Shown here: piece by piece, positions 1 through 64,000 of the stretch
How positions within the stretch are numbered: position 1 is the stretch's first letter
Layout of the letters: the number at the start of each line of letters is the position of its first letter
Sequence record: MN018232.1
Length of the DNA stretch: 64,000 nt
Direction: 5' to 3' (one strand)
Translations under genes and position numbers: made by a program
Notes under the pieces: model-generated
Seen by the model: only the letters and a program-made list of their open reading frames with translations
Databases searched by the model: none
Told to the model about the DNA's origin: nothing

Positions 1-107
1 CAGGTATTGTATTTTGAATCCAGTTCGTCGTTCAGTAAAAAGAAATCCTTTGTATCAAGTATGTTCTTAATACGATAGATGTTATCTTTGACTTCAACGA
101 ACCTCAA
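1..107 (-). CDS. Hypothetical protein, N-terminal part only (runs off window start)
   Basis: Open frame from TTG at 107 (AGGAG 8 nt upstream): MRFVEVKDNIYRIKNILDTKDFFLLNDELDSKYNT...; not in ORF track; loosely resembles N-termini of phage 2OG-Fe(II) oxygenases. Confidence 0.45.
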   Translation of the reverse strand, partial: MRFVEVKDNIYRIKNILDTKDFFLLNDELDSKYNT

Positions 108-342
108 AATCAAGTCTCCTCACTTTTCTTTTTCTCCTCTCTTCCTGATAGGAGAGATCAGAGTTACTAAGGAAACTTTTTGGAATTGTTTCCTTATTGG
201 ATTCTACCATCACTACTTTAGACAAGTCAACTGCAGTAACCTTGTCTTCAATTACCGTCATCATATTGGGACAACCACAACAATGTGTGTGATGGTCACT
301 TCGGATTTCTTTGTTACACTGTTTGCATCTTACAGTAATCAT
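94..342 (-). CDS. Small hypothetical protein with putative Zn-binding Cys motifs
   Basis: 82 aa, CKQC and CCGC motifs; co-oriented with the array. Confidence 0.75.
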   Translation of the reverse strand: MITVRCKQCNKEIRSDHHTHCCGCPNMMTVIEDKVTAVDLSKVVMVESNKETIPKSFLSNSDLSYQEERRKRKVRRLDFEVR

Positions 343-364
343 GGGTCATGTTTGTAATTCGATA

Positions 365-436
365 TGGGAGTTACAAGATTCGAACTTGTGACCAATTGCG
401 TGTAAAGCAACTGCGCTACCGCTGCGCTAAACTCCC
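365..436 (-). tRNA. trnV: tRNA-Val(TAC)
   Basis: GGGAGTT/AACTCCC acceptor, GTTGC-TT TAC AC-GCAAT anticodon arm, GTTCGAATC T-loop. Confidence 0.95.
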
Positions 437-442
437 TCAAGG

Positions 443-524
443 TGGGTGGTCTTGGATTTGAACCAAGGTAGGCAGAGCCAATGGATTTACAGTCCATCTC
501 CTTTAACCACTCGGACAACCACCC
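443..524 (-). tRNA. trnY: tRNA-Tyr(GTA)
   Basis: GGGTGGT/ACCACCC acceptor, ATGGA-CT GTA AA-TCCAT, long variable arm, GGTTCAAATCC. Confidence 0.95.
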
Positions 525-527
525 TAA

Positions 528-600
528 CTGACCCACCAGGGCTCGAACCTGGGACAGGCTGATTAACAGTCAGCTGCTCTACCAACTGAGCTATAGGTCA
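528..600 (-). tRNA. trnN: tRNA-Asn(GTT)
   Basis: TGACCTA/TGGGTCA acceptor, GCTGA-CT GTT AA-TCAGC, GGTTCGAGCCC. Confidence 0.95.
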
Positions 601-791
601 TTGGATTTTTCCTCTTTGGCGGTCTTGAAGTAAAGTTTGTAATACCGTTGTTTCATTTCTGAAATGGTATTCATGTCCTCTTCGTACCCCATGTATTTAA
701 GGAGTTGAAAAGAACCCTCAAGTTCACTGATCAATCTTAACATATTGATTGAAGATCTGTCAAGACCCCCGAACGTATACTCTTTACTCAT
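591..791 (-). CDS. 66-aa hypothetical protein inside the tRNA array
   Basis: MSKEYTFGG...; AGGAGG RBS before ATG at 791. The 116-aa track ORF extends wrongly across tRNA-Ala/Thr. Stop lies within tRNA-Asn. Confidence 0.75.
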   Translation of the reverse strand: MSKEYTFGGLDRSSINMLRLISELEGSFQLLKYMGYEEDMNTISEMKQRYYKLYFKTAKEEKSNDL

Positions 792-807
792 AAACCTCCT
801 AGGAGGA

Positions 808-880
808 TGGAGAATAGGAGACTCGAACTCCTGACAGCCTGCTTGCAAAGCAGGTGCTCTACCAACTGAGCTAATTCCCC
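808..880 (-). tRNA. trnA: tRNA-Ala(TGC)
   Basis: GGGGAAT/ATTCTCC acceptor with G3:U70, CCTGC-TT TGC AA-GCAGG, GTTCGAGTC. Confidence 0.95.
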
Positions 881-955
881 TGGAGCCTCTGACAAGATTT
901 GAACTTGCGACCTGAGCTTTACAAAAGCCCTGCTCTACCACTGAGCTACGGAGGC
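881..955 (-). tRNA. trnT: tRNA-Thr(TGT), CCA encoded
   Basis: GCCTCCG/CAGAGGC acceptor, GGGCT-TT TGT AA-AGCTC, ends GGCT-CCA. Confidence 0.93.
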
Positions 956-956
956 A

Positions 957-1149
957 TGGGTGGGTAGAAGGATTACATTATACCTTCAACAGAGGGGTCT
1001 CACTAATGTTAATGATACCTCTGAACTTTCAGGACCCTTGGTATGGGTTCTCATGCCTCCTGTCTCCAGGTCACATGGTGGCCACCACAGCCTTCCTTAC
1101 TATACAATGTTGGGTGCTTGACCACACCAACTTTTCTGTCATACCCTAT
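957..1149 (-). ncRNA. Structured non-coding RNA, manA-motif-like
   Basis: No credible ORF; at least 6 stems (GAAGG/CCTTC, CAGAGG/CCTCTG, ACCC/GGGT, CCTG-GAGA-CAGG, TGGTGGCCACCA, GTTGG/CCAAC). Resemblance to manA RNA is from recall only. Confidence 0.6.
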
Positions 1150-1168
1150 GGAGATGATCAATCTCCAA

Positions 1169-1242
1169 CGACTCAAGTAGGATTCGAACCTACGACCGAC
1201 TGCTTAGAAGGCAGTTGCTCTATCCAGCTGAGCTATTGAGTC
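1169..1242 (-). tRNA. trnR: tRNA-Arg(TCT)
   Basis: GACTCAA/TTGAGTC acceptor, ACTGC-CT TCT AA-GCAGT, GGTTCGAATCC. Confidence 0.95.
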
Positions 1243-1245
1243 AAG

Positions 1246-1280
1246 TGGTAGTTCCTATCGCCTCTAACCCTGAACTACCA
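1246..1280 (-). ncRNA. Stem-loop RNA element at head of tRNA array (possibly abiF-motif-like)
   Basis: Perfect 9-bp stem TGGTAGTTC/GAACTACCA with 17-nt purine-rich loop AGGGTTAGAGGCGATAG; family name from recall. Confidence 0.4.
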
Positions 1281-1295
1281 AGGGGATTACAGCAG

Positions 1296-1688
1296 TCAAC
1301 GGAACTGGTTATTACCTGTTCCAGAGTTCCAACCACCTGGACCTTCATGGAAGTTCTCAGAACCTCCTTGTGTCTCTTTGACAGTGTTCCAGTTCTTAGT
1401 CGCCAATTCATACATCTCTTGATGAATGTTTGGTGACTCGACCTGGTGGGTGGTCTCCCTCTCGACCTTCTTATTATGGTCGATCTCCTTCTGTTTGTCA
1501 AGGGCCTTTTTGGTGAGGACTGGTTTTCCAAACCACGGATCCTCAGGAAGAATGACAGGTGCAGGAACAGACCTGAAGGTTGCAATAGGTTTCTTTACCT
1601 TACTGACAACCTTTTTAATAATACCTTCACTTTTAGGAATAAAGATATTATAGATTGATTTGAGTTTAGTCTTAATCTTCTTAATCAT
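1296..1688 (-). CDS. Hypothetical protein (130 aa)
   Basis: ATGA overlap with upstream gene; basic N-terminus. Confidence 0.75.
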   Translation of the reverse strand: MIKKIKTKLKSIYNIFIPKSEGIIKKVVSKVKKPIATFRSVPAPVILPEDPWFGKPVLTKKALDKQKEIDHNKKVERETTHQVESPNIHQEMYELATKNWNTVKETQGGSENFHEGPGGWNSGTGNNQFR

Positions 1689-2290
1689 ACCAAAATCATT
1701 CGTTTAGTGTAGTCATATGCATAGTGTTCACGGTATCCCTTGATACCCCAACCCAACCAGTAGTAGGAGGGTACCATGTATTGTCTCACAGTTAGACCAC
1801 CACCTTCGAACTCAGGTAGCACCTTTTGGAACTGGCTCTCGTTCACCATGTAACGAACCTGACAGTCTAGTGCACTCGGGTTACATTTATATTTAGCGGC
1901 AAAGTTTCCGAGACCACGATAACGACCAATAGAAGTCCATTGAATCAGACCATAACCACCAGTATGACACTGGTTATAATTTACTCTTGCACCACCTTCA
2001 CAGATGTTAGGATGGAAGTTACTTTCTGACCTGATGTTACCCATGATCGTTGCAAGTGCATTACGATCAGTGATACGAGTCTGTTCTTGAAGTTGTGCGA
2101 GAACATATCTCTCATTAGGACTGCAATCAGGACAATCCCATGTCTTCCTTACAACTTCGATGGGAACAGCCTTCTCTTCATTCACAGTCACATCCACAGA
2201 TGGTGGATTTTTAATCTCATCAGTTGTGGCATATGCACAAGCCGAAGGAATAATAGTTGCCAATGCAAATGGAAGAAGTTTTTTAAACAT
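1685..2290 (-). CDS. Phage tail-lysozyme-like cell wall hydrolase with N-terminal signal peptide (201 aa)
   Basis: ALATIMGNIRSESNF and GYGLIQWT motifs; start reassigned to MFKKLLPFALA at 2290. Confidence 0.8.
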   Translation of the reverse strand: MFKKLLPFALATIIPSACAYATTDEIKNPPSVDVTVNEEKAVPIEVVRKTWDCPDCSPNERYVLAQLQEQTRITDRNALATIMGNIRSESNFHPNICEGGARVNYNQCHTGGYGLIQWTSIGRYRGLGNFAAKYKCNPSALDCQVRYMVNESQFQKVLPEFEGGGLTVRQYMVPSYYWLGWGIKGYREHYAYDYTKRMILV

Positions 2291-2339
2291 TAAATTAAAT
2301 AGAATTCGACATTCACCTCCCATCAAAGATTTGGGTGAC

Positions 2340-2762
2340 TCAAAAATAATCCTTGCGGTAATATCGACCAAGGATGTTGGAATTGTAGTACAAGGGTGTC
2401 TCATCTGTCAACCTTTGAGACAGGACTTCATTGAGGAACAATTGTCTGGTCTCCTCAAAATTAACCTTTCCCTTCGTACTATGTAGGGACAAAATCTTAC
2501 GAGAAAATTTATCCTTGCCCAGAAGAGTAACATCCTCCTTTAGTTCTGGACAAGATCCATAATATTTTTTCCAGTCAGATTCTGACTTTACTTTTCTACT
2601 CTTACCTTTTGGTTTTCTAAACGACCAAAAATACTTTCTACCAATGTAACACCGCTCGTTGACGTTATTGGTAATGAGATAAACAAAGCCAAAGTTGTCC
2701 CCAATAGAATCAGAGGTAAAGGGTTTACCTTCAAAGTACCAGGGGTTCTCGTAGTCACACAC
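2340..2762 (-). CDS. GIY-YIG family endonuclease
   Basis: GFVYLITN...YIGRK motif, 140 aa, GTG start right after upstream TGA. Confidence 0.8.
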   Translation of the reverse strand: MCDYENPWYFEGKPFTSDSIGDNFGFVYLITNNVNERCYIGRKYFWSFRKPKGKSRKVKSESDWKKYYGSCPELKEDVTLLGKDKFSRKILSLHSTKGKVNFEETRQLFLNEVLSQRLTDETPLYYNSNILGRYYRKDYF

Positions 2763-2903
2763 TCAGTCTTCTTCATAGTCCTGAAATATGTAGTCATCAA
2801 TTTTTTTGGCTTTGATTTCTCTACAATATTGGATGTAAAGTCCTATTGCGTAATCATTCCAATCATCAAAGCTTGAATCCTGAGAATGTGTCTTTCTTGA
2901 CAT
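2763..2903 (-). CDS. 46-aa hypothetical protein overlapping nrdB 3' end
   Basis: Read by hand: MSRKTHSQDSSFDDWNDYAIGLYIQYCREIKAKKIDDYIFQDYEED; fills the gap and abuts the next start (TGA GTG). Confidence 0.6.
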   Translation of the reverse strand: MSRKTHSQDSSFDDWNDYAIGLYIQYCREIKAKKIDDYIFQDYEED

Positions 2904-4059
2904 CTTGTTTGATACCACCAACCACGTAGCTCTCTACCTCCGTCTCCTGCGGTGCGACTTGAAGACCCTTAGAAGAGATCCAATGTTGTGTCCAAGGGAG
3001 AGGATTGTTCTTTGCAGCGACATCGTACACGGGCTTAAGACCAATTGCTTTCATTCTGCGATTGGCAACCCACTCAACATACTTCTTCAGAAGTGTGTCA
3101 TTCAAACCAATCATACTTCCATCTCTGAAGAGATAGTCAGCCCATCTCTTCTCTTCGTTGACAGCCTTGTCAAACATGGCATACAACCACTCTTCTTCTT
3201 CCTTCATGATCTGTTGCATCTCAGGATCATCACCTGATCTCCACTTGTTCAGGATGTTCTGAGTGATGGCAAGGTGCTGATTTTCATCTCTTGCAATCAG
3301 GGAGATGATCTTTGCTGATCCCTCCATGAGTTTGAGTTCACCAAAGGCGAAACTACAAGCAAAACTAACGTAGAACCTAATACCCTCAAGAATGTTAACG
3401 TTTGCAACTGCTCTGAACAATTTACGTTTGACATCTTTGATTTCCCATTTAGATGATGGTGATTGACGGAAGTCTTCCTTCCACATATTACCATTACCCC
3501 ATTGTTGGGCACTGTTGATAAAGTCATCATATGACTCAGTGACACTCTTGGCACGTTCAAGAATTCTCTCGTCGGTGATGATGTGATCAAAAATATCTGA
3601 TGGGTCAGGATAGATATTCTTGATGATGTATGTGTAAGAGCGACTATGGATCATCTCCATAAATCCCCAGACTTCCATACATGCTTCAAGTTCAGGAAGA
3701 GAACAATAAGGAATGAATGCCATCCCTGGTCCTCTACCCTGAATTGAGTCCAACATAATCTGATACTTCAGGTTAGAAGTATAGATGTGTTTCTGTTCTG
3801 GTCTGAGTAATTGATAGTCTGCTCTGTCCTTTTGAAGGGAGACCTCCTCAGGTCTCCAGAAATATCCGAGTTGTTGTGTTGTCAGTTTTTCAAAGACTGG
3901 ATACTTGTAAGAATCGTATCTTTGAACTCCCAACGGTTTTCCAAAAAACATTGGTTGTTTTTTAGAGTCATGGACTTCGGTGTTGAATACCGTCATCCTA
4001 TCCACCTTATCCATCGTAACATTATCCACCGATGAAACCTTAAACTGCACAGGATTCAC
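2866..4059 (-). CDS. nrdB: Ribonucleotide reductase class Ia beta subunit
   Basis: FWRPEE, MEMIHSRSY, EGIRFYVSF, ARDENQH, APQETE motifs; uninterrupted. Confidence 0.97.
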   Translation of the reverse strand: MNPVQFKVSSVDNVTMDKVDRMTVFNTEVHDSKKQPMFFGKPLGVQRYDSYKYPVFEKLTTQQLGYFWRPEEVSLQKDRADYQLLRPEQKHIYTSNLKYQIMLDSIQGRGPGMAFIPYCSLPELEACMEVWGFMEMIHSRSYTYIIKNIYPDPSDIFDHIITDERILERAKSVTESYDDFINSAQQWGNGNMWKEDFRQSPSSKWEIKDVKRKLFRAVANVNILEGIRFYVSFACSFAFGELKLMEGSAKIISLIARDENQHLAITQNILNKWRSGDDPEMQQIMKEEEEWLYAMFDKAVNEEKRWADYLFRDGSMIGLNDTLLKKYVEWVANRRMKAIGLKPVYDVAAKNNPLPWTQHWISSKGLQVAPQETEVESYVVGGIKQDVKKDTFSGFKL

Positions 4060-6340
4060 ACTCTCCCTCCTCTACTGATTCTAATTCTTCTAACAAATTA
4101 TTGAGGTCCGACTTCTCTTCTACTACTTCATCCGTCTTGATGTCGTAGGTGTTCTGGTAATAAGAAGTCTTCCAACCATACTTATATGTAGTCAGAAGGT
4201 CATTTGCCATCTGAGAAACAGGGACCTCATTGTCAGGATAGTTCTCTGGATTGTAACTCCAGTTACCAGAAATGGCTTGGTCAAAGAACTTCTGCATGAC
4301 AGACACCACATTGATGTATCCCTGGTTACTTTTCATCTCCCAGAGGAGAGTATAATTATTTTTAAGCGTTTGATAAGACGGGACAATTTGTTTAAGGGGG
4401 CCCTTCTTGCTCTTCTTAATGGACAGATAGTCTCTAGGTGGCTCAATTCCATTTGTTGCGTTTGACACAACGGAACTGCTCTCCGATGGCATCTGAGCAG
4501 ACAGTGTTGAGTGCCGTAGTCCGTGGGTGGTGATAGATGCTCTAAGACCTTCCCAATCATGTGTAAGCTCCTGTGTAGAAATCTCATCGACATCCTTCTT
4601 GTACGTGTCGATAGGAAGGATCCCATCAGAGTACTTAGTTCTACCAAAGTATTCACAGTGTCCCTTTTCTTTGGCAATTTCATTGGACGATTTGAGAAGG
4701 TAATACTGGAAGGACTCAGACAATCCATGAACTGCATCCCATGCCTCTTGGGAGTCGTAGTTATAACCTAACTTAGCAAGGTAGTGTGCAAGTCCAATGA
4801 ACCCCACTCCGAGGGACCTACGGGCCTTTGTGGCGATCTCAGCCACCTTAACAGGATACTCCTGGTAGTCAATCAATTCTTCAAGACCACGAACTGACAG
4901 GTCACACAGATCCTCCAGTTCCTCATCAGACTTGATCTTACCTACGTTGACCGCAGACAGAATACACAGAGCAATCTCACCTGGCAATTCTTCATCGATA
5001 TGGCTCAAAGGTTCTGTGGGAAGAGTAATCTCCTGACACAGGTTACTCATTGTAACACGATCCTTGAAGGAAGAGTGAGAGTTACAATGGTCGATGTTCA
5101 TGATGTAGATACGACCAGTCTCTGCTCTCTCTTTTAAGAGATCCAGAATGAGTTCTTGAGCTCCAACAGTTTTTCTTGGTACAGACTTATCTTGTTCATA
5201 ACCCACATAGAGATCGTCAAATCGATCAGTGCCAAAAGCATCATAGAGACCTGGCGTGTCATGCGGTGAGAATAGGCTAATCTCTCCATCCGTAATGAAA
5301 CGTTCGTAGAAAATCTTTGATAGTTGGATTGAATAGTCAAGTTTACGTACCCTATTATCTTCCGTTCCTTTGTTGTTCTTGAGAACTAGGATGTCTTCGA
5401 TTTCTTGGTGCCAGATTGGGAAGTGGACAGTTGCGCTTCCACCTCGAATGCCATTTTGAGTGCAGCATCTGACAGTTGCCTCAAACTTTTTGAGGAATGG
5501 TACAACACCTGTGTGTTGAACTTCTCCACCTCTGATTTTAGCGTTGATACCACGGATTCTGCCTGCGTTGATACCGATACCCGCCCTTTGTGCAACGTAT
5601 CTGCCGATAGCCATATCAGAACTAAAGATGCTATCGAGGGAGTCATCAACATCAACAAGAACACAGCTAGCAAATTGTCGAAGTGGAGTTCGCACTCCTG
5701 CCATGATAGGTGTGGGAATGTTGATTCGGTGTCTGGAGATTGCGTCGTAGTATCTTTTGACATAAGACAGTCGAGTTTCTTTAGGATATTCCTGGAAGAT
5801 AGTCAGGGCGATCATGATATACATGAACTGTGGAGTCTCGTAGACCTGACCAGTACTTCTATCCTGTACTAGGTATTTATCCACAACCTGCCTCAAACCA
5901 GCATAGGTAAACAGGTAGTCACGATGATGGTCGATGTATGACTCAGCCTTCTGAATCTCTTCAATAGAGTACTTAGTGAAGATCCCTTTATCATACACAC
6001 CCTCATAGGCAAGTCTTTGGATGTGATCGACGAGAGATGGCATCTCATGCATCTTACCAAACAGTTGCTTCCTGATTGCAAACAGAAGAAGACGTGCAGC
6101 AACGAACTGGTAGTTTGGATGGTCAAGATCAATCAAGTCAGACGCACTCTTAATAAGAATCTCTTGAATCTCTTGAGTGGTAATACCATCATAGAACTGA
6201 ATACCAGAAGTCATCTCAACCTGACTTGCAGATACACCAGCCAAACCACTGGTTGCTTCATCAACCATCTTGTGCATCTTGTCCAGGTCCAGTTTCTCTA
6301 CCGAACCATTTCTCTTAGTAACTTTCAATCCGTTGCTCAT
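4040..6340 (-). CDS. nrdA: Ribonucleotide reductase class Ia alpha subunit
   Basis: ATP cone VTKRNG, FASCVL, SNLCQEI, SAQMPSESSS, C-terminal CESC; uninterrupted. Confidence 0.97.
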   Translation of the reverse strand: MSNGLKVTKRNGSVEKLDLDKMHKMVDEATSGLAGVSASQVEMTSGIQFYDGITTQEIQEILIKSASDLIDLDHPNYQFVAARLLLFAIRKQLFGKMHEMPSLVDHIQRLAYEGVYDKGIFTKYSIEEIQKAESYIDHHRDYLFTYAGLRQVVDKYLVQDRSTGQVYETPQFMYIMIALTIFQEYPKETRLSYVKRYYDAISRHRINIPTPIMAGVRTPLRQFASCVLVDVDDSLDSIFSSDMAIGRYVAQRAGIGINAGRIRGINAKIRGGEVQHTGVVPFLKKFEATVRCCTQNGIRGGSATVHFPIWHQEIEDILVLKNNKGTEDNRVRKLDYSIQLSKIFYERFITDGEISLFSPHDTPGLYDAFGTDRFDDLYVGYEQDKSVPRKTVGAQELILDLLKERAETGRIYIMNIDHCNSHSSFKDRVTMSNLCQEITLPTEPLSHIDEELPGEIALCILSAVNVGKIKSDEELEDLCDLSVRGLEELIDYQEYPVKVAEIATKARRSLGVGFIGLAHYLAKLGYNYDSQEAWDAVHGLSESFQYYLLKSSNEIAKEKGHCEYFGRTKYSDGILPIDTYKKDVDEISTQELTHDWEGLRASITTHGLRHSTLSAQMPSESSSVVSNATNGIEPPRDYLSIKKSKKGPLKQIVPSYQTLKNNYTLLWEMKSNQGYINVVSVMQKFFDQAISGNWSYNPENYPDNEVPVSQMANDLLTTYKYGWKTSYYQNTYDIKTDEVVEEKSDLNNLLEELESVEEGECESCAV

Positions 6341-7329
6341 ATCTTTTTCCAGGTTGTAAATTTGAGTTTTGCTTGTAAACCACTATATGTGTTTGATTCT
6401 ACTATCTCTTGAACTTTATGTCCAGATAGAACCATGTCATTTATGTCTTTGTCTCTGATGGTGGAGGGCCAGATGACAACTCGTTCTCCCCGTTCAATAC
6501 ATCGTTCAATTCGAGCAACAATTTCTTTATTACGGGGTTCATTATCGTATACAAAAACTTTGTCGCTTCCTTCAAGATCACTAACTTCACCATCACTACC
6601 ACACAAAGCCACACTATTGTTGATGAAAGTGCTGTCGAAGGGTCCTTCGACCACATAGACTGGTAGTTTCTTATCGATTGTGTCAATCCCGTAAACTTTG
6701 GGTGCATCGTCGTCCAACATGATGGTTAAGTATTTAATAGGGTTTGTAGACAGTGCTCTACCCTGCACACCTATCAGTTTGTTATCCCTGACAAGAGGTA
6801 TCACAATCCTCTGTTCACCATACTTTGGGTTATCAAATGACCCTGGTTTGATACTATTGACAAACGACTGAAAGTTCTCGGCATAGTAATACTCACCCTT
6901 GAAGATTGCTCTATCCATGAGGTATCTCTTAGAAATACCTACACTGAATGCATCAGGCAAATCAATCTTAATCTTTTCTTTGAAGACGGGTTTAGATGTC
7001 TCTAACTTCTTAAAGATGTCTTCTGGATTTTCTGTCTGAAAATTCTTACCACTCTTCCCATCCTTAAACTTTTCGAACACATACTCCTTGTGTGTCTCTG
7101 GGTCAAGTTCCTTCAAGAAACTATTGAAGGAAATACTGATACCACAATTGTGACACTTGTAGTTGGTATTGTTCTTTACGCGATACAGATACCCTCGTGC
7201 CTTATTCTTCTGCTTCTGACTGTCACCGCAAATGGGGCAGCGGAAATTATAAAGGTAGGGTTTTACTTTTTTGAATTTAGGTAGTCTGGCGGACAGTAAC
7301 ATAATGTATTTTTCGTCAATGAAATCCAC
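6337..7329 (-). CDS. gp61: DNA primase (T4 gp61-like)
   Basis: CPICGDS...CHNC Zn finger, TOPRIM VVEGPFDS, KDINDM; GTG start with GGAGG. Confidence 0.95.
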   Translation of the reverse strand: MDFIDEKYIMLLSARLPKFKKVKPYLYNFRCPICGDSQKQKNKARGYLYRVKNNTNYKCHNCGISISFNSFLKELDPETHKEYVFEKFKDGKSGKNFQTENPEDIFKKLETSKPVFKEKIKIDLPDAFSVGISKRYLMDRAIFKGEYYYAENFQSFVNSIKPGSFDNPKYGEQRIVIPLVRDNKLIGVQGRALSTNPIKYLTIMLDDDAPKVYGIDTIDKKLPVYVVEGPFDSTFINNSVALCGSDGEVSDLEGSDKVFVYDNEPRNKEIVARIERCIERGERVVIWPSTIRDKDINDMVLSGHKVQEIVESNTYSGLQAKLKFTTWKKI

Positions 7330-7838
7330 TAGACCTCCTTGTGCTTACAGTTGTCTCCGTGCCACCGAGCATAGTTACCACGGGAACACATTATACCACA
7401 ATGCGGGCATTTTGTCAAGGTAGAATTGATATGGGCCCACCCCTTACCGTTTGTATTTCCTTTCATACTATTACTGATTTTCTCGTTTCTTTCTTCAGTA
7501 ATTAAGGGGGCCTGACCCTTCTTGAAACTACCACTATTAGTCCTACCCTTCATAGGGTTGTTTAGGCGCATCCTGTCTGACTGAGCCTTACGGACTTCCG
7601 GCATGTCGCAGTTGTTATGGATAACCTTATTGTATCCGTTGTTAAAAGTATCTAACTTATTAATCCAATATCTTTCTCTGTCATACAAATCTGTAGTCGA
7701 AGTCTCTTCTAGGACCTCGTAGGTGCAGTCTAAAAACCTTCCGTGTTGTCTGTGTTGGCTCTTCCTTCTCTTAAGGTCAATTGAGCATCCGACATACACA
7801 GGTTGATTGTCTTTGTAATAACAATATACTCCGACCAT
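7329..7838 (-). mobile_element. Free-standing GIY-YIG homing endonuclease gene
   Basis: GVYCYY...VYVG, KRRKSQH, NUMOD-like basic region (ISNSMKG), C-terminal CPHC...WHGDNC Zn ribbon; wedged immediately upstream of primase. Confidence 0.8.
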
Positions 7839-7839
7839 A

Positions 7840-8223
7840 TCACCTAGTATAACTCGTTTCTATTGTAGAGACTTCTGTGGGTCCTGTCAAGAGTTGTGGG
7901 AAGGCTGTCATGACCCTCATACCTATCGATAGGACAGCAAGACCACCTACAGCCATCCAGACCCTCTTCTCTAGTCCACGTATTCGTTGCAATACGATGT
8001 CATGATCCCCGTCCATTTTATCACGGAGTTTGTCAATTTTAGCAAAGAGTACTGTGTCGATTTCTTCTTGTTTCGATATACGTTCTTCATGTACTGCAAG
8101 CATCCTACTTACAGTAGTATTTACTTCAGATAATTTTTCGATTGCTGCGTCGATACGGAGGACAATTGGTTTTAAGTCCTCTATCTTTTGTTCTAGTACT
8201 GCAATCTTAATTTGATTGTCCAT
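7840..8223 (-). CDS. Coiled-coil protein with C-terminal hydrophobic helix
   Basis: 127 aa, heptad pattern, then WMAVGGLAVLSIGM. Confidence 0.8.
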   Translation of the reverse strand: MDNQIKIAVLEQKIEDLKPIVLRIDAAIEKLSEVNTTVSRMLAVHEERISKQEEIDTVLFAKIDKLRDKMDGDHDIVLQRIRGLEKRVWMAVGGLAVLSIGMRVMTAFPQLLTGPTEVSTIETSYTR

Positions 8224-8515
8224 GGGGCTTAAAATATGGATTGAATTCCAACGCCTTTTTCTTAGCCTTCTTATCCTTTCTCTTCTGTTGCCTATCCATC
8301 AGGTCTTTAATAGCCTTCTTCACATACTTATTACGACCATCTAATTTAATGGTGGGATCATAACCAGCAGTAGGACCAGCAGCAGGGGAGGAGCCACTAA
8401 ATCCACCAGATCCCCCAGGAGGATTTGCCACCATACCTTCCTCATTGACACTGAACTCATTATACATTGCTGTACGAAATGCATCTACAAACCTATCAAT
8501 CTTGTCCTTATCCAT
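8207..8515 (-). CDS. Hypothetical protein (102 aa, Gly/Pro-rich centre)
   Basis: Overlaps both neighbours in operon fashion. Confidence 0.75.
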   Translation of the reverse strand: MDKDKIDRFVDAFRTAMYNEFSVNEEGMVANPPGGSGGFSGSSPAAGPTAGYDPTIKLDGRNKYVKKAIKDLMDRQQKRKDKKAKKKALEFNPYFKPHGQSN

Positions 8516-8888
8516 TAGAAATACCTTTTAGAGCATCTAAACATGTTTGATCTAATTCAATATCATGTATGTAACTTTTTGGATAGTCTGGTAACTTATC
8601 CAAGAACACAACAAATGTTTTTATTGGAGACCACAAACTCTTATCAATTTTGTAGAACAACATTGGTGTTGTTGCATCACCAAAAATATTATACAGAATG
8701 ATGAAATGATTAATTAAAAGATGTACCTTTAAATCACCACTTGTCTTATACCGTTTGAGGAGTCTTTTGATGTATCTGAATCGACTCAGATCTTTATCAA
8801 AATCCTCCCTTGTAACGGCTTGGGGATTCTCATAATTTTTAATCGCGAAGATGAGGAAGTTCTCCTCATTCAATTCATTAAAAAGCAT
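8508..8888 (-). CDS. Conserved T4-like hypothetical protein (126 aa)
   Basis: LNEENFLIFAIKNYENP...LLINHFIILYNIFG pattern recognised from T4-like phages. Confidence 0.8.
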   Translation of the reverse strand: MLFNELNEENFLIFAIKNYENPQAVTREDFDKDLSRFRYIKRLLKRYKTSGDLKVHLLINHFIILYNIFGDATTPMLFYKIDKSLWSPIKTFVVFLDKLPDYPKSYIHDIELDQTCLDALKGISNG

Positions 8889-8891
8889 TTA

Positions 8892-9410
8892 TCATTCAGC
8901 AGTAGGGTAGTCAATACCACCAGTTGTAATACCAGACATAGCAACCAGAGTCTCTTTCTTGACTCTCAGATTACCAAGGTTGTCAAGATAAGTTGTAACA
9001 CCAACCCAACCTTCATGAGTAACAGTATACTCAGAAGAAACACCTTCTGCGTTTGCTACACCATATACCAGTGAGTCAGGTGTACCATATGATGCTTCAC
9101 TGTAAACAGAATTGAGTACAGATGACTTAGGAAGTTGAGATACGGTGAAGTTTGCACCAGCAATAGCTGCACCACTCAGACCCATGGTTGAACCGATGGT
9201 CAGTGATTCAGAGTTAGCGATACTTACAATAACAGCATCACCATAATATGTGTTTCCACTACCTCTAGTACCAAAGCGAATTACATCACCCTCTGCACAA
9301 CCACCATCAATACCAAATGATGTGCCAGAACCAGTGACAACTCCTGTAGAGTAGTTCAGGGAAACTGTACCTGCAGATCCCACATTGTCGTTGTTTCCCC
9401 AAAGTGCCAT
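8892..9410 (-). CDS. Putative virion structural protein (172 aa)
   Basis: Start reassigned to MALWG; Gly/Ser/Thr-rich; directly downstream of TATAAATA. Confidence 0.75.
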   Translation of the reverse strand: MALWGNNDNVGSAGTVSLNYSTGVVTGSGTSFGIDGGCAEGDVIRFGTRGSGNTYYGDAVIVSIANSESLTIGSTMGLSGAAIAGANFTVSQLPKSSVLNSVYSEASYGTPDSLVYGVANAEGVSSEYTVTHEGWVGVTTYLDNLGNLRVKKETLVAMSGITTGGIDYPTAE

Positions 9411-9444
9411 GTCTTGTGCCCTTGTAAAGTTACTTTCTTTCAAA

Positions 9445-9478
9445 TATTTATAAAAAAATAGGAGACAAGAATGTCTCC
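9445..9478 (-). promoter_or_regulatory. Intrinsic terminator fused to T4-type late promoter
   Basis: GGAGACA-TTCT-TGTCTCC hairpin, then T-run running into TATAAATA (9452-9445). Confidence 0.8.
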
Positions 9479-9484
9479 GTTATA

Positions 9485-9685
9485 TCATTCTTCTCTGGTT
9501 TTAATTGCCTTTGCAACTACCTCAAGAAGTTCATCATCCATATCTGTCTTAGTAAGTTTAACTGCTTTACCAAGAATTACCAAACAAACATCAATCAGTT
9601 TCTCACCCAGTTCTTCATTCTCAGGAATCTTTGCAACCGCATCAGAAATAATCTTTGATGCAAATGGAAGTAAAAATGATAGCAT
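9485..9685 (-). CDS. Hypothetical protein (66 aa)
   Basis: Clean ORF between a promoter-like TATATAA and a terminator. Confidence 0.75.
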   Translation of the reverse strand: MLSFLLPFASKIISDAVAKIPENEELGEKLIDVCLVILGKAVKLTKTDMDDELLEVVAKAIKTREE

Positions 9686-9716
9686 GGTGAATACCTAGTA
9701 CTATCTTATATAGGAA

Positions 9717-10526
9717 TCAGTCTCTTGCTGAGGTATGTTTTGACATAATTTTTGCTTCTCTTTCTTGAGCTTTAGTCCGACCGTACTTAGACTGAAGTTT
9801 ATTACGGAAGGAACGTTGTGCTGCTTGAAGATCACCCTCAGAAGGTTTTGATCCACGTTCTTGTTTAGGTTGACGTGACCCTGGATTTTCTTTGCGGAAC
9901 TTGTCAACTATTCCCTTATACTTTCCTTCCTTTTCATACCCAGCAACCTTCTTGCCCTGTGCTTCTACTTCTGGATTTCTTTCTTCCTTGGCAAGTTTAG
10001 TTGCAGTAGCATACATTACAGACTTGGCATCATCACCATATCTCTTTTCAAAACCACCCTTGGACTTCTTCATGCCCTTTACAATTCTTTCTTTCTCCTC
10101 TTTCTCATCAGAAGAAAGGGTTCTTTCCTGAACTTGTGTTGGAGACTGGGCACTCTTCTTTCTCTCCTTCGCAATCTTCATATCAGTCTTTGCAATATCG
10201 GCTTCTTTCTTAGCCCTTCTCATCATGAGTGCTTCAAGATTCTCTTCTACCTTACCAGGCTTTCTACCTTCTTTCTTGTCCTTCTCATCTTGCATACGTT
10301 TGAGATCTTCAGCACTTAACTTCTCGTCAAGTTCTGTGACTTCAAGAATTGTTGCACCAATCTCGTCGAATGCTTCTGTCATCTGTGGGTTGATGACGAT
10401 CTTGTTCTTTACTTCTTTCGTATCAATCTTTCTCTCAGACTTCTTATCAGTCTTTGGTTCTGAGGAAGGAACATCTACAACCTCTCTGAGATCCTCTCTC
10501 CAATTAGAAAATTTATTTCTCTTCAT
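9717..10526 (-). CDS. Highly charged hypothetical protein (269 aa)
   Basis: Lys/Glu-rich, modular. Confidence 0.8.
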   Translation of the reverse strand: MKRNKFSNWREDLREVVDVPSSEPKTDKKSERKIDTKEVKNKIVINPQMTEAFDEIGATILEVTELDEKLSAEDLKRMQDEKDKKEGRKPGKVEENLEALMMRRAKKEADIAKTDMKIAKERKKSAQSPTQVQERTLSSDEKEEKERIVKGMKKSKGGFEKRYGDDAKSVMYATATKLAKEERNPEVEAQGKKVAGYEKEGKYKGIVDKFRKENPGSRQPKQERGSKPSEGDLQAAQRSFRNKLQSKYGRTKAQEREAKIMSKHTSARD

Positions 10527-10535
10527 GTTACTAGA

Positions 10536-11834
10536 TTAGATACTCTTTTTCTTGTAGTTATTTAGAAATTCTCTGAAATTTGATTTAGGTCCTTTGTATG
10601 GCTTACCACCGTCTTGAAGGTTTGTCTTATCTCCCTTTTCAAATCCTGGTGTCATGTCAGCAACATGTTTGAAGTATCCTGTCGTGCCAGTCAGAGTGTT
10701 TGGTTTCTTAGGAAGTCTCATCTTACGATCCATCTTGACTTCATTATACTCACGAAGATCACGAATCCAAGACTTGAACATGATATCTTCTTCGGTAACA
10801 CAGATCAGATAATTAGTTCCTCTACGAACAATCTTACCGACCAATCCAGTGTTTAAGTTTTCTACCAATTGATTAATCTTAAAGATCTTACCAGTCACAT
10901 AGTTTTCACGAAGATTCTTCCAGTCAAACTTGGGAGCAATCTGCCAAAGTGACCAACCCTCCTCAACATTCATTGCCTTACGAACTGTAGTCATGATTGA
11001 CTTAGCAGTTGCGTCGTCAATGTTATCAGGAACACCTGATCTGAATGTATCAAAGTCACCTTCTGCTGCAGCCTTTCTCATCTTAGATGCAGACATACCA
11101 GCTACACCTTCTGCATCATCCTCTCTCTGACCTGCCGAAATAGTCTCAATCTCATCGAAATCATACAGGTCACCATTGTATTTCTGAGCCAGGTTGTCAA
11201 ACTCACCAACTCTATCAGAACCTACAACGATCTTGATGTTTGAGTATCCCTCACCTGAAGCAATCTTAAGTGCATCAAAGATAGTCTTCACACTCTCATC
11301 ATTGATGATTGATTCCTCATGATCGGGGAACATCTTCTTCATCAAATCAGTCTTCTGACCTGGTTCTAATGGATTCTTCTTGGGGTCATTTGATCTTGAA
11401 GGGTAGATTCTAAGATCACCATCACCAGCAACTTGAGCAGAAGCATCAAGAAGTTTCTTATGACCAGTGGTAGGGGGATTAAATCTACCAAACACCAGTG
11501 TCAGTGTCTCACCAGTCTTATCACCACCTGTTACTTCGTTTCCTTCTTCCTCTCCACCACTCTGTCTCTTACCACCTTCTACTTCAGGTTGTGCAGTTCT
11601 CTTCTGTGGTTGTTGTTCTGGAGTTTTATATTGTGCGGTCTTACCTGTCTCCTGTCTTTCTGCACCACCCTTTCTATCAGTGAATCTCAGTTCACCACCT
11701 TCTGTTCTAGCAACAATATTACCAGCCTTATCAACCCAGTTTCCCTGACCATCACCAGTCAGACCAAGCTGCTTCGCCTTAGTGGAAGCCTTAGTCTGTC
11801 TTGCTTCAGAAAAGAAATTTAAGAAACTCTTCAT
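10536..11834 (-). CDS. Cytidylyltransferase-family nucleotidyltransferase (432 aa)
   Basis: FGRFNPPTTGHKKL (HxGH-type), VVGSDR, MSASKMR; start set at MKSFL. Confidence 0.88.
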   Translation of the reverse strand: MKSFLNFFSEARQTKASTKAKQLGLTGDGQGNWVDKAGNIVARTEGGELRFTDRKGGAERQETGKTAQYKTPEQQPQKRTAQPEVEGGKRQSGGEEEGNEVTGGDKTGETLTLVFGRFNPPTTGHKKLLDASAQVAGDGDLRIYPSRSNDPKKNPLEPGQKTDLMKKMFPDHEESIINDESVKTIFDALKIASGEGYSNIKIVVGSDRVGEFDNLAQKYNGDLYDFDEIETISAGQREDDAEGVAGMSASKMRKAAAEGDFDTFRSGVPDNIDDATAKSIMTTVRKAMNVEEGWSLWQIAPKFDWKNLRENYVTGKIFKINQLVENLNTGLVGKIVRRGTNYLICVTEEDIMFKSWIRDLREYNEVKMDRKMRLPKKPNTLTGTTGYFKHVADMTPGFEKGDKTNLQDGGKPYKGPKSNFREFLNNYKKKSI

Positions 11835-11855
11835 TTCTATCAATACCTTATATTT

Positions 11856-11863
11856 TATTTATT
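11856..11863 (-). promoter_or_regulatory. T4-type late promoter
   Basis: AATAAATA 22 nt upstream of the ATG at 11834. Confidence 0.7.
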
Positions 11864-12405
11864 AGAAGAACCTGGTGTTCTTATTATACTTGGAAATAAA
11901 TGACTTTCCATAAGAAGTGGACACTCTTTTGACTGTCTCATACTCCTCCTTGAAGACCTTACCAGCCTTCTTATCGTCAAGAATATCCTGATCGATAAGA
12001 CCAAGTTCAATTAACTTTTTGTTGACAGCCTTTGGTTCTCTTGCTTCATTTCCTGCAGAAATAGCTTCTGCCCAACCATCCATATATCTCTGTCTATCTG
12101 CTGGTTTTGCATTAGCCATGGACTGTAGAAACCCACGGTATACATTTTCCTGAAGTGCTACTGTTCTTCTACCTGATTTATCAGTGATACCTCTACTTAA
12201 TCCTGTTGCTTTAAGTAATTGTTTACCAAGTTTCGACTTCATACCATTTGCTTTCTTCTTATCCTTTGGATCGGTTGCAACTTTACGGAACTCGTCTCTT
12301 AGACTTGTGTATCTACCATCGTCTTCACCGAAGTGTTCTTGTAAGATTTCTCTAGTAACTCCGTCACCAAGACCCTTACCACCCTCACCAAGAAGTGTAG
12401 TATTT
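11862..12405 (-). pseudogene. C-terminal fragment of a hypothetical protein, 5'-truncated at junction 1
   Basis: No credible start or RBS; the ORF head runs into the opposite-strand fragment. Confidence 0.6.
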
Positions 12406-12410
12406 TGCTG
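12398..12410. other. Junction 1 (segments A/B), probable contig join
   Basis: Two head-to-head genes both lack N-termini, with no intergenic space; the plus frame is closed by TAG at 12398-12400. Confidence 0.7.
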
Positions 12411-12826
12411 GTGACTTAGTTGCAAAAGAATTTACACAAACACCTACACGTTTGATGAGTCATGTGTTTGATGTGGGTGCAATGCCTAACGGTACTGGTA
12501 ATGACCAGTTAGAACAATGGAAACAGAATCCATCCTCACCTAACTATGATGCTGAGAACACCATGGCTCAGTCTGTGATGAGATACAATCAGATGTTCAC
12601 GGTCAAGATTAACGTGACTCTTGAAGCAGACTTAAGTATCAAGGCAGGTGATGTAGTACAGTGTGAATTTCCTGAGGTAACTGGAGAGCAAGCAAAGGAT
12701 ACAAATCCTCAGACAGGAGGTATATATATGGTAGCAAGTGTGTGTCATAGAATTACACCACGAGAATCTTTTACAAAATTAGCTCTGGTTAGAGATTCAT
12801 TTGGTAAGAAAACAGGATTTAAATGA
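12401..12826 (+). pseudogene. C-terminal fragment of baseplate hub-associated protein, 5'-truncated
   Basis: Frame open from 12401 (YFAGDLVAKEF...); IKAGDVVQCEFP and YMVASVCHRI typical of hub proteins preceding gp5. Confidence 0.6.
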
Positions 12827-15198
12827 TAGAACAAGGACTCTTTAAAAGATATTTCGTAGGTAGAGACGGATTCATTTGGTGGATCGGTCAGGTTGCCCCT
12901 GAGTCCTCATGGAAAGACAACAAGGCTGGTATTCCTGTTGGTACTAATGAAGAGATAAAGGGTTTTGGTGAGAGATACCGTGTTCGCATTATGGGTTACC
13001 ATACTGCAAACATCGATGAGATTCCTGATGATGAATTGCCTTGGGCATATGTCATGTATCCAGTCACGGCTGGTGGTGGTGGGCGTTCAGGTTCTCAGTC
13101 TGCAAACATATCTCAGGGTGATTTTGTCTTTGGCTTCTTCATGGATGGTGAGGATGCTCAGATGCCTGTCATTATGGGTATCCTTGGTAACAATGAGTAT
13201 GCTGCTGTCAGTAAAAACATAACCAAGGCAAGGTTTGTTCCATTCAGTGGTTATACAGAGAATGATAACACTTCATATTACTCTCTGAGAGTTGAACAAG
13301 GTGGTCAGGTTGTAGAACAAACTGGGGGTAATGGAGAAGGTAAGACAGAAGCACAAGGACAATTAACAGGACCTAAAAATAATGAAAAGGTTAATGAAGC
13401 AGCAACTGCATCAACATCTATTAAGGATGCTGCATCTGAAGTAGCAGCAGAGGAACAAAGTCAACCCATTGCTGAACCAGAAGATTGTGAACCAATCCCT
13501 ACAGGTAGAATTCAAAAACAACTTCAGAATATTATTGTAGAAATTCAGAAACTTCAAAAGTCACAATACAAATACTCTCTTGCTGTCAAGAATAATATCG
13601 GTGACATTCAAGAACAAATCAATAAACAGATTGAGAAGGCTCAAAAGTTTATTGCTGAGAACATGAAGTGGATATTCACTCAGGTTCAAAAGTTTGTTAT
13701 CAACACAGTCAATAAGGGTATGAAGAAGACTTACTTCTTATTGTTCCCTAACGAGAGACCAGAACTAAAGAAGGCTGTAGATAATGTTAATGATTTGATT
13801 GCTTGTCTGTTTAGAAAATTGATTGGTGGTTTACTCGAACAGATGGGCAGTTTTGTCAAGGATGCTGCAAAGAAAGTAATCAACGCAGCAGAGTGTGTCG
13901 CAGAGAATATGATAAGCAACACACTTGGTAAGATTATTAAACAAGTTCAGGACACACTTAATCAAGCCTTAGGTTCTATTACTTCATTGGTTGGTCAAGC
14001 ACAATCAATTGTTGATGATATTGTAGGAACCATCACAGATGTTCTTTCATTCTTGACTTGTGAGGAGAAACCTAAGTGTTCTGAAGTTAATGAGTGGAAC
14101 ATTCTGAGTGGTGCTGGTAAGTTAGCTAAGGGAGACTTAGAAAGTATCATCGGTAAGTCAAAGAATTTTGCGAAAGGATTTGAGACATCATTGCAAAATG
14201 CTCAAGGTGGAGTAGAAGGATTATTAAACAATGACTTCAGTGATGCATTTAATGTAGATGGTTGTGGTATTGGACCACTTTTATGTGGACCACCAATTGC
14301 TGAGTTCTTTGGTTCAGGTTCAAATGCTGCAGGTAACTTGATTATTGGTACTGCAGGTGAAGTTCTTGGTATTGATATGAAGAGCTTTGGATTTGGTTAC
14401 GACCCACAAAGAAGTTTTGCAAAGGTCAAAGACCAGTGTGGTAAAGGTAAAGGTGCAGTCATTAGACCAATTGTTGAGGACTATACCGATGATGATGGTA
14501 ATATTCAAAGTGGTATTGTAGACATCGAAGTTGTTTATCCTGGCACTGGTTACTTATCTGCTCCTGATGGTAGTAAAGGTGGTAACGAATACACATGGGC
14601 TGATCCAGATGATTCTATAGTCAAGAAACCAAACGGTGATTATGATGTACCTAAACCACCAGGTAATATTATTGTTGTTGGACCAGGAGATGAAGTTACG
14701 ATTCCACCTGGTACTGTTGTAGTTACTGAACCAATCGAAGGTGATCAAGGTGGTGGTGAAGAGATCATTGGTGGTAATCCTGTGACAGTTGAACGTCCAG
14801 GTAAGTTTACTTCTCCACTTCCAGATTATAATAGAGTCTCAGGTGACTATCCATCAGAATCTAATGGTTCTTATCCTGTTATCCTTTATCTTTGTGAGAT
14901 TGTCATTGACAATAGTGGTATCAACTATTCATTTGAAGATAAGGTTGTGATTGAACCTGACATTGGTGCAAAGGCAGAGGCGAAGTTTGATCAACAGGGT
15001 AGAGTTATTTCTGTTAAAGTTACTGAACAAGGTGAAGGATTCACAGAGTTCCCAAGACTTTACATTAGGTCAGAGACAGGTTATAATGCTCAATTAAGAC
15101 CAAAACTTTGTATAGATAGAGTTGGTTCTGATGAACTCAAACAACCAACAACTCAAGACAAGGTTGTTAGAGTCATTGACTGTGTAGGTAAGTTCTGA
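12823..15198 (+). CDS. gp5: Baseplate hub subunit (T4 gp5-like)
   Basis: GFIWWIGQV...RYRVRIMGYH...LPWA OB-fold N-terminus; VVYPGTGY-type Gly-Tyr modules; no T4 lysozyme domain recognised. Confidence 0.85.
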   Translation: MIEQGLFKRYFVGRDGFIWWIGQVAPESSWKDNKAGIPVGTNEEIKGFGERYRVRIMGYHTANIDEIPDDELPWAYVMYPVTAGGGGRSGSQSANISQGDFVFGFFMDGEDAQMPVIMGILGNNEYAAVSKNITKARFVPFSGYTENDNTSYYSLRVEQGGQVVEQTGGNGEGKTEAQGQLTGPKNNEKVNEAATASTSIKDAASEVAAEEQSQPIAEPEDCEPIPTGRIQKQLQNIIVEIQKLQKSQYKYSLAVKNNIGDIQEQINKQIEKAQKFIAENMKWIFTQVQKFVINTVNKGMKKTYFLLFPNERPELKKAVDNVNDLIACLFRKLIGGLLEQMGSFVKDAAKKVINAAECVAENMISNTLGKIIKQVQDTLNQALGSITSLVGQAQSIVDDIVGTITDVLSFLTCEEKPKCSEVNEWNILSGAGKLAKGDLESIIGKSKNFAKGFETSLQNAQGGVEGLLNNDFSDAFNVDGCGIGPLLCGPPIAEFFGSGSNAAGNLIIGTAGEVLGIDMKSFGFGYDPQRSFAKVKDQCGKGKGAVIRPIVEDYTDDDGNIQSGIVDIEVVYPGTGYLSAPDGSKGGNEYTWADPDDSIVKKPNGDYDVPKPPGNIIVVGPGDEVTIPPGTVVVTEPIEGDQGGGEEIIGGNPVTVERPGKFTSPLPDYNRVSGDYPSESNGSYPVILYLCEIVIDNSGINYSFEDKVVIEPDIGAKAEAKFDQQGRVISVKVTEQGEGFTEFPRLYIRSETGYNAQLRPKLCIDRVGSDELKQPTTQDKVVRVIDCVGKF

Positions 15199-15773
15199 TG
15201 GCAGAGTTAAAAAATTACCATACTATTAGGTATGGTACCGCAGAGGGTGAACTACAGTTTGGACATATCACTCAAGATAATGTCCTCTCTGCTGTCATGT
15301 TGAGAAACGGTGGTTCTTTAAAACATTACATTACTCTTGATGCTACGGGTGAGAAACATAGAAAACATGGTACCATCTGTCGTTCACCTGGTAGTTTTCA
15401 GGTAAGGGCAGGAGACAATGTAGACGATGACCATCCTGGAGTATACATTGAAGCAGTTAGTGGTGACTTGGTACTCAAGGCACCAAGTGGAAGGGTCAGG
15501 ATTGAAGGTATCAATATTGACCTTGTAGCATCAGGTGCAGATGGTGAAAATGGTGTAGTAAATATTAATGGTAACGAAAAAGTTATTATTAAGTCACAGA
15601 CTATTGATGTATCATCAAAAGTATCTACCAAGATATTCTCTGAGAAAACTGTAGAGACTATCGGAAGAGGTATTCTTAACATGTATGGTGGTCTTGTTGA
15701 TGTTGCAGATGGTGCAACAAGTGTGAAGGGATCAAAATCTATCTCTCAAAATGAGGAGCAAAACAGAGAATGA
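15198..15773 (+). CDS. Baseplate hub/spike-associated protein
   Basis: Beta-strand periodic Gly/Ile/Val pattern; coupled to gp5 (TGATG). Confidence 0.65.
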   Translation: MAELKNYHTIRYGTAEGELQFGHITQDNVLSAVMLRNGGSLKHYITLDATGEKHRKHGTICRSPGSFQVRAGDNVDDDHPGVYIEAVSGDLVLKAPSGRVRIEGINIDLVASGADGENGVVNINGNEKVIIKSQTIDVSSKVSTKIFSEKTVETIGRGILNMYGGLVDVADGATSVKGSKSISQNEEQNRE

Positions 15774-16447
15774 AGGTACCTGATATAAATGTTGGCAAGA
15801 GACTATTTTGTGGTCTTGGTAAACCTGAAATTTTAGGTAGAGGACCAAAAGAAGTACGTGGTTCTGCATATATTGAAGGACCACAAATCACTGGTGACCC
15901 TTCCGAATTCAATAAACCCGACCCTTTTGAATTGGGTGCGACCATGTTGGGTCAGAATGAGAATGTGGAGATGATTCCTCCTCCATTCTATGCAATGATT
16001 ACAAAAACCTATGCAAGAATTAAAAGTTTCTTGAAGGTTGACAAACTACTTACAGTTTCTAACATCAGAGCAAAAATAATTTACTCTGAGGTTATCATTG
16101 CAAAAGTAAAGAACTTCTCTATTCCTCATCCACAGAGGAAAGGATACAATCTAGTACACTCTTGTCTAGAAGGTCCAGAGAATGGTGTATATCATCGTGG
16201 TAGATTGAGAAATCACGACGAGATTGTACTACCTGAAGTATGGAGAGACCTTGTAGAAGAACTCTCTATCACTGTAACTCTCACACCTATTGGATGTGAA
16301 CAGAGTGTATACATAAAACGTATTCAGGATAATAAGATTACTCTTGGGTCAAGACCTGGTATCCCTATTGATTGTTATTATCTTGTATGTGCCGAAAGAA
16401 AAGATGTTCCCAGACTTAAAACGGAGGTAAAAAATAATGCTAGGTAA
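15770..16447 (+). CDS. Tail-associated protein with intramolecular chaperone (S74-like) domain
   Basis: KNFSIPHP...LVHSCLEGPENGVYHRGRL...ITVTLTPIG. Confidence 0.65.
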   Translation: MKVPDINVGKRLFCGLGKPEILGRGPKEVRGSAYIEGPQITGDPSEFNKPDPFELGATMLGQNENVEMIPPPFYAMITKTYARIKSFLKVDKLLTVSNIRAKIIYSEVIIAKVKNFSIPHPQRKGYNLVHSCLEGPENGVYHRGRLRNHDEIVLPEVWRDLVEELSITVTLTPIGCEQSVYIKRIQDNKITLGSRPGIPIDCYYLVCAERKDVPRLKTEVKNNAR

Positions 16448-17279
16448 TTATAATATTAAAGAGGTTCCATATAAGTTTATTTTCAAACACTTTGGAACAT
16501 TTTCTGGACCACAGTATTTTACTGGTGATTTTGATTTTGATGCTACAGACAAAGAGGGTCTATGGCATACATTGATTAACCAAGACACCGCATTCAAGAA
16601 TACAGATATTGGTTCATTCTTGATGAACACATATGAAAATTATGTGGGTCAACATCTAGACTCTGTGTCAACTGCACAGGTCACAGAAGAAGCATCATTT
16701 GGTAATATTCCTGTCCTTAATGAACTCACTGAGTTTGCCAACATGGTTGGTGACATGCAAACTCTTGGTAATATTGATATTGCTGGTGATGTGGGTCTGA
16801 ATGGTATTCTAGACCTGGCTGGTGTTGGTGATGTCGCCGCATCTATTCTGGATAAGGTACCTTTGAGTGATAAAGGATTTGATATTGAACATCCAACCAA
16901 AAAAGGACACAGAATCAGACACATTTGTGTTGAGGGTCCTGAGGATGGACCGATTTATATTAGAGGTAAACTGAAAGGAACATCAATCACCTGTCCAAGT
17001 TATTGGGATGGTCTTGTTGACCCAGAGAGTATTTCTGTTCAATTAACACCTATTGGTTCATATCAAGAACTGTATGTTGACTCTATTGACTGGGGTAAAA
17101 AGATTGAGATTAGAAATAGAGCTGGTGGTCCTATCGAATGTTACTACCAAGTCTGGGCAGCAAGAAAGTATGATGAGAAATTACATGTAGAATATAAAGG
17201 TGATAGTCCAGCAGATTATCCAGGTGATAATAGTAGATTCTCTATTGCAGGATACGACTACGATAAGAGAGGTAAGTAA
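16437..17279 (+). CDS. Paralogous tail-associated protein with S74-like domain
   Basis: KGFDIEHP...IRHICVEGPEDGPIYIRGKL...ISVQLTPIG. Confidence 0.65.
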   Translation: MLGNYNIKEVPYKFIFKHFGTFSGPQYFTGDFDFDATDKEGLWHTLINQDTAFKNTDIGSFLMNTYENYVGQHLDSVSTAQVTEEASFGNIPVLNELTEFANMVGDMQTLGNIDIAGDVGLNGILDLAGVGDVAASILDKVPLSDKGFDIEHPTKKGHRIRHICVEGPEDGPIYIRGKLKGTSITCPSYWDGLVDPESISVQLTPIGSYQELYVDSIDWGKKIEIRNRAGGPIECYYQVWAARKYDEKLHVEYKGDSPADYPGDNSRFSIAGYDYDKRGK

Positions 17280-18340
17280 TGGGATTCGCAGTTACAAGTT
17301 ATGAGGGATACACACCTGTTGTAGGATTGTTAAATGCACAGGTTGAATCTAAGACAACATTACTCCAGTTGAATGGTAGTCAAACTACTCTGGGTATCAA
17401 TACTTTTAGATACGAACAGTTCAAACAACCTTGTACTGTCATGGATAATGTTGTCATCAATAAGATGGTAGGTATCAATACAAACAAGGATGATATTGTC
17501 ACATTAGGACAATATTCTAACTTTGTAACTTATCCAAAATATTATGCCTCATCTGGAGACGCGGATACTGCAGTTACAACTCAGTTCAACACTGTTCTTA
17601 CTACCAAAGAAGTTTATCACAATCTAAACTTTACAGGAGTTGCGGTCACAGTTTCTCAAAGTATTTCAGCAGGAACTGCAATAAGTTCATTTTCAGGTGC
17701 TACTGGTGTTGTTGCAGTTAATGCAACAGCAACTGTTGGTACGGCACTTAGTGTTCTTGTCAGAAATGTGTCAGGTAATTTTGGTATTGGTCAGACAGTT
17801 TATTTTGGTGTACAACCTGGTATTGCATATAGTGGTGGCCCATCATTTGTAAATTATGTTGGTACTGGTGGTATTCGTAATGATAATACAATTGTCACCT
17901 TCTATCCAGATTTGGAACCACCTAATACAACAGTAGGTAGCCCTTTCAGAAATTATCAGGCAAAACTCCTTGTCACTAATATGTCTGGTCTGGGTGCTGC
18001 TAATACATTCTATTCTAATTCACTTTCCCCTAATGTCATTGGTAGCATTGTTGATTGTGACGATGTAATTCCAGTCAAAGGAACAGTATTCGCATTTAAC
18101 ACAGTCTCTGGTGCAGCAGTAAAAACACAGATTGATTCTGAAATCACAGAGATAGGAACTCAGAGGACAGGTATCACATCTTACGCCAATAGTTCTTCTA
18201 CTATCAAAGGATATAAGAAGGGATATGCATCAAATATCTGGGCATTATCGAAATCTAATTCAAAGGTACAGAATTCAATTACTGACTTGAATGCGGCCAT
18301 AACAATCTTACAAGACCCTGCTTTTGGTGGACCATATTAG
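17279..18340 (+). CDS. Putative virion structural protein (353 aa)
   Basis: Thr/Gly/Val-rich, last gene of the hub operon. Confidence 0.7.
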   Translation: MGFAVTSYEGYTPVVGLLNAQVESKTTLLQLNGSQTTLGINTFRYEQFKQPCTVMDNVVINKMVGINTNKDDIVTLGQYSNFVTYPKYYASSGDADTAVTTQFNTVLTTKEVYHNLNFTGVAVTVSQSISAGTAISSFSGATGVVAVNATATVGTALSVLVRNVSGNFGIGQTVYFGVQPGIAYSGGPSFVNYVGTGGIRNDNTIVTFYPDLEPPNTTVGSPFRNYQAKLLVTNMSGLGAANTFYSNSLSPNVIGSIVDCDDVIPVKGTVFAFNTVSGAAVKTQIDSEITEIGTQRTGITSYANSSSTIKGYKKGYASNIWALSKSNSKVQNSITDLNAAITILQDPAFGGPY

Positions 18341-18385
18341 AACTGGCACTCTGCCCTTGACACGGGGTCTTGACTGACCTATACT
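18341..18385 (+). promoter_or_regulatory. Sigma70-type early promoter with upstream AACTGGCAC box
   Basis: TTGACA (18357-62)-N17-TATACT (18380-85); box ends 30 nt before the -10. Confidence 0.8.
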
Positions 18386-18408
18386 ACTAAGGTAATCAAC
18401 AAACAACT

Positions 18409-18633
18409 ATGTCTGACTTCACCTTTCTTAAGAATGAAGATGACGAATTTCTGACTCGGGTCGTGGTTGACCCTCACCTCAGTAAGTTCTATCTTTACTC
18501 TAGTGTCGGTAACAAACGAACCGTTGACTGTGACGACGAAGACCAGTTCTCCCGTGTTCTTGACTTGATTGAAAAGGTAGTTGACGAGGACATCGTTGCT
18601 TATGCTGAAGCTCCAGTCAAAATCGGCTTTTGA
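18409..18633 (+). CDS. Acidic hypothetical protein (74 aa)
   Basis: First ORF after the early promoter. Confidence 0.8.
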   Translation: MSDFTFLKNEDDEFLTRVVVDPHLSKFYLYSSVGNKRTVDCDDEDQFSRVLDLIEKVVDEDIVAYAEAPVKIGF

Positions 18634-18690
18634 TTTGCAAAATGCCGAGAAAAAAATCCCAGTAAATTTTAGGGCCCATTACTTTTTTAT

Positions 18691-18861
18691 ATGAGACCAG
18701 AAACCCGACAATCCATGGAAATGTTATTTTCTGCAAAATGGAATTTACCAGAAGCAGCAAATAATTGTGGTCTGACGTACAAAGAGATGAAAATTACTTT
18801 TAATGAGTATTGTCGTCTCAATCCACCAACCTACGATAAACTGGGTAATCCTATTACCTGA
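18691..18861 (+). CDS. 56-aa hypothetical protein
   Basis: Read by hand: MRPETRQSMEMLFSAKWNLPEAANNCGLTYKEMKITFNEYCRLNPPTYDKLGNPIT; below ORF-track cutoff. Confidence 0.7.
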   Translation: MRPETRQSMEMLFSAKWNLPEAANNCGLTYKEMKITFNEYCRLNPPTYDKLGNPIT

Positions 18862-18867
18862 TTTTTT

Positions 18868-18949
18868 GGGAGTGTGATGAAATCGGTAAACATACAGAAT
18901 TTAAAATTCTGCGGCAGTAGCCTTGTGGGTTCAAGTCCCACCACTCCTA
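18868..18949 (+). tRNA. trnL: tRNA-Leu(TAA)
   Basis: GGGAGTG/CACTCCT acceptor, CAGAA-TT TAA AA-TTCTG, long variable arm, GGTTCAAGTCC. Confidence 0.92.
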
Positions 18950-19006
18950 TTATGAATTGAGTGTTTTATTATTCGTTGTTAGAATACTACCTAATACGAA
19001 ACATAC

Positions 19007-19321
19007 ATGCCACTTACACCAACCAAATACGACAAAATATATGTCAAATCCAGAAATCCTTACAAGACCCCTGAACCTGAGATATATAATGATGAGAAGG
19101 AAATACAACTTAGATTGTATTTTCGGTGTGAAAGTAGTCACTACACAAAACACATGAAAGTCAATTTCTGGTATTCCAACGATATGGAGGAATGGAGATG
19201 GACACTCACTTCTGACGAAAATCTCAAGATTATGGAGAGTGGAAATCGAGAAGAACTTCGTGATGCGATGAATGATGTTGCTAACACAGTAGAGTATCTA
19301 CTTGACAATGATATGATCTAG
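19007..19321 (+). CDS. Hypothetical protein (104 aa)
   Basis: Clean ORF; EEWRWTL motif. Confidence 0.75.
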   Translation: MPLTPTKYDKIYVKSRNPYKTPEPEIYNDEKEIQLRLYFRCESSHYTKHMKVNFWYSNDMEEWRWTLTSDENLKIMESGNREELRDAMNDVANTVEYLLDNDMI

Positions 19322-19330
19322 TGTTATAAT
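19302..19330 (+). promoter_or_regulatory. Perfect-consensus sigma70 promoter with extended -10
   Basis: TTGACA (19302-07)-N17-TATAAT (19325-30), TG at 19322-23. Confidence 0.88.
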
Positions 19331-19335
19331 ATTAG

Positions 19336-19391
19336 AGCCGTGTGAAGGAAGCACTCTGTTGCTAATCAACCACCCTCTGGGTGGTTTTTTT
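19336..19391 (+). ncRNA. Candidate ~55-nt small RNA
   Basis: Lies between the consensus promoter and the intrinsic terminator AACCACCC-TCT-GGGTGGTT+T-run (19368-91); no ORF. Confidence 0.55.
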
Positions 19392-19395
19392 ATGT

Positions 19396-19403
19396 AATAA
19401 ATA
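19396..19403 (+). promoter_or_regulatory. T4-type late promoter
   Basis: AATAAATA 29 nt before the ATG of the 1633-aa gene. Confidence 0.75.
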
Positions 19404-19432
19404 TCTAATAATAGATATCGTGTGCAAGACAG

Positions 19433-22400
19433 ATGCCATTATCTCGCTTAGATAATTTTCTGAAGAACGTTAAGGGAAATATTCTGTATGTTGATCCAAA
19501 CAATTTGGATGCAACTGATGGGGTAGAGAACCAAGGTAATTCTCTTGCACGTCCATTCAAAACCATTCAAAGAGCTCTGGTAGAGGCATCAAGGTTCTCC
19601 TATCAGAAAGGTAAAGATAATGATAGGTTTGAAAAGACTACAATTTATTTGTCACCAGGTGTCCACCACATTGATAATAGACCTGGTTGGATTCCGACTG
19701 GAGGAAATACGTTTCTACAGAGGAATGGTATAACTTCTTCTGATTTTACTGCTTTTAGTAACACATCAAACTTCGATATCTTTGATGCCAACAATATTCT
19801 CTATAAACTGAATAGTATCCATGGTGGTGTTATTATGCCTCGTGGTGTATCTGTTGTTGGACAGGATCTTAGAAAATGTGTGATTCGTCCGATTTATGTT
19901 CCAAACCCTGAAAATAATGCAATTGAACCCTCAGCAATCTTAAGAGTAACTGGTGGTTGTTATCTGAACAGTTGTACTATCAAAGATGCTGATCCACAAA
20001 AACCAGCATATAAAGATTATACGACAAACAAATTCAAACCAACATTTTCACACCACAAACTGACTGTTTTTGAATATGCGGACGGTAATAATAAAGTCAA
20101 TATCAATGACGACTTTATTTCATATTCAACAGACCGTACTGATTTGGATATGTATTATGAGAAGATTGGTATTGTATATGGTCCAGCAAGTGGAAGAGAG
20201 ATTGAACCTGATTATCCAAGTGCGAATGTAGATATTGAACCAAGAATTGATGAATATAGAATTGTTGGACCTGTCTCTGGTGAAGTAGGTATCAACAGTA
20301 TCAAGGCAGGTGATGGTGTCACACCAACTTCTGTCATTGATGTTAAATTGTCAAATGCGATCATTGGTCTTAATGTTGATACTAACGTTATCATTAATGA
20401 TGTAACCGATAAGAGATATAACGGTACTTATCTTGTCACAGAAATCACCTCTACTAATGAAATTGGTGTTACAGGATTTAAGTATGAAGTTCCTGTAGCT
20501 CCAGGTGACGCACTTCCTAACCCAACTGGTACAAGTGTAGTTCTTTCTACTGATACTGTTACTTCTGCATCTCCCTATATCTTCAATGTGTCATTGAGAT
20601 CTATTTTTGGTATGTGTGGTATGCATGCCGATGGTAGTAAGGCAACGGGTTTCAAATCCATGGTTGCTGCACAATATACTGGTGTAGGTCTTCAAGTTGA
20701 TGACAACGCATTTGTCAAGTATAATCAAAATAGTGGCTCGTTTGATGATTCAACCACTATTCCTAATTTACACACTGACATTGATGCTGTATATAAACCA
20801 GAGTATTCAAACTATCACATTAAGGTATCCAATAATGGATTCATGCAATTGGTATCCATTTTCGCAATTGGATATTCAAATCAATTCTTAGCTGAGTCTG
20901 GTGGTGATTTTTCTGTCACAAACTCAAACTCCAACTTTGGTCAGATTGCTCTGACTTCAAGAGGATATAAGAATAATGTATTCTCACAGGATGATGTTGG
21001 TTACATTACTCAAATTATCCCACCAAAGGCACTTAAGCCAGAAATTGCAACAGTAGAGTTCTCATCTATCGATGTAACAAAGACAACATCTGTTGGAGAT
21101 ACTTCAAGACTTTATCTTTATAACTTCACCAATCCTGATGAGGCACCTAATACGACCATTCAGGGTTATAGATTTGGTTCAAAGAAAACAGAAAATATTA
21201 ATGTTGTCATTCCTGTAAGTGGTACACCTGAAGTATTCAGAGCAAGAGTTGTCATGGACAACACTGCATATGCTGCCAAGAAGGCAACAGGATCAAAAAT
21301 GGCCAGGGTTGGTAGAAATGTATCAACTGGTAATAGTATCACAAACTCTACATTTACCTTTACAGAAGACCACCAGTTCATTCAAGGTGAATCGATTAGA
21401 GTCATTTCAAATGACGGTAGACTTCCTGATGGTTTAGAGAGTAATAAAGTATACTTCTCTATCGTTGATGGTCTGGGTGGTAATCAATTACAACTTGCAC
21501 AATCATTTAACGACTCGCTGTCAGGAAACAAGATTTCTATCAACAATCTTGGTGATACTCTGATTGTAGAGAGTAGAGTTGGTGATAAGGATGCTGGTGA
21601 TGTAGGTCACCCAGTTCAATATGATACGACAGAACGTCAATGGTATGTTAATGTCTCATCTGCTTCTACTGAAAATAATCTGTACGCAAAAGTTGTTGGT
21701 GGTGGATTAGGTGATGCAACCCCAAGGTCTTACATCACAAGACTGAAAGATACCAGACAATCTGCAGATAGAATTCATAAAGTAAGATTCGTCATTCCAT
21801 CATCTACAGGTTCTGATTCAGCAAGACCACCTCTGGATGGTTATGTGATTCAACAGTCTAGCGATGTAACTAGTACATCAAATACAGAGATTGCACTTGA
21901 TTTCAACCCTGGTTCTGTTACGATGAGCAATGATGCTCAAATGAGAAACTTTAGTTTTATTGCTAATGTTGATTACAGGTCAGGACTTGCATTCTATACC
22001 ACTGAAAAACCACATGGTCTTTCTATTGGTTCAACCGTTGAGATTAATAATGTTACAAGTACACTCTTCCCAACTGTAGGTGTTGGTAATTCTGGTTTCA
22101 ACGGTACATACGAGGTCACTGGTATCAGTAGTGCAAGAACATTCTCGGTAAATCAGATTCGATCAAGTCCTGGTACCTTTACTAACAATACTTCACAGAG
22201 AACCACTGCACTTCCAACAGTCAAGAGAAAGAAATTCTCTAAGGACTTTTACGTTTATAATGTAGAAACTATTAATGACTATAAGAATGGAGAGCAAGAT
22301 GGTATCTATTACCTGAGTGTTCTTAATGCTGATGTAAAACCATCTGTTGCACCATTCAATGTTGAAGAATATGCATTCTCACAACCTGTCGGAAATCTTT

Positions 22401-24334
22401 ATCCACAGTTAGATAGAGACAATCCAAAATCAACTGCAACATCTGCAGCATGTTATGCTATTCCAAGTAATATCGGTGAGACGGTTATTAATAATCCCAC
22501 CAATAGTATCACTGGAGAGACTTTAGAAGAACTCTTTAGTGATAGTGGAGTTGGTGCTGGTATTACAGATATTGTATCAAATAACGTTGGTACTGCATAT
22601 ACAATCTTTACTGATACTGACCATGGTTGTAACAGAATTACCAGAGCAGTTATTGATAACCCAGGGGCTGGATATGGTGATGGTTCATCAACCATTCAAT
22701 ACTATTATAATGCAACACTTGAAAACCTTGGTGCTGGTTCACTTGGTAGAAATGCAACAGCATTGGTTACTGTAGATGGAACATCGACAGGTGAAATTAT
22801 TGACATTGCTGTCATGGATGGTGGTACTGCATTCGTCGAGGGTGATACTTTCAGAGTTGTTGGTATTGCAACAACCACTGGATTTAGTGCAGCAACAGGT
22901 TCTGTCAACAAGATTTATGATAACAGAAACGACACCATTAGAATTGCTGGTATCAATGATTATGATGGAAGAGCATACAATTCACTTTATAGAGTGACTT
23001 CAATTCCTGGAATTAAAGAGATTGAAGTAGAACCATTGGCACCAGTATCACCAGGTATCACAACAGTTGGTCTTGGAAACAATATATGTGCCCCAGCTGC
23101 ATTCTCTGTCATCGGTCCTGCATATGATACGAGCAATTTTGTTTATAATAAGGATGTTGGACTTGCAACAGTAACTACAGACTATGCAAACAACTTTAGA
23201 GTTAATAACAGTGTAGTCATCAGTGGTGCTGCGCAGACATTCTACAATGGTTCATTTGTTTGTGTTGATAAGATTGGTCTGACAACTGTTGTTCTTCAAG
23301 TTGGTGTCAATACCGTCACTCCTGCGACTGGTGGAACTATCAGACTTCACAGTGGTGGTATTAGAAATAACTTTGGTGATTTGGTAGTTGGTAATGGTAG
23401 ACTTCATGGTAGAGAGACACCAATTTATGCTGGTATCACAACTACATTGTCTGCGGCTATTACAAGTAAAACCACTGATACAATTAACGTATCAAATATG
23501 ACAGACTTTGGTTTCTTGATTGGTGATTACATTCAAGTCAATGATGAAATCATGAGAATCAAGACCACTGTAAGTAGAACTTCTGGTGTAACACAATTGA
23601 AGGTATTCAGAGGTGTTTATGGTTCTATCGCAGATACCCATGTATCTGGTTCAGTAGTTCAGAGAATTCTTTTCTATCCTATCGAATTTAGAAGAAACTC
23701 ACTGATCAGAGCATCTGCACACACATTTGAATATCTTGGTTATGGTCCAGGTAACTACTCAACCGCATTCCCTGATAAGCAAACAAAACAACTTACACTT
23801 GATCAACAAATTACTGCTCAATCACAGTCCACTAGTGGTGGTGTTGTCAACTACACTGGTATGAATGATAGAGGTGACTTCTTTATTGGTAATAAGAGAA
23901 TCGCATCTAATACTGGTAGAGAACAAGTTTATGATACGCCAGTTCAAACGATATGTGGAGAAGACCCATATACGGTTGGTTCTACAAACGATGTTTCCGA
24001 TTTCAACTTTGTTGATAGTTCTGTGGTTAAGATTGAAAGAAACGTTGTTGTTGATGGTGGTGACAAGTCCAACATTCTCTCAGAGTTCAATGGTCCTGTT
24101 CAATTCACCAAAAAGGTAGTCAGTACTTCATCTGAAGGTATTGAAGCCAATAACATCTTCATTCAAGGTAATGCCCAGGTGTCTAGAAAAATCACTGTCG
24201 GTATTGCCACTCCATCTGATGCTGGTAACCCTGGTGATATCGTTTACAATGCAAACCCAGCAAGTGGTGGAACAGTTGGTTGGGTCTACACAACTAACAA
24301 TGAGTGGAAGACATTTGGTACTATCAGTAGTTGA
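19433..24334 (+). CDS. Large virion structural protein (1633 aa)
   Basis: MPLSRLDNFLKN... N-terminus typical of cyanomyophage tail/baseplate proteins; beta-helix-like N-terminal region, DNPGAGY/DGGTAF modules. Confidence 0.85.
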   Translation: MPLSRLDNFLKNVKGNILYVDPNNLDATDGVENQGNSLARPFKTIQRALVEASRFSYQKGKDNDRFEKTTIYLSPGVHHIDNRPGWIPTGGNTFLQRNGITSSDFTAFSNTSNFDIFDANNILYKLNSIHGGVIMPRGVSVVGQDLRKCVIRPIYVPNPENNAIEPSAILRVTGGCYLNSCTIKDADPQKPAYKDYTTNKFKPTFSHHKLTVFEYADGNNKVNINDDFISYSTDRTDLDMYYEKIGIVYGPASGREIEPDYPSANVDIEPRIDEYRIVGPVSGEVGINSIKAGDGVTPTSVIDVKLSNAIIGLNVDTNVIINDVTDKRYNGTYLVTEITSTNEIGVTGFKYEVPVAPGDALPNPTGTSVVLSTDTVTSASPYIFNVSLRSIFGMCGMHADGSKATGFKSMVAAQYTGVGLQVDDNAFVKYNQNSGSFDDSTTIPNLHTDIDAVYKPEYSNYHIKVSNNGFMQLVSIFAIGYSNQFLAESGGDFSVTNSNSNFGQIALTSRGYKNNVFSQDDVGYITQIIPPKALKPEIATVEFSSIDVTKTTSVGDTSRLYLYNFTNPDEAPNTTIQGYRFGSKKTENINVVIPVSGTPEVFRARVVMDNTAYAAKKATGSKMARVGRNVSTGNSITNSTFTFTEDHQFIQGESIRVISNDGRLPDGLESNKVYFSIVDGLGGNQLQLAQSFNDSLSGNKISINNLGDTLIVESRVGDKDAGDVGHPVQYDTTERQWYVNVSSASTENNLYAKVVGGGLGDATPRSYITRLKDTRQSADRIHKVRFVIPSSTGSDSARPPLDGYVIQQSSDVTSTSNTEIALDFNPGSVTMSNDAQMRNFSFIANVDYRSGLAFYTTEKPHGLSIGSTVEINNVTSTLFPTVGVGNSGFNGTYEVTGISSARTFSVNQIRSSPGTFTNNTSQRTTALPTVKRKKFSKDFYVYNVETINDYKNGEQDGIYYLSVLNADVKPSVAPFNVEEYAFSQPVGNLYPQLDRDNPKSTATSAACYAIPSNIGETVINNPTNSITGETLEELFSDSGVGAGITDIVSNNVGTAYTIFTDTDHGCNRITRAVIDNPGAGYGDGSSTIQYYYNATLENLGAGSLGRNATALVTVDGTSTGEIIDIAVMDGGTAFVEGDTFRVVGIATTTGFSAATGSVNKIYDNRNDTIRIAGINDYDGRAYNSLYRVTSIPGIKEIEVEPLAPVSPGITTVGLGNNICAPAAFSVIGPAYDTSNFVYNKDVGLATVTTDYANNFRVNNSVVISGAAQTFYNGSFVCVDKIGLTTVVLQVGVNTVTPATGGTIRLHSGGIRNNFGDLVVGNGRLHGRETPIYAGITTTLSAAITSKTTDTINVSNMTDFGFLIGDYIQVNDEIMRIKTTVSRTSGVTQLKVFRGVYGSIADTHVSGSVVQRILFYPIEFRRNSLIRASAHTFEYLGYGPGNYSTAFPDKQTKQLTLDQQITAQSQSTSGGVVNYTGMNDRGDFFIGNKRIASNTGREQVYDTPVQTICGEDPYTVGSTNDVSDFNFVDSSVVKIERNVVVDGGDKSNILSEFNGPVQFTKKVVSTSSEGIEANNIFIQGNAQVSRKITVGIATPSDAGNPGDIVYNANPASGGTVGWVYTTNNEWKTFGTISS

Positions 24335-24371
24335 TAAATAATAAAAAAATAGTGGGGGAGAGTGAACCCAA

Positions 24372-26714
24372 ATGGCGATAGATAAGGATTTTGTCGTTAA
24401 AAATGGTTTACAGGTCAACGAAAATTTAATTTTTGCTGATTCTGACAATGATAAAGTTGGTCTAGGTACTACCACCCCCAATAGAAAATTAGTTGTAATT
24501 GGTAACGCTGAGGTAAGTTCAGACCTTGCAGTAGGTACCACAATTACAGCTCAAAGAGGTGCCTTTACTGGTATCATTACTGCCAATGACGGTATTGATG
24601 TTGGTGTAGGTGGTACTTTTGTATCGATTAACAAACTCGACGCTAAGATTGGTATCGGTTCAACCTCACCAGTTTATACTTTAGACCTTTATGGTCCCGT
24701 ATCCACTGGTACAACAGCAGCATATATTTTTGGTGATGTAGAAGTCACTGGTACGATTAAGGGTAATCGACTCGAAGGTCAGATTTCTGCTGGTGGTACA
24801 GTTGGCTTTACTAATGTCACTGTAGATAATGTACTTGATGCAAATAATGCAGAGGTATATACTAAGTTTAATATTGAAGAAGTCACTAGTGATACCTTTA
24901 GATTCTTAGTTGCGGGTGACCCACCTGGTATTGGTTTCACTCAGAACACTGACAATCCAGAAATTTATGTTTCAAGAGGTCAGAAATATGAGTTCCACCT
25001 TGACTCTGGTGGTTTCCCATTCTACCTTAAGACACAACCAACTGCTGACCTGAATAATCAGTATTCAGATGGTGTCACTAACAATGGTGCTCAGGTTGGT
25101 GTTGTTACCTTCAAGGTTCCATTCAATTCACCTAACATCCTGTACTATCAAGCATCAAATGTTGCTGGTATGGGTGGTACGATTTATGTCGATAATGATA
25201 ATAAAACCTATACTGTTGGTGTTCTGACAGTATCTCAGTTCTTAGATAGTAACACTCAAGCAGACTTTGAACAGATTTATGTCTCAGGTATTGGTACTAT
25301 CAATAATCTGAAAGGTCCAGACTTCAGTGTCAGTTCTGGTATTCTGACTGTCAGACAAGACCAGACTGCTCTGATTGGAGTTTCAACTGGTGCTGATAGA
25401 GTCAGTCTTCAAGAGAAGAGTGATAATGTAGCATATCAAGTTCCATTTAGTGATACTTTAGGTATTGGTTCAAACTATCAAAACTTGTATGTTGATAGTG
25501 AAGATGGACAGATGTCCTACAACCCATCAACCAATCGACTGACTGTCAATAGAGTTATTGGTAACTTGTCTGGTATCGCAACAGGTGCTGACAATATTAA
25601 TATTGACTCAAGCAGTGCAAATACTAAATTCCAAGTTACATTTAGTAACCCAGGAAGTGCAGACTATCAGAGACAATTGATTGATAGTGATAGTGATAGA
25701 TTAACTTATAATCCTTCTACAAATACACTGTCATCAACCAATATCACAGCCACAACGGTTACTGCTGGTTTGGCTGGTACTGCAACCAATGCAGACAATA
25801 TTAATGTAGATAAAAAATCTAATAATACAACTTATCAGGTATTATTCAGTGACAATCAAGGAGCTGGTTATCAAAGACCTTATATTGACTCTCAATCAGG
25901 TCAATTCACATATAATCCATCTACTAACACTCTGACTGCAGCAAATATTGCTGGTGCTGGTGATAATCTTACAAACCTTGATGGTTCAAACATTTCACAA
26001 GGTACTATCAATGCAGATAGAATTCCTGATGCATCAACAACCGCTCAGGGTGTAGTACAACTTTATGATACTTTCCCACCTAACAGTTCATCAACTACCA
26101 GAGCAGCAACAGCAAATCTTGTCACCGATGTTTATGATGAAGTAAGAACTGCAGTGATACCTGCAGGAACGACTATGTTGTTCTATCAGGCATCTGCACC
26201 ATCAGGTTGGACTAAACTAACAACTCAGAATAATAAGGCACTTAGAGTTGTGTCTGGTAGTGGTGGTGGTACGGGTGGTAACAATACGTTTACCTCAACT
26301 TTTGCAACAAGAAGTGTTCCACTACTGAGACACAATCACACTGCTTCATCTGGTAATCAGAGTGCTAATCACAGCCATGGTGTTACAGTTGAAAGTGGTG
26401 GTTCACACACTCACGGTATTTCTGATCCTGGCCACAACCACGATTATTCCGCACCTAGTGGAAATAAGGAGTTTGGTAATAGAAGTGCTAATGCTGCAGC
26501 ATCTACCCGTGCTAATTTTGTTAGTGGCAATAGACTAACTGGAATCTCAATTAACAGTGGTGGAAGTCATAATCATGGAACCAGTGTAGGTATTAATAAT
26601 GCAAACCACACTCACGGTATTACCGTTGACAATGAAGGTACCTCTGGAGCTTCAATGGACTTCAGAGTTCAATATATTGACGTAATCATTGCATCTAAGG
26701 ATGCCTATCCTTGA
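24372..26714 (+). CDS. Tail fibre protein (780 aa)
   Basis: VGLGTTTP fibre repeats, cupredoxin-like insert, three ~60-aa repeats, collar motif IPAGTTMLFYQASAPSGW, six HxH motifs; ATAAATA at 24334-40. Confidence 0.85.
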   Translation: MAIDKDFVVKNGLQVNENLIFADSDNDKVGLGTTTPNRKLVVIGNAEVSSDLAVGTTITAQRGAFTGIITANDGIDVGVGGTFVSINKLDAKIGIGSTSPVYTLDLYGPVSTGTTAAYIFGDVEVTGTIKGNRLEGQISAGGTVGFTNVTVDNVLDANNAEVYTKFNIEEVTSDTFRFLVAGDPPGIGFTQNTDNPEIYVSRGQKYEFHLDSGGFPFYLKTQPTADLNNQYSDGVTNNGAQVGVVTFKVPFNSPNILYYQASNVAGMGGTIYVDNDNKTYTVGVLTVSQFLDSNTQADFEQIYVSGIGTINNLKGPDFSVSSGILTVRQDQTALIGVSTGADRVSLQEKSDNVAYQVPFSDTLGIGSNYQNLYVDSEDGQMSYNPSTNRLTVNRVIGNLSGIATGADNINIDSSSANTKFQVTFSNPGSADYQRQLIDSDSDRLTYNPSTNTLSSTNITATTVTAGLAGTATNADNINVDKKSNNTTYQVLFSDNQGAGYQRPYIDSQSGQFTYNPSTNTLTAANIAGAGDNLTNLDGSNISQGTINADRIPDASTTAQGVVQLYDTFPPNSSSTTRAATANLVTDVYDEVRTAVIPAGTTMLFYQASAPSGWTKLTTQNNKALRVVSGSGGGTGGNNTFTSTFATRSVPLLRHNHTASSGNQSANHSHGVTVESGGSHTHGISDPGHNHDYSAPSGNKEFGNRSANAAASTRANFVSGNRLTGISINSGGSHNHGTSVGINNANHTHGITVDNEGTSGASMDFRVQYIDVIIASKDAYP
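25377..25955 (+). repeat. Three ~60-65-aa coding repeats in tail fibre
   Basis: (T/N)AD(R/N)(V/I)...(Y/F)QVxFS...YQ...(V/I)DS...(S/T)YNPSTNxL occurs 3 times. Confidence 0.8.
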
Positions 26715-27034
26715 CCTGGAGGTAATGTATCAATAGGGGGATACGGAGTTACTTGAGCTTGAACAATCCCCTGTTGTAATGCATGAGCATACAACTTTTG
26801 ATTTTGGTGATTTGCATCAACCACTTCGTTTCTAAAACTTTCTACAGCAGCACCAGTTTGATTTGACTTTTGTGCAATTTCTACAGCCATCATAGGCATC
26901 CAAGACACAGCACATTTCCATTCATCTACTTCTTGACCAGTATTAGGATTTGTACCCCTAACTTGTGTATACCAAGCACATTTATGTTGGACACACTTTT
27001 TCTTTATTAGTGGACAAAATTCACCGTCCTTCAT
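26705..27034 (-). CDS. Cys-containing hypothetical protein antisense to the fibre genes (109 aa)
   Basis: CPLIKKKCVQHKCAWY...KC; own late promoter at 27068-62. Confidence 0.8.
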   Translation of the reverse strand: MKDGEFCPLIKKKCVQHKCAWYTQVRGTNPNTGQEVDEWKCAVSWMPMMAVEIAQKSNQTGAAVESFRNEVVDANHQNQKLYAHALQQGIVQAQVTPYPPIDTLPPGQG

Positions 27035-27061
27035 CTTGTTAAATACTGAATTGGTTGAAAA

Positions 27062-27086
27062 TATTTATCTTGACATATTATAAATA
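27062..27086. promoter_or_regulatory. Divergent pair of late promoters
   Basis: ATAAATA on minus (27068-62) and TATAAATA on plus (27079-86). Confidence 0.78.
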
Positions 27087-27113
27087 CAACTAACGGAAGA
27101 AGCATTATAGGTA

Positions 27114-28637
27114 ATGTCATTACTTAGGGCCGACAAGATTGCCAATAGGTTTAATAATACTGGTCCTATTATTGTAGGTCCATCGACTGTTAGTGGACAT
27201 TTTACAGTCACTGGTATTGCAACTGTCCTTGGTCTTGGTGTTACAAATAACGTTTTAGTTGGTAATGCACTGACTGCCAACTATATCACCGCCAATAACG
27301 GTGCAAATCTTTTCAACTCAAATCTTACTGGCATTACGACCGCTGGTATCGTCACTGGTGCGACTTATTACGGTGACGGTGTTAATTTAAGTGGTGTAGT
27401 TACATCAGTTGTTCCTGGTGCTGGTGTTCAAATCAGTCCTTTATCTGGTCAAGGTAGAGTTACAATTTCTGCAACTGGTGTGGCGGTTGCTGGATACGCA
27501 ACTAACGCTGGTCTTGCAACTGATGTCAAAGGTGGTGTTGCTGGTGCAGTTCTGTATCAGATTGGACCAAATGATACTGGATTCACTGCAGCTGGTTCTG
27601 CAGGCGAAATTCTTCAGTCAAACGGTGCTTTAGCACCAACTTGGACATCTCTTGCTGCAATTAACGTAGCATATGCCGATAGTGCTGGTATCTCAACCAA
27701 CTTAAAAGGTGGTTCTGCTGGTAGAATTCCAGTTCAGGATGGATTAAACTCCACCACATTTATGCCTGTCGGTGTTACAGGTAATATTATTCTTGCTCAG
27801 GGTACATCAACTCCAATTTATATTGACCCTAAGGCTCAACTTGATGTAAGAAGAGCAAGATTTGCTGGTATTGCAACCAATCTTCAAAGTGGTTACATCT
27901 CATCCGCAACTTCATTGGAAGTTATTGGTGTCACCACACTGGGTGTTGCCACTGCAAAGACATTAAATGTTACTGGTATCACCACTACTCACGACTTAAG
28001 AGTAACTGGTGTTGCTACAATCAGTCAATTACAGATTGGTGAAGAGGGTGCATTAGTTGGTATCACCACTATTCTCGATGAGGATGATATGGTGTCAAAC
28101 AGAGCTGATGCTCTGGCGACACAACAATCTATTCGTGCTTATGTAGACGCGACTAGAACTGGTATCGGAATGACCTTCGATGCCGACACTGGTGGTGGCA
28201 CCATTGACCTTGATGAAGAGACCTTCACAATCAAAGGTACTACAAACGAGATTTATACAATCGGTCTTGGTAATACAGTCACAGTTGGTCTGGATACTAA
28301 CGTTACTGTACCAAACAACCTGGTAGTTTCTGGTCTCACATCACTGTCTGGTCTGACTACTATCACTGGACAGTTAGGTGTTACAGGTATCACCACCACA
28401 CAGTTCTTAGATGTCACTGGTGTTGGTACAGTTCAAACTCTGGGTGTCACTGGAGTTGCAACTGCACAGTTCCTTGAAGTCACTGGCGTATCAACGATTG
28501 CAACACTGGGTGTCAGTGGAGTCACCACAACTCAGTTCTTGCAAGTCACTGGTGTTTCTACATTCCAAGGTGATGTAACTCTGGGTGCTGGTGTTACCGT
28601 ATTTAATGGAGATTTTGAAAATTCAAATCTGGACTAA
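27114..28637 (+). CDS. Tail fibre-like protein, probably 3'-truncated at junction 2
   Basis: Gly/Thr/Val-rich; DEDDMVSNRADALATQQSIRAYVD motif; ends just after a repeat block. Confidence 0.75.
   Translation: MSLLRADKIANRFNNTGPIIVGPSTVSGHFTVTGIATVLGLGVTNNVLVGNALTANYITANNGANLFNSNLTGITTAGIVTGATYYGDGVNLSGVVTSVVPGAGVQISPLSGQGRVTISATGVAVAGYATNAGLATDVKGGVAGAVLYQIGPNDTGFTAAGSAGEILQSNGALAPTWTSLAAINVAYADSAGISTNLKGGSAGRIPVQDGLNSTTFMPVGVTGNIILAQGTSTPIYIDPKAQLDVRRARFAGIATNLQSGYISSATSLEVIGVTTLGVATAKTLNVTGITTTHDLRVTGVATISQLQIGEEGALVGITTILDEDDMVSNRADALATQQSIRAYVDATRTGIGMTFDADTGGGTIDLDEETFTIKGTTNEIYTIGLGNTVTVGLDTNVTVPNNLVVSGLTSLSGLTTITGQLGVTGITTTQFLDVTGVGTVQTLGVTGVATAQFLEVTGVSTIATLGVSGVTTTQFLQVTGVSTFQGDVTLGAGVTVFNGDFENSNLD
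28374..28571 (+). repeat. Six tandem 33-nt (11-aa) coding repeats
   Basis: LGVTGITTTQF/LDVTGVGTVQT/LGVTGVATAQF/LEVTGVSTIAT/LGVSGVTTTQF/LQVTGVSTFQG. Confidence 0.85.
28595..28632. other. Junction 2 (segments B/C)
   Basis: Fibre gene runs straight into the middle of an SDR epimerase that lacks its Rossmann N-terminus. Confidence 0.7.
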
Positions 28638-29289
28638 GATCTTCTACTCTGGTTCTGCTTGCATGTATCCAGAACACAATCAACTTGATCCTGACAACCC
28701 TGACTGTCGTGAAGAATCAGCATACCCAGCAGACCCAGACTCCGAATATGGATGGGAGAAATTGTTCTCAGAACGTCTCTACTTTGCTTACTCTCGTAAT
28801 TACGGGATCCCTGTTCGTGTCGCTAGGTATCATAACATCTTTGGACCTGAGGGAACCTGGGACGGTGGAAGAGAGAAAGCACCAGCTGCAATCTGCCGTA
28901 AAGTCGCTTACCTCCCGAAGGTCGGTGGAGGAATCGAGGTGTGGGGAGATGGCTTACAGACTCGCTCCTTCCTGTTCATTGACGAATGCATTGAAGCAAC
29001 TCGAAGATTGATGGATAGTGACTTCCAAGGTCCAGTAAATATTGGTTCCGAGGAAATGGTGACTATCAATCAACTGGTTGATACTGCAGCAAAAGTGTCT
29101 GATAAGGTAGTCAGAAAGATCTATAAACTCGATGCTCCTACGGGTGTCCGTGGTCGTAATTCAAATAACGATCTCATCCGTGAGAAACTTGGTTGGGATT
29201 ACTCTCAGAGTCTTGAAGAGGGTATCCGTAAGACATACGAATGGATTTGTACACAAATTGAGGAGAAAGTAGATGGGACTAGCAATTGA
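28630..29289 (+). pseudogene. NAD-dependent epimerase (GDP-mannose 3,5-epimerase-like), 5'-truncated
   Basis: FYSGSACMYP, YGWEK (YxxxK), REKAPAAICRK, GVRGRNS; no GxxGxxG. Confidence 0.8.
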
Positions 29290-29986
29290 TAAAATTCATG
29301 AGATGGTAGGTAACCGTGAGTCTGTGGTTATCTTCGAGGTGGGATGTGCAGATGGTACTGACTCGAAGGAATTTCTTCGACAGTTTGGTCCTAATCTGAA
29401 ACTGTATACGTTTGATCCTGACCCCACCAATATCAAAGCGATGTCAACGCCTGGTGGTAAAGATGTCAAAGGTGTAACTAATGACAACCTTCGTTCTGAT
29501 AGTCGTCACACATTCACTCCTGCGGCAATTGCAGCACAGGATGGTGTAACCACATTCACACGTTCTAGGAATGTCAATGCACCTGATGGTGGTGTAGACT
29601 TTGGTAGGTACTCTGGTTCTATCTACGAACCAAAGACTATCATTGATGGTGGTCCAAAGGGTAACCGTTGGCCATTCATCAAATACGATGAGAAGATTAC
29701 AGTCTCTACTCGTAGTCTTGATTCATTCTGTGAAGAGAATGGTATTGAACACATCGACTTCTTGTGGATGGATGTTCAAGGTGCAGAGAAGGAAGTGTTC
29801 CTTGGTGCAAAGAATATGATCGGTAAGATTGATTATATCTACACCGAGTATCATGAAGAAGAAATGTATGAAGGTGCAACTAACCTTCAGACTGTTTCAG
29901 ATCTGCTTCCTGGATATGATCTAGCACAGAACTGGCCATACACTGATGTGATGGGTGGTGATGCATTGTTTAAACTGAGAGACTGA
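29273..29986 (+). CDS. FkbM-family methyltransferase
   Basis: IFEVGCADG, IDFLWMDVQGAE, YIYTEY. Confidence 0.88.
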   Translation: MGLAIDKIHEMVGNRESVVIFEVGCADGTDSKEFLRQFGPNLKLYTFDPDPTNIKAMSTPGGKDVKGVTNDNLRSDSRHTFTPAAIAAQDGVTTFTRSRNVNAPDGGVDFGRYSGSIYEPKTIIDGGPKGNRWPFIKYDEKITVSTRSLDSFCEENGIEHIDFLWMDVQGAEKEVFLGAKNMIGKIDYIYTEYHEEEMYEGATNLQTVSDLLPGYDLAQNWPYTDVMGGDALFKLRD

Positions 29987-29987
29987 C

Positions 29988-30872
29988 ATGAAAGTATTTG
30001 ACGTATTTCTTTTTGGTTATGAGTTAGATCTGTTGGAGATTCGTATGAATCTTCTTGATCCATATGTTGATTACTTTGTATTCAGTGAGGGTAGTAAAAC
30101 TTTCTCTGGTGAAGATAAGGGGTATATCTTTAAAAAGACTGACAAGAGATTCAAGAAGTTCAAAGATAAGATTATCTACACCAAGATTGAAGAACCTTCT
30201 CAAGAAGAACTTCAAGCAAAAGGTATTCAATACAACGTGAAGAGAGAGTCCTTCATGAGGGACACATACTACAAAGATAGTATCATGGATGTATTGAAGG
30301 AACATTGTTCTGATGAAGACATCATCATCTGGAGTGATTTGGATGAGGTACCTAATCCTGAAGTCATTGAACAGTATGAATCATTCTACAAACCTGGTAC
30401 TGTCTACAACTTTGCACAAGACAACTATCAAGCTGCACTGAACTGGTTCGAGACCAGTGGTACGATTCATTCTCAAACCAAAGATTTCTCTTATGAAGAA
30501 GAGGGTCCTCGTTGGATTGGTACAAAGATGTGTGACTTTGCCACACTGAAGAAGTACACTCTGACTGGTATGAGACGTGAACTTCCTCAAGAGAATAATC
30601 TTAGGATCTATCCTGGTGGTTGGCACTGGAGCACGGTTGGTAGTGATGAAGAGACTACCATGTATGATCGAGTGATGAAGAAGATTAAATCTTCAGCACA
30701 CACTGAGTTGAATAATGATAGACTGATTGGTGAGTTGGAACAAAGACTTAAGGATGGTAGATCACCACTTGGTCAAGACAATGCATCCTATTGTATCTGT
30801 CACTTTGACGAAGATCGATTCCCTCAGTATCTTATTGACAACCAAGAGAAGTATTCTTATCTAATCAAATGA
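29988..30872 (+). CDS. Glycosyltransferase family 17 (GlcNAc transferase-like)
   Basis: ELDLLEIRM, FVFSEG, SDLDEVP, GGWHWS. Confidence 0.85.
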   Translation: MKVFDVFLFGYELDLLEIRMNLLDPYVDYFVFSEGSKTFSGEDKGYIFKKTDKRFKKFKDKIIYTKIEEPSQEELQAKGIQYNVKRESFMRDTYYKDSIMDVLKEHCSDEDIIIWSDLDEVPNPEVIEQYESFYKPGTVYNFAQDNYQAALNWFETSGTIHSQTKDFSYEEEGPRWIGTKMCDFATLKKYTLTGMRRELPQENNLRIYPGGWHWSTVGSDEETTMYDRVMKKIKSSAHTELNNDRLIGELEQRLKDGRSPLGQDNASYCICHFDEDRFPQYLIDNQEKYSYLIK

Positions 30873-31843
30873 TCGTTACTGAAATCTATAGGGGTTCTGG
30901 ACTGGGAAACCAGATCTGGAACCTTGTCGTATCAAGGATCCTTGCACGCAGACATGGATACAAGTGGGGTGTCATGAAGACCACTCCATTCAAGGCAAAG
31001 AACTTTATGCCTGACTTCTACTTTGGTGAGGAAGTTATCGGTGGTTCTACACCACGGGAGGGACAACAACCTGCATCTCTCCCACAAGGTATTAAACACT
31101 ATATTCGTGAGCAGTCTGTCCCTCTTCCTCAGTGTGGACATGATGGTATCTTCTTTGATCCTGGTCTTTGGAATAATCTACCTGACAATTCAAAGATTGA
31201 TGGATTATTTCAATGTCTGTCATACCTAGATGGTCAAAAGAGTACCATCCGAGAATGGTTGAAGACTAATATTGATGTCCGAGATTACTCTGACGATGAT
31301 ACTTGTGTAATTCACTTCCGTGGTGGTGAGTATTTGATCACTGCTTCATGGTTGGAACCTAAGTTCTATGAGAACGCACGTGATCGTATGTTGGAATACA
31401 ATCCCAATATGAAATTTGTGGTTGTCACAGATGATCCTGAGAATGCAAACAAGTTCATCCCATGGGCAAAGGTTGTAGGTGCCACCACTCTTTCTGAACA
31501 AGAAGATATCGAACAAGGAACTGGATTCTTCAAGTATAAGGGTGGTAATATTGGGGTTGATTGGTCGATCCTATATAATGCTAGGAATGTAATTATGTCT
31601 GCATCGACATTTTCTTTCTGGCCTGTATGGACAAGTGAAGAAGTTAAAAAAGTAATCGCTCCTAAGTATTGGTTCGACCACAAGACATCTGATGGATGGT
31701 GGCGTGGTGATGATATGATTGTACCAACCTGGGACTACATCGATAGAGATGGTAAAGAGTTCTCTGGCACAGAGTGTGAGAAGGAATGGGATGTTTACAG
31801 GATTAAGAGTCCGTTGTATACTAGAAATCAAACTGTAGAATAA
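30869..31843 (+). CDS. Glycosyltransferase family 11 (alpha-1,2-fucosyltransferase-like)
   Basis: GLGNQ, HFRGGEY, SASTFSFW. Confidence 0.85.
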   Translation: MIVTEIYRGSGLGNQIWNLVVSRILARRHGYKWGVMKTTPFKAKNFMPDFYFGEEVIGGSTPREGQQPASLPQGIKHYIREQSVPLPQCGHDGIFFDPGLWNNLPDNSKIDGLFQCLSYLDGQKSTIREWLKTNIDVRDYSDDDTCVIHFRGGEYLITASWLEPKFYENARDRMLEYNPNMKFVVVTDDPENANKFIPWAKVVGATTLSEQEDIEQGTGFFKYKGGNIGVDWSILYNARNVIMSASTFSFWPVWTSEEVKKVIAPKYWFDHKTSDGWWRGDDMIVPTWDYIDRDGKEFSGTECEKEWDVYRIKSPLYTRNQTVE

Positions 31844-31844
31844 T

Positions 31845-33140
31845 ATGTACCAACTGATTGAGAACTTCATCCAAGACGCCAAAGAGATGGACGATAACGT
31901 CTTTCCCTTCATGGCTAATAAGGATTGGAAGCCAGGTAATAATGTCTACTACTCTGGTCCATATTGGAATGATCTAGAGATCCAAGAACTTATCTATGCT
32001 ACACTGAAAGGTAAGTGGTTGTCTTCTGGTGAGAAGGTAAACAAGTTTGAGAAAGAGTTCTCTGACAGGTTTGGTTTCGATCATTCTGTCATGGTCAACT
32101 CTGGTTCATCAGCAAACCTGGTGATGATTGCTGCTCTGAAGAAATACTTCGGGTGGGAAGATGGTGATGAGGTCATCGTATGTTCCTGTGGTTTTGCTAC
32201 TACCATTGCTCCACTGGTACAGAATGGTTTGAAACCAGTTTTTGTTGACATCAACTGGGATGATCTGAACTGGAATATGGATCAGGTTGAGGAGAAGATC
32301 ACATCAAAGACTCGTGCGGTGTTCTCTTCTCCTGTTCTTGGTAATGCATATGATCTTGATCGTCTAGTTGACATCTGTAAGAGTAAAGACATCCATATCA
32401 TTGCAGATAACTGTGACAGTCTTGGAAGTAAGTACAAAGGTGACTACCTGACCAAACATGCAGTGGCTGCATCTTGTTCTTTCTATCCTGCACACCACAT
32501 CTGTACCATCGAAGGTGGTATGGTATCGTCAAATATCAAAGGGATTGTAGACCTGGCTCGTAGTTTTGCTTGGTGGGGTCGTGGTTGTTATTGTGTTGGA
32601 CAACAAAATCTCCTCTCTAATGGTGTCTGTGGTCGTCGATTTGACACTTGGTTGGATGGTTATGAAGATGTTGTGGATCACAAGTATGTGTTCTCACAGA
32701 TGGGTTATAACCTGAAACCCCTTGACATGCAGGGTGCTGTTGGTTCAGTTCAACTCCTGAAGTTTGATGAGATTCATAATCTGAGGAGAAAGAACAAGGA
32801 GAGGATTCAAAAGATCATCGAGACTATTCCTGGTTGTCGTGTTGTCAACGAACGTGAAGACAGTGAAACCAGTTGGTTTGGTGTTCCTATTGTATGTGAT
32901 GACAAGAAACTGAAACACTCTCTTGTCGCTCACCTTGAGAAGAACAAAGTTCAGACTCGTAATTACTTTGCTGGTAATATCCTTCTTCATCCTGGTTACT
33001 CACATCTTGATGATGCCATGAAGTACCCTGAAGCGAATAAGGTTCTTAATACAGTGTTCTTCCTTGGTTGTTCTCCTGTCATCACTGATGATATGATTGA
33101 TTACATTGGACAAGTAGTAGAGGATTTCAAGAATGCTTGA
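31845..33140 (+). CDS. rfbH: CDP-4-keto-6-deoxyglucose-3-dehydrase (E1, DegT/DnrJ family)
   Basis: VNSGSSANL, DNCDSLGS, SFYPAHH (His at the usual Lys), WGRGCYC...VCGRRF Fe-S Cys cluster, TRNYFAGN. Confidence 0.82.
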   Translation: MYQLIENFIQDAKEMDDNVFPFMANKDWKPGNNVYYSGPYWNDLEIQELIYATLKGKWLSSGEKVNKFEKEFSDRFGFDHSVMVNSGSSANLVMIAALKKYFGWEDGDEVIVCSCGFATTIAPLVQNGLKPVFVDINWDDLNWNMDQVEEKITSKTRAVFSSPVLGNAYDLDRLVDICKSKDIHIIADNCDSLGSKYKGDYLTKHAVAASCSFYPAHHICTIEGGMVSSNIKGIVDLARSFAWWGRGCYCVGQQNLLSNGVCGRRFDTWLDGYEDVVDHKYVFSQMGYNLKPLDMQGAVGSVQLLKFDEIHNLRRKNKERIQKIIETIPGCRVVNEREDSETSWFGVPIVCDDKKLKHSLVAHLEKNKVQTRNYFAGNILLHPGYSHLDDAMKYPEANKVLNTVFFLGCSPVITDDMIDYIGQVVEDFKNA

Positions 33141-33855
33141 TCTATCCAGAGTTACATGCTTTGCGATTGATAACACAAATCGAATAGAAGAAACCATCAA
33201 GGCACTTCACACTTGTAAAAGTGTTGCAAACTTTGGGGATGTCAAGTTAGTCACCACCCCTGAGTATGTCACTAAGTACAATGAGGAACTGTCCTCTGAT
33301 GGTATTTTAGTAGAGGAGCTTACAAAACCAATCAACAACATTGATGATTATAGTTACTATATGCTATATCGTCTTCATAAACATATTGATACTGATTATG
33401 TTCTCACCATCCAAGATCACGCGTTCATACTTAATCCTGATGCTTGGATGGATGAGTTTTTTGATTATGATTACATTGGTGCTCCCTGGCCCCTACGAGA
33501 AAGAGCGTACGTCACCCCGTTTGGAGAACATCAAAGGGTAGGTAATGGTGGGTTCTCTTTCAGATCAAAGAAACTATTAGAGGTACCAACACATACATGG
33601 ATTCCATTCAAGTGTGCAGAGGTTGCACCAGACTTCTATAAGATGTTCGGTAGTAACAATACAAATGAAGACGGTAACATCACAGTACATAACAAACACT
33701 TATATGAGAAGTGTGGGTGTAAAATTGCTCCTATTGAGATTGCAAAGCACTTCTCATACGAGTCCCCTGTTCCTGAGAATCGTGGTATAATTCCATTTGG
33801 TTTTCATAATAATCTTCCACCTGGTATTGAGGTGGAGGGTTACAACCCCCGATAA
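33133..33855 (+). CDS. Glycosyltransferase-like protein (DUF5672-type)
   Basis: YVLTIQDHAF, YDYIGAPW, VGNGGFSFRSKK, NEDG, PFGFH. Confidence 0.78.
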   Translation: MLDLSRVTCFAIDNTNRIEETIKALHTCKSVANFGDVKLVTTPEYVTKYNEELSSDGILVEELTKPINNIDDYSYYMLYRLHKHIDTDYVLTIQDHAFILNPDAWMDEFFDYDYIGAPWPLRERAYVTPFGEHQRVGNGGFSFRSKKLLEVPTHTWIPFKCAEVAPDFYKMFGSNNTNEDGNITVHNKHLYEKCGCKIAPIEIAKHFSYESPVPENRGIIPFGFHNNLPPGIEVEGYNPR

Positions 33856-33858
33856 ATA
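33852..33858 (+). promoter_or_regulatory. Internal T4-type late promoter in the glycan operon
   Basis: ATAAATA in the only sizeable intergenic gap, 19 nt before ATG 33878. Confidence 0.65.
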
Positions 33859-33877
33859 TTTCAAATTCATTATTACT

Positions 33878-34561
33878 ATGTCATTTGTTTATAATGCACC
33901 CTCCTTTGTTGAGGAGGATAATGTGTTTCCTGAAGGTCCAAAGAGAACTGATAACAACACAGCATCTTACACTCTCAATCACGTTACCTTTGCAGAACGT
34001 ATTGAAGAGCTTGGAGGAGAAGGAGATATTCTAGAGTTCGGTGTCTGTAGTGGTGGTACAATCCTTCCTATCGGACAGAAGAATCCATCCCGTAAGGTCT
34101 TTGGTTTCGACCACTTCAAAGGTCTGGAGGTCACACAGCAACCCACACCATCGTATGCTGGATGGGCAGAGGGTGCATTCCGTATTGGTGATCCCTCATA
34201 TACCTGGATCCCTAAGACTGTAGAAGATGTTATGAGGAAGTGTTCTGTCTCACCGAACATCAAGATCTTTGTTGAAGATGTTCATGAGATGGTAGAGAAA
34301 GAACCATCTGACTTTGGTATTGGTAAGGTCGGTGCAATTCATATTGACCTGGACATCTACGAACCAACCGTCTCCGCATTTAAGTTCATTGATAAGTGTG
34401 AGTGGGATCAACTGTACTTTCGATTTGATGACTGGCATGGTCATGAACCTGACTATGATCACCATGAGAGAAAGGCTTTCCGAGAGTGGTTGACCAAACA
34501 CGGATACAAGTTTGAAATCTATGAGGATGGTATCAGTGCTGGTGTGAAGGTATGGAAATAA
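33878..34561 (+). CDS. TylF/MycF-like class I SAM methyltransferase (227 aa)
   Basis: ILEFGVCSG, GFDHFKGL, IHIDLDIY, FDDW; start reassigned to MSFVY. Confidence 0.8.
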   Translation: MSFVYNAPSFVEEDNVFPEGPKRTDNNTASYTLNHVTFAERIEELGGEGDILEFGVCSGGTILPIGQKNPSRKVFGFDHFKGLEVTQQPTPSYAGWAEGAFRIGDPSYTWIPKTVEDVMRKCSVSPNIKIFVEDVHEMVEKEPSDFGIGKVGAIHIDLDIYEPTVSAFKFIDKCEWDQLYFRFDDWHGHEPDYDHHERKAFREWLTKHGYKFEIYEDGISAGVKVWK

Positions 34562-35265
34562 AGGTATCTGTAGTCATCCCTTGTTATGAGTATGGTGGTA
34601 AGGGTGTCAGATATCTCTCTGATATGTTTCGAACCATCTCACAACAAACACTCAAAGAAGTAGAAGTTATTGTTACTGACCAGAGTGTTGATACAGAGAT
34701 TGAAGATTTTTGTAATGACAATATCTTTGATCTCAATATCATCTACTTCAGAGATGAAGAACATAGAGGTGATGTTGCAACCAATATGAACATTGGAATG
34801 GATCTTGCCAAGGGTGAGGTTGTCAAGATGATGTTCATGGATGACTACTTCTATACCAAAGATGCATTGGAGAAAACTTACAATGCATTGATGAACTCTG
34901 ATAAGATGTGGTTAGTTTGTGGAACTAATCACACCAGAGATGATGGTAGAACATTTGATACATTCCTAATGCCAAGATGGAATGACAATATGTTGAGAGC
35001 AAGAGGTAACAATACCATGAGTGGTGTTGCTGTTATCTCTTACAAGAACAAAGACATGGATGTAAGGTGGGATCCTAAGACATGTATGTTACTGGACATT
35101 GATTTCTACTATTCATTGAGAACTAAGTACGGTGATTGTTATTATCTCAATGACTGTCTGATGACTCAAAGAGTGAATAAGGATGCACTATCCTCCACAA
35201 TTAGTGACGAAGTAGTACAGAAAGAATTTGAATATTGTAGAAAGAAACACGGTATCACATTATGA
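34552..35265 (+). CDS. Glycosyltransferase family 2
   Basis: VSVVIPCYE, IVTDQS, MFMDDYF. Confidence 0.85.
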   Translation: MEIKVSVVIPCYEYGGKGVRYLSDMFRTISQQTLKEVEVIVTDQSVDTEIEDFCNDNIFDLNIIYFRDEEHRGDVATNMNIGMDLAKGEVVKMMFMDDYFYTKDALEKTYNALMNSDKMWLVCGTNHTRDDGRTFDTFLMPRWNDNMLRARGNNTMSGVAVISYKNKDMDVRWDPKTCMLLDIDFYYSLRTKYGDCYYLNDCLMTQRVNKDALSSTISDEVVQKEFEYCRKKHGITL

Positions 35266-36089
35266 AACACTACCTATCAGTCGCATCAGTATTCAAAAAT
35301 GAAAGCTGGAATCTTAAAGAGTGGATTCTACATTATAAGCATCATGGTGTTGATCACATCTATCTGGTCAACGACTTCAGTGATGACGAGTACATGCCTA
35401 TTCTTGAACCTTTCATTCGTGAAGGCTTTGTTACTCTCTTCCAAAATGACATCACAGAGAGATACACTGGTAGGCAGACTGATGTAAACAATAAATTCTT
35501 TCTACCTGTTTGTAACGAAACTCAATGGATTGCACAAATTGATCTAGATGAATTTCTATATAGTCCAAAGACAATAAATCTTAAGGAAATCTTACGAAAG
35601 TACGAGAACTATGGAACCGTCGAAACCAACTGGGTATGGTTTAATAGTAACGATCATCTTTACCATCCTACTGGTGGTCTCGTTCAGAATTTTACATCTC
35701 GTGCGGAGTTCGGGGATAGGGTATGGATGACTCACCGATCACGATGTGCGGGATCTGGTCAAGAGGAACCCGAGTGGTTCAACCTCTGGGCACCAAAACA
35801 GATTGCAAATACAAAGTTTGGTGTTACCAACTTCAACATTCATAAGATATTTACAGCTGGTCCTACAATCAATCTGTCATTTGTAGGGAGACCAGATGAT
35901 CCCGAGATCCTAAACAACCACTATCAGATCCAATCTCGTGAGTTCTGGGAGAAGATCAAGATGACTAGGGGTGCTTTAAATAACTGGTACGCAGCTAACG
36001 CGAGAGGTTGGCACACCTTCTATTCACTTGACGTAGGTGATATAACTGATACAACACTGGCAGAACAAAATAAGGAGATCAAATTATGA
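35262..36089 (+). CDS. Glycosyltransferase family 92/GT-A-like
   Basis: FKNESWNLKEWILHYKHHGVDHIYL, IDLDEF, LNNHY. Confidence 0.82.
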   Translation: MKHYLSVASVFKNESWNLKEWILHYKHHGVDHIYLVNDFSDDEYMPILEPFIREGFVTLFQNDITERYTGRQTDVNNKFFLPVCNETQWIAQIDLDEFLYSPKTINLKEILRKYENYGTVETNWVWFNSNDHLYHPTGGLVQNFTSRAEFGDRVWMTHRSRCAGSGQEEPEWFNLWAPKQIANTKFGVTNFNIHKIFTAGPTINLSFVGRPDDPEILNNHYQIQSREFWEKIKMTRGALNNWYAANARGWHTFYSLDVGDITDTTLAEQNKEIKL

Positions 36090-36892
36090 CCATCGGTATG
36101 AACAACCTGGGACGGAACGGAAGGATTGGTAATCAGATGTTCCAGTATGCTGCACTGGTTGGTATTGCAAAGAATCGTGGATATGATTTTGTCATTCCTG
36201 AAGGGACTGAACTAAGTAATTGTTTTGAGATGCTCCACTGTGGTGGTAGGTTTGGACTTATCGATGGTGATGAAGTAGAACTCCATGACTCTCATGAATT
36301 CTGTCAAGAACTGTACGATCATTGTCCTAATCACACTCACCTGAATGGTTACTTTCAGAGTGACAAATATTTCAAGGATGCATGGAGACAACTGAAGTGG
36401 GACTTTAGATTCAAGGAAGAAGTAATCTCAGCCGTTGACTACAACTGGGGAGACATCTTGAGTGAGAGTCCTGTATCTATTTGTGTGAGAGAATACAACA
36501 ATCACTTTGATTATCCTGGTGCATCAAACAATCATCGTAATCTTCCATGGGAATATTGGGAGAGAGCAATTGATATCCTAGGTAAAGACAGACCATATAT
36601 TATCTGTTCAAACAATCTGAAGTTGTGTGAGGAACAAGAAGTATTCAAGGGTGATAACTTCTACTTCAATGACATCACAGTCAGTGTAGATAAATCACAC
36701 TTTGATATGTGTCTGTTGTCTAAGTGTAGTGATCACATCATCTCCAACTCTACATTCTCCTGGTGGGGAGCATACCTATCTCAGAACCCAGACAAACGTG
36801 TCATTTGTCCTGATGTATGGTATGGTAGTGGTTTACAGCATATCAGTACACAGGATCTGTTACCCGAGTCCTGGGAGGTTATTAAGTCATGA
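36086..36892 (+). CDS. Glycosyltransferase family 11, atypical motif
   Basis: GRIGNQMFQYA, GYFQS, ICVREY in place of HVRRGD, SNSTFSWW. Confidence 0.83.
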   Translation: MTIGMNNLGRNGRIGNQMFQYAALVGIAKNRGYDFVIPEGTELSNCFEMLHCGGRFGLIDGDEVELHDSHEFCQELYDHCPNHTHLNGYFQSDKYFKDAWRQLKWDFRFKEEVISAVDYNWGDILSESPVSICVREYNNHFDYPGASNNHRNLPWEYWERAIDILGKDRPYIICSNNLKLCEEQEVFKGDNFYFNDITVSVDKSHFDMCLLSKCSDHIISNSTFSWWGAYLSQNPDKRVICPDVWYGSGLQHISTQDLLPESWEVIKS

Positions 36893-37668
36893 TTGAAGTT
36901 GCAATTCATAATGGTTCACCTGGTCTTGCAAATAGAATTAAGAACTATGTGTCTATTCTAAGGACTTTCAAACAAGCATTGACCACTAAAGATGCAGATG
37001 CGTATATCTTTGATGACATCAGAGTCGCAACTGATGAGGAATTAAATACGTTTCCATGTTATGACAACTGGAGACTTGCAACTGTTCCAGGTGAAGACAA
37101 ATATAAAACTGAATACAAACACATTGACCTTCTGTATGACAAGACTCCAGAACATTTTGTTGAGGAATACAAGAAGGCATTCAAGTATCTTAAAATTAAT
37201 AAAGATATTCTAGAATACGTTGATGACTTTACAAAAGACTGGGATGGAGTGATTGGTCTTCACATCAGGTCTTGGTATTGTGATCGACACAAGTATCATA
37301 GTAATGAATTATTCGAGAATGTTATTGATAGTTTAGATAAAGATAAGAAAATCTTTTTGTGTGGTGATAACGATGATGTCTTGAAACACTTTGAGACTAA
37401 GTATGGTGACAGAATCATCACTCACTCACAAGATAGATACAATCATCCACATAAGGCAGAGTCAGGACATAATACTTCTACACAAGCTAGTGTTGATGCA
37501 TTCATTGACTTGATGTTATTGTCTAGGTGTGATACAATTGTTGGGACTTATGCCTCAACATTTGCTGAGGTTGCATGGTGGTTGGGTGACTGTAAACCAA
37601 AGGTCATTATTCCAGAACCACCAAACGTAGAGGAGTCATTTAAGAATAGGATTTTTGAGAAACTATGA
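36889..37668 (+). CDS. Fucosyltransferase-like GT-B protein (NodZ/GT23-like)
   Basis: GLANRI, IGLHIRS, AFIDLMLLSRCD...STF. Confidence 0.7.
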   Translation: MIEVAIHNGSPGLANRIKNYVSILRTFKQALTTKDADAYIFDDIRVATDEELNTFPCYDNWRLATVPGEDKYKTEYKHIDLLYDKTPEHFVEEYKKAFKYLKINKDILEYVDDFTKDWDGVIGLHIRSWYCDRHKYHSNELFENVIDSLDKDKKIFLCGDNDDVLKHFETKYGDRIITHSQDRYNHPHKAESGHNTSTQASVDAFIDLMLLSRCDTIVGTYASTFAEVAWWLGDCKPKVIIPEPPNVEESFKNRIFEKL

Positions 37669-38561
37669 GAACGTCACTTGTTACTGGTGGAGCTGGTTTT
37701 ATTGGAAGCCATCTTGTCAACAAACTTCTTGAGATGGGTCACGAAGTTATCGTGATTGATAATGAATCATCTGATGGTCATGATGATTACTATTGGAATA
37801 AAGATGCAAGAAACTATCATCAAGATATCAGACACTATTCAACAATTGAAAAGGTATTTAAGAATGTAGATTATGTGTACCACCTTGCAGCAAAGGCTAG
37901 TGTACAAGCATCTGTAGATAATCCTATCCCTACGATCGAGACACAGGTCATGGGAACAATCAATGTTCTTGAAGCCGCACGTAAACATGGTGTTGAGAAG
38001 TTTATCTACTCTTCAACATCAGCTGCATATGGTAATAAAAATCCTCTTCCAAACAGTGAGGTAATGAGAGAAGACCCTCTCAATGCATATGCTATTGGTA
38101 AACTATCTGGTGAACAGATGGTCAAGGCTTACTATGGTCTGTATGGTATGAAGACTGTAGCATTCCGTTATACCAATGTGTATGGTGAGAGAGCACGTCA
38201 CGTAGGAACATATGCACCAGCAGTCAGTAAGTTTTTGAAGATGAGGAAGGAAGGATTTCCTTTGACAATCTATGGTGATGGTCTACAACGTCGTGACTTC
38301 ATTCATGTGTCTGATGTAGTTGATGCTAATGCATTGATTAGTTTCCAGGAACTTGACAACTGGGGTGAGGTGTATAATATTGGATATGGTGAGAACTGGA
38401 GTATCAAAGAGATTGCAAATGCCATTGATGATAACCAAGTCTTCCTATCTGGTAGACCTGGTGAGATGAGAGAAACACTTGCAGACATTCGTAAAGCAAA
38501 AACAGAACTCACATGGAAACCCAAAGTAAATATTCTGGACTGGATTAAAACCCAACTATGA
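37665..38561 (+). CDS. NAD-dependent epimerase/dehydratase (UDP-glucose 4-epimerase-like)
   Basis: TGGAGFIG, SSTSAAYG, YAIGK, QRRDFIHV. Confidence 0.9.
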   Translation: MRTSLVTGGAGFIGSHLVNKLLEMGHEVIVIDNESSDGHDDYYWNKDARNYHQDIRHYSTIEKVFKNVDYVYHLAAKASVQASVDNPIPTIETQVMGTINVLEAARKHGVEKFIYSSTSAAYGNKNPLPNSEVMREDPLNAYAIGKLSGEQMVKAYYGLYGMKTVAFRYTNVYGERARHVGTYAPAVSKFLKMRKEGFPLTIYGDGLQRRDFIHVSDVVDANALISFQELDNWGEVYNIGYGENWSIKEIANAIDDNQVFLSGRPGEMRETLADIRKAKTELTWKPKVNILDWIKTQL

Positions 38562-39376
38562 TAGACCTCAGTCAAGCGACATTTATTATTCCTATCAGAA
38601 TCGAATCACCTGATAGGTTGAGGAATGTAATTACAACTACGGCATTTCTTTTAGAGAACTTTGATACCAACATCATCATTAAGGAAGTTGATTCAGAGTC
38701 TGTCTTTGAAAGGGATGCCCTTCCTATTTTAAAAGAGATTCTAGATGTTGATGTAAAAGTCAAACACATCTTTGAGCAGAGTGATGAACCACTGTTTCAT
38801 AGACAGAAGGTTCTGAATGAAATGATTATGGAAGCTGATACTGAGATTGTGGTCAACTATGACTGTGATGCAATCCTTCCTATCAATTCATATGTGATGG
38901 CATATCGAGGTATCATGGATGGTATTTACGATGTGGTTTATCCATATGGACAGGGAATGTTCCAGTATCAAGTGAAGGCAAGTGATAATGTTGTCTCAGA
39001 CTTCCTAGAATCATGTGACTATGCTATCTTAAAATCGAACTCTAAGATTCATGACTCTGACTTTGGTTGGGTTCAGTTCTTTAGAAGGTCTGATTATATC
39101 AAAGGTGGTATGGAGAATGAGAACTTCAAGGCCTATGCTCCAGAGGACAAAGAAAGGTATTATAGATACACTACACTTGGTTATAAAGTAGGAAGGATAC
39201 CTGATTACATTTATCACCTTGAACATGCACGTGGTGCAAACTCTTGGTTCACCAATCCTCACATGGCATCTAACATGTCAGAGTGGGAGAAGATTCAAAG
39301 GATGAACAAAGAACAATTAATGGAGTACTATTCAACACAAACATATCTAAAAAAATACTATGAGAATTTTTCTTGA
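38558..39376 (+). CDS. GT-A glycosyltransferase with GT7 C-terminal domain
   Basis: FIIPIR...DRLRN, YDCD, GGMENENF...APEDKE. Confidence 0.78.
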   Translation: MIDLSQATFIIPIRIESPDRLRNVITTTAFLLENFDTNIIIKEVDSESVFERDALPILKEILDVDVKVKHIFEQSDEPLFHRQKVLNEMIMEADTEIVVNYDCDAILPINSYVMAYRGIMDGIYDVVYPYGQGMFQYQVKASDNVVSDFLESCDYAILKSNSKIHDSDFGWVQFFRRSDYIKGGMENENFKAYAPEDKERYYRYTTLGYKVGRIPDYIYHLEHARGANSWFTNPHMASNMSEWEKIQRMNKEQLMEYYSTQTYLKKYYENFS

Positions 39377-40010
39377 CACTGCTGATACAGACACAATTGA
39401 GAAGTATTTCGAGACTGGACTGATTGATGGAGTCACAACTAACCCCACACTGATCATGAAGAATGGTCAGGATCCTGATGAGGTTTACCAGAAACTGAAA
39501 GATCTTGGTGTCAAAGACATCAGTATGGAGGTCATGGGAGACGCACAGGAGATGCTCAGAGAGGGTGAAAGACTGTCTGAGAAGTTTGGGTCAGTGGCAA
39601 CAATCAAAGTACCTTGTACCCGTGATGGTCTTCTTGCTTGTAAGGAACTATCTAAGAATGGAATTCGTGTCAATGTCACATTGATCTTCTGTGCATCTCA
39701 GGCTGTTCTTGCTGCCAAGGCTGGTGCTGCTTATGTTTCACCTTTCGTTGGTCGATTGGATGATCAATCAGTAGCAGGTCTGGAAGTCGTTAGATCAATC
39801 AGTGAACTGTATCGTATCCATGGTATACGTACACAGGTGTTGTCTGCTTCTATTCGTAGTGTACAACGAGCTGTTAGGTCATGGTATAATGGTGCTGAAG
39901 TGGTAACGATGCCACCTAAGGTCTTCGACCAGATGTACGATCATGTACTGACTGATAAGGGACTGGAGATATTTGATAACGATTGGAAGAAATTTAAAGA
40001 GGGTGTATGA
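39360..40010 (+). CDS. talC: Transaldolase family protein
   Basis: IFLDTAD, GVTTNPTL, ATIKVP, NVTLIF, YVSPFVGR, SASIR. Confidence 0.95.
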   Translation: MRIFLDTADTDTIEKYFETGLIDGVTTNPTLIMKNGQDPDEVYQKLKDLGVKDISMEVMGDAQEMLREGERLSEKFGSVATIKVPCTRDGLLACKELSKNGIRVNVTLIFCASQAVLAAKAGAAYVSPFVGRLDDQSVAGLEVVRSISELYRIHGIRTQVLSASIRSVQRAVRSWYNGAEVVTMPPKVFDQMYDHVLTDKGLEIFDNDWKKFKEGV

Positions 40011-40855
40011 GAGTATTAAACCTTGGTTCGAGTGGTCAGATCGGTGCATACCTGACTGACTACTTGACACGTAAGGGTCATGAAGTTATTGAGTTTGATA
40101 TTGCCAAACATCATGGCCATGACCTGACACAAATTCCAAATCATAATCTCGAACGTGAGGTTCAGAAAGCAGACTTTGTTTTCTTTCTCGCGTTTGATGT
40201 TGGTGGGTCAAGATACCTGAAGAAGTATCAACATACATTCAAATTCCTTGACAATAATGCAAGGATGATGGTCAATGTATTTGGTCTTCTTGAGAAGTAT
40301 AATAAGAGATTCGTGTTCGCTTCGTCACAGATGAGTAACATGTCTTACTCACCTTACGGTGCAGCAAAGAAACTTGGTGAGTTGTATACCAAGTCACTCA
40401 ATGGTCTGATTGTGAAGTTCTGGAATGTCTATGGTATCGAGAAAGACCATGACAAGTCACACGTCATTACAGACTTTATCCGTAAGGGATTTGAATATGG
40501 TGACTTTGATATGATGACTGATGGCACAGAAGAGCGTCAGTTCCTGTATGCTGAAGACTGTTGTGAAGCACTTGAAACGGTGATGGATAACTACACTGAC
40601 TTCAAACCAGAAGATCCTCTTCACATCACATCATTCAACTCTTCCAGTATTAAGGAAGTTGCACAGATCATCATGGGTCAATTTAATCTGATTGGTAGAC
40701 CCATCAAGATTCATCCTGGTCTTGCCAAGGATAGTGTTCAACTTGACAAGAGAAACGAAGCCAATAATTATATTATGGGTTGGTGGTTGCCAAAGACCAA
40801 CCTTCAAGATGGTATTGCAAAAGTGTTCAACGATATGAAAAATGATTGGATTTGA
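40007..40855 (+). CDS. NAD-dependent epimerase/dehydratase
   Basis: LGSSGQIG, FASS, YGAAK, RQFLYAED. Confidence 0.88.
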   Translation: MRVLNLGSSGQIGAYLTDYLTRKGHEVIEFDIAKHHGHDLTQIPNHNLEREVQKADFVFFLAFDVGGSRYLKKYQHTFKFLDNNARMMVNVFGLLEKYNKRFVFASSQMSNMSYSPYGAAKKLGELYTKSLNGLIVKFWNVYGIEKDHDKSHVITDFIRKGFEYGDFDMMTDGTEERQFLYAEDCCEALETVMDNYTDFKPEDPLHITSFNSSSIKEVAQIIMGQFNLIGRPIKIHPGLAKDSVQLDKRNEANNYIMGWWLPKTNLQDGIAKVFNDMKNDWI

Positions 40856-41636
40856 TTATCTTGGTAAGGCTGGACAACTAGGAAACCAGATGTTCCAGTA
40901 TGCTGCGACAAAAGGTATCGCCGCAAATCGTGGATACGATATGTGTATCCCTGACCATGATGAAGTCTTTCATGATGGAATTGGTAACTTCCTCAAGATC
41001 GAACTGGACAACCCCTTTACGATCCACTGTCAACGTGGTATGATAGGTGGGTCGGTCGTTCAGGAGAACGGGTTCCATTTCAACGAAGATCTATTTGAAA
41101 CCTGTCCAGACAATGTAAGTCTGTTCGGTTTCTTTCAGACGGAGAAATACTTCAAACATATTGAAGATACTATCCGTCAGGATTTTAAGTTCAACTCTAC
41201 GATTCAAGGAGAGTCTGAACCTATCGTTGATGAGGTGTTCGATCAAAGTCCCATTGCTTTACATATTCGTAGGGGAGACTTTCTGATCAACAGTGGTAAT
41301 CACCACAACCTTTCTCTTGAATGGTACGAGAAAGCCTTGAGTAAGTTTGACCCAGACAGGGAAGTAATTCTATTCACTGATGACCCATTCTGGGCTGCTT
41401 CTCAAGAACTATTCAAACCAGATAGATTCCTTCTGTCTGAGGGTAACAGTTCCTATCATGATCTGTACCTGATGACTCAGTGTAGTGACTTTATCATTGC
41501 CAACTCTACATTCTCATGGTGGGGTGCATGGTTGGCAAACTGTGGTAGAGTCATTGCTCCTTCCAAATGGTTTGGACCAAACAATGCTCACTTAGACACT
41601 AAAGATTTGTACCCTGACCATTGGGAAATACTGTAA
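40842..41636 (+). CDS. Glycosyltransferase family 11
   Basis: GQLGNQMFQYA, GFFQTEKYF, HIRRGDF, ANSTFSWW. Confidence 0.9.
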   Translation: MIGFDYLGKAGQLGNQMFQYAATKGIAANRGYDMCIPDHDEVFHDGIGNFLKIELDNPFTIHCQRGMIGGSVVQENGFHFNEDLFETCPDNVSLFGFFQTEKYFKHIEDTIRQDFKFNSTIQGESEPIVDEVFDQSPIALHIRRGDFLINSGNHHNLSLEWYEKALSKFDPDREVILFTDDPFWAASQELFKPDRFLLSEGNSSYHDLYLMTQCSDFIIANSTFSWWGAWLANCGRVIAPSKWFGPNNAHLDTKDLYPDHWEIL

Positions 41637-42040
41637 TGGATAGAAACAAAGCCGTATTCAAACTTCAAGGTCTTCCAAAGATCTATTGTATCAATCTCGA
41701 TGGACAACCCGAGAGATGGAAGTACATGGAGGACCAGTTCAAGTACTGGGAGATCACTAACTATACCCGTGTGTCCGCTTACGACGGTCGAGAAGACGAT
41801 CTGGGACACATTCTGAAGGGTAGGTACCCTGACATGTGTTCACCAGGTGAGATCGGTTGTGTGACCTCTCACCTCAAGGCTATCAAAGAGTTCTATGATA
41901 GTGGTGAACCATACGCAATCATGATGGAAGATGATTGTGAACTTGATCTGGTCAGGTTCTGGAACTTTACATGGAGGGATTTCTTTAGTAAGATTCCATA
42001 TGATTGGGATGTAACTCAGATCTCAATCATCTGTACTGGT
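41636..42040 (+). pseudogene. Glycosyltransferase family 25, 3'-truncated at junction 3
   Basis: YCINL...R, GCVTSH, MEDD; stops after ~135 aa. Confidence 0.78.
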
Positions 42041-42045
42041 TTGTT
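42036..42045. other. Junction 3 (segments C/D)
   Basis: Tail-to-tail collision of truncated GT25 (...ICTG|) and truncated gp43 (...LQNK|) at 42040/42041. Confidence 0.75.
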
Positions 42046-44298
42046 CTGAAGACCATACTCTTTAATGTAGTGATTATATAGAAGAGCACCACGTACATGA
42101 ATAGGAGAACCCTTTGCATAGATCGTAGAGTGACTCTTATGTTTCTTCACGTCAGATACTGATCGAGGGAATGCAATATCTTCAGGAGGTAAGTTGTTGA
42201 ACTTCTTTCTCGCGTCATCGATGAACTTGATCACATCATCTTCCGTACCATTCATCATCAACTTCAGTGCATCCTTAATCATTTTTCGACAAGGAGCAGG
42301 AGTCGATGACTTTACAGCCTCAATACCCATGATCTTGAGTTTAGGTTCTGAATAACGAACACCTTCACTATCCCAGACATTGAGAATGTATCTCTTCTTT
42401 GCTGTCCAGATTCCACGGTCTGCAATGTTCTCCCGTTTCATCTGCATCTTCTGAGAATATGCGTTCACATACGTCGCCAACTCTTGATACGATGACTCGA
42501 TAAAAGGTTCCAGTTTCTCCTCACAGACCTTGTTAAGTAACGATACAACTGTTGCTTTTTCGCCAGATTTAGAACTAAGAAATTTAGAAACAACAGGTCC
42601 AAAATTAATATAGATTGAGTCAGTGTCAGATGCGATGACATAATCCGTATCTGTAGTTTGTAACAGGTTATTTAGATACCCATTTACCTTATTCTCAATC
42701 CAACGAATAGATGTTTGTCCTGAAAGTGTAATGGCTTCTGCGTTTGCAAGTTTGAAGAAACGGAAGTATTGGTTACCAATTGCACCATAGCAAGAGTTCA
42801 GTGCGATCTTACGAGCCATCTGGAAGTTGTTATACTTGGCAATGTCTTTCTCTAGTTGTTTGGTAGGAGTCTTCTCATACTCCTGTTTCGCCTGGAGCAT
42901 CTTCTTCTTGAAGATCTTACGTTCTGCGTACATCTTCTCCATCAGTTCAGGCATGAACCCTTTGATGTCCTTACGGAACATTGCACCGTTGGCACAGACC
43001 GCATAGTCCTTGTACATCTCAAAGGTGATCTCCTTGTTCAGGATCCGATCGATGGTTGCAGAGGGGTGTTTCTCATCTACCAGGGTCTCAGGAGAGATGT
43101 TGTACTGCATCATCAAGTGAGGGTACAGGGAGTTCAAGTCAAACGACACCACCCAGTCATAGACACCAGGGACTGGTTGTTTCACGTAGGCACCCTCATA
43201 CCTCTCAGACTTCTCCGAACGGTCACGGGGAGGAATTACAATGTTTCTCTTCTTGAGATAGTTGTAGATGATCGTATCCCACATACGAACCTGATACATC
43301 ACATCGACAAAGTTCACCTTGGCGTCATATGCCATGGTCAATGCCAACTCAATCAGTTTCATCTTGTCTTCCATACGGTCAACAAGTTCCACGTCAATGA
43401 TGTTGTAGTCTACAAACTTCTTCCAGTTACCTGTGTAGAAATCTTTGAAGGTATCAAACTCACTGTGATCAAGTTTCTTCTGACCAAGTTCAACTTGAGC
43501 GATATAATCCAGTCGATAACTCTCTTGGTTTGTGTAAGTAAACTTTTTATACAGTTCCAGATAATCAAGTGTAGTGACACCAGCAATGTCGAAAGTATTG
43601 AATTCGCGACCCATGATCGTAATCTTTTCTTCACTGATGATACCCCACGGAGAAAGAAGTTTCATCTTCTTAGTTCCCATAATCCGATCAATACGACCAC
43701 AGAGATACGGAATATCATACAGACGACAGTTCCAACCAGTCACAACCTCAGGTGGATTTGAACTCCACCAATATAAGAATGAGTTGAGCATTGCAACTTC
43801 ATCCTCAAAGTGATAGTAAGTCACATTGTCCTGTGTAGGAGTATATGGCTTTCTACCCCAAGTCTTAATCTGCTTGGTTGCGTAGTCCTGAATGGAGATG
43901 GTCAACAACTCCTCAGAACAAGAATCAGGATCAGGGAATCCCTCCTCAGATTTAACCTCGATGTCGATCGTTACAAGATTGATTTTCTTAATATCAAACT
44001 TGATCTCATCTTCAGGATATTTGTCAGAAATGTATTGGAAGACATAACGGTCATTACCGTAGATCTTGAATCCATCTACATCTTCATATTTCTTGTAAAA
44101 TTCTCTACAATCTCTTACCGTACCTGGTTGAATAGCTTCTACATTTTCACCCTCAAGAGTTTGATACTCAGTCTCTCGATTTGATTTTACAAACAGAGTG
44201 GGAGAATACTCTTCTTTGAAGATGACACTCTGTCCATTTTCATATCCACGAACCAGGAAGTTGTTACCAACGACCTGGATATTCGTATAAAATCTCAT
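42040..44298 (-). CDS. gp43: DNA polymerase family B (T4 gp43-like), C-terminus missing
   Basis: DIE exonuclease, DLNSLYP, KIALNSCYG, SDTDS, KKRY; natural sequence ends at ~aa 753. Confidence 0.95.
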
Positions 44299-44549
44299 TT
44301 AACCAGGTCTTCGTACTTCTCGATCAGTTTACTATTGGGTTCTACGATAGTCAAGATCTTATCAGAATGGATCATGAACGTATTTTGTCTCGTAAGGTCA
44401 ACCAGCCATGGAGACAATGTACCATCCTCATTCAACTCAAATGGTTCAATCAATTTACAATCAGGTTCTCCTAGATCAGTGGCTACCTCCTCAATCTGAG
44501 TCAGAATAACTTTGTCAGTTGTTAGAATCAGAATTTTTAGGTTGTTCAT
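44295..44549 (-). CDS. Hypothetical protein (84 aa)
   Basis: ATGA-coupled to gp43; similar to the upstream ORF. Confidence 0.8.
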   Translation of the reverse strand: MNNLKILILTTDKVILTQIEEVATDLGEPDCKLIEPFELNEDGTLSPWLVDLTRQNTFMIHSDKILTIVEPNSKLIEKYEDLVK

Positions 44550-44844
44550 ATTTCTCTACTCCGTCAGCATACATTTTAGAAAGTTGTTCAATAGGTTCAG
44601 TGATAGTCACAACCCAGTCAGATACCACAGGGATCATCTTTTCTTTACTCAGTGGCATCCATGGAAGAAGTTGAATCTTTGAAGGAACCCTAGAAGATCC
44701 CTCAGTCTCTGTCAGATCACTTACAAGATTGACACGGCAAGGATATTTAAGGTAGTAACCAACAACCTTCTCCTCAACAACCATTTCCTGTACTTCTGCA
44801 ACCACGTCTTCACCAGACTTCAGAAGTAAAAGTTTTACACTCAT
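44515..44844 (-). CDS. Hypothetical protein, Sm-like small beta fold suspected (109 aa)
   Basis: LLKSGEDVVA...LLPWMPLS motif. Confidence 0.8.
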   Translation of the reverse strand: MSVKLLLLKSGEDVVAEVQEMVVEEKVVGYYLKYPCRVNLVSDLTETEGSSRVPSKIQLLPWMPLSKEKMIPVVSDWVVTITEPIEQLSKMYADGVEKYEQPKNSDSNN

Positions 44845-44868
44845 GTTTCTACAATTTTTCCTAGACTA

Positions 44869-44914
44869 ATTATACCAACAAAAAAGGGAGGTGTCAAACT
44901 GGATTGTGCCAGTT
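44869..44914 (-). promoter_or_regulatory. Consensus sigma70 promoter for the gp43 operon with AACTGGCAC box
   Basis: TTGACA (44897-92)-N17-TATAAT (44874-69); box at 44914-06. Confidence 0.85.
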
Positions 44915-44921
44915 ACCTCCC
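44880..44921 (-). terminator. Intrinsic terminator overlapping the promoter
   Basis: GGGAGG/CCTCCC outer and AACTGG/CCAGTT inner stems, then 6 T. Confidence 0.75.
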
Positions 44922-44946
44922 CGTCTGCGGCGACGATATTCAGTTT

Positions 44947-44954
44947 TATTTATT
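44947..44954 (-). promoter_or_regulatory. T4-type late promoter
   Basis: AATAAATA overlapping the micropeptide stop. Confidence 0.6.
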
Positions 44955-45028
44955 CAGTTTTTGGGAGTGAGCGAAAATGCCCCACCCATAACTACTCCGA
45001 AGATTGCGATTGTTGCTAAGATTTCCAT
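44954..45028 (-). CDS. 24-aa hydrophobic micropeptide
   Basis: MEILATIAIFGVVMGGAFSLTPKN; no clear SD. Confidence 0.55.
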   Translation of the reverse strand: MEILATIAIFGVVMGGAFSLTPKN

Positions 45029-45041
45029 AGGTCAGGATGTA

Positions 45042-45125
45042 TTATGGTAGTACAGGTGAGAGAACTGCCCAACTAAAAAGAGAAGATACAGTTCCTAACA
45101 AAAGAGTGGCGGTAGTGAAATTCAT
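45042..45125 (-). CDS. 27-aa hydrophobic micropeptide
   Basis: MNFTTATLLLGTVSSLFSWAVLSPVLP; GGAGG RBS and TATAAT (45153-48) upstream. Confidence 0.65.
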   Translation of the reverse strand: MNFTTATLLLGTVSSLFSWAVLSPVLP

Positions 45126-45163
45126 AATCCGTCCTCCAAGTTACATAATTATATAGAAAAAAG

Positions 45164-45199
45164 TGTATCATAGTGATACAATTTTGTATCAACGACTAC
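45164..45199. promoter_or_regulatory. Array of TGTATCA half-sites including an NtcA-like GTA-N8-TAC box
   Basis: TGTATCA-tag-TGATACA-attt-TGTATCA; GTA TCAACGAC TAC at 45186-99. Confidence 0.45.
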
Positions 45200-45224
45200 G
45201 TATTAATACTTATCCTGTTTTGAT

Positions 45225-45650
45225 TTAAAGATAATCTTTTCTTTGGTGGTGTTCTGGAATTACTTTGGTAAGTGTAATTGACAGAAGTCCGTCTTCAAAT
45301 ACGACGTTGGAGACCTCAGTGTCGTCAGCGAGGGTCCAGGATCTCTCAAAGTTTCTTTGAGCCAATCCCTTGTGGATAAATGATCCCTCTTCATCAGGTG
45401 ATTCTTTCTCCCCCCTGACAAAAAGTTTTCCATACTCGGTGTAAGCATGTACCTGTTCCTTCTTAAATCCTGCTAGTGCAATTTCTAATCTAGTTTCTGT
45501 GCTATTTACCTGGATTACGTTATATGGAGGGTAATTGTGTACTGAAGTGTTAAAAACTCTTTCAAAATATTCATCCATTCCAATTGAGTTCTTTGCAATT
45601 CGATCCATCAGCTGATCCAAATTGGCAGCATTATACTTTGCTAGTGTCAT
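45225..45650 (-). CDS. hsp20: Small heat shock protein Hsp20
   Basis: YPPYNV, LEIALAGF, HKGLAQRNFER, FEDGLLSI. Confidence 0.93.
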   Translation of the reverse strand: MTLAKYNAANLDQLMDRIAKNSIGMDEYFERVFNTSVHNYPPYNVIQVNSTETRLEIALAGFKKEQVHAYTEYGKLFVRGEKESPDEEGSFIHKGLAQRNFERSWTLADDTEVSNVVFEDGLLSITLTKVIPEHHQRKDYL

Positions 45651-45704
45651 GTGACTTCTCCTTTTAAAGCGAGAGTGTGTTGTGTGGACCCTTACGGCGT
45701 CCAG
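45651..45704 (-). promoter_or_regulatory. ROSE-like RNA thermometer in hsp20 5' leader
   Basis: UCUC-G-CU/UUAAA/AGGAGA hairpin sequestering the SD with a bulged G; upstream hairpin TGGAC...GTCCA; TGTTATAAT at 45718-10. Confidence 0.6.
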
Positions 45705-45724
45705 TACTAATTATAACAGATACG

Positions 45725-45755
45725 AAAAAAAGGAGTGTAGTATAAACCACACTCC
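45725..45755 (-). terminator. Intrinsic terminator after regA
   Basis: GGAGTGT/ACACTCC stem followed by T-run. Confidence 0.75.
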
Positions 45756-45806
45756 CTTATGGGGGTTTCCGATTGTAGAGTGTGCCGCACGAAAGACACG
45801 TATTAT

Positions 45807-46244
45807 TTATTCTCCCTCTTCGGTCTTTCCTCTCTTACCAATGTTGTATTTCTGTTCCAGAGTCCAGTCTTGTTTATCTTTGTAAGACAGAACTTTGATC
45901 TGATTCAATGGTGCGATATCAATAATTGAATCTTCATTGAGGATAGTAATGAGTCCCCAATCAGAAAGAAGCTTAGTAATACGATTCCTACGCTGAACAT
46001 CATTAATAGTAAGGTTAGCGTATTTCCCATCTAGGGCAAACAGTTCCTTAAAGTGAACAATGTAATACTTACCTTGCTTATGAAGGATATGACAAGACTG
46101 ATACAGCTTCTTTTCTTTCCTAGAAGCAACACCAATACGAGTCAGAGTCTCTCTTACTTTGAGAAAGTCATCAGGTTCATTCAACCTGATCTCAACCATT
46201 TTTTCTTGAGACCAAGTTACCTGAGGTTCAGCAGTTTGGGTCAT
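45807..46244 (-). CDS. regA: Translational repressor RegA
   Basis: DDFLKVRETLTRIGVASRK, SCHILHKQGKYYIVHFKELF. Confidence 0.95.
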   Translation of the reverse strand: MTQTAEPQVTWSQEKMVEIRLNEPDDFLKVRETLTRIGVASRKEKKLYQSCHILHKQGKYYIVHFKELFALDGKYANLTINDVQRRNRITKLLSDWGLITILNEDSIIDIAPLNQIKVLSYKDKQDWTLEQKYNIGKRGKTEEGE

Positions 46245-46621
46245 TTCGTTCCACCAGTGTCAAGTCGTTGTTTGATAAATTCAATTTGTTCATTAGACAG
46301 AATTTTCAGTACTTGAGATGCTTTCTCATTATTATAACCATAATAACGTTTTACATACTCTAAATCTGATACCTTCTCTTTTCTAAGCCAAGGAGAGAAT
46401 CTTTTCTTCTTTCTCAGAATATTTATATAAAAATTATATTGCATGTCCTTATCTAAGAAATGATACCTATTCATTTCGTTAGCAAATAACACACAATCCA
46501 AGTGACCTGACAGACACTTATTAATAATAAAGGGAGGATATTCTCTTGCTAGAGTGGGGTCTTCATCGAGAATATTCTCCTTGTTAAAGTTGATTGAATT
46601 CAACCAATCTTTCAATTCCAT
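46241..46621 (-). CDS. gp62: Clamp loader small subunit
   Basis: YPPFIINKCLS...KKRFSPW...YYGYN. Confidence 0.92.
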   Translation of the reverse strand: MELKDWLNSINFNKENILDEDPTLAREYPPFIINKCLSGHLDCVLFANEMNRYHFLDKDMQYNFYINILRKKKRFSPWLRKEKVSDLEYVKRYYGYNNEKASQVLKILSNEQIEFIKQRLDTGGTK

Positions 46622-46622
46622 A

Positions 46623-46910
46623 TCAAAGGATCAACTTTTTACTAGGGGTTTTCAATGGAGAGAACATCTCCTCATATTGTTCTACCAGTTCGTCATTAAC
46701 GTTGGCAGTATAGACAATCCACTTCTTATTGATCTCCAGTTCCTTCTCTTCACGTTTTAGGAGAGGAGCATAAGGTGCAAAACCAAGACGACCATCACCT
46801 TGATTAAATGCAACAATAGGATTCATGATAACAAGACTATCCTCTTTATTCTCAAGGACATCTGCAACCACATCCTCACCAGAGGACATACGAAATACTT
46901 TGACGTTCAT
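46623..46910 (-). CDS. Hypothetical protein, Sm-like fold suspected (95 aa)
   Basis: RMSSGEDVVA...GFAPYAP; resembles 44515..44844. Confidence 0.8.
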   Translation of the reverse strand: MNVKVFRMSSGEDVVADVLENKEDSLVIMNPIVAFNQGDGRLGFAPYAPLLKREEKELEINKKWIVYTANVNDELVEQYEEMFSPLKTPSKKLIL

Positions 46911-46936
46911 AATTTTGTTCGATAATGATTATATTT

Positions 46937-47326
46937 TCAGCCACCGTCAACTTGACAGCCAACAAGGGCACCACCAACTACACCAGTTGGGATTGACCAG
47001 ATCCAGTTCTTCTTCGTGGCTAGAGTTCCACCAGCGGCACCACCAAGAATACCACCAATGATAGAACCTTCGACACACGAATTGTCATCTACATCACTCT
47101 GAGGAGTGTAAGGTTGTGTTCGAGCTTGGTTCTCACAAGGAACCTCAACTCTCTCATTAAACTTTTTTACGTACCCAGGACTATTACGTGTACCTGGAAC
47201 ATACTCTTCACGGTAAACATTCTTATAACATTTGGTTTGTTGTGACCCACCTGGTTGATAATAGTTCTCAGCCAAGACTGGGATTGGAACAAACAATAAG
47301 GCCATTACTGCGAATACTTTGTTCAT
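46937..47326 (-). CDS. Secreted glycine-zipper protein
   Basis: Signal peptide; GSIIGGILGGAAGG...GVVGGALVG. Confidence 0.8.
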   Translation of the reverse strand: MNKVFAVMALLFVPIPVLAENYYQPGGSQQTKCYKNVYREEYVPGTRNSPGYVKKFNERVEVPCENQARTQPYTPQSDVDDNSCVEGSIIGGILGGAAGGTLATKKNWIWSIPTGVVGGALVGCQVDGG

Positions 47327-48270
47327 TTGAAGTTACACTCCACCATGATTTCAGTTAGACAAGCCAACATATTTATTTCTTGATCCGCGACGAAAGAACT
47401 TTGATACTGATACTTAGCAATAATGAGAACAGCAGCAGCGATCCCACTACCATCCAACTTTGAATATATTGCGTCGTAAACACTACGAAGAAGAACGTGA
47501 GGGTCATTATCAAGATTATCCACGACCCACTTCCTGACCTTTGGAAAATCTTTGTCCTTAAGGCTTTTGAATAAATCATCGGTTTTTACGTTACTAAAGG
47601 CAGCAAGGATACCAGAGTCAATCTTACCACTGACAGAGTATCGTTGGAGTTCATTAAGAACTCGTCTCCAATCAGGGAAGTGTTTCTGGATTAATTCGAC
47701 AAGAACTTTCGGATCATATTCCACACTCTCTGTCTCAAGAATAGTCCTGAGACGCTGGAAGAACTTGGCTGCGAGTTCTTGTCGTTCTTTTCCTTTGATA
47801 GAGAAATCGACAACGGCGCACCTGGAGTGGAGCGGTTCAATAATTTTGTTCTTGTAGTTACAGGTGAAGATGAATCGACAGTTACCAATAAACTCCTCAG
47901 TAAATGCCCGTAGGCAGAGTTGTACATCTGGGGTCGTGTTATCTGCCTCATCAATGATGATGACTTTGTGTTTTGCAGTTGATGAAAGTGAGACGGTCGA
48001 AGCGAAATTCTTCGCATTGTTTCTGACCGTATCGAGAAAACGTCCCTCATCGGATCCGTTGATGACATAATAATCTACTCCAAGTTCATGACAAAGTGCT
48101 TTGGCCACCGTGGTTTTACCACAACCAGGAGGACCAGATAGAAGAAGGTTTGGAACCTCACCTTTCTCTACAAATTTTTGAAATGTATTCTTAATCCCAT
48201 CAGGAAGAATACAGTCCTCAATAGTCTGGGGTCGGTAAGATTCAACCCAGACAAATTCATTACGACTCAT
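47323..48270 (-). CDS. gp44: Clamp loader large subunit
   Basis: WVESYRP, GPPGCGKTT, IIDEAD, SRC. Confidence 0.96.
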   Translation of the reverse strand: MSRNEFVWVESYRPQTIEDCILPDGIKNTFQKFVEKGEVPNLLLSGPPGCGKTTVAKALCHELGVDYYVINGSDEGRFLDTVRNNAKNFASTVSLSSTAKHKVIIIDEADNTTPDVQLCLRAFTEEFIGNCRFIFTCNYKNKIIEPLHSRCAVVDFSIKGKERQELAAKFFQRLRTILETESVEYDPKVLVELIQKHFPDWRRVLNELQRYSVSGKIDSGILAAFSNVKTDDLFKSLKDKDFPKVRKWVVDNLDNDPHVLLRSVYDAIYSKLDGSGIAAAVLIIAKYQYQSSFVADQEINMLACLTEIMVECNFK

Positions 48271-48272
48271 AA

Positions 48273-48959
48273 TTAATTACGATGGTTTTTTCTGATAATC
48301 TTGTCCTGTAAATTGTGCAAGATAAAGTATGGATCTTTACTTGCGTCTTCTAGATTTTCATGATAAGTTGGTTCAATATAGTTTAACGCACTTGTCAACC
48401 CCTGATACATATCATACTCAAACGGATCTTTGAGTTGTGAATGTGTCCAGAATATAACTGCATCTCTATGTCCTTTAGTGACAGTATTGACCCTATGAGG
48501 TGTTCCAGTTTTATACGTGACTGAACTACCTGCAGGTGGTTTGAATTTTACTTCTTCACCATTGATCCACAAACATAGTTCTCCTCCCTCAAAGTCATCA
48601 TTGAGAAATATCGTTGTACTAAAATCACCAAGTTGAGCATGATCATGATGAGGTTTATAAAACCCTCCAACTTCAGTTCTACTTACTAGTGGAGTTGCAC
48701 TATTTCTTGCAACAGTAAACTCAATAAACTTAATCCTCGTATCCATTCTACTGAAGACAATATCAGACAAGGATTGGTTACCCTGTGAAGTAAACTCACA
48801 TTGAAAGTTTGTCTTAATCTTTAATTTTTCTTCGTCACTACTATCAGATTGGACACTCTGATGACCATCGACCCAAACAGACTCAATATCAATCAACCGA
48901 TAGATTTCATTGATATCATTTTCAGTAAGATTATTTTCAATCAGAAGATAGTCTGTCAT
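48273..48959 (-). CDS. 2OG-Fe(II) oxygenase
   Basis: YKPHHD, TTIFLNDDFEGGEL, HRVNTVTKGHR; start at ATGA overlap 48959. Confidence 0.88.
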   Translation of the reverse strand: MTDYLLIENNLTENDINEIYRLIDIESVWVDGHQSVQSDSSDEEKLKIKTNFQCEFTSQGNQSLSDIVFSRMDTRIKFIEFTVARNSATPLVSRTEVGGFYKPHHDHAQLGDFSTTIFLNDDFEGGELCLWINGEEVKFKPPAGSSVTYKTGTPHRVNTVTKGHRDAVIFWTHSQLKDPFEYDMYQGLTSALNYIEPTYHENLEDASKDPYFILHNLQDKIIRKNHRN

Positions 48960-49480
48960 ACCCATTCAGGTTTACGATCTGGGATACGAAGATAGTTATC
49001 TTTTACCCAGGGTTTAGATGCAATATACATTTTATACGCATCAAATGTAGAAATACTTGTATCGTACTTGAATTCTTCAGGCATGGCACGAACAAACGGT
49101 GTGTGTGTTCCACTTCTTCCTGTAGGATCACCTGTAGGAAGTATTTCTTTTGCTGCAAGAAGAGAATGAAAACAAGTATGAATTTTACCATACCTCATCT
49201 TGTATTCATCACACAAAGCGATACCGTGGTGAAGTAACCATTGCCAGTTCATCACGAACTCACTTGCCCAGATGGTACAGGGATGGTTACGGAAGGCACC
49301 CTTCTCTGTGCTGTAAGGGGTTCCGTCGGCCTTAGGGATGGTCCCAAACCCATGACCCCATTTGTCTGAACAGACGATAGACAACATCTGACAGGTCTCT
49401 AGAGGCATCTTGACAATATGTTTGTCAGGGAGAACTTTGGCAGACTCCCATGGACATTCACTGGTTACAAAGATATTCAT
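48956..49480 (-). CDS. Pyrimidine dimer DNA glycosylase/endonuclease V-family protein
   Basis: MNIF...DKHIVKMPLETCQML, HPCTIW, YGKIH. Confidence 0.8.
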   Translation of the reverse strand: MNIFVTSECPWESAKVLPDKHIVKMPLETCQMLSIVCSDKWGHGFGTIPKADGTPYSTEKGAFRNHPCTIWASEFVMNWQWLLHHGIALCDEYKMRYGKIHTCFHSLLAAKEILPTGDPTGRSGTHTPFVRAMPEEFKYDTSISTFDAYKMYIASKPWVKDNYLRIPDRKPEWV

Positions 49481-49812
49481 TCTAAAGGTCTCTTGAAAGT
49501 TTCAGAAACTAAATCAGTTGCACCCATTGCCTCGTACATATAAGTTGCACCAGACCTTGGGTTTGTGTGTTCACCGCATGTAAACACATCACAGACTGCC
49601 ATACCATTCTCAGGCCATGTGTGGATTGAGATATGAGACTCTGCAAGTAGAGCCACGGCAGTAACTCCTTGAGGTTGAAATTTATGGGATTGAATACCAA
49701 GGAGTGTACTCTCTGACAACGAGGCAGCATTCGCAAGAACGTTACGAATGTGAGCCTCATCATCTAATAACCCAAAAGGACAACCCTTCAACGTGAAGAG
49801 TATATGTCTCAT
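49477..49812 (-). CDS. speD: S-adenosylmethionine decarboxylase proenzyme
   Basis: FQPQGVT, LAESHISIHTWPE, DVFTCG. Confidence 0.93.
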   Translation of the reverse strand: MRHILFTLKGCPFGLLDDEAHIRNVLANAASLSESTLLGIQSHKFQPQGVTAVALLAESHISIHTWPENGMAVCDVFTCGEHTNPRSGATYMYEAMGATDLVSETFKRPLE

Positions 49813-50477
49813 CAGCCGAAAGTGGAATCAGGTTCCAGAGCGATATAATAGGTCACGTCGATGTTCTGATTCTGGAAACGGGACAGAAGTTTTTCTGACA
49901 CAACCACGTCGTAGTTACCAGGAACAATCTTCAGGTTCTCTTCTTTGAAGTTGAATACGAAATCATTGTCAGTCTCACCAACAACAATAGAGAAGTCATT
50001 AGAAGTATCGTTCTTCTTGTCACGAGCAACAAGTTTGATGACACCAGCTTCACCGATGACAGAGATATCGGGAAGTTGATAGACAGATGCAGCCTTCTTC
50101 AGTTTCTCCAGTTGTTGACTGGTCAGTTGGAAACAAACATCCTCAGTCGGAAGAGTGATCTCTTTCTCAGGAGGTGCAACGATCACAGACGGATCTGCAA
50201 AGAAATACTTAGAACGGGAACGACCTTCTTTGATCACAACGTACTGATCATTGTCAAAATCAAGATCGGGACTTTGATGAAGAGACAGACCATTGAGGAA
50301 CTGGTTCAGATCGTAGATACCGAAGTCTTTAGGGAACTGTTCGGATACATTGGCTTCAACCAGGATGTTCTTCATCACTGAGATAGAACGCAGTTTCTGT
50401 CCCTCTTTGAACAGGATAGACTGGTTGATCGAAGAGAAGTTCTTCAGGAGAGATACAGTAGATTCAGAAAGTTTCAT
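49812..50477 (-). CDS. gp45: Sliding clamp (221 aa)
   Basis: MKLSESTVSLLKNFSSINQSI, FGIYDLNQFL, YYIALE; start reassigned to 50477. Confidence 0.95.
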   Translation of the reverse strand: MKLSESTVSLLKNFSSINQSILFKEGQKLRSISVMKNILVEANVSEQFPKDFGIYDLNQFLNGLSLHQSPDLDFDNDQYVVIKEGRSRSKYFFADPSVIVAPPEKEITLPTEDVCFQLTSQQLEKLKKAASVYQLPDISVIGEAGVIKLVARDKKNDTSNDFSIVVGETDNDFVFNFKEENLKIVPGNYDVVVSEKLLSRFQNQNIDVTYYIALEPDSTFG

Positions 50478-50877
50478 AATTACCTTTTGGTTGCTTGTTG
50501 ATGCCAGAGAAATGATAGAGGAGGATACAATAGTGGATTGCTTTGAGGATGTCAAGTTTAGACTTGCCTTCCTTCTTACCAAACCGTGAGAGATACTTTA
50601 TAGCGTTGGATCGACAGAATGCTTCTGAGTCACCGATACTGTCGATCAGATCAAGTGTCTGAGTCTTGTTGTCGTTTGCGTAATGTGCTTTGTACGTACC
50701 ACCAAGATAGTCACGGATTTCTTTTAGGATTACATCCTCCTCATATTTCCAGAAACCATTATCATTATTCAAATTCAAATCCATTTTAAATTCATTAACA
50801 GGTGTAAGAGGAGTATACTCAAACCCCTCCTCAGGTAGCTCATTCATTACATCATACAATAAGGACCATGAGATCAT
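50464..50877 (-). CDS. Hypothetical protein (DUF3310-like, 137 aa)
   Basis: AHY...FCRSNAIKYLSRFGKK...DILKAIHY; start reassigned to MISWS. Confidence 0.75.
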   Translation of the reverse strand: MISWSLLYDVMNELPEEGFEYTPLTPVNEFKMDLNLNNDNGFWKYEEDVILKEIRDYLGGTYKAHYANDNKTQTLDLIDSIGDSEAFCRSNAIKYLSRFGKKEGKSKLDILKAIHYCILLYHFSGINKQPKGNYETF

Positions 50878-50881
50878 TCTA

Positions 50882-51970
50882 TCAACTTTCCATAGTGTTG
50901 TCAACATTAAGGACATCAATACTGTCAGTATTCATGGTGAAGTCTGCGTCCACTTTGTCATACAGTTCCAGGAATGCAGACTTGGTTTCATCGTCGAATC
51001 GATTGATACAAACTTGAATGGCTTTGGCTTTATCACCAAAGATAGAGTATGCACGAACGATGTGAACCAGACGACGGGTAGAGATAATCTCATCAATACC
51101 ACCATCATAGAAGGTCTTACGGATGATGTCTGCCCAGTCAACCAGGTGCTTACAGAATTCCTTGTCATCACAACCAGACTCAAGAATTTTCTGTTCTGTA
51201 GCAGGAGTCGGATAAGACTGTTCAAAGGTCACACAGAAACGCTCAAGGAATGCTTCGTTGAGAACATTGGTGCCAATGAACCGACCATCTTCAGAACCCT
51301 TACCTTTAGTATTGGCGGTGGCAATGACTTGGAAACCTTCGGCAGGTTTGACAAACTTACCAATCTTCTTAAGGAAGACACCCTTACCTTCGAGAATAGA
51401 TTGGAGACAGAGAATCTTATTAGAAGCCAGGTCAACCTCGTCTAGAAGCAACACAGCTCCCCGTTCCAGAGCCTCGATGACGGGTCCGTTATGCCAAACA
51501 GTTTCACCATTAACAAGACGAAAGCCACCAATAAGATCATCCTCATCAGTCTCGATCGTAATGTTGACACGGATCAGTTCCCTCTTGAGTTGGGCACAAG
51601 CCTGTTCAACCAAGAACGTTTTACCGTTTCCAGAGAGACCCGTAATGAATGAAGGGTAGAAAAGACGGGACTTAATAATTTTTTTGATATCGCTGAAGTT
51701 ACCAAAAGTGACGAAGGAATCATCTTTCTGAGGAATCAGGTCTTGTTCGATTGCAGGAAGAGCAGCAGGTGCTTGATAGTTTTGTTCCAGTTTCTCTTGA
51801 ACCGTCAGGTTCCACTTACCACGACCAACTTTGTAGTCATTGAGTTTCTTAGTGACAGTCTGATAACTTACGTCATTCATGGCACACCATCCACGAATAT
51901 CACCAGTGGTGACCTCAGGTCCGTAGGTGTCTTGAAGAGAAGCAATGATGGAAGAAGTAGTAAGTGCCAT
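50882..51970 (-). CDS. cobS: CobS/MoxR-like AAA+ ATPase (362 aa)
   Basis: GLSGNGKT, LLDEVD, ATANTKG, AFLERF; start MALTT. Confidence 0.88.
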   Translation of the reverse strand: MALTTSSIIASLQDTYGPEVTTGDIRGWCAMNDVSYQTVTKKLNDYKVGRGKWNLTVQEKLEQNYQAPAALPAIEQDLIPQKDDSFVTFGNFSDIKKIIKSRLFYPSFITGLSGNGKTFLVEQACAQLKRELIRVNITIETDEDDLIGGFRLVNGETVWHNGPVIEALERGAVLLLDEVDLASNKILCLQSILEGKGVFLKKIGKFVKPAEGFQVIATANTKGKGSEDGRFIGTNVLNEAFLERFCVTFEQSYPTPATEQKILESGCDDKEFCKHLVDWADIIRKTFYDGGIDEIISTRRLVHIVRAYSIFGDKAKAIQVCINRFDDETKSAFLELYDKVDADFTMNTDSIDVLNVDNTMES

Positions 51971-51995
51971 AACGTGGTGTGTGTTCAACATAGCT

Positions 51996-52040
51996 ATAAT
52001 ACGACAAAACCACCCGTATGGGGTGGTGCCTGTGACAGTT
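51996..52040 (-). promoter_or_regulatory. Promoter with AACTGTCAC box, hairpin spacer and TATTAT -10
   Basis: Box 52040-32, 30-nt gap containing CCACCC/GGGTGG hairpin, TATTATAGCT at 52001. Confidence 0.65.
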
Positions 52041-52051
52041 GTCCGATTGGG

Positions 52052-54172
52052 TCAACTGATGATGTCAACAAACTGACTCAATACTTTCCTATTTAGAGAC
52101 TTGGCATTGAGATTTTTGACAAACGCGGATTTGATTTTTGCCTTGGTTGCTCCTTCTTCTACATCAAACTCAGTGTCATTATCGAGAGAAGAAGAAAGAA
52201 TACCAAAGTAAGAAGTATAACCACTGGTCTTGATTACAATCGACTTGTCCTTTTTGACCTTCTTATATGACTCTTCAGTCATGGTCCTATCATAACGGCG
52301 ACAAAACCCTTTGAAATCGGAGTTACTTGACAGACGGAAACCAATCACATTGACACCAGGATTCATTTGTTTCAAGTCCTCAAGAAGAATCTCAGTGAAC
52401 TTGTAAAACTCTGAGTTAATTTGATAGGTATGTCCAGTCTTACGATTACGGAGGTAATCACCAACGTAACAACGACCAGAACCCATACGTTCATCATCAT
52501 AGTAATGATTTGTCTTGTAATAAGGAAGGGGATTTGCCTCACCATCAGTCAGAATTACAGTGTTAACCTTTTGAACTTTATGTTTCTGTTGGAACTGAGG
52601 AATGATTTTGTGTAGACAAACGATAGCCTCATTCAAAGGTGTGCCAGAAAGACTATATCCGTGGGGAATCATATAATCTACCCAACGAACAGTAGCATAT
52701 ACAATACGCCACAGAGACTTCATCTGTTTATCAAGTTCTTTCTTATTCACATCACTGGTCAAGAAGTGAAGAAGATTGAAATCAGGGTTTACAATCATAT
52801 CAAACTCTTTGACCTCTTGAATAGGACTATCAAGATACTCTTGAAACTTAGATTCTTTCAGGTAACTGTTAGTAAAGGCATAAACATCAAAGGGAATATT
52901 GACCTTATTACAGAACATAACCAGATTGAACAACTGTTTGGTAGTTTCAAGCAAACAATCAGCCATAGAACCAGACCAATCCAGAATAAAGATTAGACCA
53001 TGGTTCTTACCATCAGGAATGACATTTACTTTCCTGAAGAGATCTTCATTGTATTTGTAGGTATGGAGTTTAGTACAATCGAGAGTACCAGTCTTAGACG
53101 TGAATGAACGAGAGTAAGCATCGGCAGACTTCTTACATTCAAACTCTTTCACAAGATAATTGACTTCTTTCTGTGCAGACTTCTTGTATTTTTCATACTC
53201 TTTGTCAGCAATATCAAAGTTTCTTGGTTCCGTCGTCCTCGTCTTTTCACAGTATGCATCGTAATACTCTTTTAGATTCAACTGATCGATCCAAGATTCA
53301 TTCAGTTCTTCATGAATAGCTTTGTTAGATACAATAATCTTTTCAACATCAACAGATGGGACCTCAAGATAACTTGAAGATGGCATACCAGGTTTGATAT
53401 CACCATTAAATTCTTCTTTACCAGACTCAAACATGTCGTCAGTATGAACTTCAAGATCGGGAGAGTTCTTATTCATACGACCCTCTGACATATCTTCAAG
53501 TTCACCAAAGTTCTCTTCATTCTCTTCTTCACGACGTTCAGCTTCTTCTTGCATCTCTTCATGAGTCATTTCCTCACCACCTGTATTAGACGGATTAGGA
53601 AGAGAAATTGCTTCAGGTTTTTTATTGTCAAAACCACCCTTCACAAACTTGAAGAGTTCTTCGGCAACCAGAACAGCATCGGCAAAGGTCTCAGTGTTTG
53701 CCATCATGTCGATGAACTTCATCTCTTCATCAGAGATAGGAACCTCAACAAAGTTACCAATCTTGAAGTAAAGGTTGGCACGGTCAGCCAGATTGTAAGT
53801 AGAGATATCATCCTCTTCAAGACCAAAGAAATCGTCTTCTGCAAGTTCTTGATAACCTTTGTAAAAACTTTTTGCCAGACCAGGATACCGACGTTTCATC
53901 AGTTTCTCGATACGTGCATCTTCAACCACGTTGACAAACTGTTTAGGAATACGATCTTCCCATGACCAGTCATTAGGAGTGAACAGAGCATGCCCAACCT
54001 CATGACCCACCAACATATCGTACACAGTATTAGACGCCCTCTTCCACATCGGGAGAGTCAACACACGACGTTCCACATCAAACTGTGCGGTCTCCACGTT
54101 ACGGTTCTCAACCACCATATTCTCAGTGGCTAGGAGTTTGGCAAGTTGTGACTTGATTTCGTAATTAATCAT
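52052..54172 (-). CDS. Metallopeptidase-motif/VWA protein (CobT-like partner of the AAA ATPase)
   Basis: GHEVGH, NVVEDARIE, DWSGSM, GTP, LTDG. Confidence 0.85.
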   Translation of the reverse strand: MINYEIKSQLAKLLATENMVVENRNVETAQFDVERRVLTLPMWKRASNTVYDMLVGHEVGHALFTPNDWSWEDRIPKQFVNVVEDARIEKLMKRRYPGLAKSFYKGYQELAEDDFFGLEEDDISTYNLADRANLYFKIGNFVEVPISDEEMKFIDMMANTETFADAVLVAEELFKFVKGGFDNKKPEAISLPNPSNTGGEEMTHEEMQEEAERREEENEENFGELEDMSEGRMNKNSPDLEVHTDDMFESGKEEFNGDIKPGMPSSSYLEVPSVDVEKIIVSNKAIHEELNESWIDQLNLKEYYDAYCEKTRTTEPRNFDIADKEYEKYKKSAQKEVNYLVKEFECKKSADAYSRSFTSKTGTLDCTKLHTYKYNEDLFRKVNVIPDGKNHGLIFILDWSGSMADCLLETTKQLFNLVMFCNKVNIPFDVYAFTNSYLKESKFQEYLDSPIQEVKEFDMIVNPDFNLLHFLTSDVNKKELDKQMKSLWRIVYATVRWVDYMIPHGYSLSGTPLNEAIVCLHKIIPQFQQKHKVQKVNTVILTDGEANPLPYYKTNHYYDDERMGSGRCYVGDYLRNRKTGHTYQINSEFYKFTEILLEDLKQMNPGVNVIGFRLSSNSDFKGFCRRYDRTMTEESYKKVKKDKSIVIKTSGYTSYFGILSSSLDNDTEFDVEEGATKAKIKSAFVKNLNAKSLNRKVLSQFVDIIS

Positions 54173-54195
54173 GGTGGTCTGTCTCGATGTAAGCT

Positions 54196-54240
54196 ATAAT
54201 ACAACGATACCCACCTGTTTCTCGGGTGGGTTGGACAGTT
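54196..54240 (-). promoter_or_regulatory. Promoter with AACTGTCCA box, hairpin spacer and TATTAT -10
   Basis: Box 54240-32, 30-nt gap containing ACCCACC/GGTGGGT hairpin, TATTATAGCT at 54201. Confidence 0.65.
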
Positions 54241-54316
54241 TATATATTGGCACATACACCAAACCCGACCTTTTTAGGGGTCGGGTCTTCGGTCAGATTA
54301 TTCTCCGTTTTACAAA

Positions 54317-54487
54317 TTAATTTGTTGTTAGGACGTGTCTACAGAACCTCCTGGCGGAACTATCTATGATACCACATTCTGAAATGCATTGGAAGTATTC
54401 GGATACTTGATCATATTTGTCATCAACTGTTATTTTTTCATCCCACTCCCAGGATGCAAGTTCATTACGTGAGACAAGATTTTTCAT
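54317..54487 (-). CDS. 56-aa hypothetical protein with three Cys
   Basis: GGAGG RBS before MKNLVSRNEL; the track ORF is over-extended. Confidence 0.72.
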   Translation of the reverse strand: MKNLVSRNELASWEWDEKITVDDKYDQVSEYFQCISECGIIDSSARRFCRHVLTTN

Positions 54488-54560
54488 AATAACCTCCATT
54501 TCACATATTATATAGTGATGTTTGTGTAACTTCACGAACATTTGTGTGATTGTTACTTTA

Positions 54561-54629
54561 CTAAATTTTTCTTGAGAAACCTTTATGTTTTTCAAACCTG
54601 ACTACGTTTTCAAACTTATCATCCATACC
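54561..54629 (-). pseudogene. gp46: Last ~22 codons of recombination endonuclease subunit gp46
   Basis: GMDDKFENVVRFEKHKGFSRKI matches the recalled gp46 C-terminal pattern and the usual gp46-peptidase-cobS-gp45 order. Confidence 0.6.
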
Positions 54630-54635
54630 TGATAG
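54626..54635. other. Junction 4 (segments D/E)
   Basis: Abrupt in-frame switch from virion protein (YTLVLS) to gp46-like tail (GMDDKF). Confidence 0.65.
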
Positions 54636-57600
54636 AACAAGTGTGTAAACCTGTTCGTTTGTTAGTGAGTATCTACCTGAAGCTGTTGGTACTAACTCCA
54701 CACCATTCTTGTCAATGATTTTTAGAATTGGACCACTAGCAGCAGATGATGCGCCTGTAACTTTCTCTCCTTTAACAACAGAAACGTTGCCACTTGCATA
54801 ACACTTGAGGAATGTATTTGGAGAAACTACTTTTTCTGTGCCAGGAACAATATTCTTTCCTGGTTTGTCACTATCAACATTGGAGAGATATACCTTTACA
54901 GGAACGTTTGAACTCTTTGAGTTGAAGTATAGATCAACACCAGTAACAAATAGTCCACCCTCATAATTCTCAACTTTGAAAGTTTGAGCAAGTGGATTTG
55001 GTCTGATGGGATTATCTGTATTGCTATCTACAATTTGGACACCTTCATTTGCCTTGAAGTATGATGGTTTTGTCGAAACAATGCTAGATGGATTCTCTGG
55101 AAGAATACCCGTAGCATAATACTTAACTTCAGCATATGTGTCTACAGTTGCTTTATCAGCATCTACCGAACTGGATGTAAACCTAAAGGTCTTGATGCCA
55201 GTGGTTACATTGATTTCTTCTGCCGAATTATCATAATCAACGGTATTGACATCACCAGTCCATGTAGCATTTTCTCTTGGTGGTGAACCAGCTGGTAGAA
55301 GAATTAGTCCACTTGCATTACCATTTTCATCAGTAATTACGTCACCATTAAATGCAGATAGTGAGTTCCCAGCAATACCAGTAAATCTTAGGTCTGGGTT
55401 TACCCATCTATTAACATTTCTACCTTCTAAGAATACAGAGATCTTAGTATTTGGTTTTAGTCTTCTTACAACAAACTTGATTGGGGTACTTCTTGCAAAG
55501 AATTGTAGAGCAGAAGAAACGCTCTTTCCACGAATATTCTTTGTTTGAATTCCTTTTCCAACTTCATTGTTTTGAGGACTTACATTTGAAGAACTAGCAA
55601 CCGACGCCATGCTTACAGATGACTGTGCAATCTGTGAATTTACTTCGCCCAGTGAATTGATAGAAGTAAACGAAGCAGAAGATCCAACCCAGTTAACAAC
55701 AAACGAGTTATGCAAACTTGAGAAACTTTCTTTTACATCTTCTTTTGCTAGGAAGATTGTGTAAAGACTTGTGTTTGTGTCAACTACAAGAGGTTCGATT
55801 GTTTGATCGTACCATTGATCAATGCTTGGAGAAACTGTACCATCTCCAACATATTGAAGAACAACAAATGGATTTGGATTTAGAGTCTTTGATGCAAAGT
55901 CATTTCCTAAAAGTCTGAGACTTGAATATGGAAGTGTGACAATATCACCAGACTTCTTGTATCCAGCAACAGATCTTTGGTCTTCTCTGGTGTTTACTTC
56001 CTTCAGTGAAATAGAATCTTCTTTTGACTGTGGACGTAAAACAGACTGTTGACTATCGATAGCACACTTATAATCAAGAGACTGAAGGTTGCCAACTCTA
56101 TGAGATTCAAAGTTGTCTACAATAAAACCACTCTTGAATCTATCCAGTCCAATTTCATCTTTGACTTGCATGTTCAGAGCTTGTTGCTCTAGAATGCTGA
56201 GAGTTGTGTAATACTCAAGACGCTCAATACGCTTCTCAAGTTTACCAATATCTCTCATTGTGTATCTGCGGTTATCCACAGGAGTGATTCTTACATCCTT
56301 GCTGGTCTTAGTGTAAGCAGGAATGTAAACATAGAATAAAGGTACAGCGTCATCAATAGGATCTGGTTTAGAAGGATTGAGAGATGAATTGCCTTCCTTA
56401 ACGATAAACTCACCTTTTTTGTTTAGGAATACGCCATCAATTCTATCGAGATATTGAATTTGACTGAACGAGAAGGTGTACTCTAAATTGGTATCTGGTG
56501 CTGGGGTGCTAGAGACAACTGCTCCAGGTCCAGAGAACTGACCAGTGGTAATTTCCAGAGAAGAAGTATCTTGGAAACCAGCAATAATTGCATTGCTGTC
56601 TACTTTTGGTCTAAAGTCAAGAACGTTCTTGAGTTCAACAATACCATGAACAGATGAATTGAACGATGGGATCTCATCCTCAGGAACTCCTGCTTCATGT
56701 AAGTAACTGTCAATAGTGCAGAACTCTCCTTGTGAATGCTCGAAGTAATCGAAAGCAATTAAGAGTTGACCTACTGGTGGTTCAAATCCTGGTTTTAGAA
56801 CGATTCTGGAGACATCATATAAAGTATCTCTTTGTCCATTATCAAATGTAAATCTGTTTGATACATCAGTTCCAGAAATTAGATTACCAGCACTGTCAAC
56901 TTGTGGTGGTTGTGAACTGGTGCCTTCATAGACATATCTTAGTCTATATGCATCAGAGTATGAGAGAATTTCTACAACATCGGTGTCATAGTCAGTTCCT
57001 CTAAATGGAACTACTCTGTCACCAGAAGAACTTACAACAATTCTTTTGTTTTGAATAGAAGTCTTGAGTCTTGGTTTTGCATTCAATACTTCAAGAGTTG
57101 CAGTCAACTTAAGTTTAGGGAATGTTCCATTTGTAGGAATTGTTCCAAAGTAAGTTGATGGTAACTGTAGACTGATGCTACCAGAAGTCAAACCACTTGC
57201 AGTATCTGTAGCAGATGTAATTTCTACCGCATCAGCATCAACATAAACAATATCTCCCTTGACAACGCTTGGAGCATCACCTGGGTCTAGGACAGTAATG
57301 ATGTAATTGTTCTCATTAAATGCTGTAAATCTTTGAGTTCCGAATGGAAGTTGAGCAGCAAATGTGATTGTTCCACCACCAGAAGAAGCAGTAGTTACAA
57401 AATCTCTTCTGAAATAATACTTAATCTTACTGTCTTCAGTTCCAGCAGAAATTTTCTCTACTTGCTTACTGCCAGTTGGATAAATTAGAGTTCCTGAGTT
57501 GGAATTCTGTAGTCTTGGACGCAAACGAACAATGCTGGTGTTTGTTACATCTCCAGGAAGTACAGTATCAAAGTAAACTCTAGTCTTTGATGATCCCTCT

Positions 57601-60347
57601 TGTTCGGTTGCATATTGTACAATAGCACGAACTAAGTTATTGTCTGCATCTGAGAACTGTACAAGATCGCCTTGCTGTAGCAAAGTTGATGCATCAGCAC
57701 TAAAACTGGTAGATTCAATAAAGTTGGATCCCTGTGATCCAAAGAAAGTAAAGTCGGTAACTGATTTAATCTCAGAGAAACTCTGACTATCTACAACAAC
57801 GTCTGCACTGAAGACGTTTGAATTGCCAGAACCATACGAACAACCAATAGACTTGACACTCTGTGGTGTGTATGTTGTTACAGTATTTCTAAAGAGAACA
57901 GGAACTAGAGCAGCGCCTGAGTTTGGAGCAGCAGCACTCTCTGGATTCTTTACACTAACTGCTGGTGGTTGTGCAAATTCTGTTCTTACCGAATTTCTAT
58001 TGTTAATGGTTGCTTTATATACTCTTCCATCAGCGGTAGTTGACAGTTCAATCTTAGACGAATCGTACTCAACACCATTGATGAGAATGGTTGCTCCTTC
58101 TGCATATCCAAGACCTCTGTTTTGGACAATGAAGTGAGAGATAGTGTTTTCCTTGGCAATCTTTACAGTGTTGCCATCTTCATCTCTAATTGTTTCTCCA
58201 GACTGGAACCTACCAGATAGTGTTTTTACGAACAGAAGTTTGCCAGTTGTGTAAACGCCAGAGGGGGAACCTTCGACAACTCCATATGCTCCACTGTTAA
58301 TACCATAAACATACATACCACTATTGAATGAGCTTGTGCCACTTGGTACACTTTCTAGAACAATCTTGGTGAAGAATTGTGGATCAAAATAAGAGAATCC
58401 AAAGGTTGTGTTGTATGCAGGTGTTCCTTCAGATAGACGACCTCTTGAGAGGACAATATCAGAATCAGAATTAAAACCAGATCCTCTCTGTTGCAAGTAG
58501 AAGTTACTTGGTTTTGATTTTCCGATTACTGGAGTAATAGTCTCACTATAATCTACAATGTGTCCTAACTCGTTATTATCAAGGTTAGCATCAGATTCTG
58601 AAAGGAATAGTTTTCTGAGATATGACGAATCGCCATTGTCGTATTCTAAGAATAGCAATTCAATTTCATCTTTTTTACCAACAACGGTGAGTTCTAAGAA
58701 TTGAACAGCAGTTGATGGGTTGATTAGTGGTTTATTGACACTAGCAAATGCCAATGAAGTTACCGTACCAACAGAAGTTGGAGTGCCAACATCACTTCTA
58801 GATTTTACAAAGTAAAGTGTTCCAATCAGATTCTCGAAAGTTGAGTCTGTAATACTACCAAGTAGAACAGTTGTATTAGTCAACTGTAATGTAATAGTCT
58901 TGATTGCATCATCAGAATTAAAGATCTTGCCTCTTCTATTCAATGTCTGGCGATGATCTGTATCTAGTTCGGTATCATTTAAACCGACAGATCCATCATT
59001 GAATGTAGAATACAAGAATACATCTGGATATGCAGTAAGATCAGATCCTTCTTTGTTTAGAGGAACACTACCAAATACATTGGTAACACTGAATGTTGGA
59101 AGACCTCTGGTTTTAAGTGTGACGTTATCGCTACTTAGACTTTCTCTTGCTTTATTGATATCAAGATACTTGGTCTCTTTATTGACAATCTCATATCCTT
59201 TAATGTACGCTTTACCAGGACCTACACTAGCAACCATCTTTCTGGAAGCTTCTGATGCTGATAGTCCGTTATAAAGTCCAAACTCATCTACAGCATAGAT
59301 TCCTCTGTTGCCAGTTTTTTGTGCGTACTCTCTGACGTCAATAGAGAAATTATCTACAACATAGTCGCCACTTTCATCGAATGTTCTTCTTGCTAAGGTT
59401 TGCTCAAGCAAGTTGTAGTCTGATGGTGATACTTTTTTCTGTACAACTCCTCTGGATACAGTTAGCAACTGAATAAAGTTTTTATCCGTAATTGCATTGA
59501 GTCCAAACTCTTTCAATCCTAGACTAATTTTTAGTCTGTGTGCTCCAGGTGCTGTGTAGTTGGACGATCCAATAGCATTATCATACAAAGATGCATCTTC
59601 TTCTGGAGTTACAATCTCTTCGCTGATTGTAAAACCTACCTTTGCAGATGGTTTGTCATAGTATTCTTCAATAACAAGAAGTTCTGTGTCGTTTCTTACA
59701 AAATATCCATTAACAAAGTAAATTCCTTCTTCTACTTTTACAGCAGAACCATAACCCATTGCTGGACTTTCGAGAGAAACAATCTCACCAGTATCTGGGT
59801 TTTCTACTTGAATTGATGTTGGCAGAACACTTCCATCAGTTCCGACAACTAGTAGTGGAGTATTTACACCATCAACAACTTCTAGAGTTTCACCTTGTCT
59901 GAAAGTTGGTTCTGTGTTTGAGTTACCACTATTTAAATAATTGACAAAGATAGTATCTGCGGAGTTTTCTGTAGCTAGTTTTGTGGCAAGGATCGTTGCA
60001 GTAACACCCGAGGTCAAACCTCTCAGTTGTTGTCCAACTAAAAGCGTGATGTCGTACTTTTTATATACGATATCGTTGCCATCGTTAACAGCAACTTCTG
60101 AAACTGAAGATAACTTAACATAATCTAATTTTGTATTGAGACCGACTTCGCCAGGGATTACTAGTTCGCCTTGCTTAAAGGCATACTTGCCAAAAGTTTC
60201 AACCTGATTTTGTAAAATAGATTGAAGTTGTGTTAGTTCCCTTCCTTGAATGGAGTATCCAGGACGGAAAAGAATTTTATAGAAATTCTTACTCGCGTCA
60301 AAGTCCTCGTAATAAGGATTTACATTTAGGTTAGTCTTCTGAGGCAT
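54630..60347 (-). CDS. Large virion structural protein (DUF4815/VrlC-like), 3'-truncated
   Basis: MPQKTNLNVNPYYEDFD...ILFRPGYSIQGRELTQLQ, RYTMRDIGKLEKRIERLEYY, PLAQTF. Confidence 0.88.
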
Positions 60348-60381
60348 CGTACTCCGCCAAATACTAGTATCCAGTCTTTAG

Positions 60382-60425
60382 TATTTAGTAGAGATAAAAA
60401 AAATCCCCCCATCACTGGAGGGATT
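60382..60425 (-). terminator. Intrinsic terminator after gp8 followed by late-promoter variant
   Basis: AATCCCTCC/GGGGGGATT stem plus 8 T; CTAAATA at 60388-82. Confidence 0.72.
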
Positions 60426-60442
60426 AATAATTTGTATTGAAA

Positions 60443-62263
60443 TCAGAATTCAATAACAAGTTTGATGTCTTCGATTTGGTCGGGAGCGCGAGTGATTAGA
60501 CGGCGGTTCTCGACGTAGATAACATCACCAGAGTTATTTTCAATCTCAGGTGCTGCTAGACCAGAAGCAAATGTGGAACCTAGTAGAGTTCCTGCGTAAC
60601 CTGTATCTACATTACCAGATGCTGCAGACTGTTCGCCAGAGATTGCATTAGCACCGTTGCTTTCAAATGCTCTTACTACACCTTGATCAGTGTGTGCGTC
60701 ATTTGTTTGAATGTACTTAAGTACACCATCAGTTGTTGAACCACTGTCTAAAGTCCAAGAAACAACTGTACCATAAGCAGTTCCACCAGTTACAGTTTGC
60801 TGGATCTTTTCATCTGGGATGAAGTCTGCTGTTGCACCAGTTACTTTAACTGCTTTTAGACCCGATAGAGTATCTGAGGTTGCAAACGTGGTTGTTCCCC
60901 AGTTGTATGGATCTTTAATAATTCCGATTCTACGGAAGTCATTATCAACAGGGAAGTCGCCAGAACCTTCGGAATAAGTTAGACGAATATTCGTCATAAC
61001 ACGCTTAGCATTCAACTCAGTTTCGAAGTCTGATCCATGACCACCCTGAGGAGGAAGTACAACTTCAATAGCACCACTACCATCCCAAGTTCCTGGTGTT
61101 GAAACACCAGTGCTCAAACCAGGATCTGAGAAGAGGTTGCCATTTGAAAGAAGTACATTAGCGTAGGTGTAACCAGATCCACGAGACTCAATTTCAGCAG
61201 AAGTGATCTGACCATTACCATTTGTAGTAAACTTAACTACACCACCTGCACCATCACCCTTGATACCAGTGTAAAGAGTTTGAGTTGCTGGAAGATCTGC
61301 ACTTGTGGTGCCTGCATCTTCAATTAGTGCAACATCGATAGATCCAGCAACAGCAAGAGCTTCTACAGTCTGTCTTGAAGCGTTTGCTGGAAGAACGATG
61401 GGCATAAAGTCGGATGAGAGGAACTTTAGTACATCATCGGTTGGGATGGTGTACATATACTTCCAAATGTATCCTGCACCAGTGGTTTCCGTATAAAGAC
61501 CAGTAACTGCGTCATAGTTACCACCAGTTGTTAGTGGTTCTTCAGTTGCGTTTTGACCAGTTGCATTTGAAGGATCTTCGCCGTTATAGAGGCACTTGAA
61601 CACTTCATAGTTTGAATTCATAACATAGAACTTAGCATCAGAGATACTGGTAGCACCTGTTGCTGTTTGCTTTCCGATTTGACCACCGCCTCCAGGAGTA
61701 GCAGAGTAGTCAGGTTTCCACATGTCAAACTTGGGATTAGCAACTAGATCCCAGTTATAGCGACGAATTACGCTTCTAGCGAAAGAATCTGTAATTCTTT
61801 TTGCTGCAATGATCTCATCATATAGAGAAATCTTTTCTCTCTGGTTGTCTAGAGGAAGAGGTGGCACATCTTCGGTAGCGTATCTGTAAACGCCAGTGAC
61901 TGCTGTGGCACCAGTGTCAGAACCGCCAGAATAACCTTTGATTGTCGTACCAAGTGCTGGGGTTGAGTTAACACCGTTGCTGCCAAAAACGTCGGTTAGG
62001 AGGAGGGCACTATCATAAACAGCAGCAATCGTGGCGCGGAAAGTAGTAGTCGCATAGGTTCCGACATACACTTCATCACCTACAGAGAATGCCGTGGTGT
62101 TCTTGGAGTAAATCTCCAAGTATGCTTTCCAGGGTTGTGGACGACCCACGAAGAAATACATTCTGGATCGTTCGGCGCTAGTATCTGTAGCACCTTCAGT
62201 TAGCGATTCGAGGAATTGCTTCGCGTTAAAAATTCTAAACTTATCAGAGATAATAGCAGCCAT
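60443..62263 (-). CDS. gp8: Baseplate wedge subunit (T4 gp8-like)
   Basis: MAAIISDKFRIFNAKQF, IIAAKRI, VFKCLYN, GYIWKYMYTI, QIEDIKLVIEF. Confidence 0.9.
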   Translation of the reverse strand: MAAIISDKFRIFNAKQFLESLTEGATDTSAERSRMYFFVGRPQPWKAYLEIYSKNTTAFSVGDEVYVGTYATTTFRATIAAVYDSALLLTDVFGSNGVNSTPALGTTIKGYSGGSDTGATAVTGVYRYATEDVPPLPLDNQREKISLYDEIIAAKRITDSFARSVIRRYNWDLVANPKFDMWKPDYSATPGGGGQIGKQTATGATSISDAKFYVMNSNYEVFKCLYNGEDPSNATGQNATEEPLTTGGNYDAVTGLYTETTGAGYIWKYMYTIPTDDVLKFLSSDFMPIVLPANASRQTVEALAVAGSIDVALIEDAGTTSADLPATQTLYTGIKGDGAGGVVKFTTNGNGQITSAEIESRGSGYTYANVLLSNGNLFSDPGLSTGVSTPGTWDGSGAIEVVLPPQGGHGSDFETELNAKRVMTNIRLTYSEGSGDFPVDNDFRRIGIIKDPYNWGTTTFATSDTLSGLKAVKVTGATADFIPDEKIQQTVTGGTAYGTVVSWTLDSGSTTDGVLKYIQTNDAHTDQGVVRAFESNGANAISGEQSAASGNVDTGYAGTLLGSTFASGLAAPEIENNSGDVIYVENRRLITRAPDQIEDIKLVIEF

Positions 62264-62297
62264 TGGTTTTTCGTTCCGACGTAATTTGTGCCTGAGT

Positions 62298-62321
62298 TAT
62301 TTATATTTATGTGGTTATTTA
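62298..62321 (-). promoter_or_regulatory. Three tandem late-promoter cores upstream of gp8
   Basis: CTAAATA, CATAAATA, TATAAATA within 24 nt. Confidence 0.7.
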
Positions 62322-63998
62322 GGTTAAATCAAATGGGACTATTTCATCCGCAACGCTGATGTTCGAAGAACCCCTAATAACCGAGCATCCACCAAAACTA
62401 TTTGAAGTTTTGCTAGTGTACTCAATAACAGTTCCACCAGAAGTAAATAGATATCCACTTGATGGGAAATATGTTGTATCCTGAACAGTAAGAGAAGTTC
62501 CAATAGATCCTGTTACAAACGAGACAGTTACTGGATTTTGGATAGACGGATTAGTCAAATTAAAATATGAACCAGATAAAGTGTAACTGGATTTTGCCCT
62601 TTCTGTAAAATCTCTAATAGTCAGAGCAGGATAATGGAATTCCATCTCTAATAAAGTCATTGCAGAAACATTTGCGGTGCCATCATCAAAAATTGAATTA
62701 AAACTTCCAATTGTTGGACCAGCATTAGTTCTTTCATAATTACCAATATATTCGCCACTATCTCCAAACAAACTGTTTGTTACAAAAACTACATCGCCAT
62801 TTCTCTTAACAACTCCGTAAGAATCATCAAGATCAACAAAACCATTTAATCTAGTTAAAATTGGATCGGAAATATAAATAGACTCCTCATATCCATCAAC
62901 AGCACCAGATGGGGGTGGAATTCTCAATAATTCAGTAGTAGATTCTGATAGTGTATTAATAGGTGAAACAATTTGTCTTTTTGTTTCTCTTTCTGCAGTT
63001 CCTACTTCAATACCACCTTTAACACTTACAACACCAACTTCAGACTGAATTGTTGCAACGCCACCAAAGACACTGGATACTAGATCGGGTACTTGTCTAA
63101 TAAATGTTCCTGCTGTCCAGAATTGAGGTGTTGTATTATCTTGTCCTCTCTGAACCATGATGAAACGATCAGAGAGTTTGCGATAGTATCTTACAACCTC
63201 ATTACCAATCAACAGATAACCATTAGTTTTAAATTTAGCAGTATCTGGAATATAGACGATGGTATCTGTTGCATCCAAATCAATATCGAGGTAAGCACCA
63301 ACAGCATAGTAATTAACGTTAGATAGCGCGTCATTATGAATTAGATTTTCGAATGTAGTAGTAATTGCTCTACTTACTGTAGAAATAGAATTGACAGATA
63401 CAATATCTTGAACCTGTGCAGATAGTACAGTTGCATCATGGAATACATCAATTACAGGTACATCATCTAAATTAGCACTAGTTGTTGAACTAAATTCTCT
63501 GTCTGCAATTGACAGTTCAGTATTTTGTTCAACTAACTGAATTTCTGCAGTAATAACTCTATCACTATCAACTGGACTGTTGAAAAGAATAGAAGTAAAC
63601 GTATTAATACCAGAAACTTGATTTCCTAAAACACTAATGCTAGAAAATGCATTCATGCCAGTGGTTTCTAGGAATGGATTAATTCCTACATTAATTAGAG
63701 AAACGCCAATATCTCTTTCACTTAATACATCATATCTTCTAGAAACTACAACTTTTGGTGCTTCTGTATATCCAGATCCACCATCGATGAGATCTACACT
63801 GATAACCTGACCTTTACTAACAAGAACATTGGCAATTGCACCACCACCATTTCCATCTTGTGGAATGAAGTGAAGAACTGGTGGAGTATAATATTGATAA
63901 GCAGTTGGTTGAGTTAATGGATCATAACTACGCTGGTTCCACTCAAGATCTACAACTGCACCATTTTCAATCTTTGCAACAACACTAAGACCTTCACC
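62319..63998 (-). CDS. C-terminal part of a large virion/baseplate structural protein (starts beyond window end)
   Basis: Frame is open from 63998, 114 codons beyond the track start; LIDGGSGYTEAP module; lies upstream of gp8. Confidence 0.75.
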   Translation of the reverse strand, partial: GEGLSVVAKIENGAVVDLEWNQRSYDPLTQPTAYQYYTPPVLHFIPQDGNGGGAIANVLVSKGQVISVDLIDGGSGYTEAPKVVVSRRYDVLSERDIGVSLINVGINPFLETTGMNAFSSISVLGNQVSGINTFTSILFNSPVDSDRVITAEIQLVEQNTELSIADREFSSTTSANLDDVPVIDVFHDATVLSAQVQDIVSVNSISTVSRAITTTFENLIHNDALSNVNYYAVGAYLDIDLDATDTIVYIPDTAKFKTNGYLLIGNEVVRYYRKLSDRFIMVQRGQDNTTPQFWTAGTFIRQVPDLVSSVFGGVATIQSEVGVVSVKGGIEVGTAERETKRQIVSPINTLSESTTELLRIPPPSGAVDGYEESIYISDPILTRLNGFVDLDDSYGVVKRNGDVVFVTNSLFGDSGEYIGNYERTNAGPTIGSFNSIFDDGTANVSAMTLLEMEFHYPALTIRDFTERAKSSYTLSGSYFNLTNPSIQNPVTVSFVTGSIGTSLTVQDTTYFPSSGYLFTSGGTVIEYTSKTSNSFGGCSVIRGSSNISVADEIVPFDLT

Positions 63999-64000
63999 TC

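Follow-up and report, generated by a model that had tools for sequence, protein, structure and literature searches.

When the manA motif was discovered, it was taken for a riboswitch candidate with a probable cis-regulatory role (Weinberg et al. 2010, PMC2864571), and the same description was given in a later phage genome paper (PMC9964418). No mention of tRNA neighbours of manA was found in the main text or the text-format supplement of the discovery paper. Canonical copies (RF01745), which are carried by T4-like cyanophages, score 105-177 bits, are 190-202 nt long and have a promoter of their own upstream and a terminator or an ORF downstream. In a cryo-EM study, manA RNAs transcribed in vitro formed octamers, decamers and a 60-subunit icosahedral-like cage of approximately 430 Å (10.64898/2026.07.01.735769). 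All of these assemblies are built of pentamers held by an L5-L7' kissing loop, and the pentamers are linked through an L8-L9' kissing loop in some cases and through a GNRA-receptor contact plus an L3-L8' kissing loop in others. The authors keep manA as a putative 5'-UTR element and are silent on its in vivo ends, on tRNAs and on circles (10.64898/2026.07.01.735769).

Two other RNA families, GOLLD and ROOL, are like manA in being borne by phages or prophages, often in or near tRNA islands, and in lacking a known protein partner; they assemble into closed homo-oligomers made of RNA only, or nanocages (10.1101/2024.12.08.627333, PMC5737381). The 8-, 10- and 60-mers reported for manA in 2026, made of manA RNAs other than the tRNA-bordered group A defined below, extend this likeness. 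GOLLD and ROOL differ from manA, however, in that they are three to four times longer and unrelated in sequence and fold, and neither a circular form nor an exact excision at tRNA borders has been reported for them. A layout the same as that of the present locus is found in phage T4, which belongs to a related lineage; there a tRNA-Arg, 1 nt and a small stable RNA follow one another in a tRNA cluster; RNA D comes after tRNA-Arg and RNA C is next (species 2 and species 1 RNA, respectively; 119 and 139 nt for the two; T4 annotation). Homology of T4 rnaC and rnaD to manA was rejected for want of any Rfam or manA signal, and the resemblance is analogous only. We know of no oligomerisation or circularity of these two RNAs. 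Stable RNA circles are also by-products of tRNA maturation, as with the tRNA-intron circular RNAs (tricRNAs) and the archaeal circles made by the tRNA-splicing machinery. The tricRNAs are introns that the splicing endonuclease excises with 5'-OH and 2',3'-cyclic phosphate ends and that RtcB seals.

The window analysed here, a stretch of 64,000 nt from sequence record MN018232.1, matches Synechococcus phage S-B43, a marine T4-like cyanomyovirus, at 100%. The first-pass annotation had noticed in it a manA-like multi-stem RNA flanked by tRNA-Arg and tRNA-Thr, and it was right about both the family and the neighbours. RF01745 is matched over its full length (model 1-192 of 192, window 1167..957 minus, 82.5 bits against a gathering score of 55.2 bits, E 1.7e-19), and ARAGORN and Rfam find tRNA-Arg(tct) and tRNA-Thr(tgt) on either side of it on the minus strand. 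The order on the minus strand is tRNA-Arg, a 213-nt insert, tRNA-Thr, tRNA-Ala, a small ORF, tRNA-Asn, tRNA-Tyr and tRNA-Val (Table 1). The manA RNA occupies the entire gap from the tRNA-Arg discriminator, G1169, to the tRNA-Thr +1 nucleotide, G955, with 0-1 nt to each tRNA. The extent given at first, 957-1149, is indeed RNA, but its boundaries do not stand: the true span is 956-1168, and the GGAGAT/ATCTCC hairpin that had been placed outside it is manA stem P1. The 3' end sequence given there, ACCCACCCA, was borne out and terminates at 957.

The S-B43 element shares with canonical manA the end-to-end covariance match, the multi-stem junction, the 5'-3' pseudoknot, the GUGGUG and ACCA loops and the terminal hairpins. 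It differs in its score (82.5 bits) and its length (213 nt), in a GAGA-capped extended hairpin and in ends that are set by flanking tRNAs, and the canonical description as a cis-regulatory 5' UTR misfits the locus. We still leave the element filed as manA, as a tRNA-array-embedded variant of a known family and not a new family, because location in a 5' UTR is a contextual, not a structural, trait. The RB11-B genome, which is 99.5% identical to the window across the tRNA-manA region, holds a single manA, the tRNA-embedded copy. Translation of the region was rejected, since its ORFs are only 41-77 aa long and read into the tRNAs, and its substitutions are base-pair compensatory.

Table 1. Features of the manA locus of Synechococcus phage S-B43, with positions in the window and, where given, in the RNA.
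Feature	Position	Strand	Basis or remarks
tRNA-Arg(UCU)	1169..1242	-	ARAGORN; Rfam tRNA 72.4 bits; canonical 7-bp acceptor stem, U8
Group-A manA RNA, 213 nt, entire inter-tRNA insert	956..1168	-	Rfam RF01745, covariation, sister-copy RNA extent
P1 hairpin, RNA nt 2-20, extreme 5' end	1149..1167	-	93.7% paired; compensatory changes in 5/7 pairs
Pseudoknot 5' strand GGGUA, RNA nt 23-27	1142..1146	-	partner 962-966
Loop UGUGGUG	1083..1089	-	invariant in 37 copies; its UGGU complements the ACCA loop
Hairpin extension CCUG-GAGA-CAGG, group-A-specific, GNRA-type tetraloop	1059..1070	-	100% paired, 3/4 pairs covary, loop invariant
Loop AUACCAA	1038..1044	-	ACCA at 1039-1042
Loop strand ACAUU, RNA nt 160-164, long hairpin	1005..1009	-	pairs with 975-979
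Loop strand AAUGU, RNA nt 190-194, last hairpin	975..979	-	pairs with 1005-1009
Pseudoknot 3' strand UACCC, RNA nt 203-207	962..966	-	sets the 3' tail beside P1
Single-stranded 3' tail ACCCAU	956..961	-	RNA-contig joint aligns to 956/957
tRNA-Thr(UGU)	884..955	-	ARAGORN, Rfam; begins 0-1 nt past the manA tail
tRNA-Ala	808-880	-	ARAGORN/Rfam; co-directional array
DUF7212 ORF	591-791	-	co-directional array
tRNA-Asn	528-600	-	co-directional array
tRNA-Tyr	441-524	-	co-directional array
tRNA-Val	365-436	-	co-directional array

The fold was assessed in an alignment (A2) of 37 distinct inserts of group A. The model, which consists of the Rfam architecture and a hairpin extension specific to this group, contains 55 pairs, 29 of them with compensatory changes, and 93.5% of the cells are paired. 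The observed covariation was reached by 0 of 500 shuffles, and slid controls were 41-50% paired. The minimum-free-energy fold of the insert lies at -69.4 kcal/mol (z = -2.64 vs shuffles). The conserved GUGGUG and ACCA hairpin loops of the central multi-stem junction are invariant or nearly so. The GGGUA/UACCC pseudoknot is 100% paired (37 copies), with covariation in three of its five pairs and the variants GGGAG/CUCCC, GGAUG/CAUCC, GGGCA/UGCCC and GGGUG/CACCC among the relatives. This pseudoknot brings the 3' tail up against the foot of P1, so that only a short single-stranded loop would separate the two ends once the RNA is excised.

Several structural details of the first-pass annotation turned out to be wrong, although its observation was in part confirmed and its interpretation is supported. 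The GAGA tetraloop (plus-strand TCTC at 1063-1066, closed by CCUG/CAGG) is invariant in the 37 relatives and its stem covaries. The 12-bp palindrome (TGGTGGCCACCA, 1077-1088) is present but not conserved, about half of the relatives carrying G for A90. A proposed AUACCAA/UUGGUGU pseudoknot can pair in the S-B43 sequence; it was nevertheless rejected, because in the relatives it is 72% paired, most of its pairs are broken and a strongly covarying hairpin competes with it. The GGUAUG/CAUACC long-range pair is without covariation and is broken when GGGUA changes, and it was dropped in favour of GGGUA/UACCC near the 3' end. Likewise, a mimic of a CCA acceptor at the 3' end was rejected, since the tails vary (ACCCAU, ACCC, ACAU, ACCUU, AACCAAC and others) and CCA is not conserved.

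Loop-loop complementarity was found in addition to these stems. The ACAUU/AAUGU pairing, which lies outside the Rfam consensus, is 94% paired with compensatory changes in 5/5 pairs; it was matched by 0/500 shuffles, and slid controls gave 32-45%. The invariant UGGU and ACCA loops are complementary in 97.9% of cells. When the loops of the cryo-EM preprint are mapped by position, L5 would be UGUGGUG, L7 would be AUACCAA, L6 would be the GNRA-type loop (GAGA here), and L8 and L9 would be the two covarying loops, with ACAUU/AAUGU presumably corresponding to the L8-L9' kissing loop (10.64898/2026.07.01.735769). If this mapping holds, group A conserves, and covaries at, the pentamer-building contacts. 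The S-B43 RNA thus appears to have complementary loop pairs able to make kissing contacts, for which intermolecular and intramolecular pairing look the same in sequence. By analogy with the assemblies formed in vitro, group-A manA may oligomerise in vivo.

To gather copies of manA, contigs from IMG/VR and the JGI metagenomes were scanned for sequence patterns and then analysed with Rfam, nhmmer and ARAGORN; the copies fall cleanly into two groups. Group A, a subclass for which we found no description in the literature, comprises 46 distinct loci, including S-B43 and ACG-2014f, with 77-91 Rfam bits and a length of about 210 nt. On the 5' side, the distance from the end of a tRNA to P1 is 0-1 nt in 37/37 assessable distinct copies, and six kinds of tRNA serve in this position (Arg-UCU 20, Val 5, Gly 4, Asn 4, Thr 3, Met 1). 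On the 3' side, a tRNA begins 0-3 nt past the tail in 30 of 43 copies, and 24 of 34 have tRNAs at both ends; the inserts between tRNA borders measure 208-218 nt. The remaining 13 of 43, which lack a downstream tRNA, are followed by an ORF start 15-45 nt on. One copy, L128, is decayed and has lost its first 55 nt.

Group B comprises 15 distinct copies of 105-177 bits and 190-202 nt, is found in numerous cultured phages, among them P-HM2, P-SSM2, P-SSM4, S-SSM7, P-TIM40 and S-TIM4, and never has an adjacent tRNA. Upstream of every copy lie a conserved terminator hairpin whose loop contains TTGAC, a T-run and a TATAAT that ends about 6 nt before P1. This constitutes a promoter, TTGAC-N16/17-TATAAT, and P1, about 6 nt after it, is the transcription start. 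A terminator follows 9/15 of these copies, either directly past the pseudoknot strand or some 20-30 nt later, and an ORF follows the other 6/15. Across the family, the constant is accordingly not the gene downstream but a defined 5' end at P1, which in group B comes from the start of transcription and in group A from the 3' end of a tRNA.

The two contexts bear on the established view of manA as a cis-acting leader or riboswitch that senses a metabolite or a protein and controls read-through, processing or translation downstream. At the S-B43 locus its targets would be the tRNA array and the genes that follow on this strand, including mannose-6-phosphate isomerase, located about 3 kb downstream in RB11-B, and a wcaG-led polysaccharide cluster. 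In keeping with such a role, the family was rated a riboswitch candidate by its discoverers (PMC2864571), the fold is as complex as an aptamer, and an ORF start lies 15-47 nt after 13/43 group-A and 6/15 group-B copies, where an effect on translation or stability is possible. The first-pass annotation had doubted a cis-regulatory role on the grounds that there is no protein gene to regulate. This is true locally, but the same-strand DUF7212 ORF follows after two tRNAs and the isomerase gene lies further on. The case for a cis-regulatory role is weakened. No expression platform, whether a terminator, an anti-terminator or a start-masking element, was found to overlap the manA fold in the window, where a tRNA begins right past the tail. 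With tRNAs on both sides here and an ORF after only 13/43 group-A copies, the 5'-UTR position ahead of a protein gene that the family description gives does not apply. In group B, 9/15 copies are promoter-manA-terminator units whose terminator stem starts past the pseudoknot strand and does not overlap it. The genes downstream of manA are mutually unrelated (tRNAs, 2OG-Fe(II) oxygenase, HNH endonuclease, gp32, transaldolase and tiny ORFs) and share no pathway that would make them a coherent set for one ligand, which renders a pathway riboswitch unlikely. Furthermore, manA RNA has been found free of its flanks and end-joined (see below), and the large homo-oligomers that other manA RNAs form in vitro are untypical of riboswitch aptamers. 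We therefore consider a cis-acting leader distinctly unlikely, and the S-B43 RNA would act in trans.

Another explanation denies manA any function of its own as an RNA particle: within tRNA arrays it would be a structured spacer or a selfish passenger that, for example, aids the folding and processing of neighbouring tRNAs or simply spreads as arrays recombine. Such arrays are dense in any case, the spacers elsewhere in that of S-B43 being 0-4 nt; the flanking tRNAs differ between phages, which suggests shuffling; and one copy, L128, has decayed. Against this, about 55 base pairs and long invariant loops are under strong purifying selection in the 37 distinct copies, the covariation between two hairpin loops would serve no role in a spacer, and many other cyanophages keep manA as an independent gene with promoter and terminator. 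A passive spacer is thus very improbable.

Four metatranscriptome runs (X2, X4, X25 and X26) were compared with positions 300-1750 of the window as assembled contigs, not as raw reads. In X2, 95% of the sampled manA words were present vs 20% of those of the surrounding 1.3 kb, and in X4 the values were 53% vs 11%; the protein-coding flanks of this region were covered by none of the four runs. X2 contained a low-depth linear contig of the S-B43 type, 878-1159 with one mismatch, that spans manA and tRNA-Thr, and X4 contained a 1-kb linear relative with flanks. These linear contigs represent precursor or DNA.

In contrast to these linear forms, X25 and X26, which come from different studies, each yielded one contig, of 242 and 243 nt and of modest depth (9.8 and 19.5), in which the two ends of manA are joined. 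The pieces of the X25 contig align to 956-1039 and 1018-1167, giving a joint of 1167 to 956, and those of the X26 contig align to 957-1096 and 1067-1168, giving a joint of 1168 to 957 with one letter between. At the joint, the nucleotide next to the upstream tRNA is thus connected to the terminus of the 3' tail. In both contigs the first 30 nt equal the last 30 nt, so that the length is 212 or 213 plus 30, as expected of an unbranched cycle in a graph of 31-letter words. Both bear exactly the ten substitutions that separate locus L014 from the window, and they consequently derive from a sister phage, not from S-B43. The ends of manA RNA at these positions are hence observed for the sister copy, and the same ends would be expected for the S-B43 copy from its tRNA borders. 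The claim that tRNA processing frees a discrete RNA is in agreement with both the tRNA borders of the relatives and this end-joined RNA of 212/213 nt in two metatranscriptomes. At L014, the downstream neighbour is a 2OG-oxygenase ORF and not a tRNA, so that another nuclease must make the 3' end of its manA and RNase P is not universally required; as a guess, the A/AUUC at this end would suit an RNase E-type cut.

A joint of this kind could also come from a DNA template. The head-to-tail junction pattern had 0 matches in 2.9 million viral contigs and 241 million metagenome records (collections that are not sample-matched DNA), in which a control pattern internal to group A recovered 18 and 35 loci, respectively. 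Nor were two manA copies found at one locus among the 46 distinct loci, and a relaxed junction pattern also gave 0 matches. Tandem or permuted manA DNA as the source of the joint was rejected within the sensitivity of exact patterns, since the loci are single-copy and the junction is absent from DNA, and such a template is unlikely.

Alternatively, the manA released from tRNAs may stay linear, the joints being artefacts of library chemistry or of reverse transcription, with template switching from one molecule's 5' end to another's 3' end. The joint was seen in just two contigs of modest depth and is off by one nucleotide between them, the other two runs gave linear contigs with flanks, no ligase gene was recognised in the phage (RB11-B annotation), and an abundant linear RNA could have its ends joined by template switching or by ligation while the library is prepared. 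However, two studies gave an unbranched cycle of the exact circle length plus 30 nt, which needs the junction words to be deep enough for assembly and competing precursor to be scarce; the fold sets both ends a few nucleotides apart; and a joint that differs by one nucleotide fits enzymatic trimming before ligation. Linear RNA therefore seems fairly unlikely to us, and even so the RNA ends fall where excision at the tRNA borders has them. The sister copy is probably a circular RNA, the end-joined form being that of the L014 type, and group-A manA as a whole may be circular in vivo.

Collectively, this evidence favours, with better than even confidence, the reading that manA of S-B43 is a tRNA-processed, probably circular, self-assembling and trans-acting phage RNA. 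Judging from the layout, manA would be co-transcribed with the phage tRNAs in one precursor. Cyanobacterial tRNA genes are generally without an encoded CCA; their 3' ends arise when RNase Z cuts behind the discriminator, and the following tRNA receives its 5' end from RNase P. Cuts by these two enzymes leave an insert with a 5'-phosphate and a 3'-OH. In S-B43, the step between 1169 and 1168, right after the tRNA-Arg discriminator, is the predicted RNase Z site, and that between 956 and 955, before tRNA-Thr, is the predicted RNase P site. As the exact abutment and the RNA ends of the sister copy suggest, the host tRNA-maturation nucleases would set the ends of manA, an RNase Z-type cut giving a 5'-phosphate at U1168 and an RNase P cut at tRNA-Thr +1 giving a 3'-OH at U956. 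P1 and the 5-bp pseudoknot (nt 23-27 / 203-207), which covariation establishes, would bring these ends side by side, and their sealing would yield a circle of 212/213 nt. The joined RNA of the sister copy was seen in two metatranscriptomes, and in vivo it would be a ligase that makes the joint. Whereas tricRNAs are spliced introns, the S-B43 element is an intergenic insert with predicted 5'-phosphate and 3'-OH ends, and it would need an ATP-dependent ligase of the Rnl type. No RNA ligase was found among the RB11-B genome annotations, and an RB11-B "DNA ligase" of 157 aa, considered as a candidate, is actually DUF6433.

The circles would then associate by loop-loop contacts into closed, pentamer-based particles, to which the conserved or covarying kissing loops and the cryo-EM structures of other manA RNAs point. 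More speculatively, the product would be a stable RNA particle that acts in trans during infection, most plausibly as a scaffold or as a decoy that sequesters a host or phage factor, and it would not be a riboswitch for the next gene. A wider proposal, which we advance tentatively and hold to be possible, is that group-A manA RNAs are natural phage circles, released when RNase Z and RNase P (or RNase E) cut a tRNA precursor, sealed at the junction held by the pseudoknot and assembled through kissing loops into icosahedral-type cages in infected cyanobacteria, and that the whole family consists of stand-alone particle RNAs misfiled as riboswitch candidates, a small counterpart of GOLLD and ROOL.

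An orphan riboswitch candidate since 2010, manA became in 2026 an RNA that forms RNA-only cages in the test tube. The S-B43 locus and its relatives add the cellular context, in that manA has exact ends given by a promoter or by tRNAs, often has a terminator of its own, is expressed in the sea and is found end-joined. If the preferred reading is confirmed, manA would move from "leader" to "free-standing RNA particle", its circle would be the first phage RNA circle from a tRNA-array spacer known to us, and the family would join GOLLD and ROOL, which would make cage-forming RNAs in tRNA arrays a recurring phage strategy. Our literature search found no papers on circular RNA in cyanophages. The question is testable in a culturable phage-host pair, with S-B43 or ACG-2014f on Synechococcus.

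BLAST for distant copies reaches only the S-B43 group and ACG-2014f, and because its reach is so short, pattern scans and profile searches were needed. The search pattern GGCTGTGGTGGCCNCCA matched mostly unrelated contigs, and the plasmid collection gave zero manA matches. The scan of the genome collection returned one real manA, which lies on a cyanophage-looking contig within a Nonlabens assembly.

A conserved element was found upstream of every canonical manA copy (group B), in which an intrinsic-terminator hairpin and a promoter are combined. TTGAC, which lies in the loop of the hairpin, is the -35 hexamer for the promoter that follows, and the terminator's T-run forms the spacer ahead of TATAAT; the element is thus dual-purpose.

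The tRNA-adjoining copies (group A) were examined together with their flanking tRNAs. In the RefSeq record of phage ACG-2014f (NC_026927.1), the tRNA-Arg and tRNA-Asn on either side of manA are both unannotated, and each was recovered by Rfam and ARAGORN. At L048, another manA locus, a tRNA-like sequence (TCCACAATAGCTCAGCGGTAGAG...) lies directly 3' of the manA tail; despite this resemblance, ARAGORN called no tRNA there, and the sequence may be a tRNA that has degenerated or whose anticodon arm is unusual. A tRNA-like start resembling that of L048 also follows the manA tail at L107, where the contig stops 37 nt past manA. The manA copy of WLWH01014148.1 matches profile positions 56-210 only. 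The 55 nt absent from its 5' end comprise the P1 hairpin and the 5' pseudoknot strand, and a tRNA-Asn adjoins its 3' end with no tRNA upstream. This may be a decayed copy.

A similar placement is seen in T4, where stable RNA D starts 1 nt past tRNA-Arg; Arg is likewise the commonest tRNA preceding group-A manA. The other T4 stable RNA, rnaC, gave a weak, sub-threshold tRNA-Sec-like match (17.5 bits).

The tRNA array of the window also holds a 66-aa ORF matching DUF7212 (E 5.5e-34), and it is to this ORF that a strong Shine-Dalgarno sequence belongs. Comparable small ORFs recur in related loci, e.g., L144 and L126, again within the tRNA array.

Coordinates of features in the window and in the fetched loci (L-numbers)
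Feature	Position	Strand	Remarks
DUF7212 ORF, 66 aa	window 591-791	(-)	between tRNA-Ala and tRNA-Asn
Group-B terminator/promoter element, example	L005 1607-1572	(-)	
Group-B terminator/promoter element, example	L011 2169-2133	(-)	
tRNA-Arg flanking ACG-2014f manA	L001 2410-2483 (NC_026927.1 ~132746-132819)		Rfam 69.6 bits; ARAGORN
tRNA-Asn flanking ACG-2014f manA	L001 2697-2768 (NC_026927.1 ~133033-133104)		Rfam 62.3 bits; ARAGORN
T4 stable RNA D region	L150 5054-5248 (T4 71053-71247)	(-)	
Annotated 'DNA ligase', 157 aa	L145 25652-26125 (RB11-B, PV261925.1)	(-)	matches DUF6433 only, E 5.5e-54
wcaG RNA and neighbouring gene	L146 10732-10835 and 10918-11265 (RB11-B 60732-60835, 60918-61265)	(-)	
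Annotated 'tRNA-Leu', 223 nt	L149 9905-10127 (RB11-B 209905-210127)		genome end

In RB11-B, which is nearly identical to S-B43, a wcaG RNA (66.4 bits) shares its strand with manA and lies ~3.2 kb downstream from it, heading a large glycosyltransferase cluster and flanked by genes for a cupin-type mannose-6-phosphate isomerase and a 2OG-Fe(II) oxygenase. Two annotations of this record were reconsidered. The product name 'DNA ligase' looks unfounded. Given that the Rfam match within the 'tRNA-Leu' is confined to L149 9905-9989, that feature is over-extended or contains something else.

A manA copy followed by a transaldolase gene was also found in a 188-kb contig (NZ_RMVE01000006.1) of a 'Nonlabens xiamenensis' assembly, with a tRNA-Arg 2.5 kb downstream, an arrangement common to the cyanophage loci L012 and L025. 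Since T4-like cyanophage genomes are of such a length, the contig is probably phage sequence within a bacterial assembly.

Follow-up and report, generated by a model that had tools for sequence, protein, structure and literature searches.

Box-bearing promoters in the S-B43 window

The window analyzed here, a 64,000-nucleotide stretch of Synechococcus phage S-B43 (MN018232, bases 62001-126000), contains four promoters that carry a 9-bp box upstream of the -10 and lie before a cluster of small ORFs, the DNA-polymerase module, cobS, and a peptidase gene. A preliminary description of this DNA had placed such a box at these four promoters, and we found all four, with gaps to the -10 of 30, 31, 30, and 30 nt. 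Each site is intergenic and has the same orientation as the next gene. The parts of the four sites, in window coordinates, are as follows:

18341-18349, plus strand: box 1, AACTGGCAC, a putative proximal half-site immediately following the upstream structural gene's stop codon
18357-18362 and 18380-18385, plus strand: core of promoter 1, TTGACA and TATACT with a 17-nt spacer; box gap 30
44922-44880, minus strand: terminator hairpin of the gene upstream of site 2, outer stem GGGGAGGT/ACCTCCC followed by six T
44914-44906, minus strand: box 2, AACTGGCAC, in an inner palindrome AACTGG-N6-CCAGTT with 44902-44897
44897-44892, minus strand: TTGACA, the -35 of promoter 2
44874-44869, minus strand: TATAAT, the -10 of promoter 2; box gap 31
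52053-52041, minus strand: putative distal half-site remnant of site 3, GACCCAAT plus N5, overlapping the peptidase stop codon
52040-52032, minus strand: box 3, AACTGTCAC, upstream of cobS
52027-52005, minus strand: intrinsic terminator of the peptidase gene in the cobS promoter spacer, ACCACCC-cauac-GGGUGGU plus UUUU (hairpin 52027-52009, then the T-run)
52001-51996, minus strand: TATTAT, the -10 of the cobS promoter; box gap 30
54253-54241, minus strand: putative distal half-site of site 4, GTGCCAAT plus N5, matching GTGCCAGTT at 7/9 positions; the CCAAT-N5 of the preliminary description
54240-54232, minus strand: box 4, AACTGTCCA, upstream of the peptidase gene
54231-54209, minus strand: GC hairpin in the site 4 spacer, ACCCACC-N9-GGTGGGT, without a T-run
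54201-54196, minus strand: TATTAT, the -10 of the peptidase promoter; box gap 30, gene start 54172

TTGACA is present at sites 1 and 2, as first described, while the two promoters that lack a -35 (sites 3 and 4) do share TATTATAGCT, a hairpin in the gap, and CCAAT 5 nt upstream of the box; the promoter at 19302 (TTGACA-17-TATAAT) is indeed without a box. Promoter 1 faces a 74-aa ORF (18409-18633, phrog_662), further small ORFs, and a tRNA. Promoter 2, the sole 12/12 sigma-70 match within 44.4-54.7 kb, faces an unannotated 109-aa ORF (44844-44515) that leads the DNA-polymerase module. For the cobS promoter, the inferred transcription start lies near 51989, and the cobS start codon is at 51970, not at the ATG at 51991.

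Register, conservation, and dyad structure

The degenerate 9-mer alone is about twofold enriched (14 found versus 6.2 expected). The box followed after 29-31 nt by TANNNT was found four times in the window against an expectation of 0.33, a count reached in 0 of 100 shuffles, and in the upstream regions of five phage genomes the box-to-TANNNT distance peaks at 29-31 nt (11 of 26 pairs). Beyond the window, S-B43 has three more copies, at record positions 173946 (+), 141087 (-), and 143516 (-), for a genome total of seven; the proximal half-site pattern A(A/G)(C/G)TG(G/T)C(A/C)(A/C) is matched by all four window sites and by three other S-B43 sites. The suggestion of a separate promoter class holds up: its mark is an upstream element at a fixed distance from the -10, and it can dispense with the -35.

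Bellamy, S-SM2, S-CAM9, and Syn9 retain the box at orthologous promoters, those of cobS, the peptidase gene, or the leader ORF of gp43 (DNA polymerase); box 4 (peptidase) has orthologs in Bellamy, S-SM2, and Syn9. Among 74 distinct metagenomic cobS promoters from IMG/VR, 60 carry it within one mismatch, mostly at gap 30 (gap 30 in 41, gap 31 in 11), and at no control offset in these promoters was one mismatch reached.

By sequence comparison, the box reads not as a stand-alone 9-mer but as one half, the one nearer the promoter, of a dyad operator with the consensus GTGCCAGTT-N4-6-AACTGGCAC, and CCAAT-N5 reads as a decayed remnant of the distal half. S-SSM7 has about 19 cassettes of the form GTGCCAGTT-N5/6-A(A/G)(C/G)TGGCAC, 30 nt, TATAAT, in which the gap is nearly always 30, and these head repeated small ORFs. 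In the S-B43 window, the inverted distal half is good at site 4 (GTGCCAAT-N5) and weak at site 3 (GACCCAAT-N5); sites 1 and 2 have no upstream distal half, and site 2 has CCAGTT downstream instead. The distal half consensus among the 74 cobS promoters is GACCAGTT-N4, and 42 of the 60 with a box have a CCAsTT-like upstream partner.

The 24-bp dyad cassettes of S-SSM7 and the S-B43 sites have in common the proximal half-site A(A/G)(C/G)TG(G/T)CAC, the 30-nt gap to a TATAAT-like -10, a place at the heads of non-structural transcription units, and, at some S-B43 sites, a distal inverted half 4-6 nt upstream. They differ in copy number (seven in S-B43), in the distal half, which has mostly decayed in S-B43, in the spacer, which a terminator hairpin often replaces there, and in the genes served, which in S-B43 include conserved ones (cobS, peptidase, DNA-polymerase module) besides small ORFs. 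For early genes of Syn9 and P-TIM40, Doron et al. (2016, ISME J) reportedly described a "novel regulatory element", and the dyad promoter class is probably that element. The early caveat that the box may overlap reported cyanomyovirus early-gene motifs is probably right; the same box and 30-nt gap head the S-SSM7 cassettes. A search for RNA-seq runs of S-B43 returned none.

Terminators and hairpins in the spacer

What lies between box and -10 varies: a consensus -35, the terminator hairpin of the upstream gene, or neither. At sites 2 and 3, hairpin, T-run, and -10 are combined in one short intergenic unit. The site 2 terminator hairpin (-26.3 kcal/mol, z -3.7) surrounds box 2, its CCAGTT partner, and the -35 TTGACA; at site 4, a terminator-like hairpin of the upstream ORF lies further up, at about 54287-54261. 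Across orthologous promoters the hairpin is kept as structure and not as sequence. In the IMG/VR cobS promoters, hairpin sequences differ and the spacer sequence varies freely, and 7 of 11 pairs covary in the outer terminator stem of 34 gp43-leader promoters. The GC hairpins do not belong to a recognition signal: they are variable, covarying structures of the gene upstream, which in most promoters serve as terminators, and the spacer that holds them is under no sequence constraint.

Could the box itself act in RNA or within the terminator, forming a stem arm or a processing signal in the transcript from upstream, with its distance from the -10 a by-product of cassette inheritance? The gp43-leader box does pair with CCAGTT within the terminator hairpin, a few gp43-leader lineages change both arms in concert (AATGG/CCATT and ACCTGG/CCAGGT), and a box-derived hairpin, GGACAGT-N6-ACTGTCC plus a T-run, occurs elsewhere in S-B43. 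However, box promoters free of hairpins (S-B43 record positions 141087 and 143516, S-CAM9 47746, and L155) keep the same gap, and cobS box variants show no compensation in the upstream partner. In the gp43-leader promoters, moreover, covariation is free in the outer stem, but 32-33 of 34 sequences retain the three predicted inner pairs (TGG/CCA, within AACTGG...CCAGTT). We consider an RNA-level role very improbable.

In layout, the box promoters resemble PeSL (promoter-early stem-loop) elements, the terminator/promoter cassettes described for T4-type phages (Arbiol et al. 2010; Comeau et al. 2014, PMC4122927). Both are compact intergenic units that end one transcript and start the next; both have a sigma-70-type -10, with a -35 in only some copies of the box promoters, and in both one cassette type stands before different genes in different phages. 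The PeSL stem-loop is described as lying just upstream of the -35 (PMC4122927), whereas the S-B43 hairpin lies between box and -10, overlapping or replacing the -35, and the operator-like dyad is an addition of the box promoters. PeSL cassettes are also associated with indels and gene exchange between close relatives; for the box promoters, the one hint of this is a spacer variant with TCTGCCC repeats that stands ahead of cobS in some contigs and ahead of gp61 in Syn9.

Candidate readers of the dyad

If transcription starts about 7 nt past the -10, the box occupies approximately -51 to -43. The box promoters share with T4 MotA middle promoters an upstream box that is in fixed register with a sigma-70 -10 and substitutes for the -35, but the MotA box is TGCTT-type and centered at -30 (with AsiA), whereas the phage box is AACTGKC at about -47 and, unlike the MotA box, has a palindromic partner. 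We detected no MotA (MotA_activ) or AsiA domain in S-B43, Syn9, or S-SSM7, in searches where no positive control gave signal, and cyanomyoviruses are reported to lack both motA and asiA (PMC2984593). The box is distinct from the MotA box in sequence and position, as originally proposed.

Position also bears on whether host RNA polymerase contacts the box with no transcription factor, either through its alpha C-terminal domain, to which the box would be an UP-element-like target, or through an extended sigma contact, in both cases strengthening -35-less promoters. UP elements lie in the interval -51 to -43, the box keeps strict register with the -10, and it occurs with or without a -35; yet its sequence is not A/T-rich, it has a palindromic partner in the distal half, and it is essentially absent at this register in host promoters, which would be odd for such a contact. 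We regard direct polymerase contact as quite unlikely. In each host genome (2.4-2.9 Mb) we counted 0-1 composites of box, gap, and -10, no more than in the control, so the composite is not a general host promoter feature.

The half-site sequence does occur in hosts. Marine Synechococcus and Prochlorococcus-like genomes carry, upstream of yfr2 (Rfam Cyano-1) genes, the palindrome AACTGKCAC-N-GTGMCAGTT, and all matches to it with at most one mismatch in five host genomes adjoin yfr2, with a single exception that has a G+C-rich center (in genome G005). Host half-sites read AACTGGCAC, AACTGTCAC, AACCGTCAC, and AAGTGTCAC, variants also present in phages, and the phage half-site is identical in sequence to the yfr2-specific host half-site, AACTG(G/T)CAC / GTG(A/C)CAGTT. 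The palindrome fits the description of CGRE1, a 21-nt element with inverted GTTG/CAAC flanks 13 nt apart, described from Prochlorococcus and marine Synechococcus yfr2 promoters (Lambrecht et al. 2018, PMC6191309). In that account, the GntR-family protein PMM1637 was pulled down with a CGRE1-bearing yfr2 promoter as bait and shifted CGRE1-bearing promoters in EMSA, with binding demonstrated, as described there, solely for yfr2 and yfr4 promoters (PMC6191309). Three hosts have one strong GntR-domain gene each (about 334-356 codons), and no GntR domain was found in five phages (S-B43, Syn9, S-SSM7, Bellamy, and S-CAM9). In the literature searched, we found no paper linking CGRE1 to cyanophages.

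Like the phage box, CGRE1 has this half-site sequence, stands upstream of a -10-only type of promoter, and can have one half displaced by a terminator from upstream, as described for yfr5 (PMC6191309), but the geometry differs. The host order is half-site, N1, inverted half-site, versus inverted half-site, N4-6, half-site in phages, so one rigid dimer should not bind both alike, which argues against PlmA. From half-site to -10, many Synechococcus yfr2 promoters have 17 nt versus 30 in phages; in another host class the inverted half lies about 42-48 nt from the -10, and host geometry is itself heterogeneous. The window sites lack a CGRE1-type palindrome of 21-22 nt around a central base: only at site 2 does an inverted half follow downstream, 1 nt closer (AACTGGCAC-A-ATCCAGTT), no such half is recognizable at sites 1, 3, and 4, and ACTG-N11-CAGT is not enriched in phage genomes. 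Most S-B43 sites retain only one good half-site. This too counts against PlmA, given that a yfr5 promoter in which one half is intact is reported to give no PMM1637 shift (PMC6191309).

An alternative reader is a phage protein, virion-borne or made very early, that would recognize the dyad with the same specificity, evolved or converged, in a phage-controlled middle-type switch. The density of composite promoters is phage-specific, the phage arrangement of half-sites is unlike the host palindrome, and cobS, the peptidase gene, and the replication module resemble T4 middle-mode genes. Against this, GntR, MotA, and AsiA domains were not detected in S-B43, Syn9, and S-SSM7 (nor GntR in Bellamy and S-CAM9), no candidate gene emerged, and the S-SSM7 cassette heads early-type small-ORF arrays, expected to fire before phage proteins exist. 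A phage-encoded reader seems unlikely to us.

The activator was initially left as phage or host. Identity of the half-site sequence makes the host GntR-family regulator PlmA, the PMM1637 homolog, the most likely reader, and a phage factor is not favored. With the box matching the PMM1637/PlmA half-site, the class is partly known and not of a new kind. Overall, we hold with moderate confidence that the box defines a conserved promoter class of T4-like cyanophages (Kyanoviridae), with a dyad half 30±1 nt before a host-type -10 and host PlmA as its likely reader. A dimeric protein on the dyad would help the unmodified host RNA polymerase holoenzyme use the -10, replacing or supplementing the -35 contact, so that a terminator could be packed into the promoter as in PeSL-like cassettes. 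That protein would be PlmA, the binder of the related CGRE1 element in yfr2 promoters, and by imitating an operator of its host the phage would switch on some of its pre-replicative transcription units. In S-B43 these would be the DNA-polymerase module, small-ORF clusters, cobS, and the peptidase gene.

Transcription initiation and timing in T4-like cyanophages, which work without MotA and AsiA, are only partly understood. Here, one conserved element in strict register with the -10 marks cobS, peptidase, and DNA-polymerase-module promoters across several genera, and a terminator is tolerated in place of the -35. When annotating Kyanoviridae genomes, the motif is a practical marker of transcription-unit starts, and in this case it exposed an unannotated conserved ORF and the correct cobS start. 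PlmA is tied to PII-PipX nitrogen and carbon sensing and to the induction of Yfr2 by high light and nitrogen stress. The half-site match to the yfr2 operator provides a concrete candidate reader, PlmA, and a testable link from host nitrogen and light status to phage expression. Tentatively, T4-like cyanophages might copy the PlmA operator and set it in a register of their own, with the proximal half 30 nt upstream of the -10, where one half-site would suffice and leave room for a terminator. The physiological state of the host might thereby gate the start of some pre-replicative units, among them cobS, the peptidase gene, and the DNA-polymerase module.

Box promoters of S-B43

Four promoters in the window carry a 9-bp box, AACTG(G/T)C(A/C)(A/C), at a near-constant gap (the distance from the box to the -10 hexamer), and all four are intergenic and oriented toward the next gene. 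Three further copies were found elsewhere in the S-B43 genome, bringing its total to seven. Syn9 has about seven, at 43127, 44788, 127506, about 130390, 148756, 162067 and 164154.

Box promoters of S-B43 (sites 1-4 in window positions; the last three, outside the window, in record positions)
18341-18349, + strand: site 1, box AACTGGCAC, TTGACA-17-TATACT, gap 30; followed by a 74-aa ORF
44914-44906, - strand: site 2, box AACTGGCAC, TTGACA-17-TATAAT, gap 31; followed by a conserved 109-aa ORF, missing from the annotation, that heads the DNA-polymerase module
52040-52032, - strand: site 3, box AACTGTCAC, gap 30; followed by cobS
54240-54232, - strand: site 4, box AACTGTCCA, gap 30; followed by a 706-aa peptidase gene
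173946, + strand: further box promoter
141087, - strand: further box promoter
143516, - strand: further box promoter

Sites 3 and 4 lack a -35. Inside the gap each holds a GC hairpin; their -10 regions share TATTATAGCT, and in both CCAAT lies 5 nt upstream of the box. Every detail of the four promoters in the preliminary description was confirmed (boxes, coordinates, gaps, TTGACA elements, hairpins, common -10 sequence and CCAAT-N5), and the sequence bears out its statement that the box is absent from the promoter at 19302, a TTGACA-17-TATAAT. The window is identical to bases 62001-126000 of the 213,993-bp record of Synechococcus phage S-B43 (MN018232.1; Kyanoviridae; host Synechococcus sp. 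MW02), and the genome-wide motif count covered the complete record. In the window, the degenerate 9-mer by itself is enriched only about twofold (14 found, 6.2 expected). The box followed by 29-31 nt and TANNNT was observed there 4 times against 0.33 expected, a count reached in none of 100 shuffles.

Other identities for the box were considered. Its CTGGCAC resembles a sigma-54 -24 element, a reading we rejected because the -12 partner is missing at N5 and sigma-54 is not known from cyanobacteria. By inspection the box matches none of the NtcA, Pho box, CRP, LexA or HLR1 sites, and a divergent promoter on the opposite strand, suggested by the -35-like reverse complement, has no consistent -10.

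Several observations concern the genes nearby. The small-ORF unit behind site 1 includes a tRNA gene (window 18868-18949, +; Rfam tRNA, 58 bits) in a stretch for which the record's feature table lists only CDS. After the boxless TTGACA-17-TATAAT promoter at 19302 come about 55 ORF-free nt and an intrinsic terminator, CCACCC-tct-GGGTGG with seven T; this unit (19302-19401, +) is a candidate phage small RNA, for which an Rfam search gave no family match (best GadY, E 0.33). The 109-aa ORF (44515-44844, -), the first gene downstream of site 2 and unannotated in MN018232, belongs to phrog_431, has 80 IMG/VR relatives and overlaps an annotated 84-aa ORF (44295-44549, phrog_483) by 35 nt. The longest cobS ORF begins with an ATG at 51991, which lies just 4 nt past the -10 and so cannot be on the transcript; the true start is 51970, matching the annotation and orthologues. 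Elsewhere, the psbA CDS (record 186645-188042; L006:10645-12042, -), 466 aa as annotated, reads as D1, without its first residues, joined to a C-terminal extension that resembles a glycosyltransferase; the fusion may be real or may be an artefact of assembly or annotation.

Conservation of the box and its spacer

In a pattern scan of four other genera, matches on the main coding strand versus the other numbered 12 versus 3 in Syn9 and 11 versus 1 in Bellamy, and in both phages the main-strand matches exceeded the reversed-pattern control. The convincing matches precede orthologous genes: cobS (Bellamy, S-CAM9, Syn9), the peptidase gene (Bellamy, S-SM2, Syn9) and the leader ORF of the DNA-polymerase gene gp43 (Bellamy, S-SM2). 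When the box was paired with any TANNNT in the upstream regions of five genomes, 11 of the 26 pairs fell at the peak distance of 29-31.

For a wider comparison, 74 distinct cobS promoters were taken from IMG/VR contigs encoding a CobS with 77-95% identity to the query. The box (at most one mismatch, gap 28-32) is present in 60, with a gap of 30 in 41 and of 31 in 11, and none of the control offsets gave a match that close. Between box and -10, the spacer consists of a GC hairpin and a T-run whose sequence varies between contigs. Since the box is kept while the spacer varies, selection acts on the box, and of the hairpin only the structure is conserved.

The site 3 (cobS) hairpin (52027-52009) scored as terminator-like and has a T-run after it. 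At site 2 the box, its partner CCAGTT and the -35 all fall within a long hairpin with six T behind it (-26.3 kcal/mol, z -3.7). Among 34 aligned gp43-leader promoters, 7 of the 11 outer-stem pairs vary in a compensatory way, and 32-33 of the 34 sequences retain the three inner pairs predicted within AACTGG...CCAGTT (TGG/CCA). The site 4 hairpin, at the peptidase promoter, has no T-run. The T-runs, terminator scoring and outer-stem covariation thus mark the site 2 and site 3 hairpins as predicted terminators for the genes upstream; they lie inside a promoter region that has no sequence constraint of its own. This arrangement recalls the promoter-early stem-loop (PeSL) of T4-type phages, which likewise combines terminator and promoter in one unit, although its stem-loop lies upstream of the -35 and that of S-B43 inside the promoter (PMC4122927). 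A cruciform bringing the box beside the -10 was rejected: it would leave an unsuitable spacing of about 11 nt, and hairpin-free sites retain the 30-nt gap.

A variant spacer carries three TCTGCCC repeats about 10-11 nt apart within the 30 nt between box and -10. It occurs at Syn9 44790 and at four IMG/VR loci (L160, L173, L199 and L204), preceding gp61 in Syn9 and cobS elsewhere; S-B43 site 1 keeps a single TCTGCCC. We rejected the idea that it is an abundant early cassette, as Syn9 has one copy only.

The box as half of a dyad

About 19 promoters of S-SSM7, most of them in a small-ORF array, read GTGCCAGTT-N5/6-A(A/G)(C/G)TGGCAC, 30 nt, TATAAT, and share half-site and gap with the S-B43 box promoters. 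The cobS promoter consensus, GACCAGTT-N4-AACTGTCCAC, and S-B43 site 4, GTGCCAAT-N5-AACTGTCCA, appear from their sequence to be the same dyad, an inverted distal half-site followed by the box, and the CCAAT-N5 of the preliminary description reads as its decayed distal half. The preliminary interpretation is supported in part: a separate promoter class is well borne out, on box register and conservation, and the box is half of a dyad, not a stand-alone 9-mer.

Doron et al. 2016 reportedly described a "novel regulatory element" of early genes in Syn9 and P-TIM40, and we infer that the dyad class is probably this element. Reviews state that cyanomyoviruses lack motA and asiA and describe their early/middle control as unclear; a domain search of S-B43, Syn9 and S-SSM7, which had no positive-control match, found no MotA or AsiA domain.

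S-B43 also has a second promoter cassette, ...ACTCACCTCCAAA(T/G)GTCC(A/G)C-TATAGT. Its four copies precede small ORFs, and the inverted half-site, GTGACAG, opens two of them.

Copies of the second cassette (record positions, outside the window)
54459, - strand
55518, - strand
202452, - strand
207373, - strand

A related host operator

Marine Synechococcus and Prochlorococcus-like genomes carry a palindrome, AACTG(G/T)CAC-N-GTG(A/C)CAGTT, upstream of yfr2 (Rfam Cyano-1) genes. Across five whole host genomes, all matches with at most one mismatch adjoin yfr2 except one, in genome G005, which has a G+C-rich centre. By its sequence the palindrome fits the published yfr2-promoter element CGRE1, described in marine Synechococcus as 21 nt with inverted GTTG/CAAC flanks 13 nt apart (PMC6191309). 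The host GntR-family protein PMM1637, of the PlmA subfamily, bound a CGRE1-carrying yfr2 promoter bait in pull-downs and shifted CGRE1-bearing promoters in EMSA; the yfr5 promoter, with one intact half only, gave no shift (PMC6191309). A search for GntR domains found one strong gene in each host genome covered and none in five phages. The leading, if unproven, mechanism is that the box would be read by host PlmA; the S-B43 sites mostly have one good half only.

Host and phage elements differ in arrangement: the host CGRE1-type element is half-site/N1/inverted half-site, whereas the phage dyad is inverted half-site/N4-6/half-site. Host yfr2 promoters form two positional classes, the half-site lying 17 nt from the -10 in one and much further away in the other; any match of one class to the phage register hinges on the hexamer taken as the yfr2 -10. 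By palindrome position, the yfr2 promoters at host loci L290-L325 and L342-L370 form two classes, in which the palindrome overlaps the -35 region or lies about 35 nt further upstream, and many have the GGACAGTT half only. The composite phage promoter does not characterise the hosts, whose genomes gave 0-1 matches each, no more than the control; neither it nor the extended motif is enriched there. The full CGRE1-type palindrome is not enriched in phage genomes, abundant exact palindromes are absent from S-B43, Syn9, Bellamy, S-CAM9 and S-SM2, and a GTTG-N13-CAAC scan gave noise except for one Bellamy site. No CGRE1 was found upstream of the host plmA gene.

In sum, the element joins an operator of cyanophage promoters of early type to an embedded terminator that is PeSL-like; new here are its half-site-only versions and its conservation upstream of cobS, the peptidase gene and the DNA-polymerase module.

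Follow-up and report, generated by a model that had tools for sequence, protein, structure and literature searches.

A ROSE-like two-hairpin leader upstream of hsp20 in a T4-like cyanophage and in phages of several unrelated hosts

Does the short leader that precedes a small heat-shock gene in a cyanophage belong to the ROSE family of RNA thermometers, and, if so, where did the phage obtain it? The question arises from a 64,000-nt stretch of sequence record MN018232.1, referred to here as the window, in which a sequence-only reading had described a ROSE-type architecture ahead of hsp20. The window belongs to a T4-like cyanomyovirus, and its hsp20 region is 100% identical to that of Synechococcus phages S-B05, S-B43, and RB11-B. 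The product of hsp20 belongs to the Hsp20/alpha-crystallin proteins (Pfam PF00011, E = 3e-13), carries a YPPYN motif, and shows 32% identity to IbpA and to IbpB. hsp20 is among the 25 genes common to all T4-like cyanophages (PMC3037559), and cyanophage small heat-shock proteins (sHSPs) have been grouped beside bacterial class A, apart from the host sHSPs, with lateral transfer proposed (PMC3827213). Features of the locus are collected in Table 1; the terminator-like hairpin behind regA sets that gene apart from the hsp20 unit.

Table 1. Positions of the hsp20 gene, its leader elements, and its upstream neighbour in the window
Feature	Position	Strand	Detail or basis
hsp20 CDS, 141 aa, IbpA-like class A small heat-shock protein	45225..45650	minus	start codon 45650-45648
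SD-containing arm AAGGAGA of hairpin II	45663-45657	minus	SD AGGAG 45662-45658
Anti-SD UCUC-G-CUU of hairpin II	45674-45667	minus	G45670 bulged; RNAfold
Hairpin II, presumed sensor: UCUC-G-CUU, loop UAA, AAGGAGA	45657..45674	minus	fold, conservation
CA-rich spacer (CACAACACAC), single-stranded	45675..45684	minus	conserved among cyanophages
Hairpin I, UGGAC-G-CC / GUAA / GG-GUCCA	45685..45703	minus	bulged G45698; minimum-energy fold and covariation
Promoter-like TG-T-TATAAT	45718-45710	minus	sequence; 7 nt before hairpin I
Same promoter-like element, alternative reading TATAATTA	45708..45718	minus	ends 5 nt before hairpin I
Terminator-like hairpin, 13-pair stem, loop 4, then T-run	45729..45758	minus	downstream of regA
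regA, gene upstream of hsp20	45807-46244	minus	

The minimum-energy and centroid structures computed with RNAfold consist of exactly the two hairpins (-15.7 kcal/mol, z = -2.0), a stability equalled by 6 of 200 shuffled sequences. Hairpin II is built from four outer pairs (U45674-A45657, C45673-G45658, U45672-A45659, and C45671-G45660) and three pairs on the loop side of the bulged G (C45669-G45661, U45668-A45662, and U45667-A45663). UCGCU (45672-45668) is paired with AGGA in the minimum-energy fold, the hsp20 AUG is unpaired, and the SD lies 7 nt before it. The pairing of UCGCU with the SD around a bulged G at this distance from the AUG, and the additional hairpin on the 5' side, had all been proposed beforehand, and RNAfold shows the coordinates and pairings to be correct. 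Hairpin II is a weak structure (-4.0 kcal/mol at 37 C, -5.6 at 25 C, and -7.3 at 15 C) because the helix is short and has U-A pairs on its loop side where Pseudomonas has a G-C clamp. Since it contributes only -4 to -7 kcal/mol, the repression predicted from it may be weak.

The extended -10 element previously noted ahead of the leader is present as sequence, but relatives carry TATAAATA-like late-promoter motifs at that position. Read as TATAATTA, the element of the window differs at a single position from TATAAATA, the T4-type late motif and T4 late consensus (as cited in PMC3037559). Relatives hold TATAAT, TTAAATA, or TATAAATA there, in most cases 5 nt from hairpin I. The hsp20 transcript probably starts at about 45703, at the base of hairpin I, and this hairpin probably forms the 5' end of the mRNA. 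The metatranscriptome contigs that mapped here were short pieces only, one of 236 nt lying inside the hsp20 CDS and none crossing the leader. With phage timing in place of the bacterial sigma-32 layer, the RNA would be the only stress-responsive layer at this gene.

Taken by itself in one genome, the motif does not exceed chance. U(U/C)GCU-N2-9-AGGA, without further context, was found six times in the 64-kb window against 5.1 expected, and twice against 1.0 expected when an AUG was required behind it. It is the strict association of the leader with hsp20, together with its conservation, that takes it beyond chance. A covariance model of the leader identifies a single copy in the window at 92 bits; the next best match, at 47680-47752, scores 14 bits (E = 0.73) and was rejected as noise. 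SD-like motifs precede 26 of the 70 called genes of the window, a strong AGGAG SD is rare, and by predicted SD occlusion hsp20 comes fifth among the 26 SD-bearing genes. These figures bear on a reading in which the inherited leader now provides only a good ribosome binding site and a protective 5' hairpin, giving constant translation and half-life with no sensing. In its favour, few genes here have any SD-like motif, SD occlusion at hsp20 is unexceptional in the window, and hairpin II is weak. Moreover, 5'-terminal hairpins stabilise mRNAs, a role that has been suggested for hairpin I of Pseudomonas (PMC3669281).

Conservation across phages was assessed on 80 viral contigs chosen by Hsp20 protein similarity alone (62-96% identity). 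The leader model matched at all 78 of the protein-selected hsp20 loci with enough upstream sequence, and the element also occurs in the isolates S-PM2, Syn19, Syn1, P-SSM3, ACG-2014f, and S-RIM2, at 35-43% protein identity. Conservation in other phage hsp20 leaders, which the sequence-only reading had put forward as a check on its proposal, thus extends over 78/78 loci and to diverged isolates. When the leader pattern was searched for in IMG/VR, 120 of 120 matches were located before hsp20, 116 of them confirmed and 4 truncated by contig ends. Between the most diverged pairs, identity is 0.57 over leader positions -54 to -1 and 0.46 over the CDS, falling to approximately 0.3 in the 60 nt further upstream of the leader. 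In conservation the leader is on a par with the CDS.

Hairpin I covaries, with three pairs changed on both sides and a score that was reached by none of 500 shuffles. Its stem takes the forms GGAC/GUCC, GGAU/AUCC, GGUU/GACC, GUAC/GUAC, GAAC/GUUC, and GAUC/GAUC, and its loops in relatives are the stable tetraloops GUAA, UUCG, and GAAA; the window has GGACGCC...GGGUCC and most relatives GGAUGCC...GGGUCC. Hairpin II is far more uniform among cyanomyoviruses, whose leaders keep CUYGCU and AGGAG with a sole change of C to U that retains a G-U pair; the only motif variants found are UCGCU and UUGCU. U is the other letter allowed by the ROSE motif U(U/C)GCU. Because CUCGCU and AGGAG are otherwise invariant in cyanomyoviruses, hairpin II shows little covariation within them, and the sample was therefore widened, again by protein only, to relatives of the sHSP genes from cyanophage S-TIM5, pelagiphage HTVC103P, and OM43 phage Melnitz. 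The 145 distinct phage leaders obtained represent phages that infect cyanobacteria, SAR11, OM43, rhizobia, and Pseudomonas. Hairpin II counts were made with an anchor-based script, used alongside a model-based leader alignment; a MAFFT alignment misaligns the SD where loop length varies.

A hairpin II in the ROSE register, defined as a bulged G between four pairs and three pairs, the five core pairs all being present, is present in 135 of the 145 distinct phage leaders (93%) as against 9% of shuffles. Across these 135 leaders the pair next to the bulge is C-G in 76 and U-G in 59, the following pair is U-A in 131 and A-U in 4, and the one after that is C-G in 103, A-U in 26, and U-G in 6; the loop-side pair is U-A in 126 and A-U in 7. 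Compensatory versions of the hairpin are found in S-TIM5 (CCAC-G-CUU/AAGGUGG) and in the HTVC103P group (AAUC-G-CUU/AAGGAU), and both fold in this way. Since the anti-SD changes along with the SD and the bulged G stays, selection acts on an imperfect SD helix. A leader serving merely as a ribosome binding site with a protective hairpin would have no need of an anti-SD; CUYGCU and its bulged G are nevertheless found in 93% of the 145 distinct phage leaders and co-change with the SD (AGGUGG/CCACGCU; AGGAU/AUCGCU). We rejected that reading for failing to explain a covarying, imperfect anti-SD, and regard it as improbable. In the AGGAGC class, to which the commoner cyanophage leaders belong, the pairing of lowest predicted energy is GCUUU/GGAGC, which leaves no G bulged. 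We argue that the ROSE register is the selected one in this class also, because the CUC to the left is invariant.

The same conserved letters could in principle be a DNA site or protein operator unrelated to ROSE, namely a Pho box for host PhoB or an operator for RegA. In a study from 2024, ATTCAAACTCGCTTAAATA ahead of S-PM2d hsp20 was given as a putative Pho box (PMC10976474), and this sequence corresponds to the anti-SD plus loop of hairpin II. However, PhoB did not bind the S-PM2d fragment and the gene was unresponsive to low phosphate, which refutes the Pho box for PhoB in that phage (PMC10976474). Read as a Pho box, the stretch should moreover have TCG as a spacer between conserved half-sites; in these leaders CUCGCU does not vary, but the loop 'half-site' does. 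RegA comes into consideration because regA is directly upstream of hsp20 in the window, but the leader is the same in Syn19, Syn1, P-SSM3, and S-RIM2, where hsp20 is not beside regA, and leaders of the same type occur in bacteria lacking RegA. The RegA operator was rejected on these grounds, and an origin of the conservation in either kind of site is very improbable.

The relationship of the phage leader to the described ROSE families was examined with Rfam models. Searches with 1.2 kb and with 101 nt gave no Rfam ROSE match to the window leader at E <= 10, and the gathering scores of ROSE_3 (RF02523), ROSE_2 (RF01832), and ROSE (RF00435) were not reached by the window. As positive controls, the E. 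coli ibpA leader scored 100 bits with ROSE_2, and Pseudomonadaceae leaders and a P. aeruginosa-type leader scored 61-69 bits with ROSE_3. Kyanoviridae phages come near the ROSE_3 threshold of 43 bits (Melnitz 34.1, C48C1 26.8). The ROSE_3 consensus, ugCGgGAUGCCGAA..CGGGUCcCG...ACUcGCuGA...UCaGgAG...AUGAcU, is strikingly near the phage consensus, uGGauGCCuUaaGGguCCaCACAAcACAAuCUCGCUuuaAaAGGAG...AUGACu. The missing Rfam match is a matter of narrow curated models and not of unrelatedness.

A phage-derived pattern, GGATGCC-N4-7-GGGTCC-N9-14-CTCGCT, limited to features that precede the SD in the phage leader, was used to scan 185,579 bacterial and archaeal genomes and gave at least 120 matches. Among the 120 listed, 38 are directly upstream of IbpA-like genes and carry an SD and start codon at the right distance. 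These 38 listed matches come from Pseudomonas, Stutzerimonas, Azotobacter, and Azomonas, and from Acetobacteraceae, sphingomonads, Rhodospirillales, and Burkholderiales, the taxon counts representing a sample of matches. With 61-68 bits against a threshold of 43, all seven of the Pseudomonadaceae matches tested count as ROSE_3. Those from alpha- and beta-proteobacteria do not, which marks the Rfam ROSE_3 model as narrow. The phage model in turn matches Sinorhizobium phage Phosso at 42.9 bits, a Burkholderiales metagenome-assembled genome at 38.1 bits, Pseudomonas phage Callisto at 23.2 bits, and Pseudomonas leaders at 16-23 bits, although the scores at bacterial loci arise partly by construction because these loci were pre-selected by the shared pattern. 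The listed matches gave no sign of the element in cyanobacterial hosts, the two that come from cyanobacteria having no sHSP gene behind them. The leader is genuinely related to the ROSE thermometers of bacteria and present in almost every phage hsp20 copy, and joint acquisition of gene and leader would be the simplest reading.

The closest parallel is the ROSE_3 element of Pseudomonas ibpA (Krajewski et al. 2013, PMC3669281), the two-hairpin design of which matches the leader in the window and the sequence core of which is common to both, in accord with the ROSE-type architecture originally proposed. Both are 5' UTRs of about 55-62 nt preceding an IbpA-type gene. In both, hairpin I contains GGAUGCC ... 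GGGUCC with one G bulged, a single-stranded spacer comes next, and hairpin II sets U(U/C)GCU against AGGA(G) around a bulged G; each has a C-G pair at the base of the core (C45673-G45658 in the phage) and an unpaired AUG. The phage version is the smaller, hairpin I having 7 pairs instead of 11 and hairpin II 7 instead of 9, and its loop side has two U-A pairs in place of the G-C clamp. Its spacer is CA-rich and conserved, its promoter is of phage type instead of sigma-32, and its hosts live at about 10-28 C instead of 25-42 C. In Pseudomonas, hairpin I is stable and blind to temperature, and hairpin II melts between 25 and 42 C, allowing the 30S subunit to bind, for a 3-8 fold induction over this range (PMC3669281). 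Hairpin II alone suffices, deletion of the bulged G locks the element off, and opening of the loop-side G-C pair in P. putida abolishes repression (PMC3669281).

Resemblance extends to other members of the family. The core of E. coli ibpA (ROSE_2, RF01832), CUCGCU-GAUUUC-AGGAGCUA, is also that of the commoner cyanophage class, ACUCGCU-UUUAA-AGGAGCUA, and the E. coli ibpB leader, ACUCGCUU-CUUAG-AAGGAGAA, matches the class of the window and likewise contains a hairpin resembling hairpin I, bulged G included. Unlike the phage leader, E. coli ibpA has three hairpins, a longer UTR, and a sigma-32 promoter, and the ROSE_2 model gave no score for the phage leader. In the 3'-proximal hairpin of the founding member, ROSE1 of Bradyrhizobium japonicum hspA (RF00435), U(U/C)GCU likewise faces the SD and a G is bulged (PMC3669281). 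ROSE1 differs from the phage leader in having four hairpins, and no match was found at the sequence level. The last hairpin of ROSE1 is long and takes in the AUG. The contention that U(U/C)GCU opposite the SD of small heat-shock genes is a ROSE signature agrees with this literature (PMC3669281).

The host phylum has an SD-occluding thermometer of its own on a small heat-shock gene, hsp17 of Synechocystis PCC 6803 (PMC3669281). That element is a single short hairpin without U(U/C)GCU. hsp17 encodes a cyanobacterial-type sHSP whereas the phage sHSP is of class A (PMC3827213). The phage element was thus not borrowed from the host, given the differences in hairpin design and sHSP class. The cIII mRNA of phage lambda is unrelated to the phage leader in both sequence and mechanism and is not on a heat-shock gene. 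Its translation responds to temperature through alternative structure, with two alternative global folds and more translation at lower temperature.

Based on these relationships, we consider it fairly likely that the leader is a short, two-hairpin, phage-borne ROSE-like translational thermometer, inherited with its IbpA-class gene from a proteobacterial source. The transcript would begin at the base of the stable hairpin I, which would not itself sense temperature but would aid folding and probably shield the 5' end. The anti-SD CUCGCUU would pair with AAGGAG, the bulged G keeping the short helix weak, such that the ribosome binding site would be hidden at low temperature. Upon warming, the helix would open and the 30S subunit bind, giving more Hsp20 from the same amount of mRNA. 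The switch point would lie at lower, marine temperatures than in Pseudomonas, because the phage helix is shorter and more A-U rich than the Pseudomonas helix. We infer thermosensing from the validated relatives, and by the same analogy the SD helix would melt within the physiological range and so affect translation.

An RNAfold temperature scan had been put forward as a check on temperature sensing. In such a scan the SD is predicted to be mostly paired from 10 to 50 C, and its pairing declines smoothly, with no switch. Nearest-neighbour scans of this kind are not decisive, for they place the validated E. coli ibpA element, at an SD-opening cost of just 1.4 kcal/mol, below the phage leader. 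Freeing GGAG is calculated to cost 5.4-6.4 kcal/mol in phage leaders at 20 C, similar to the cost in three Pseudomonadaceae ROSE_3 leaders at 25-30 C. This similarity would fit a switch displaced about 10 degrees downward, a comparison on which we do not lean in view of the 1.4 kcal/mol of E. coli. Since temperature swings in the open ocean are small, a pure thermometer is less obviously useful there than in soil or enteric bacteria.

It is possible that the leader is mainly an operator for Hsp20 itself, free oligomers of which would bind their own 5' UTR and block translation until drawn away by unfolded host or late capsid proteins, whereupon translation would resume and the leader would act as a damage reporter. 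In E. coli, Cedecea, and Vibrio, the ibpA 5' UTR mediates translational autorepression by IbpA, which in E. coli lasts until aggregates titrate IbpA (PMC10474464). IbpA needs Arg93 to bind RNA but not to act as a chaperone, and Tyr34, Arg97, and Lys98 have a part in autorepression as well (PMC10474464). The equivalents of Arg93 and Tyr34 are retained in 151 of 151 phage proteins and that of Arg97 in 146 of 151, but the equivalent of Lys98 is Ala or Ser in phages. Retention of Arg93 is suggestive only, because an arginine is conserved at this position in alpha-crystallin domains generally, including those of unrelated sHSPs and of human proteins. Conservation of the leader also exceeds what pairing needs, in CUCGCU, in the CA-rich spacer, and in the bulged G of hairpin I, and a protein that reads the RNA would more readily account for the very high conservation of the spacer and of bases left unpaired. 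A damage sensor would, in addition, be more obviously useful than a thermometer in a thermally stable ocean. Autorepression by phage Hsp20 is a serious and live alternative, although as the main function of the leader we hold it to be possible rather than probable. It is compatible with thermosensing, both operating in E. coli, and may be an alternative or a second layer.

A broader proposal, which we advance tentatively and regard as rather doubtful, is that ROSE-like leaders are a general feature of phage sHSP genes, comprising those of T4-like and S-TIM5-like cyanophages, pelagiphages, and OM43, rhizobial, and Pseudomonas jumbo phages, and that they are chiefly feedback sensors titrated by misfolded proteins, temperature shifting the set point. 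If true, these phages would encode a proteostasis sensor operating at the level of translation, and sea-surface temperature or host stress could be linked to the yield of a core cyanophage gene.

The sequence-only reading had been unaware of any such element in a cyanophage, and the literature searched on cyanophages or phages together with RNA thermometers or ROSE contained no description of one. The leader is not mentioned in the study that classified cyanophage sHSPs (PMC3827213) or in the biochemical papers on the S-ShM2 protein, and a 2024 review treats viral RNAs that respond like thermometers as speculation. That the leader is a new, virus-borne branch of the ROSE family, widespread among phage sHSP genes, is well supported by its architecture and homology. 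The S-PM2d sequence once read as a Pho box, and negative in a binding test, is now explained by the leader element.

The ROSE family of alpha- and gamma-proteobacteria thereby gains members in viruses that infect several unrelated hosts, and the case is one of a regulatory leader that moved with its gene in lateral transfer. The shorter, A-U-rich sensor helices of the phage leaders would be natural cool-water variants for the study and engineering of thermometers. By analogy with its bacterial relatives, the phage probably adjusts chaperone production to temperature or protein damage, and this offers a concrete and cheap hypothesis for how abundant marine viruses may tune a chaperone to either condition without a transcription factor.

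We infer that promoter modules have been exchanged ahead of hsp20 and the RNA element retained, because the leader is the same in the cyanophage contigs that lack the TATAAT/TATAAATA-like motif. This motif precedes hairpin I and is absent in a subset of the contigs. In its place, some carry a G5...C5 hairpin and then TTTGACGCCAA, which directly adjoins hairpin I, and others carry GTTGTTAATGCGTGATCCACAAAC. The coordinates of these and the other features are listed in the table.

Features of the hsp20 region in the window and of related loci
Feature	Record	Position	Strand	Remark
27-codon ORF, MNFTTATLLLGTVSSLFSWAVLSPVLP	window	45042-45125	-	just downstream of hsp20
Strong intrinsic-terminator-like hairpin	window	45729-45758	-	between regA and hsp20
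Counterpart of window 45657-45680	S-PM2 (L201)	520-545		homologous stretch
Variant promoter region	L017, L020, L025-L045, L050, L053	about 20-75 nt upstream of hsp20 AUG		cyanophage contigs
Variant promoter region, further contigs	L006, L070, L153, L175
sHSP gene with ROSE-like leader, then clpS	Callisto (L208)	999-1301		Pseudomonas jumbo phage; clpS, Clp protease adaptor

A near-identical 45-nt copy of the regA-hsp20 intergenic stretch (query positions 12-57, 91% identity) was found in S-WAM2 and in S-H9-1, at unrelated places without an annotated feature. It is as if the stretch were a mobile terminator module. On the 3' side of hsp20, the 27-codon ORF, which falls below the length limit of the ORF list, has a motif resembling TATATAAT and a strong SD, GGAGGA, ahead of its start; its predicted product is very hydrophobic, as in small membrane peptides.

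What was published for S-PM2d hsp20 as a "putative Pho box" is, in the ROSE-like hairpin, the anti-SD together with the loop. The PhoB gel shift, published as negative, fits the reading of this stretch as such a hairpin.

Hairpin I of the window (45685-45703, minus strand) and its relatives has a bulged G of its own, where A(U/C)-G-CC pairs with GG-(G/A)U, an arrangement resembling the U(C/U)-G-CU / AG-GA of the SD hairpin. Pseudomonas ROSE_3 thermometers share both the bulged G in hairpin I and this echo of the SD hairpin, and the same hairpin I arrangement is present in the E. coli ibpB leader, the Kyanoviridae phages Melnitz and C48C1, and pelagiphages. Given this similarity, a single protein might recognize both bulged helices.

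Some loci in phage records do not look like genes of the phages but like host DNA that is part of the assemblies. The "UNVERIFIED" records A18a (L209, MG065686.1, Campylobacter phage) and A11a (H143) include an ibpA/ibpB locus whose proteins are 100% identical to those of E. coli. The record of Pseudomonas phage Y7 (L338, OQ572409.1) has an ibpA of the P. aeruginosa type, and its leader scores as ROSE_3 at 69 bits. In Callisto, the position of clpS after an sHSP gene with a ROSE-like leader suggests that the two genes form a small phage proteostasis module.
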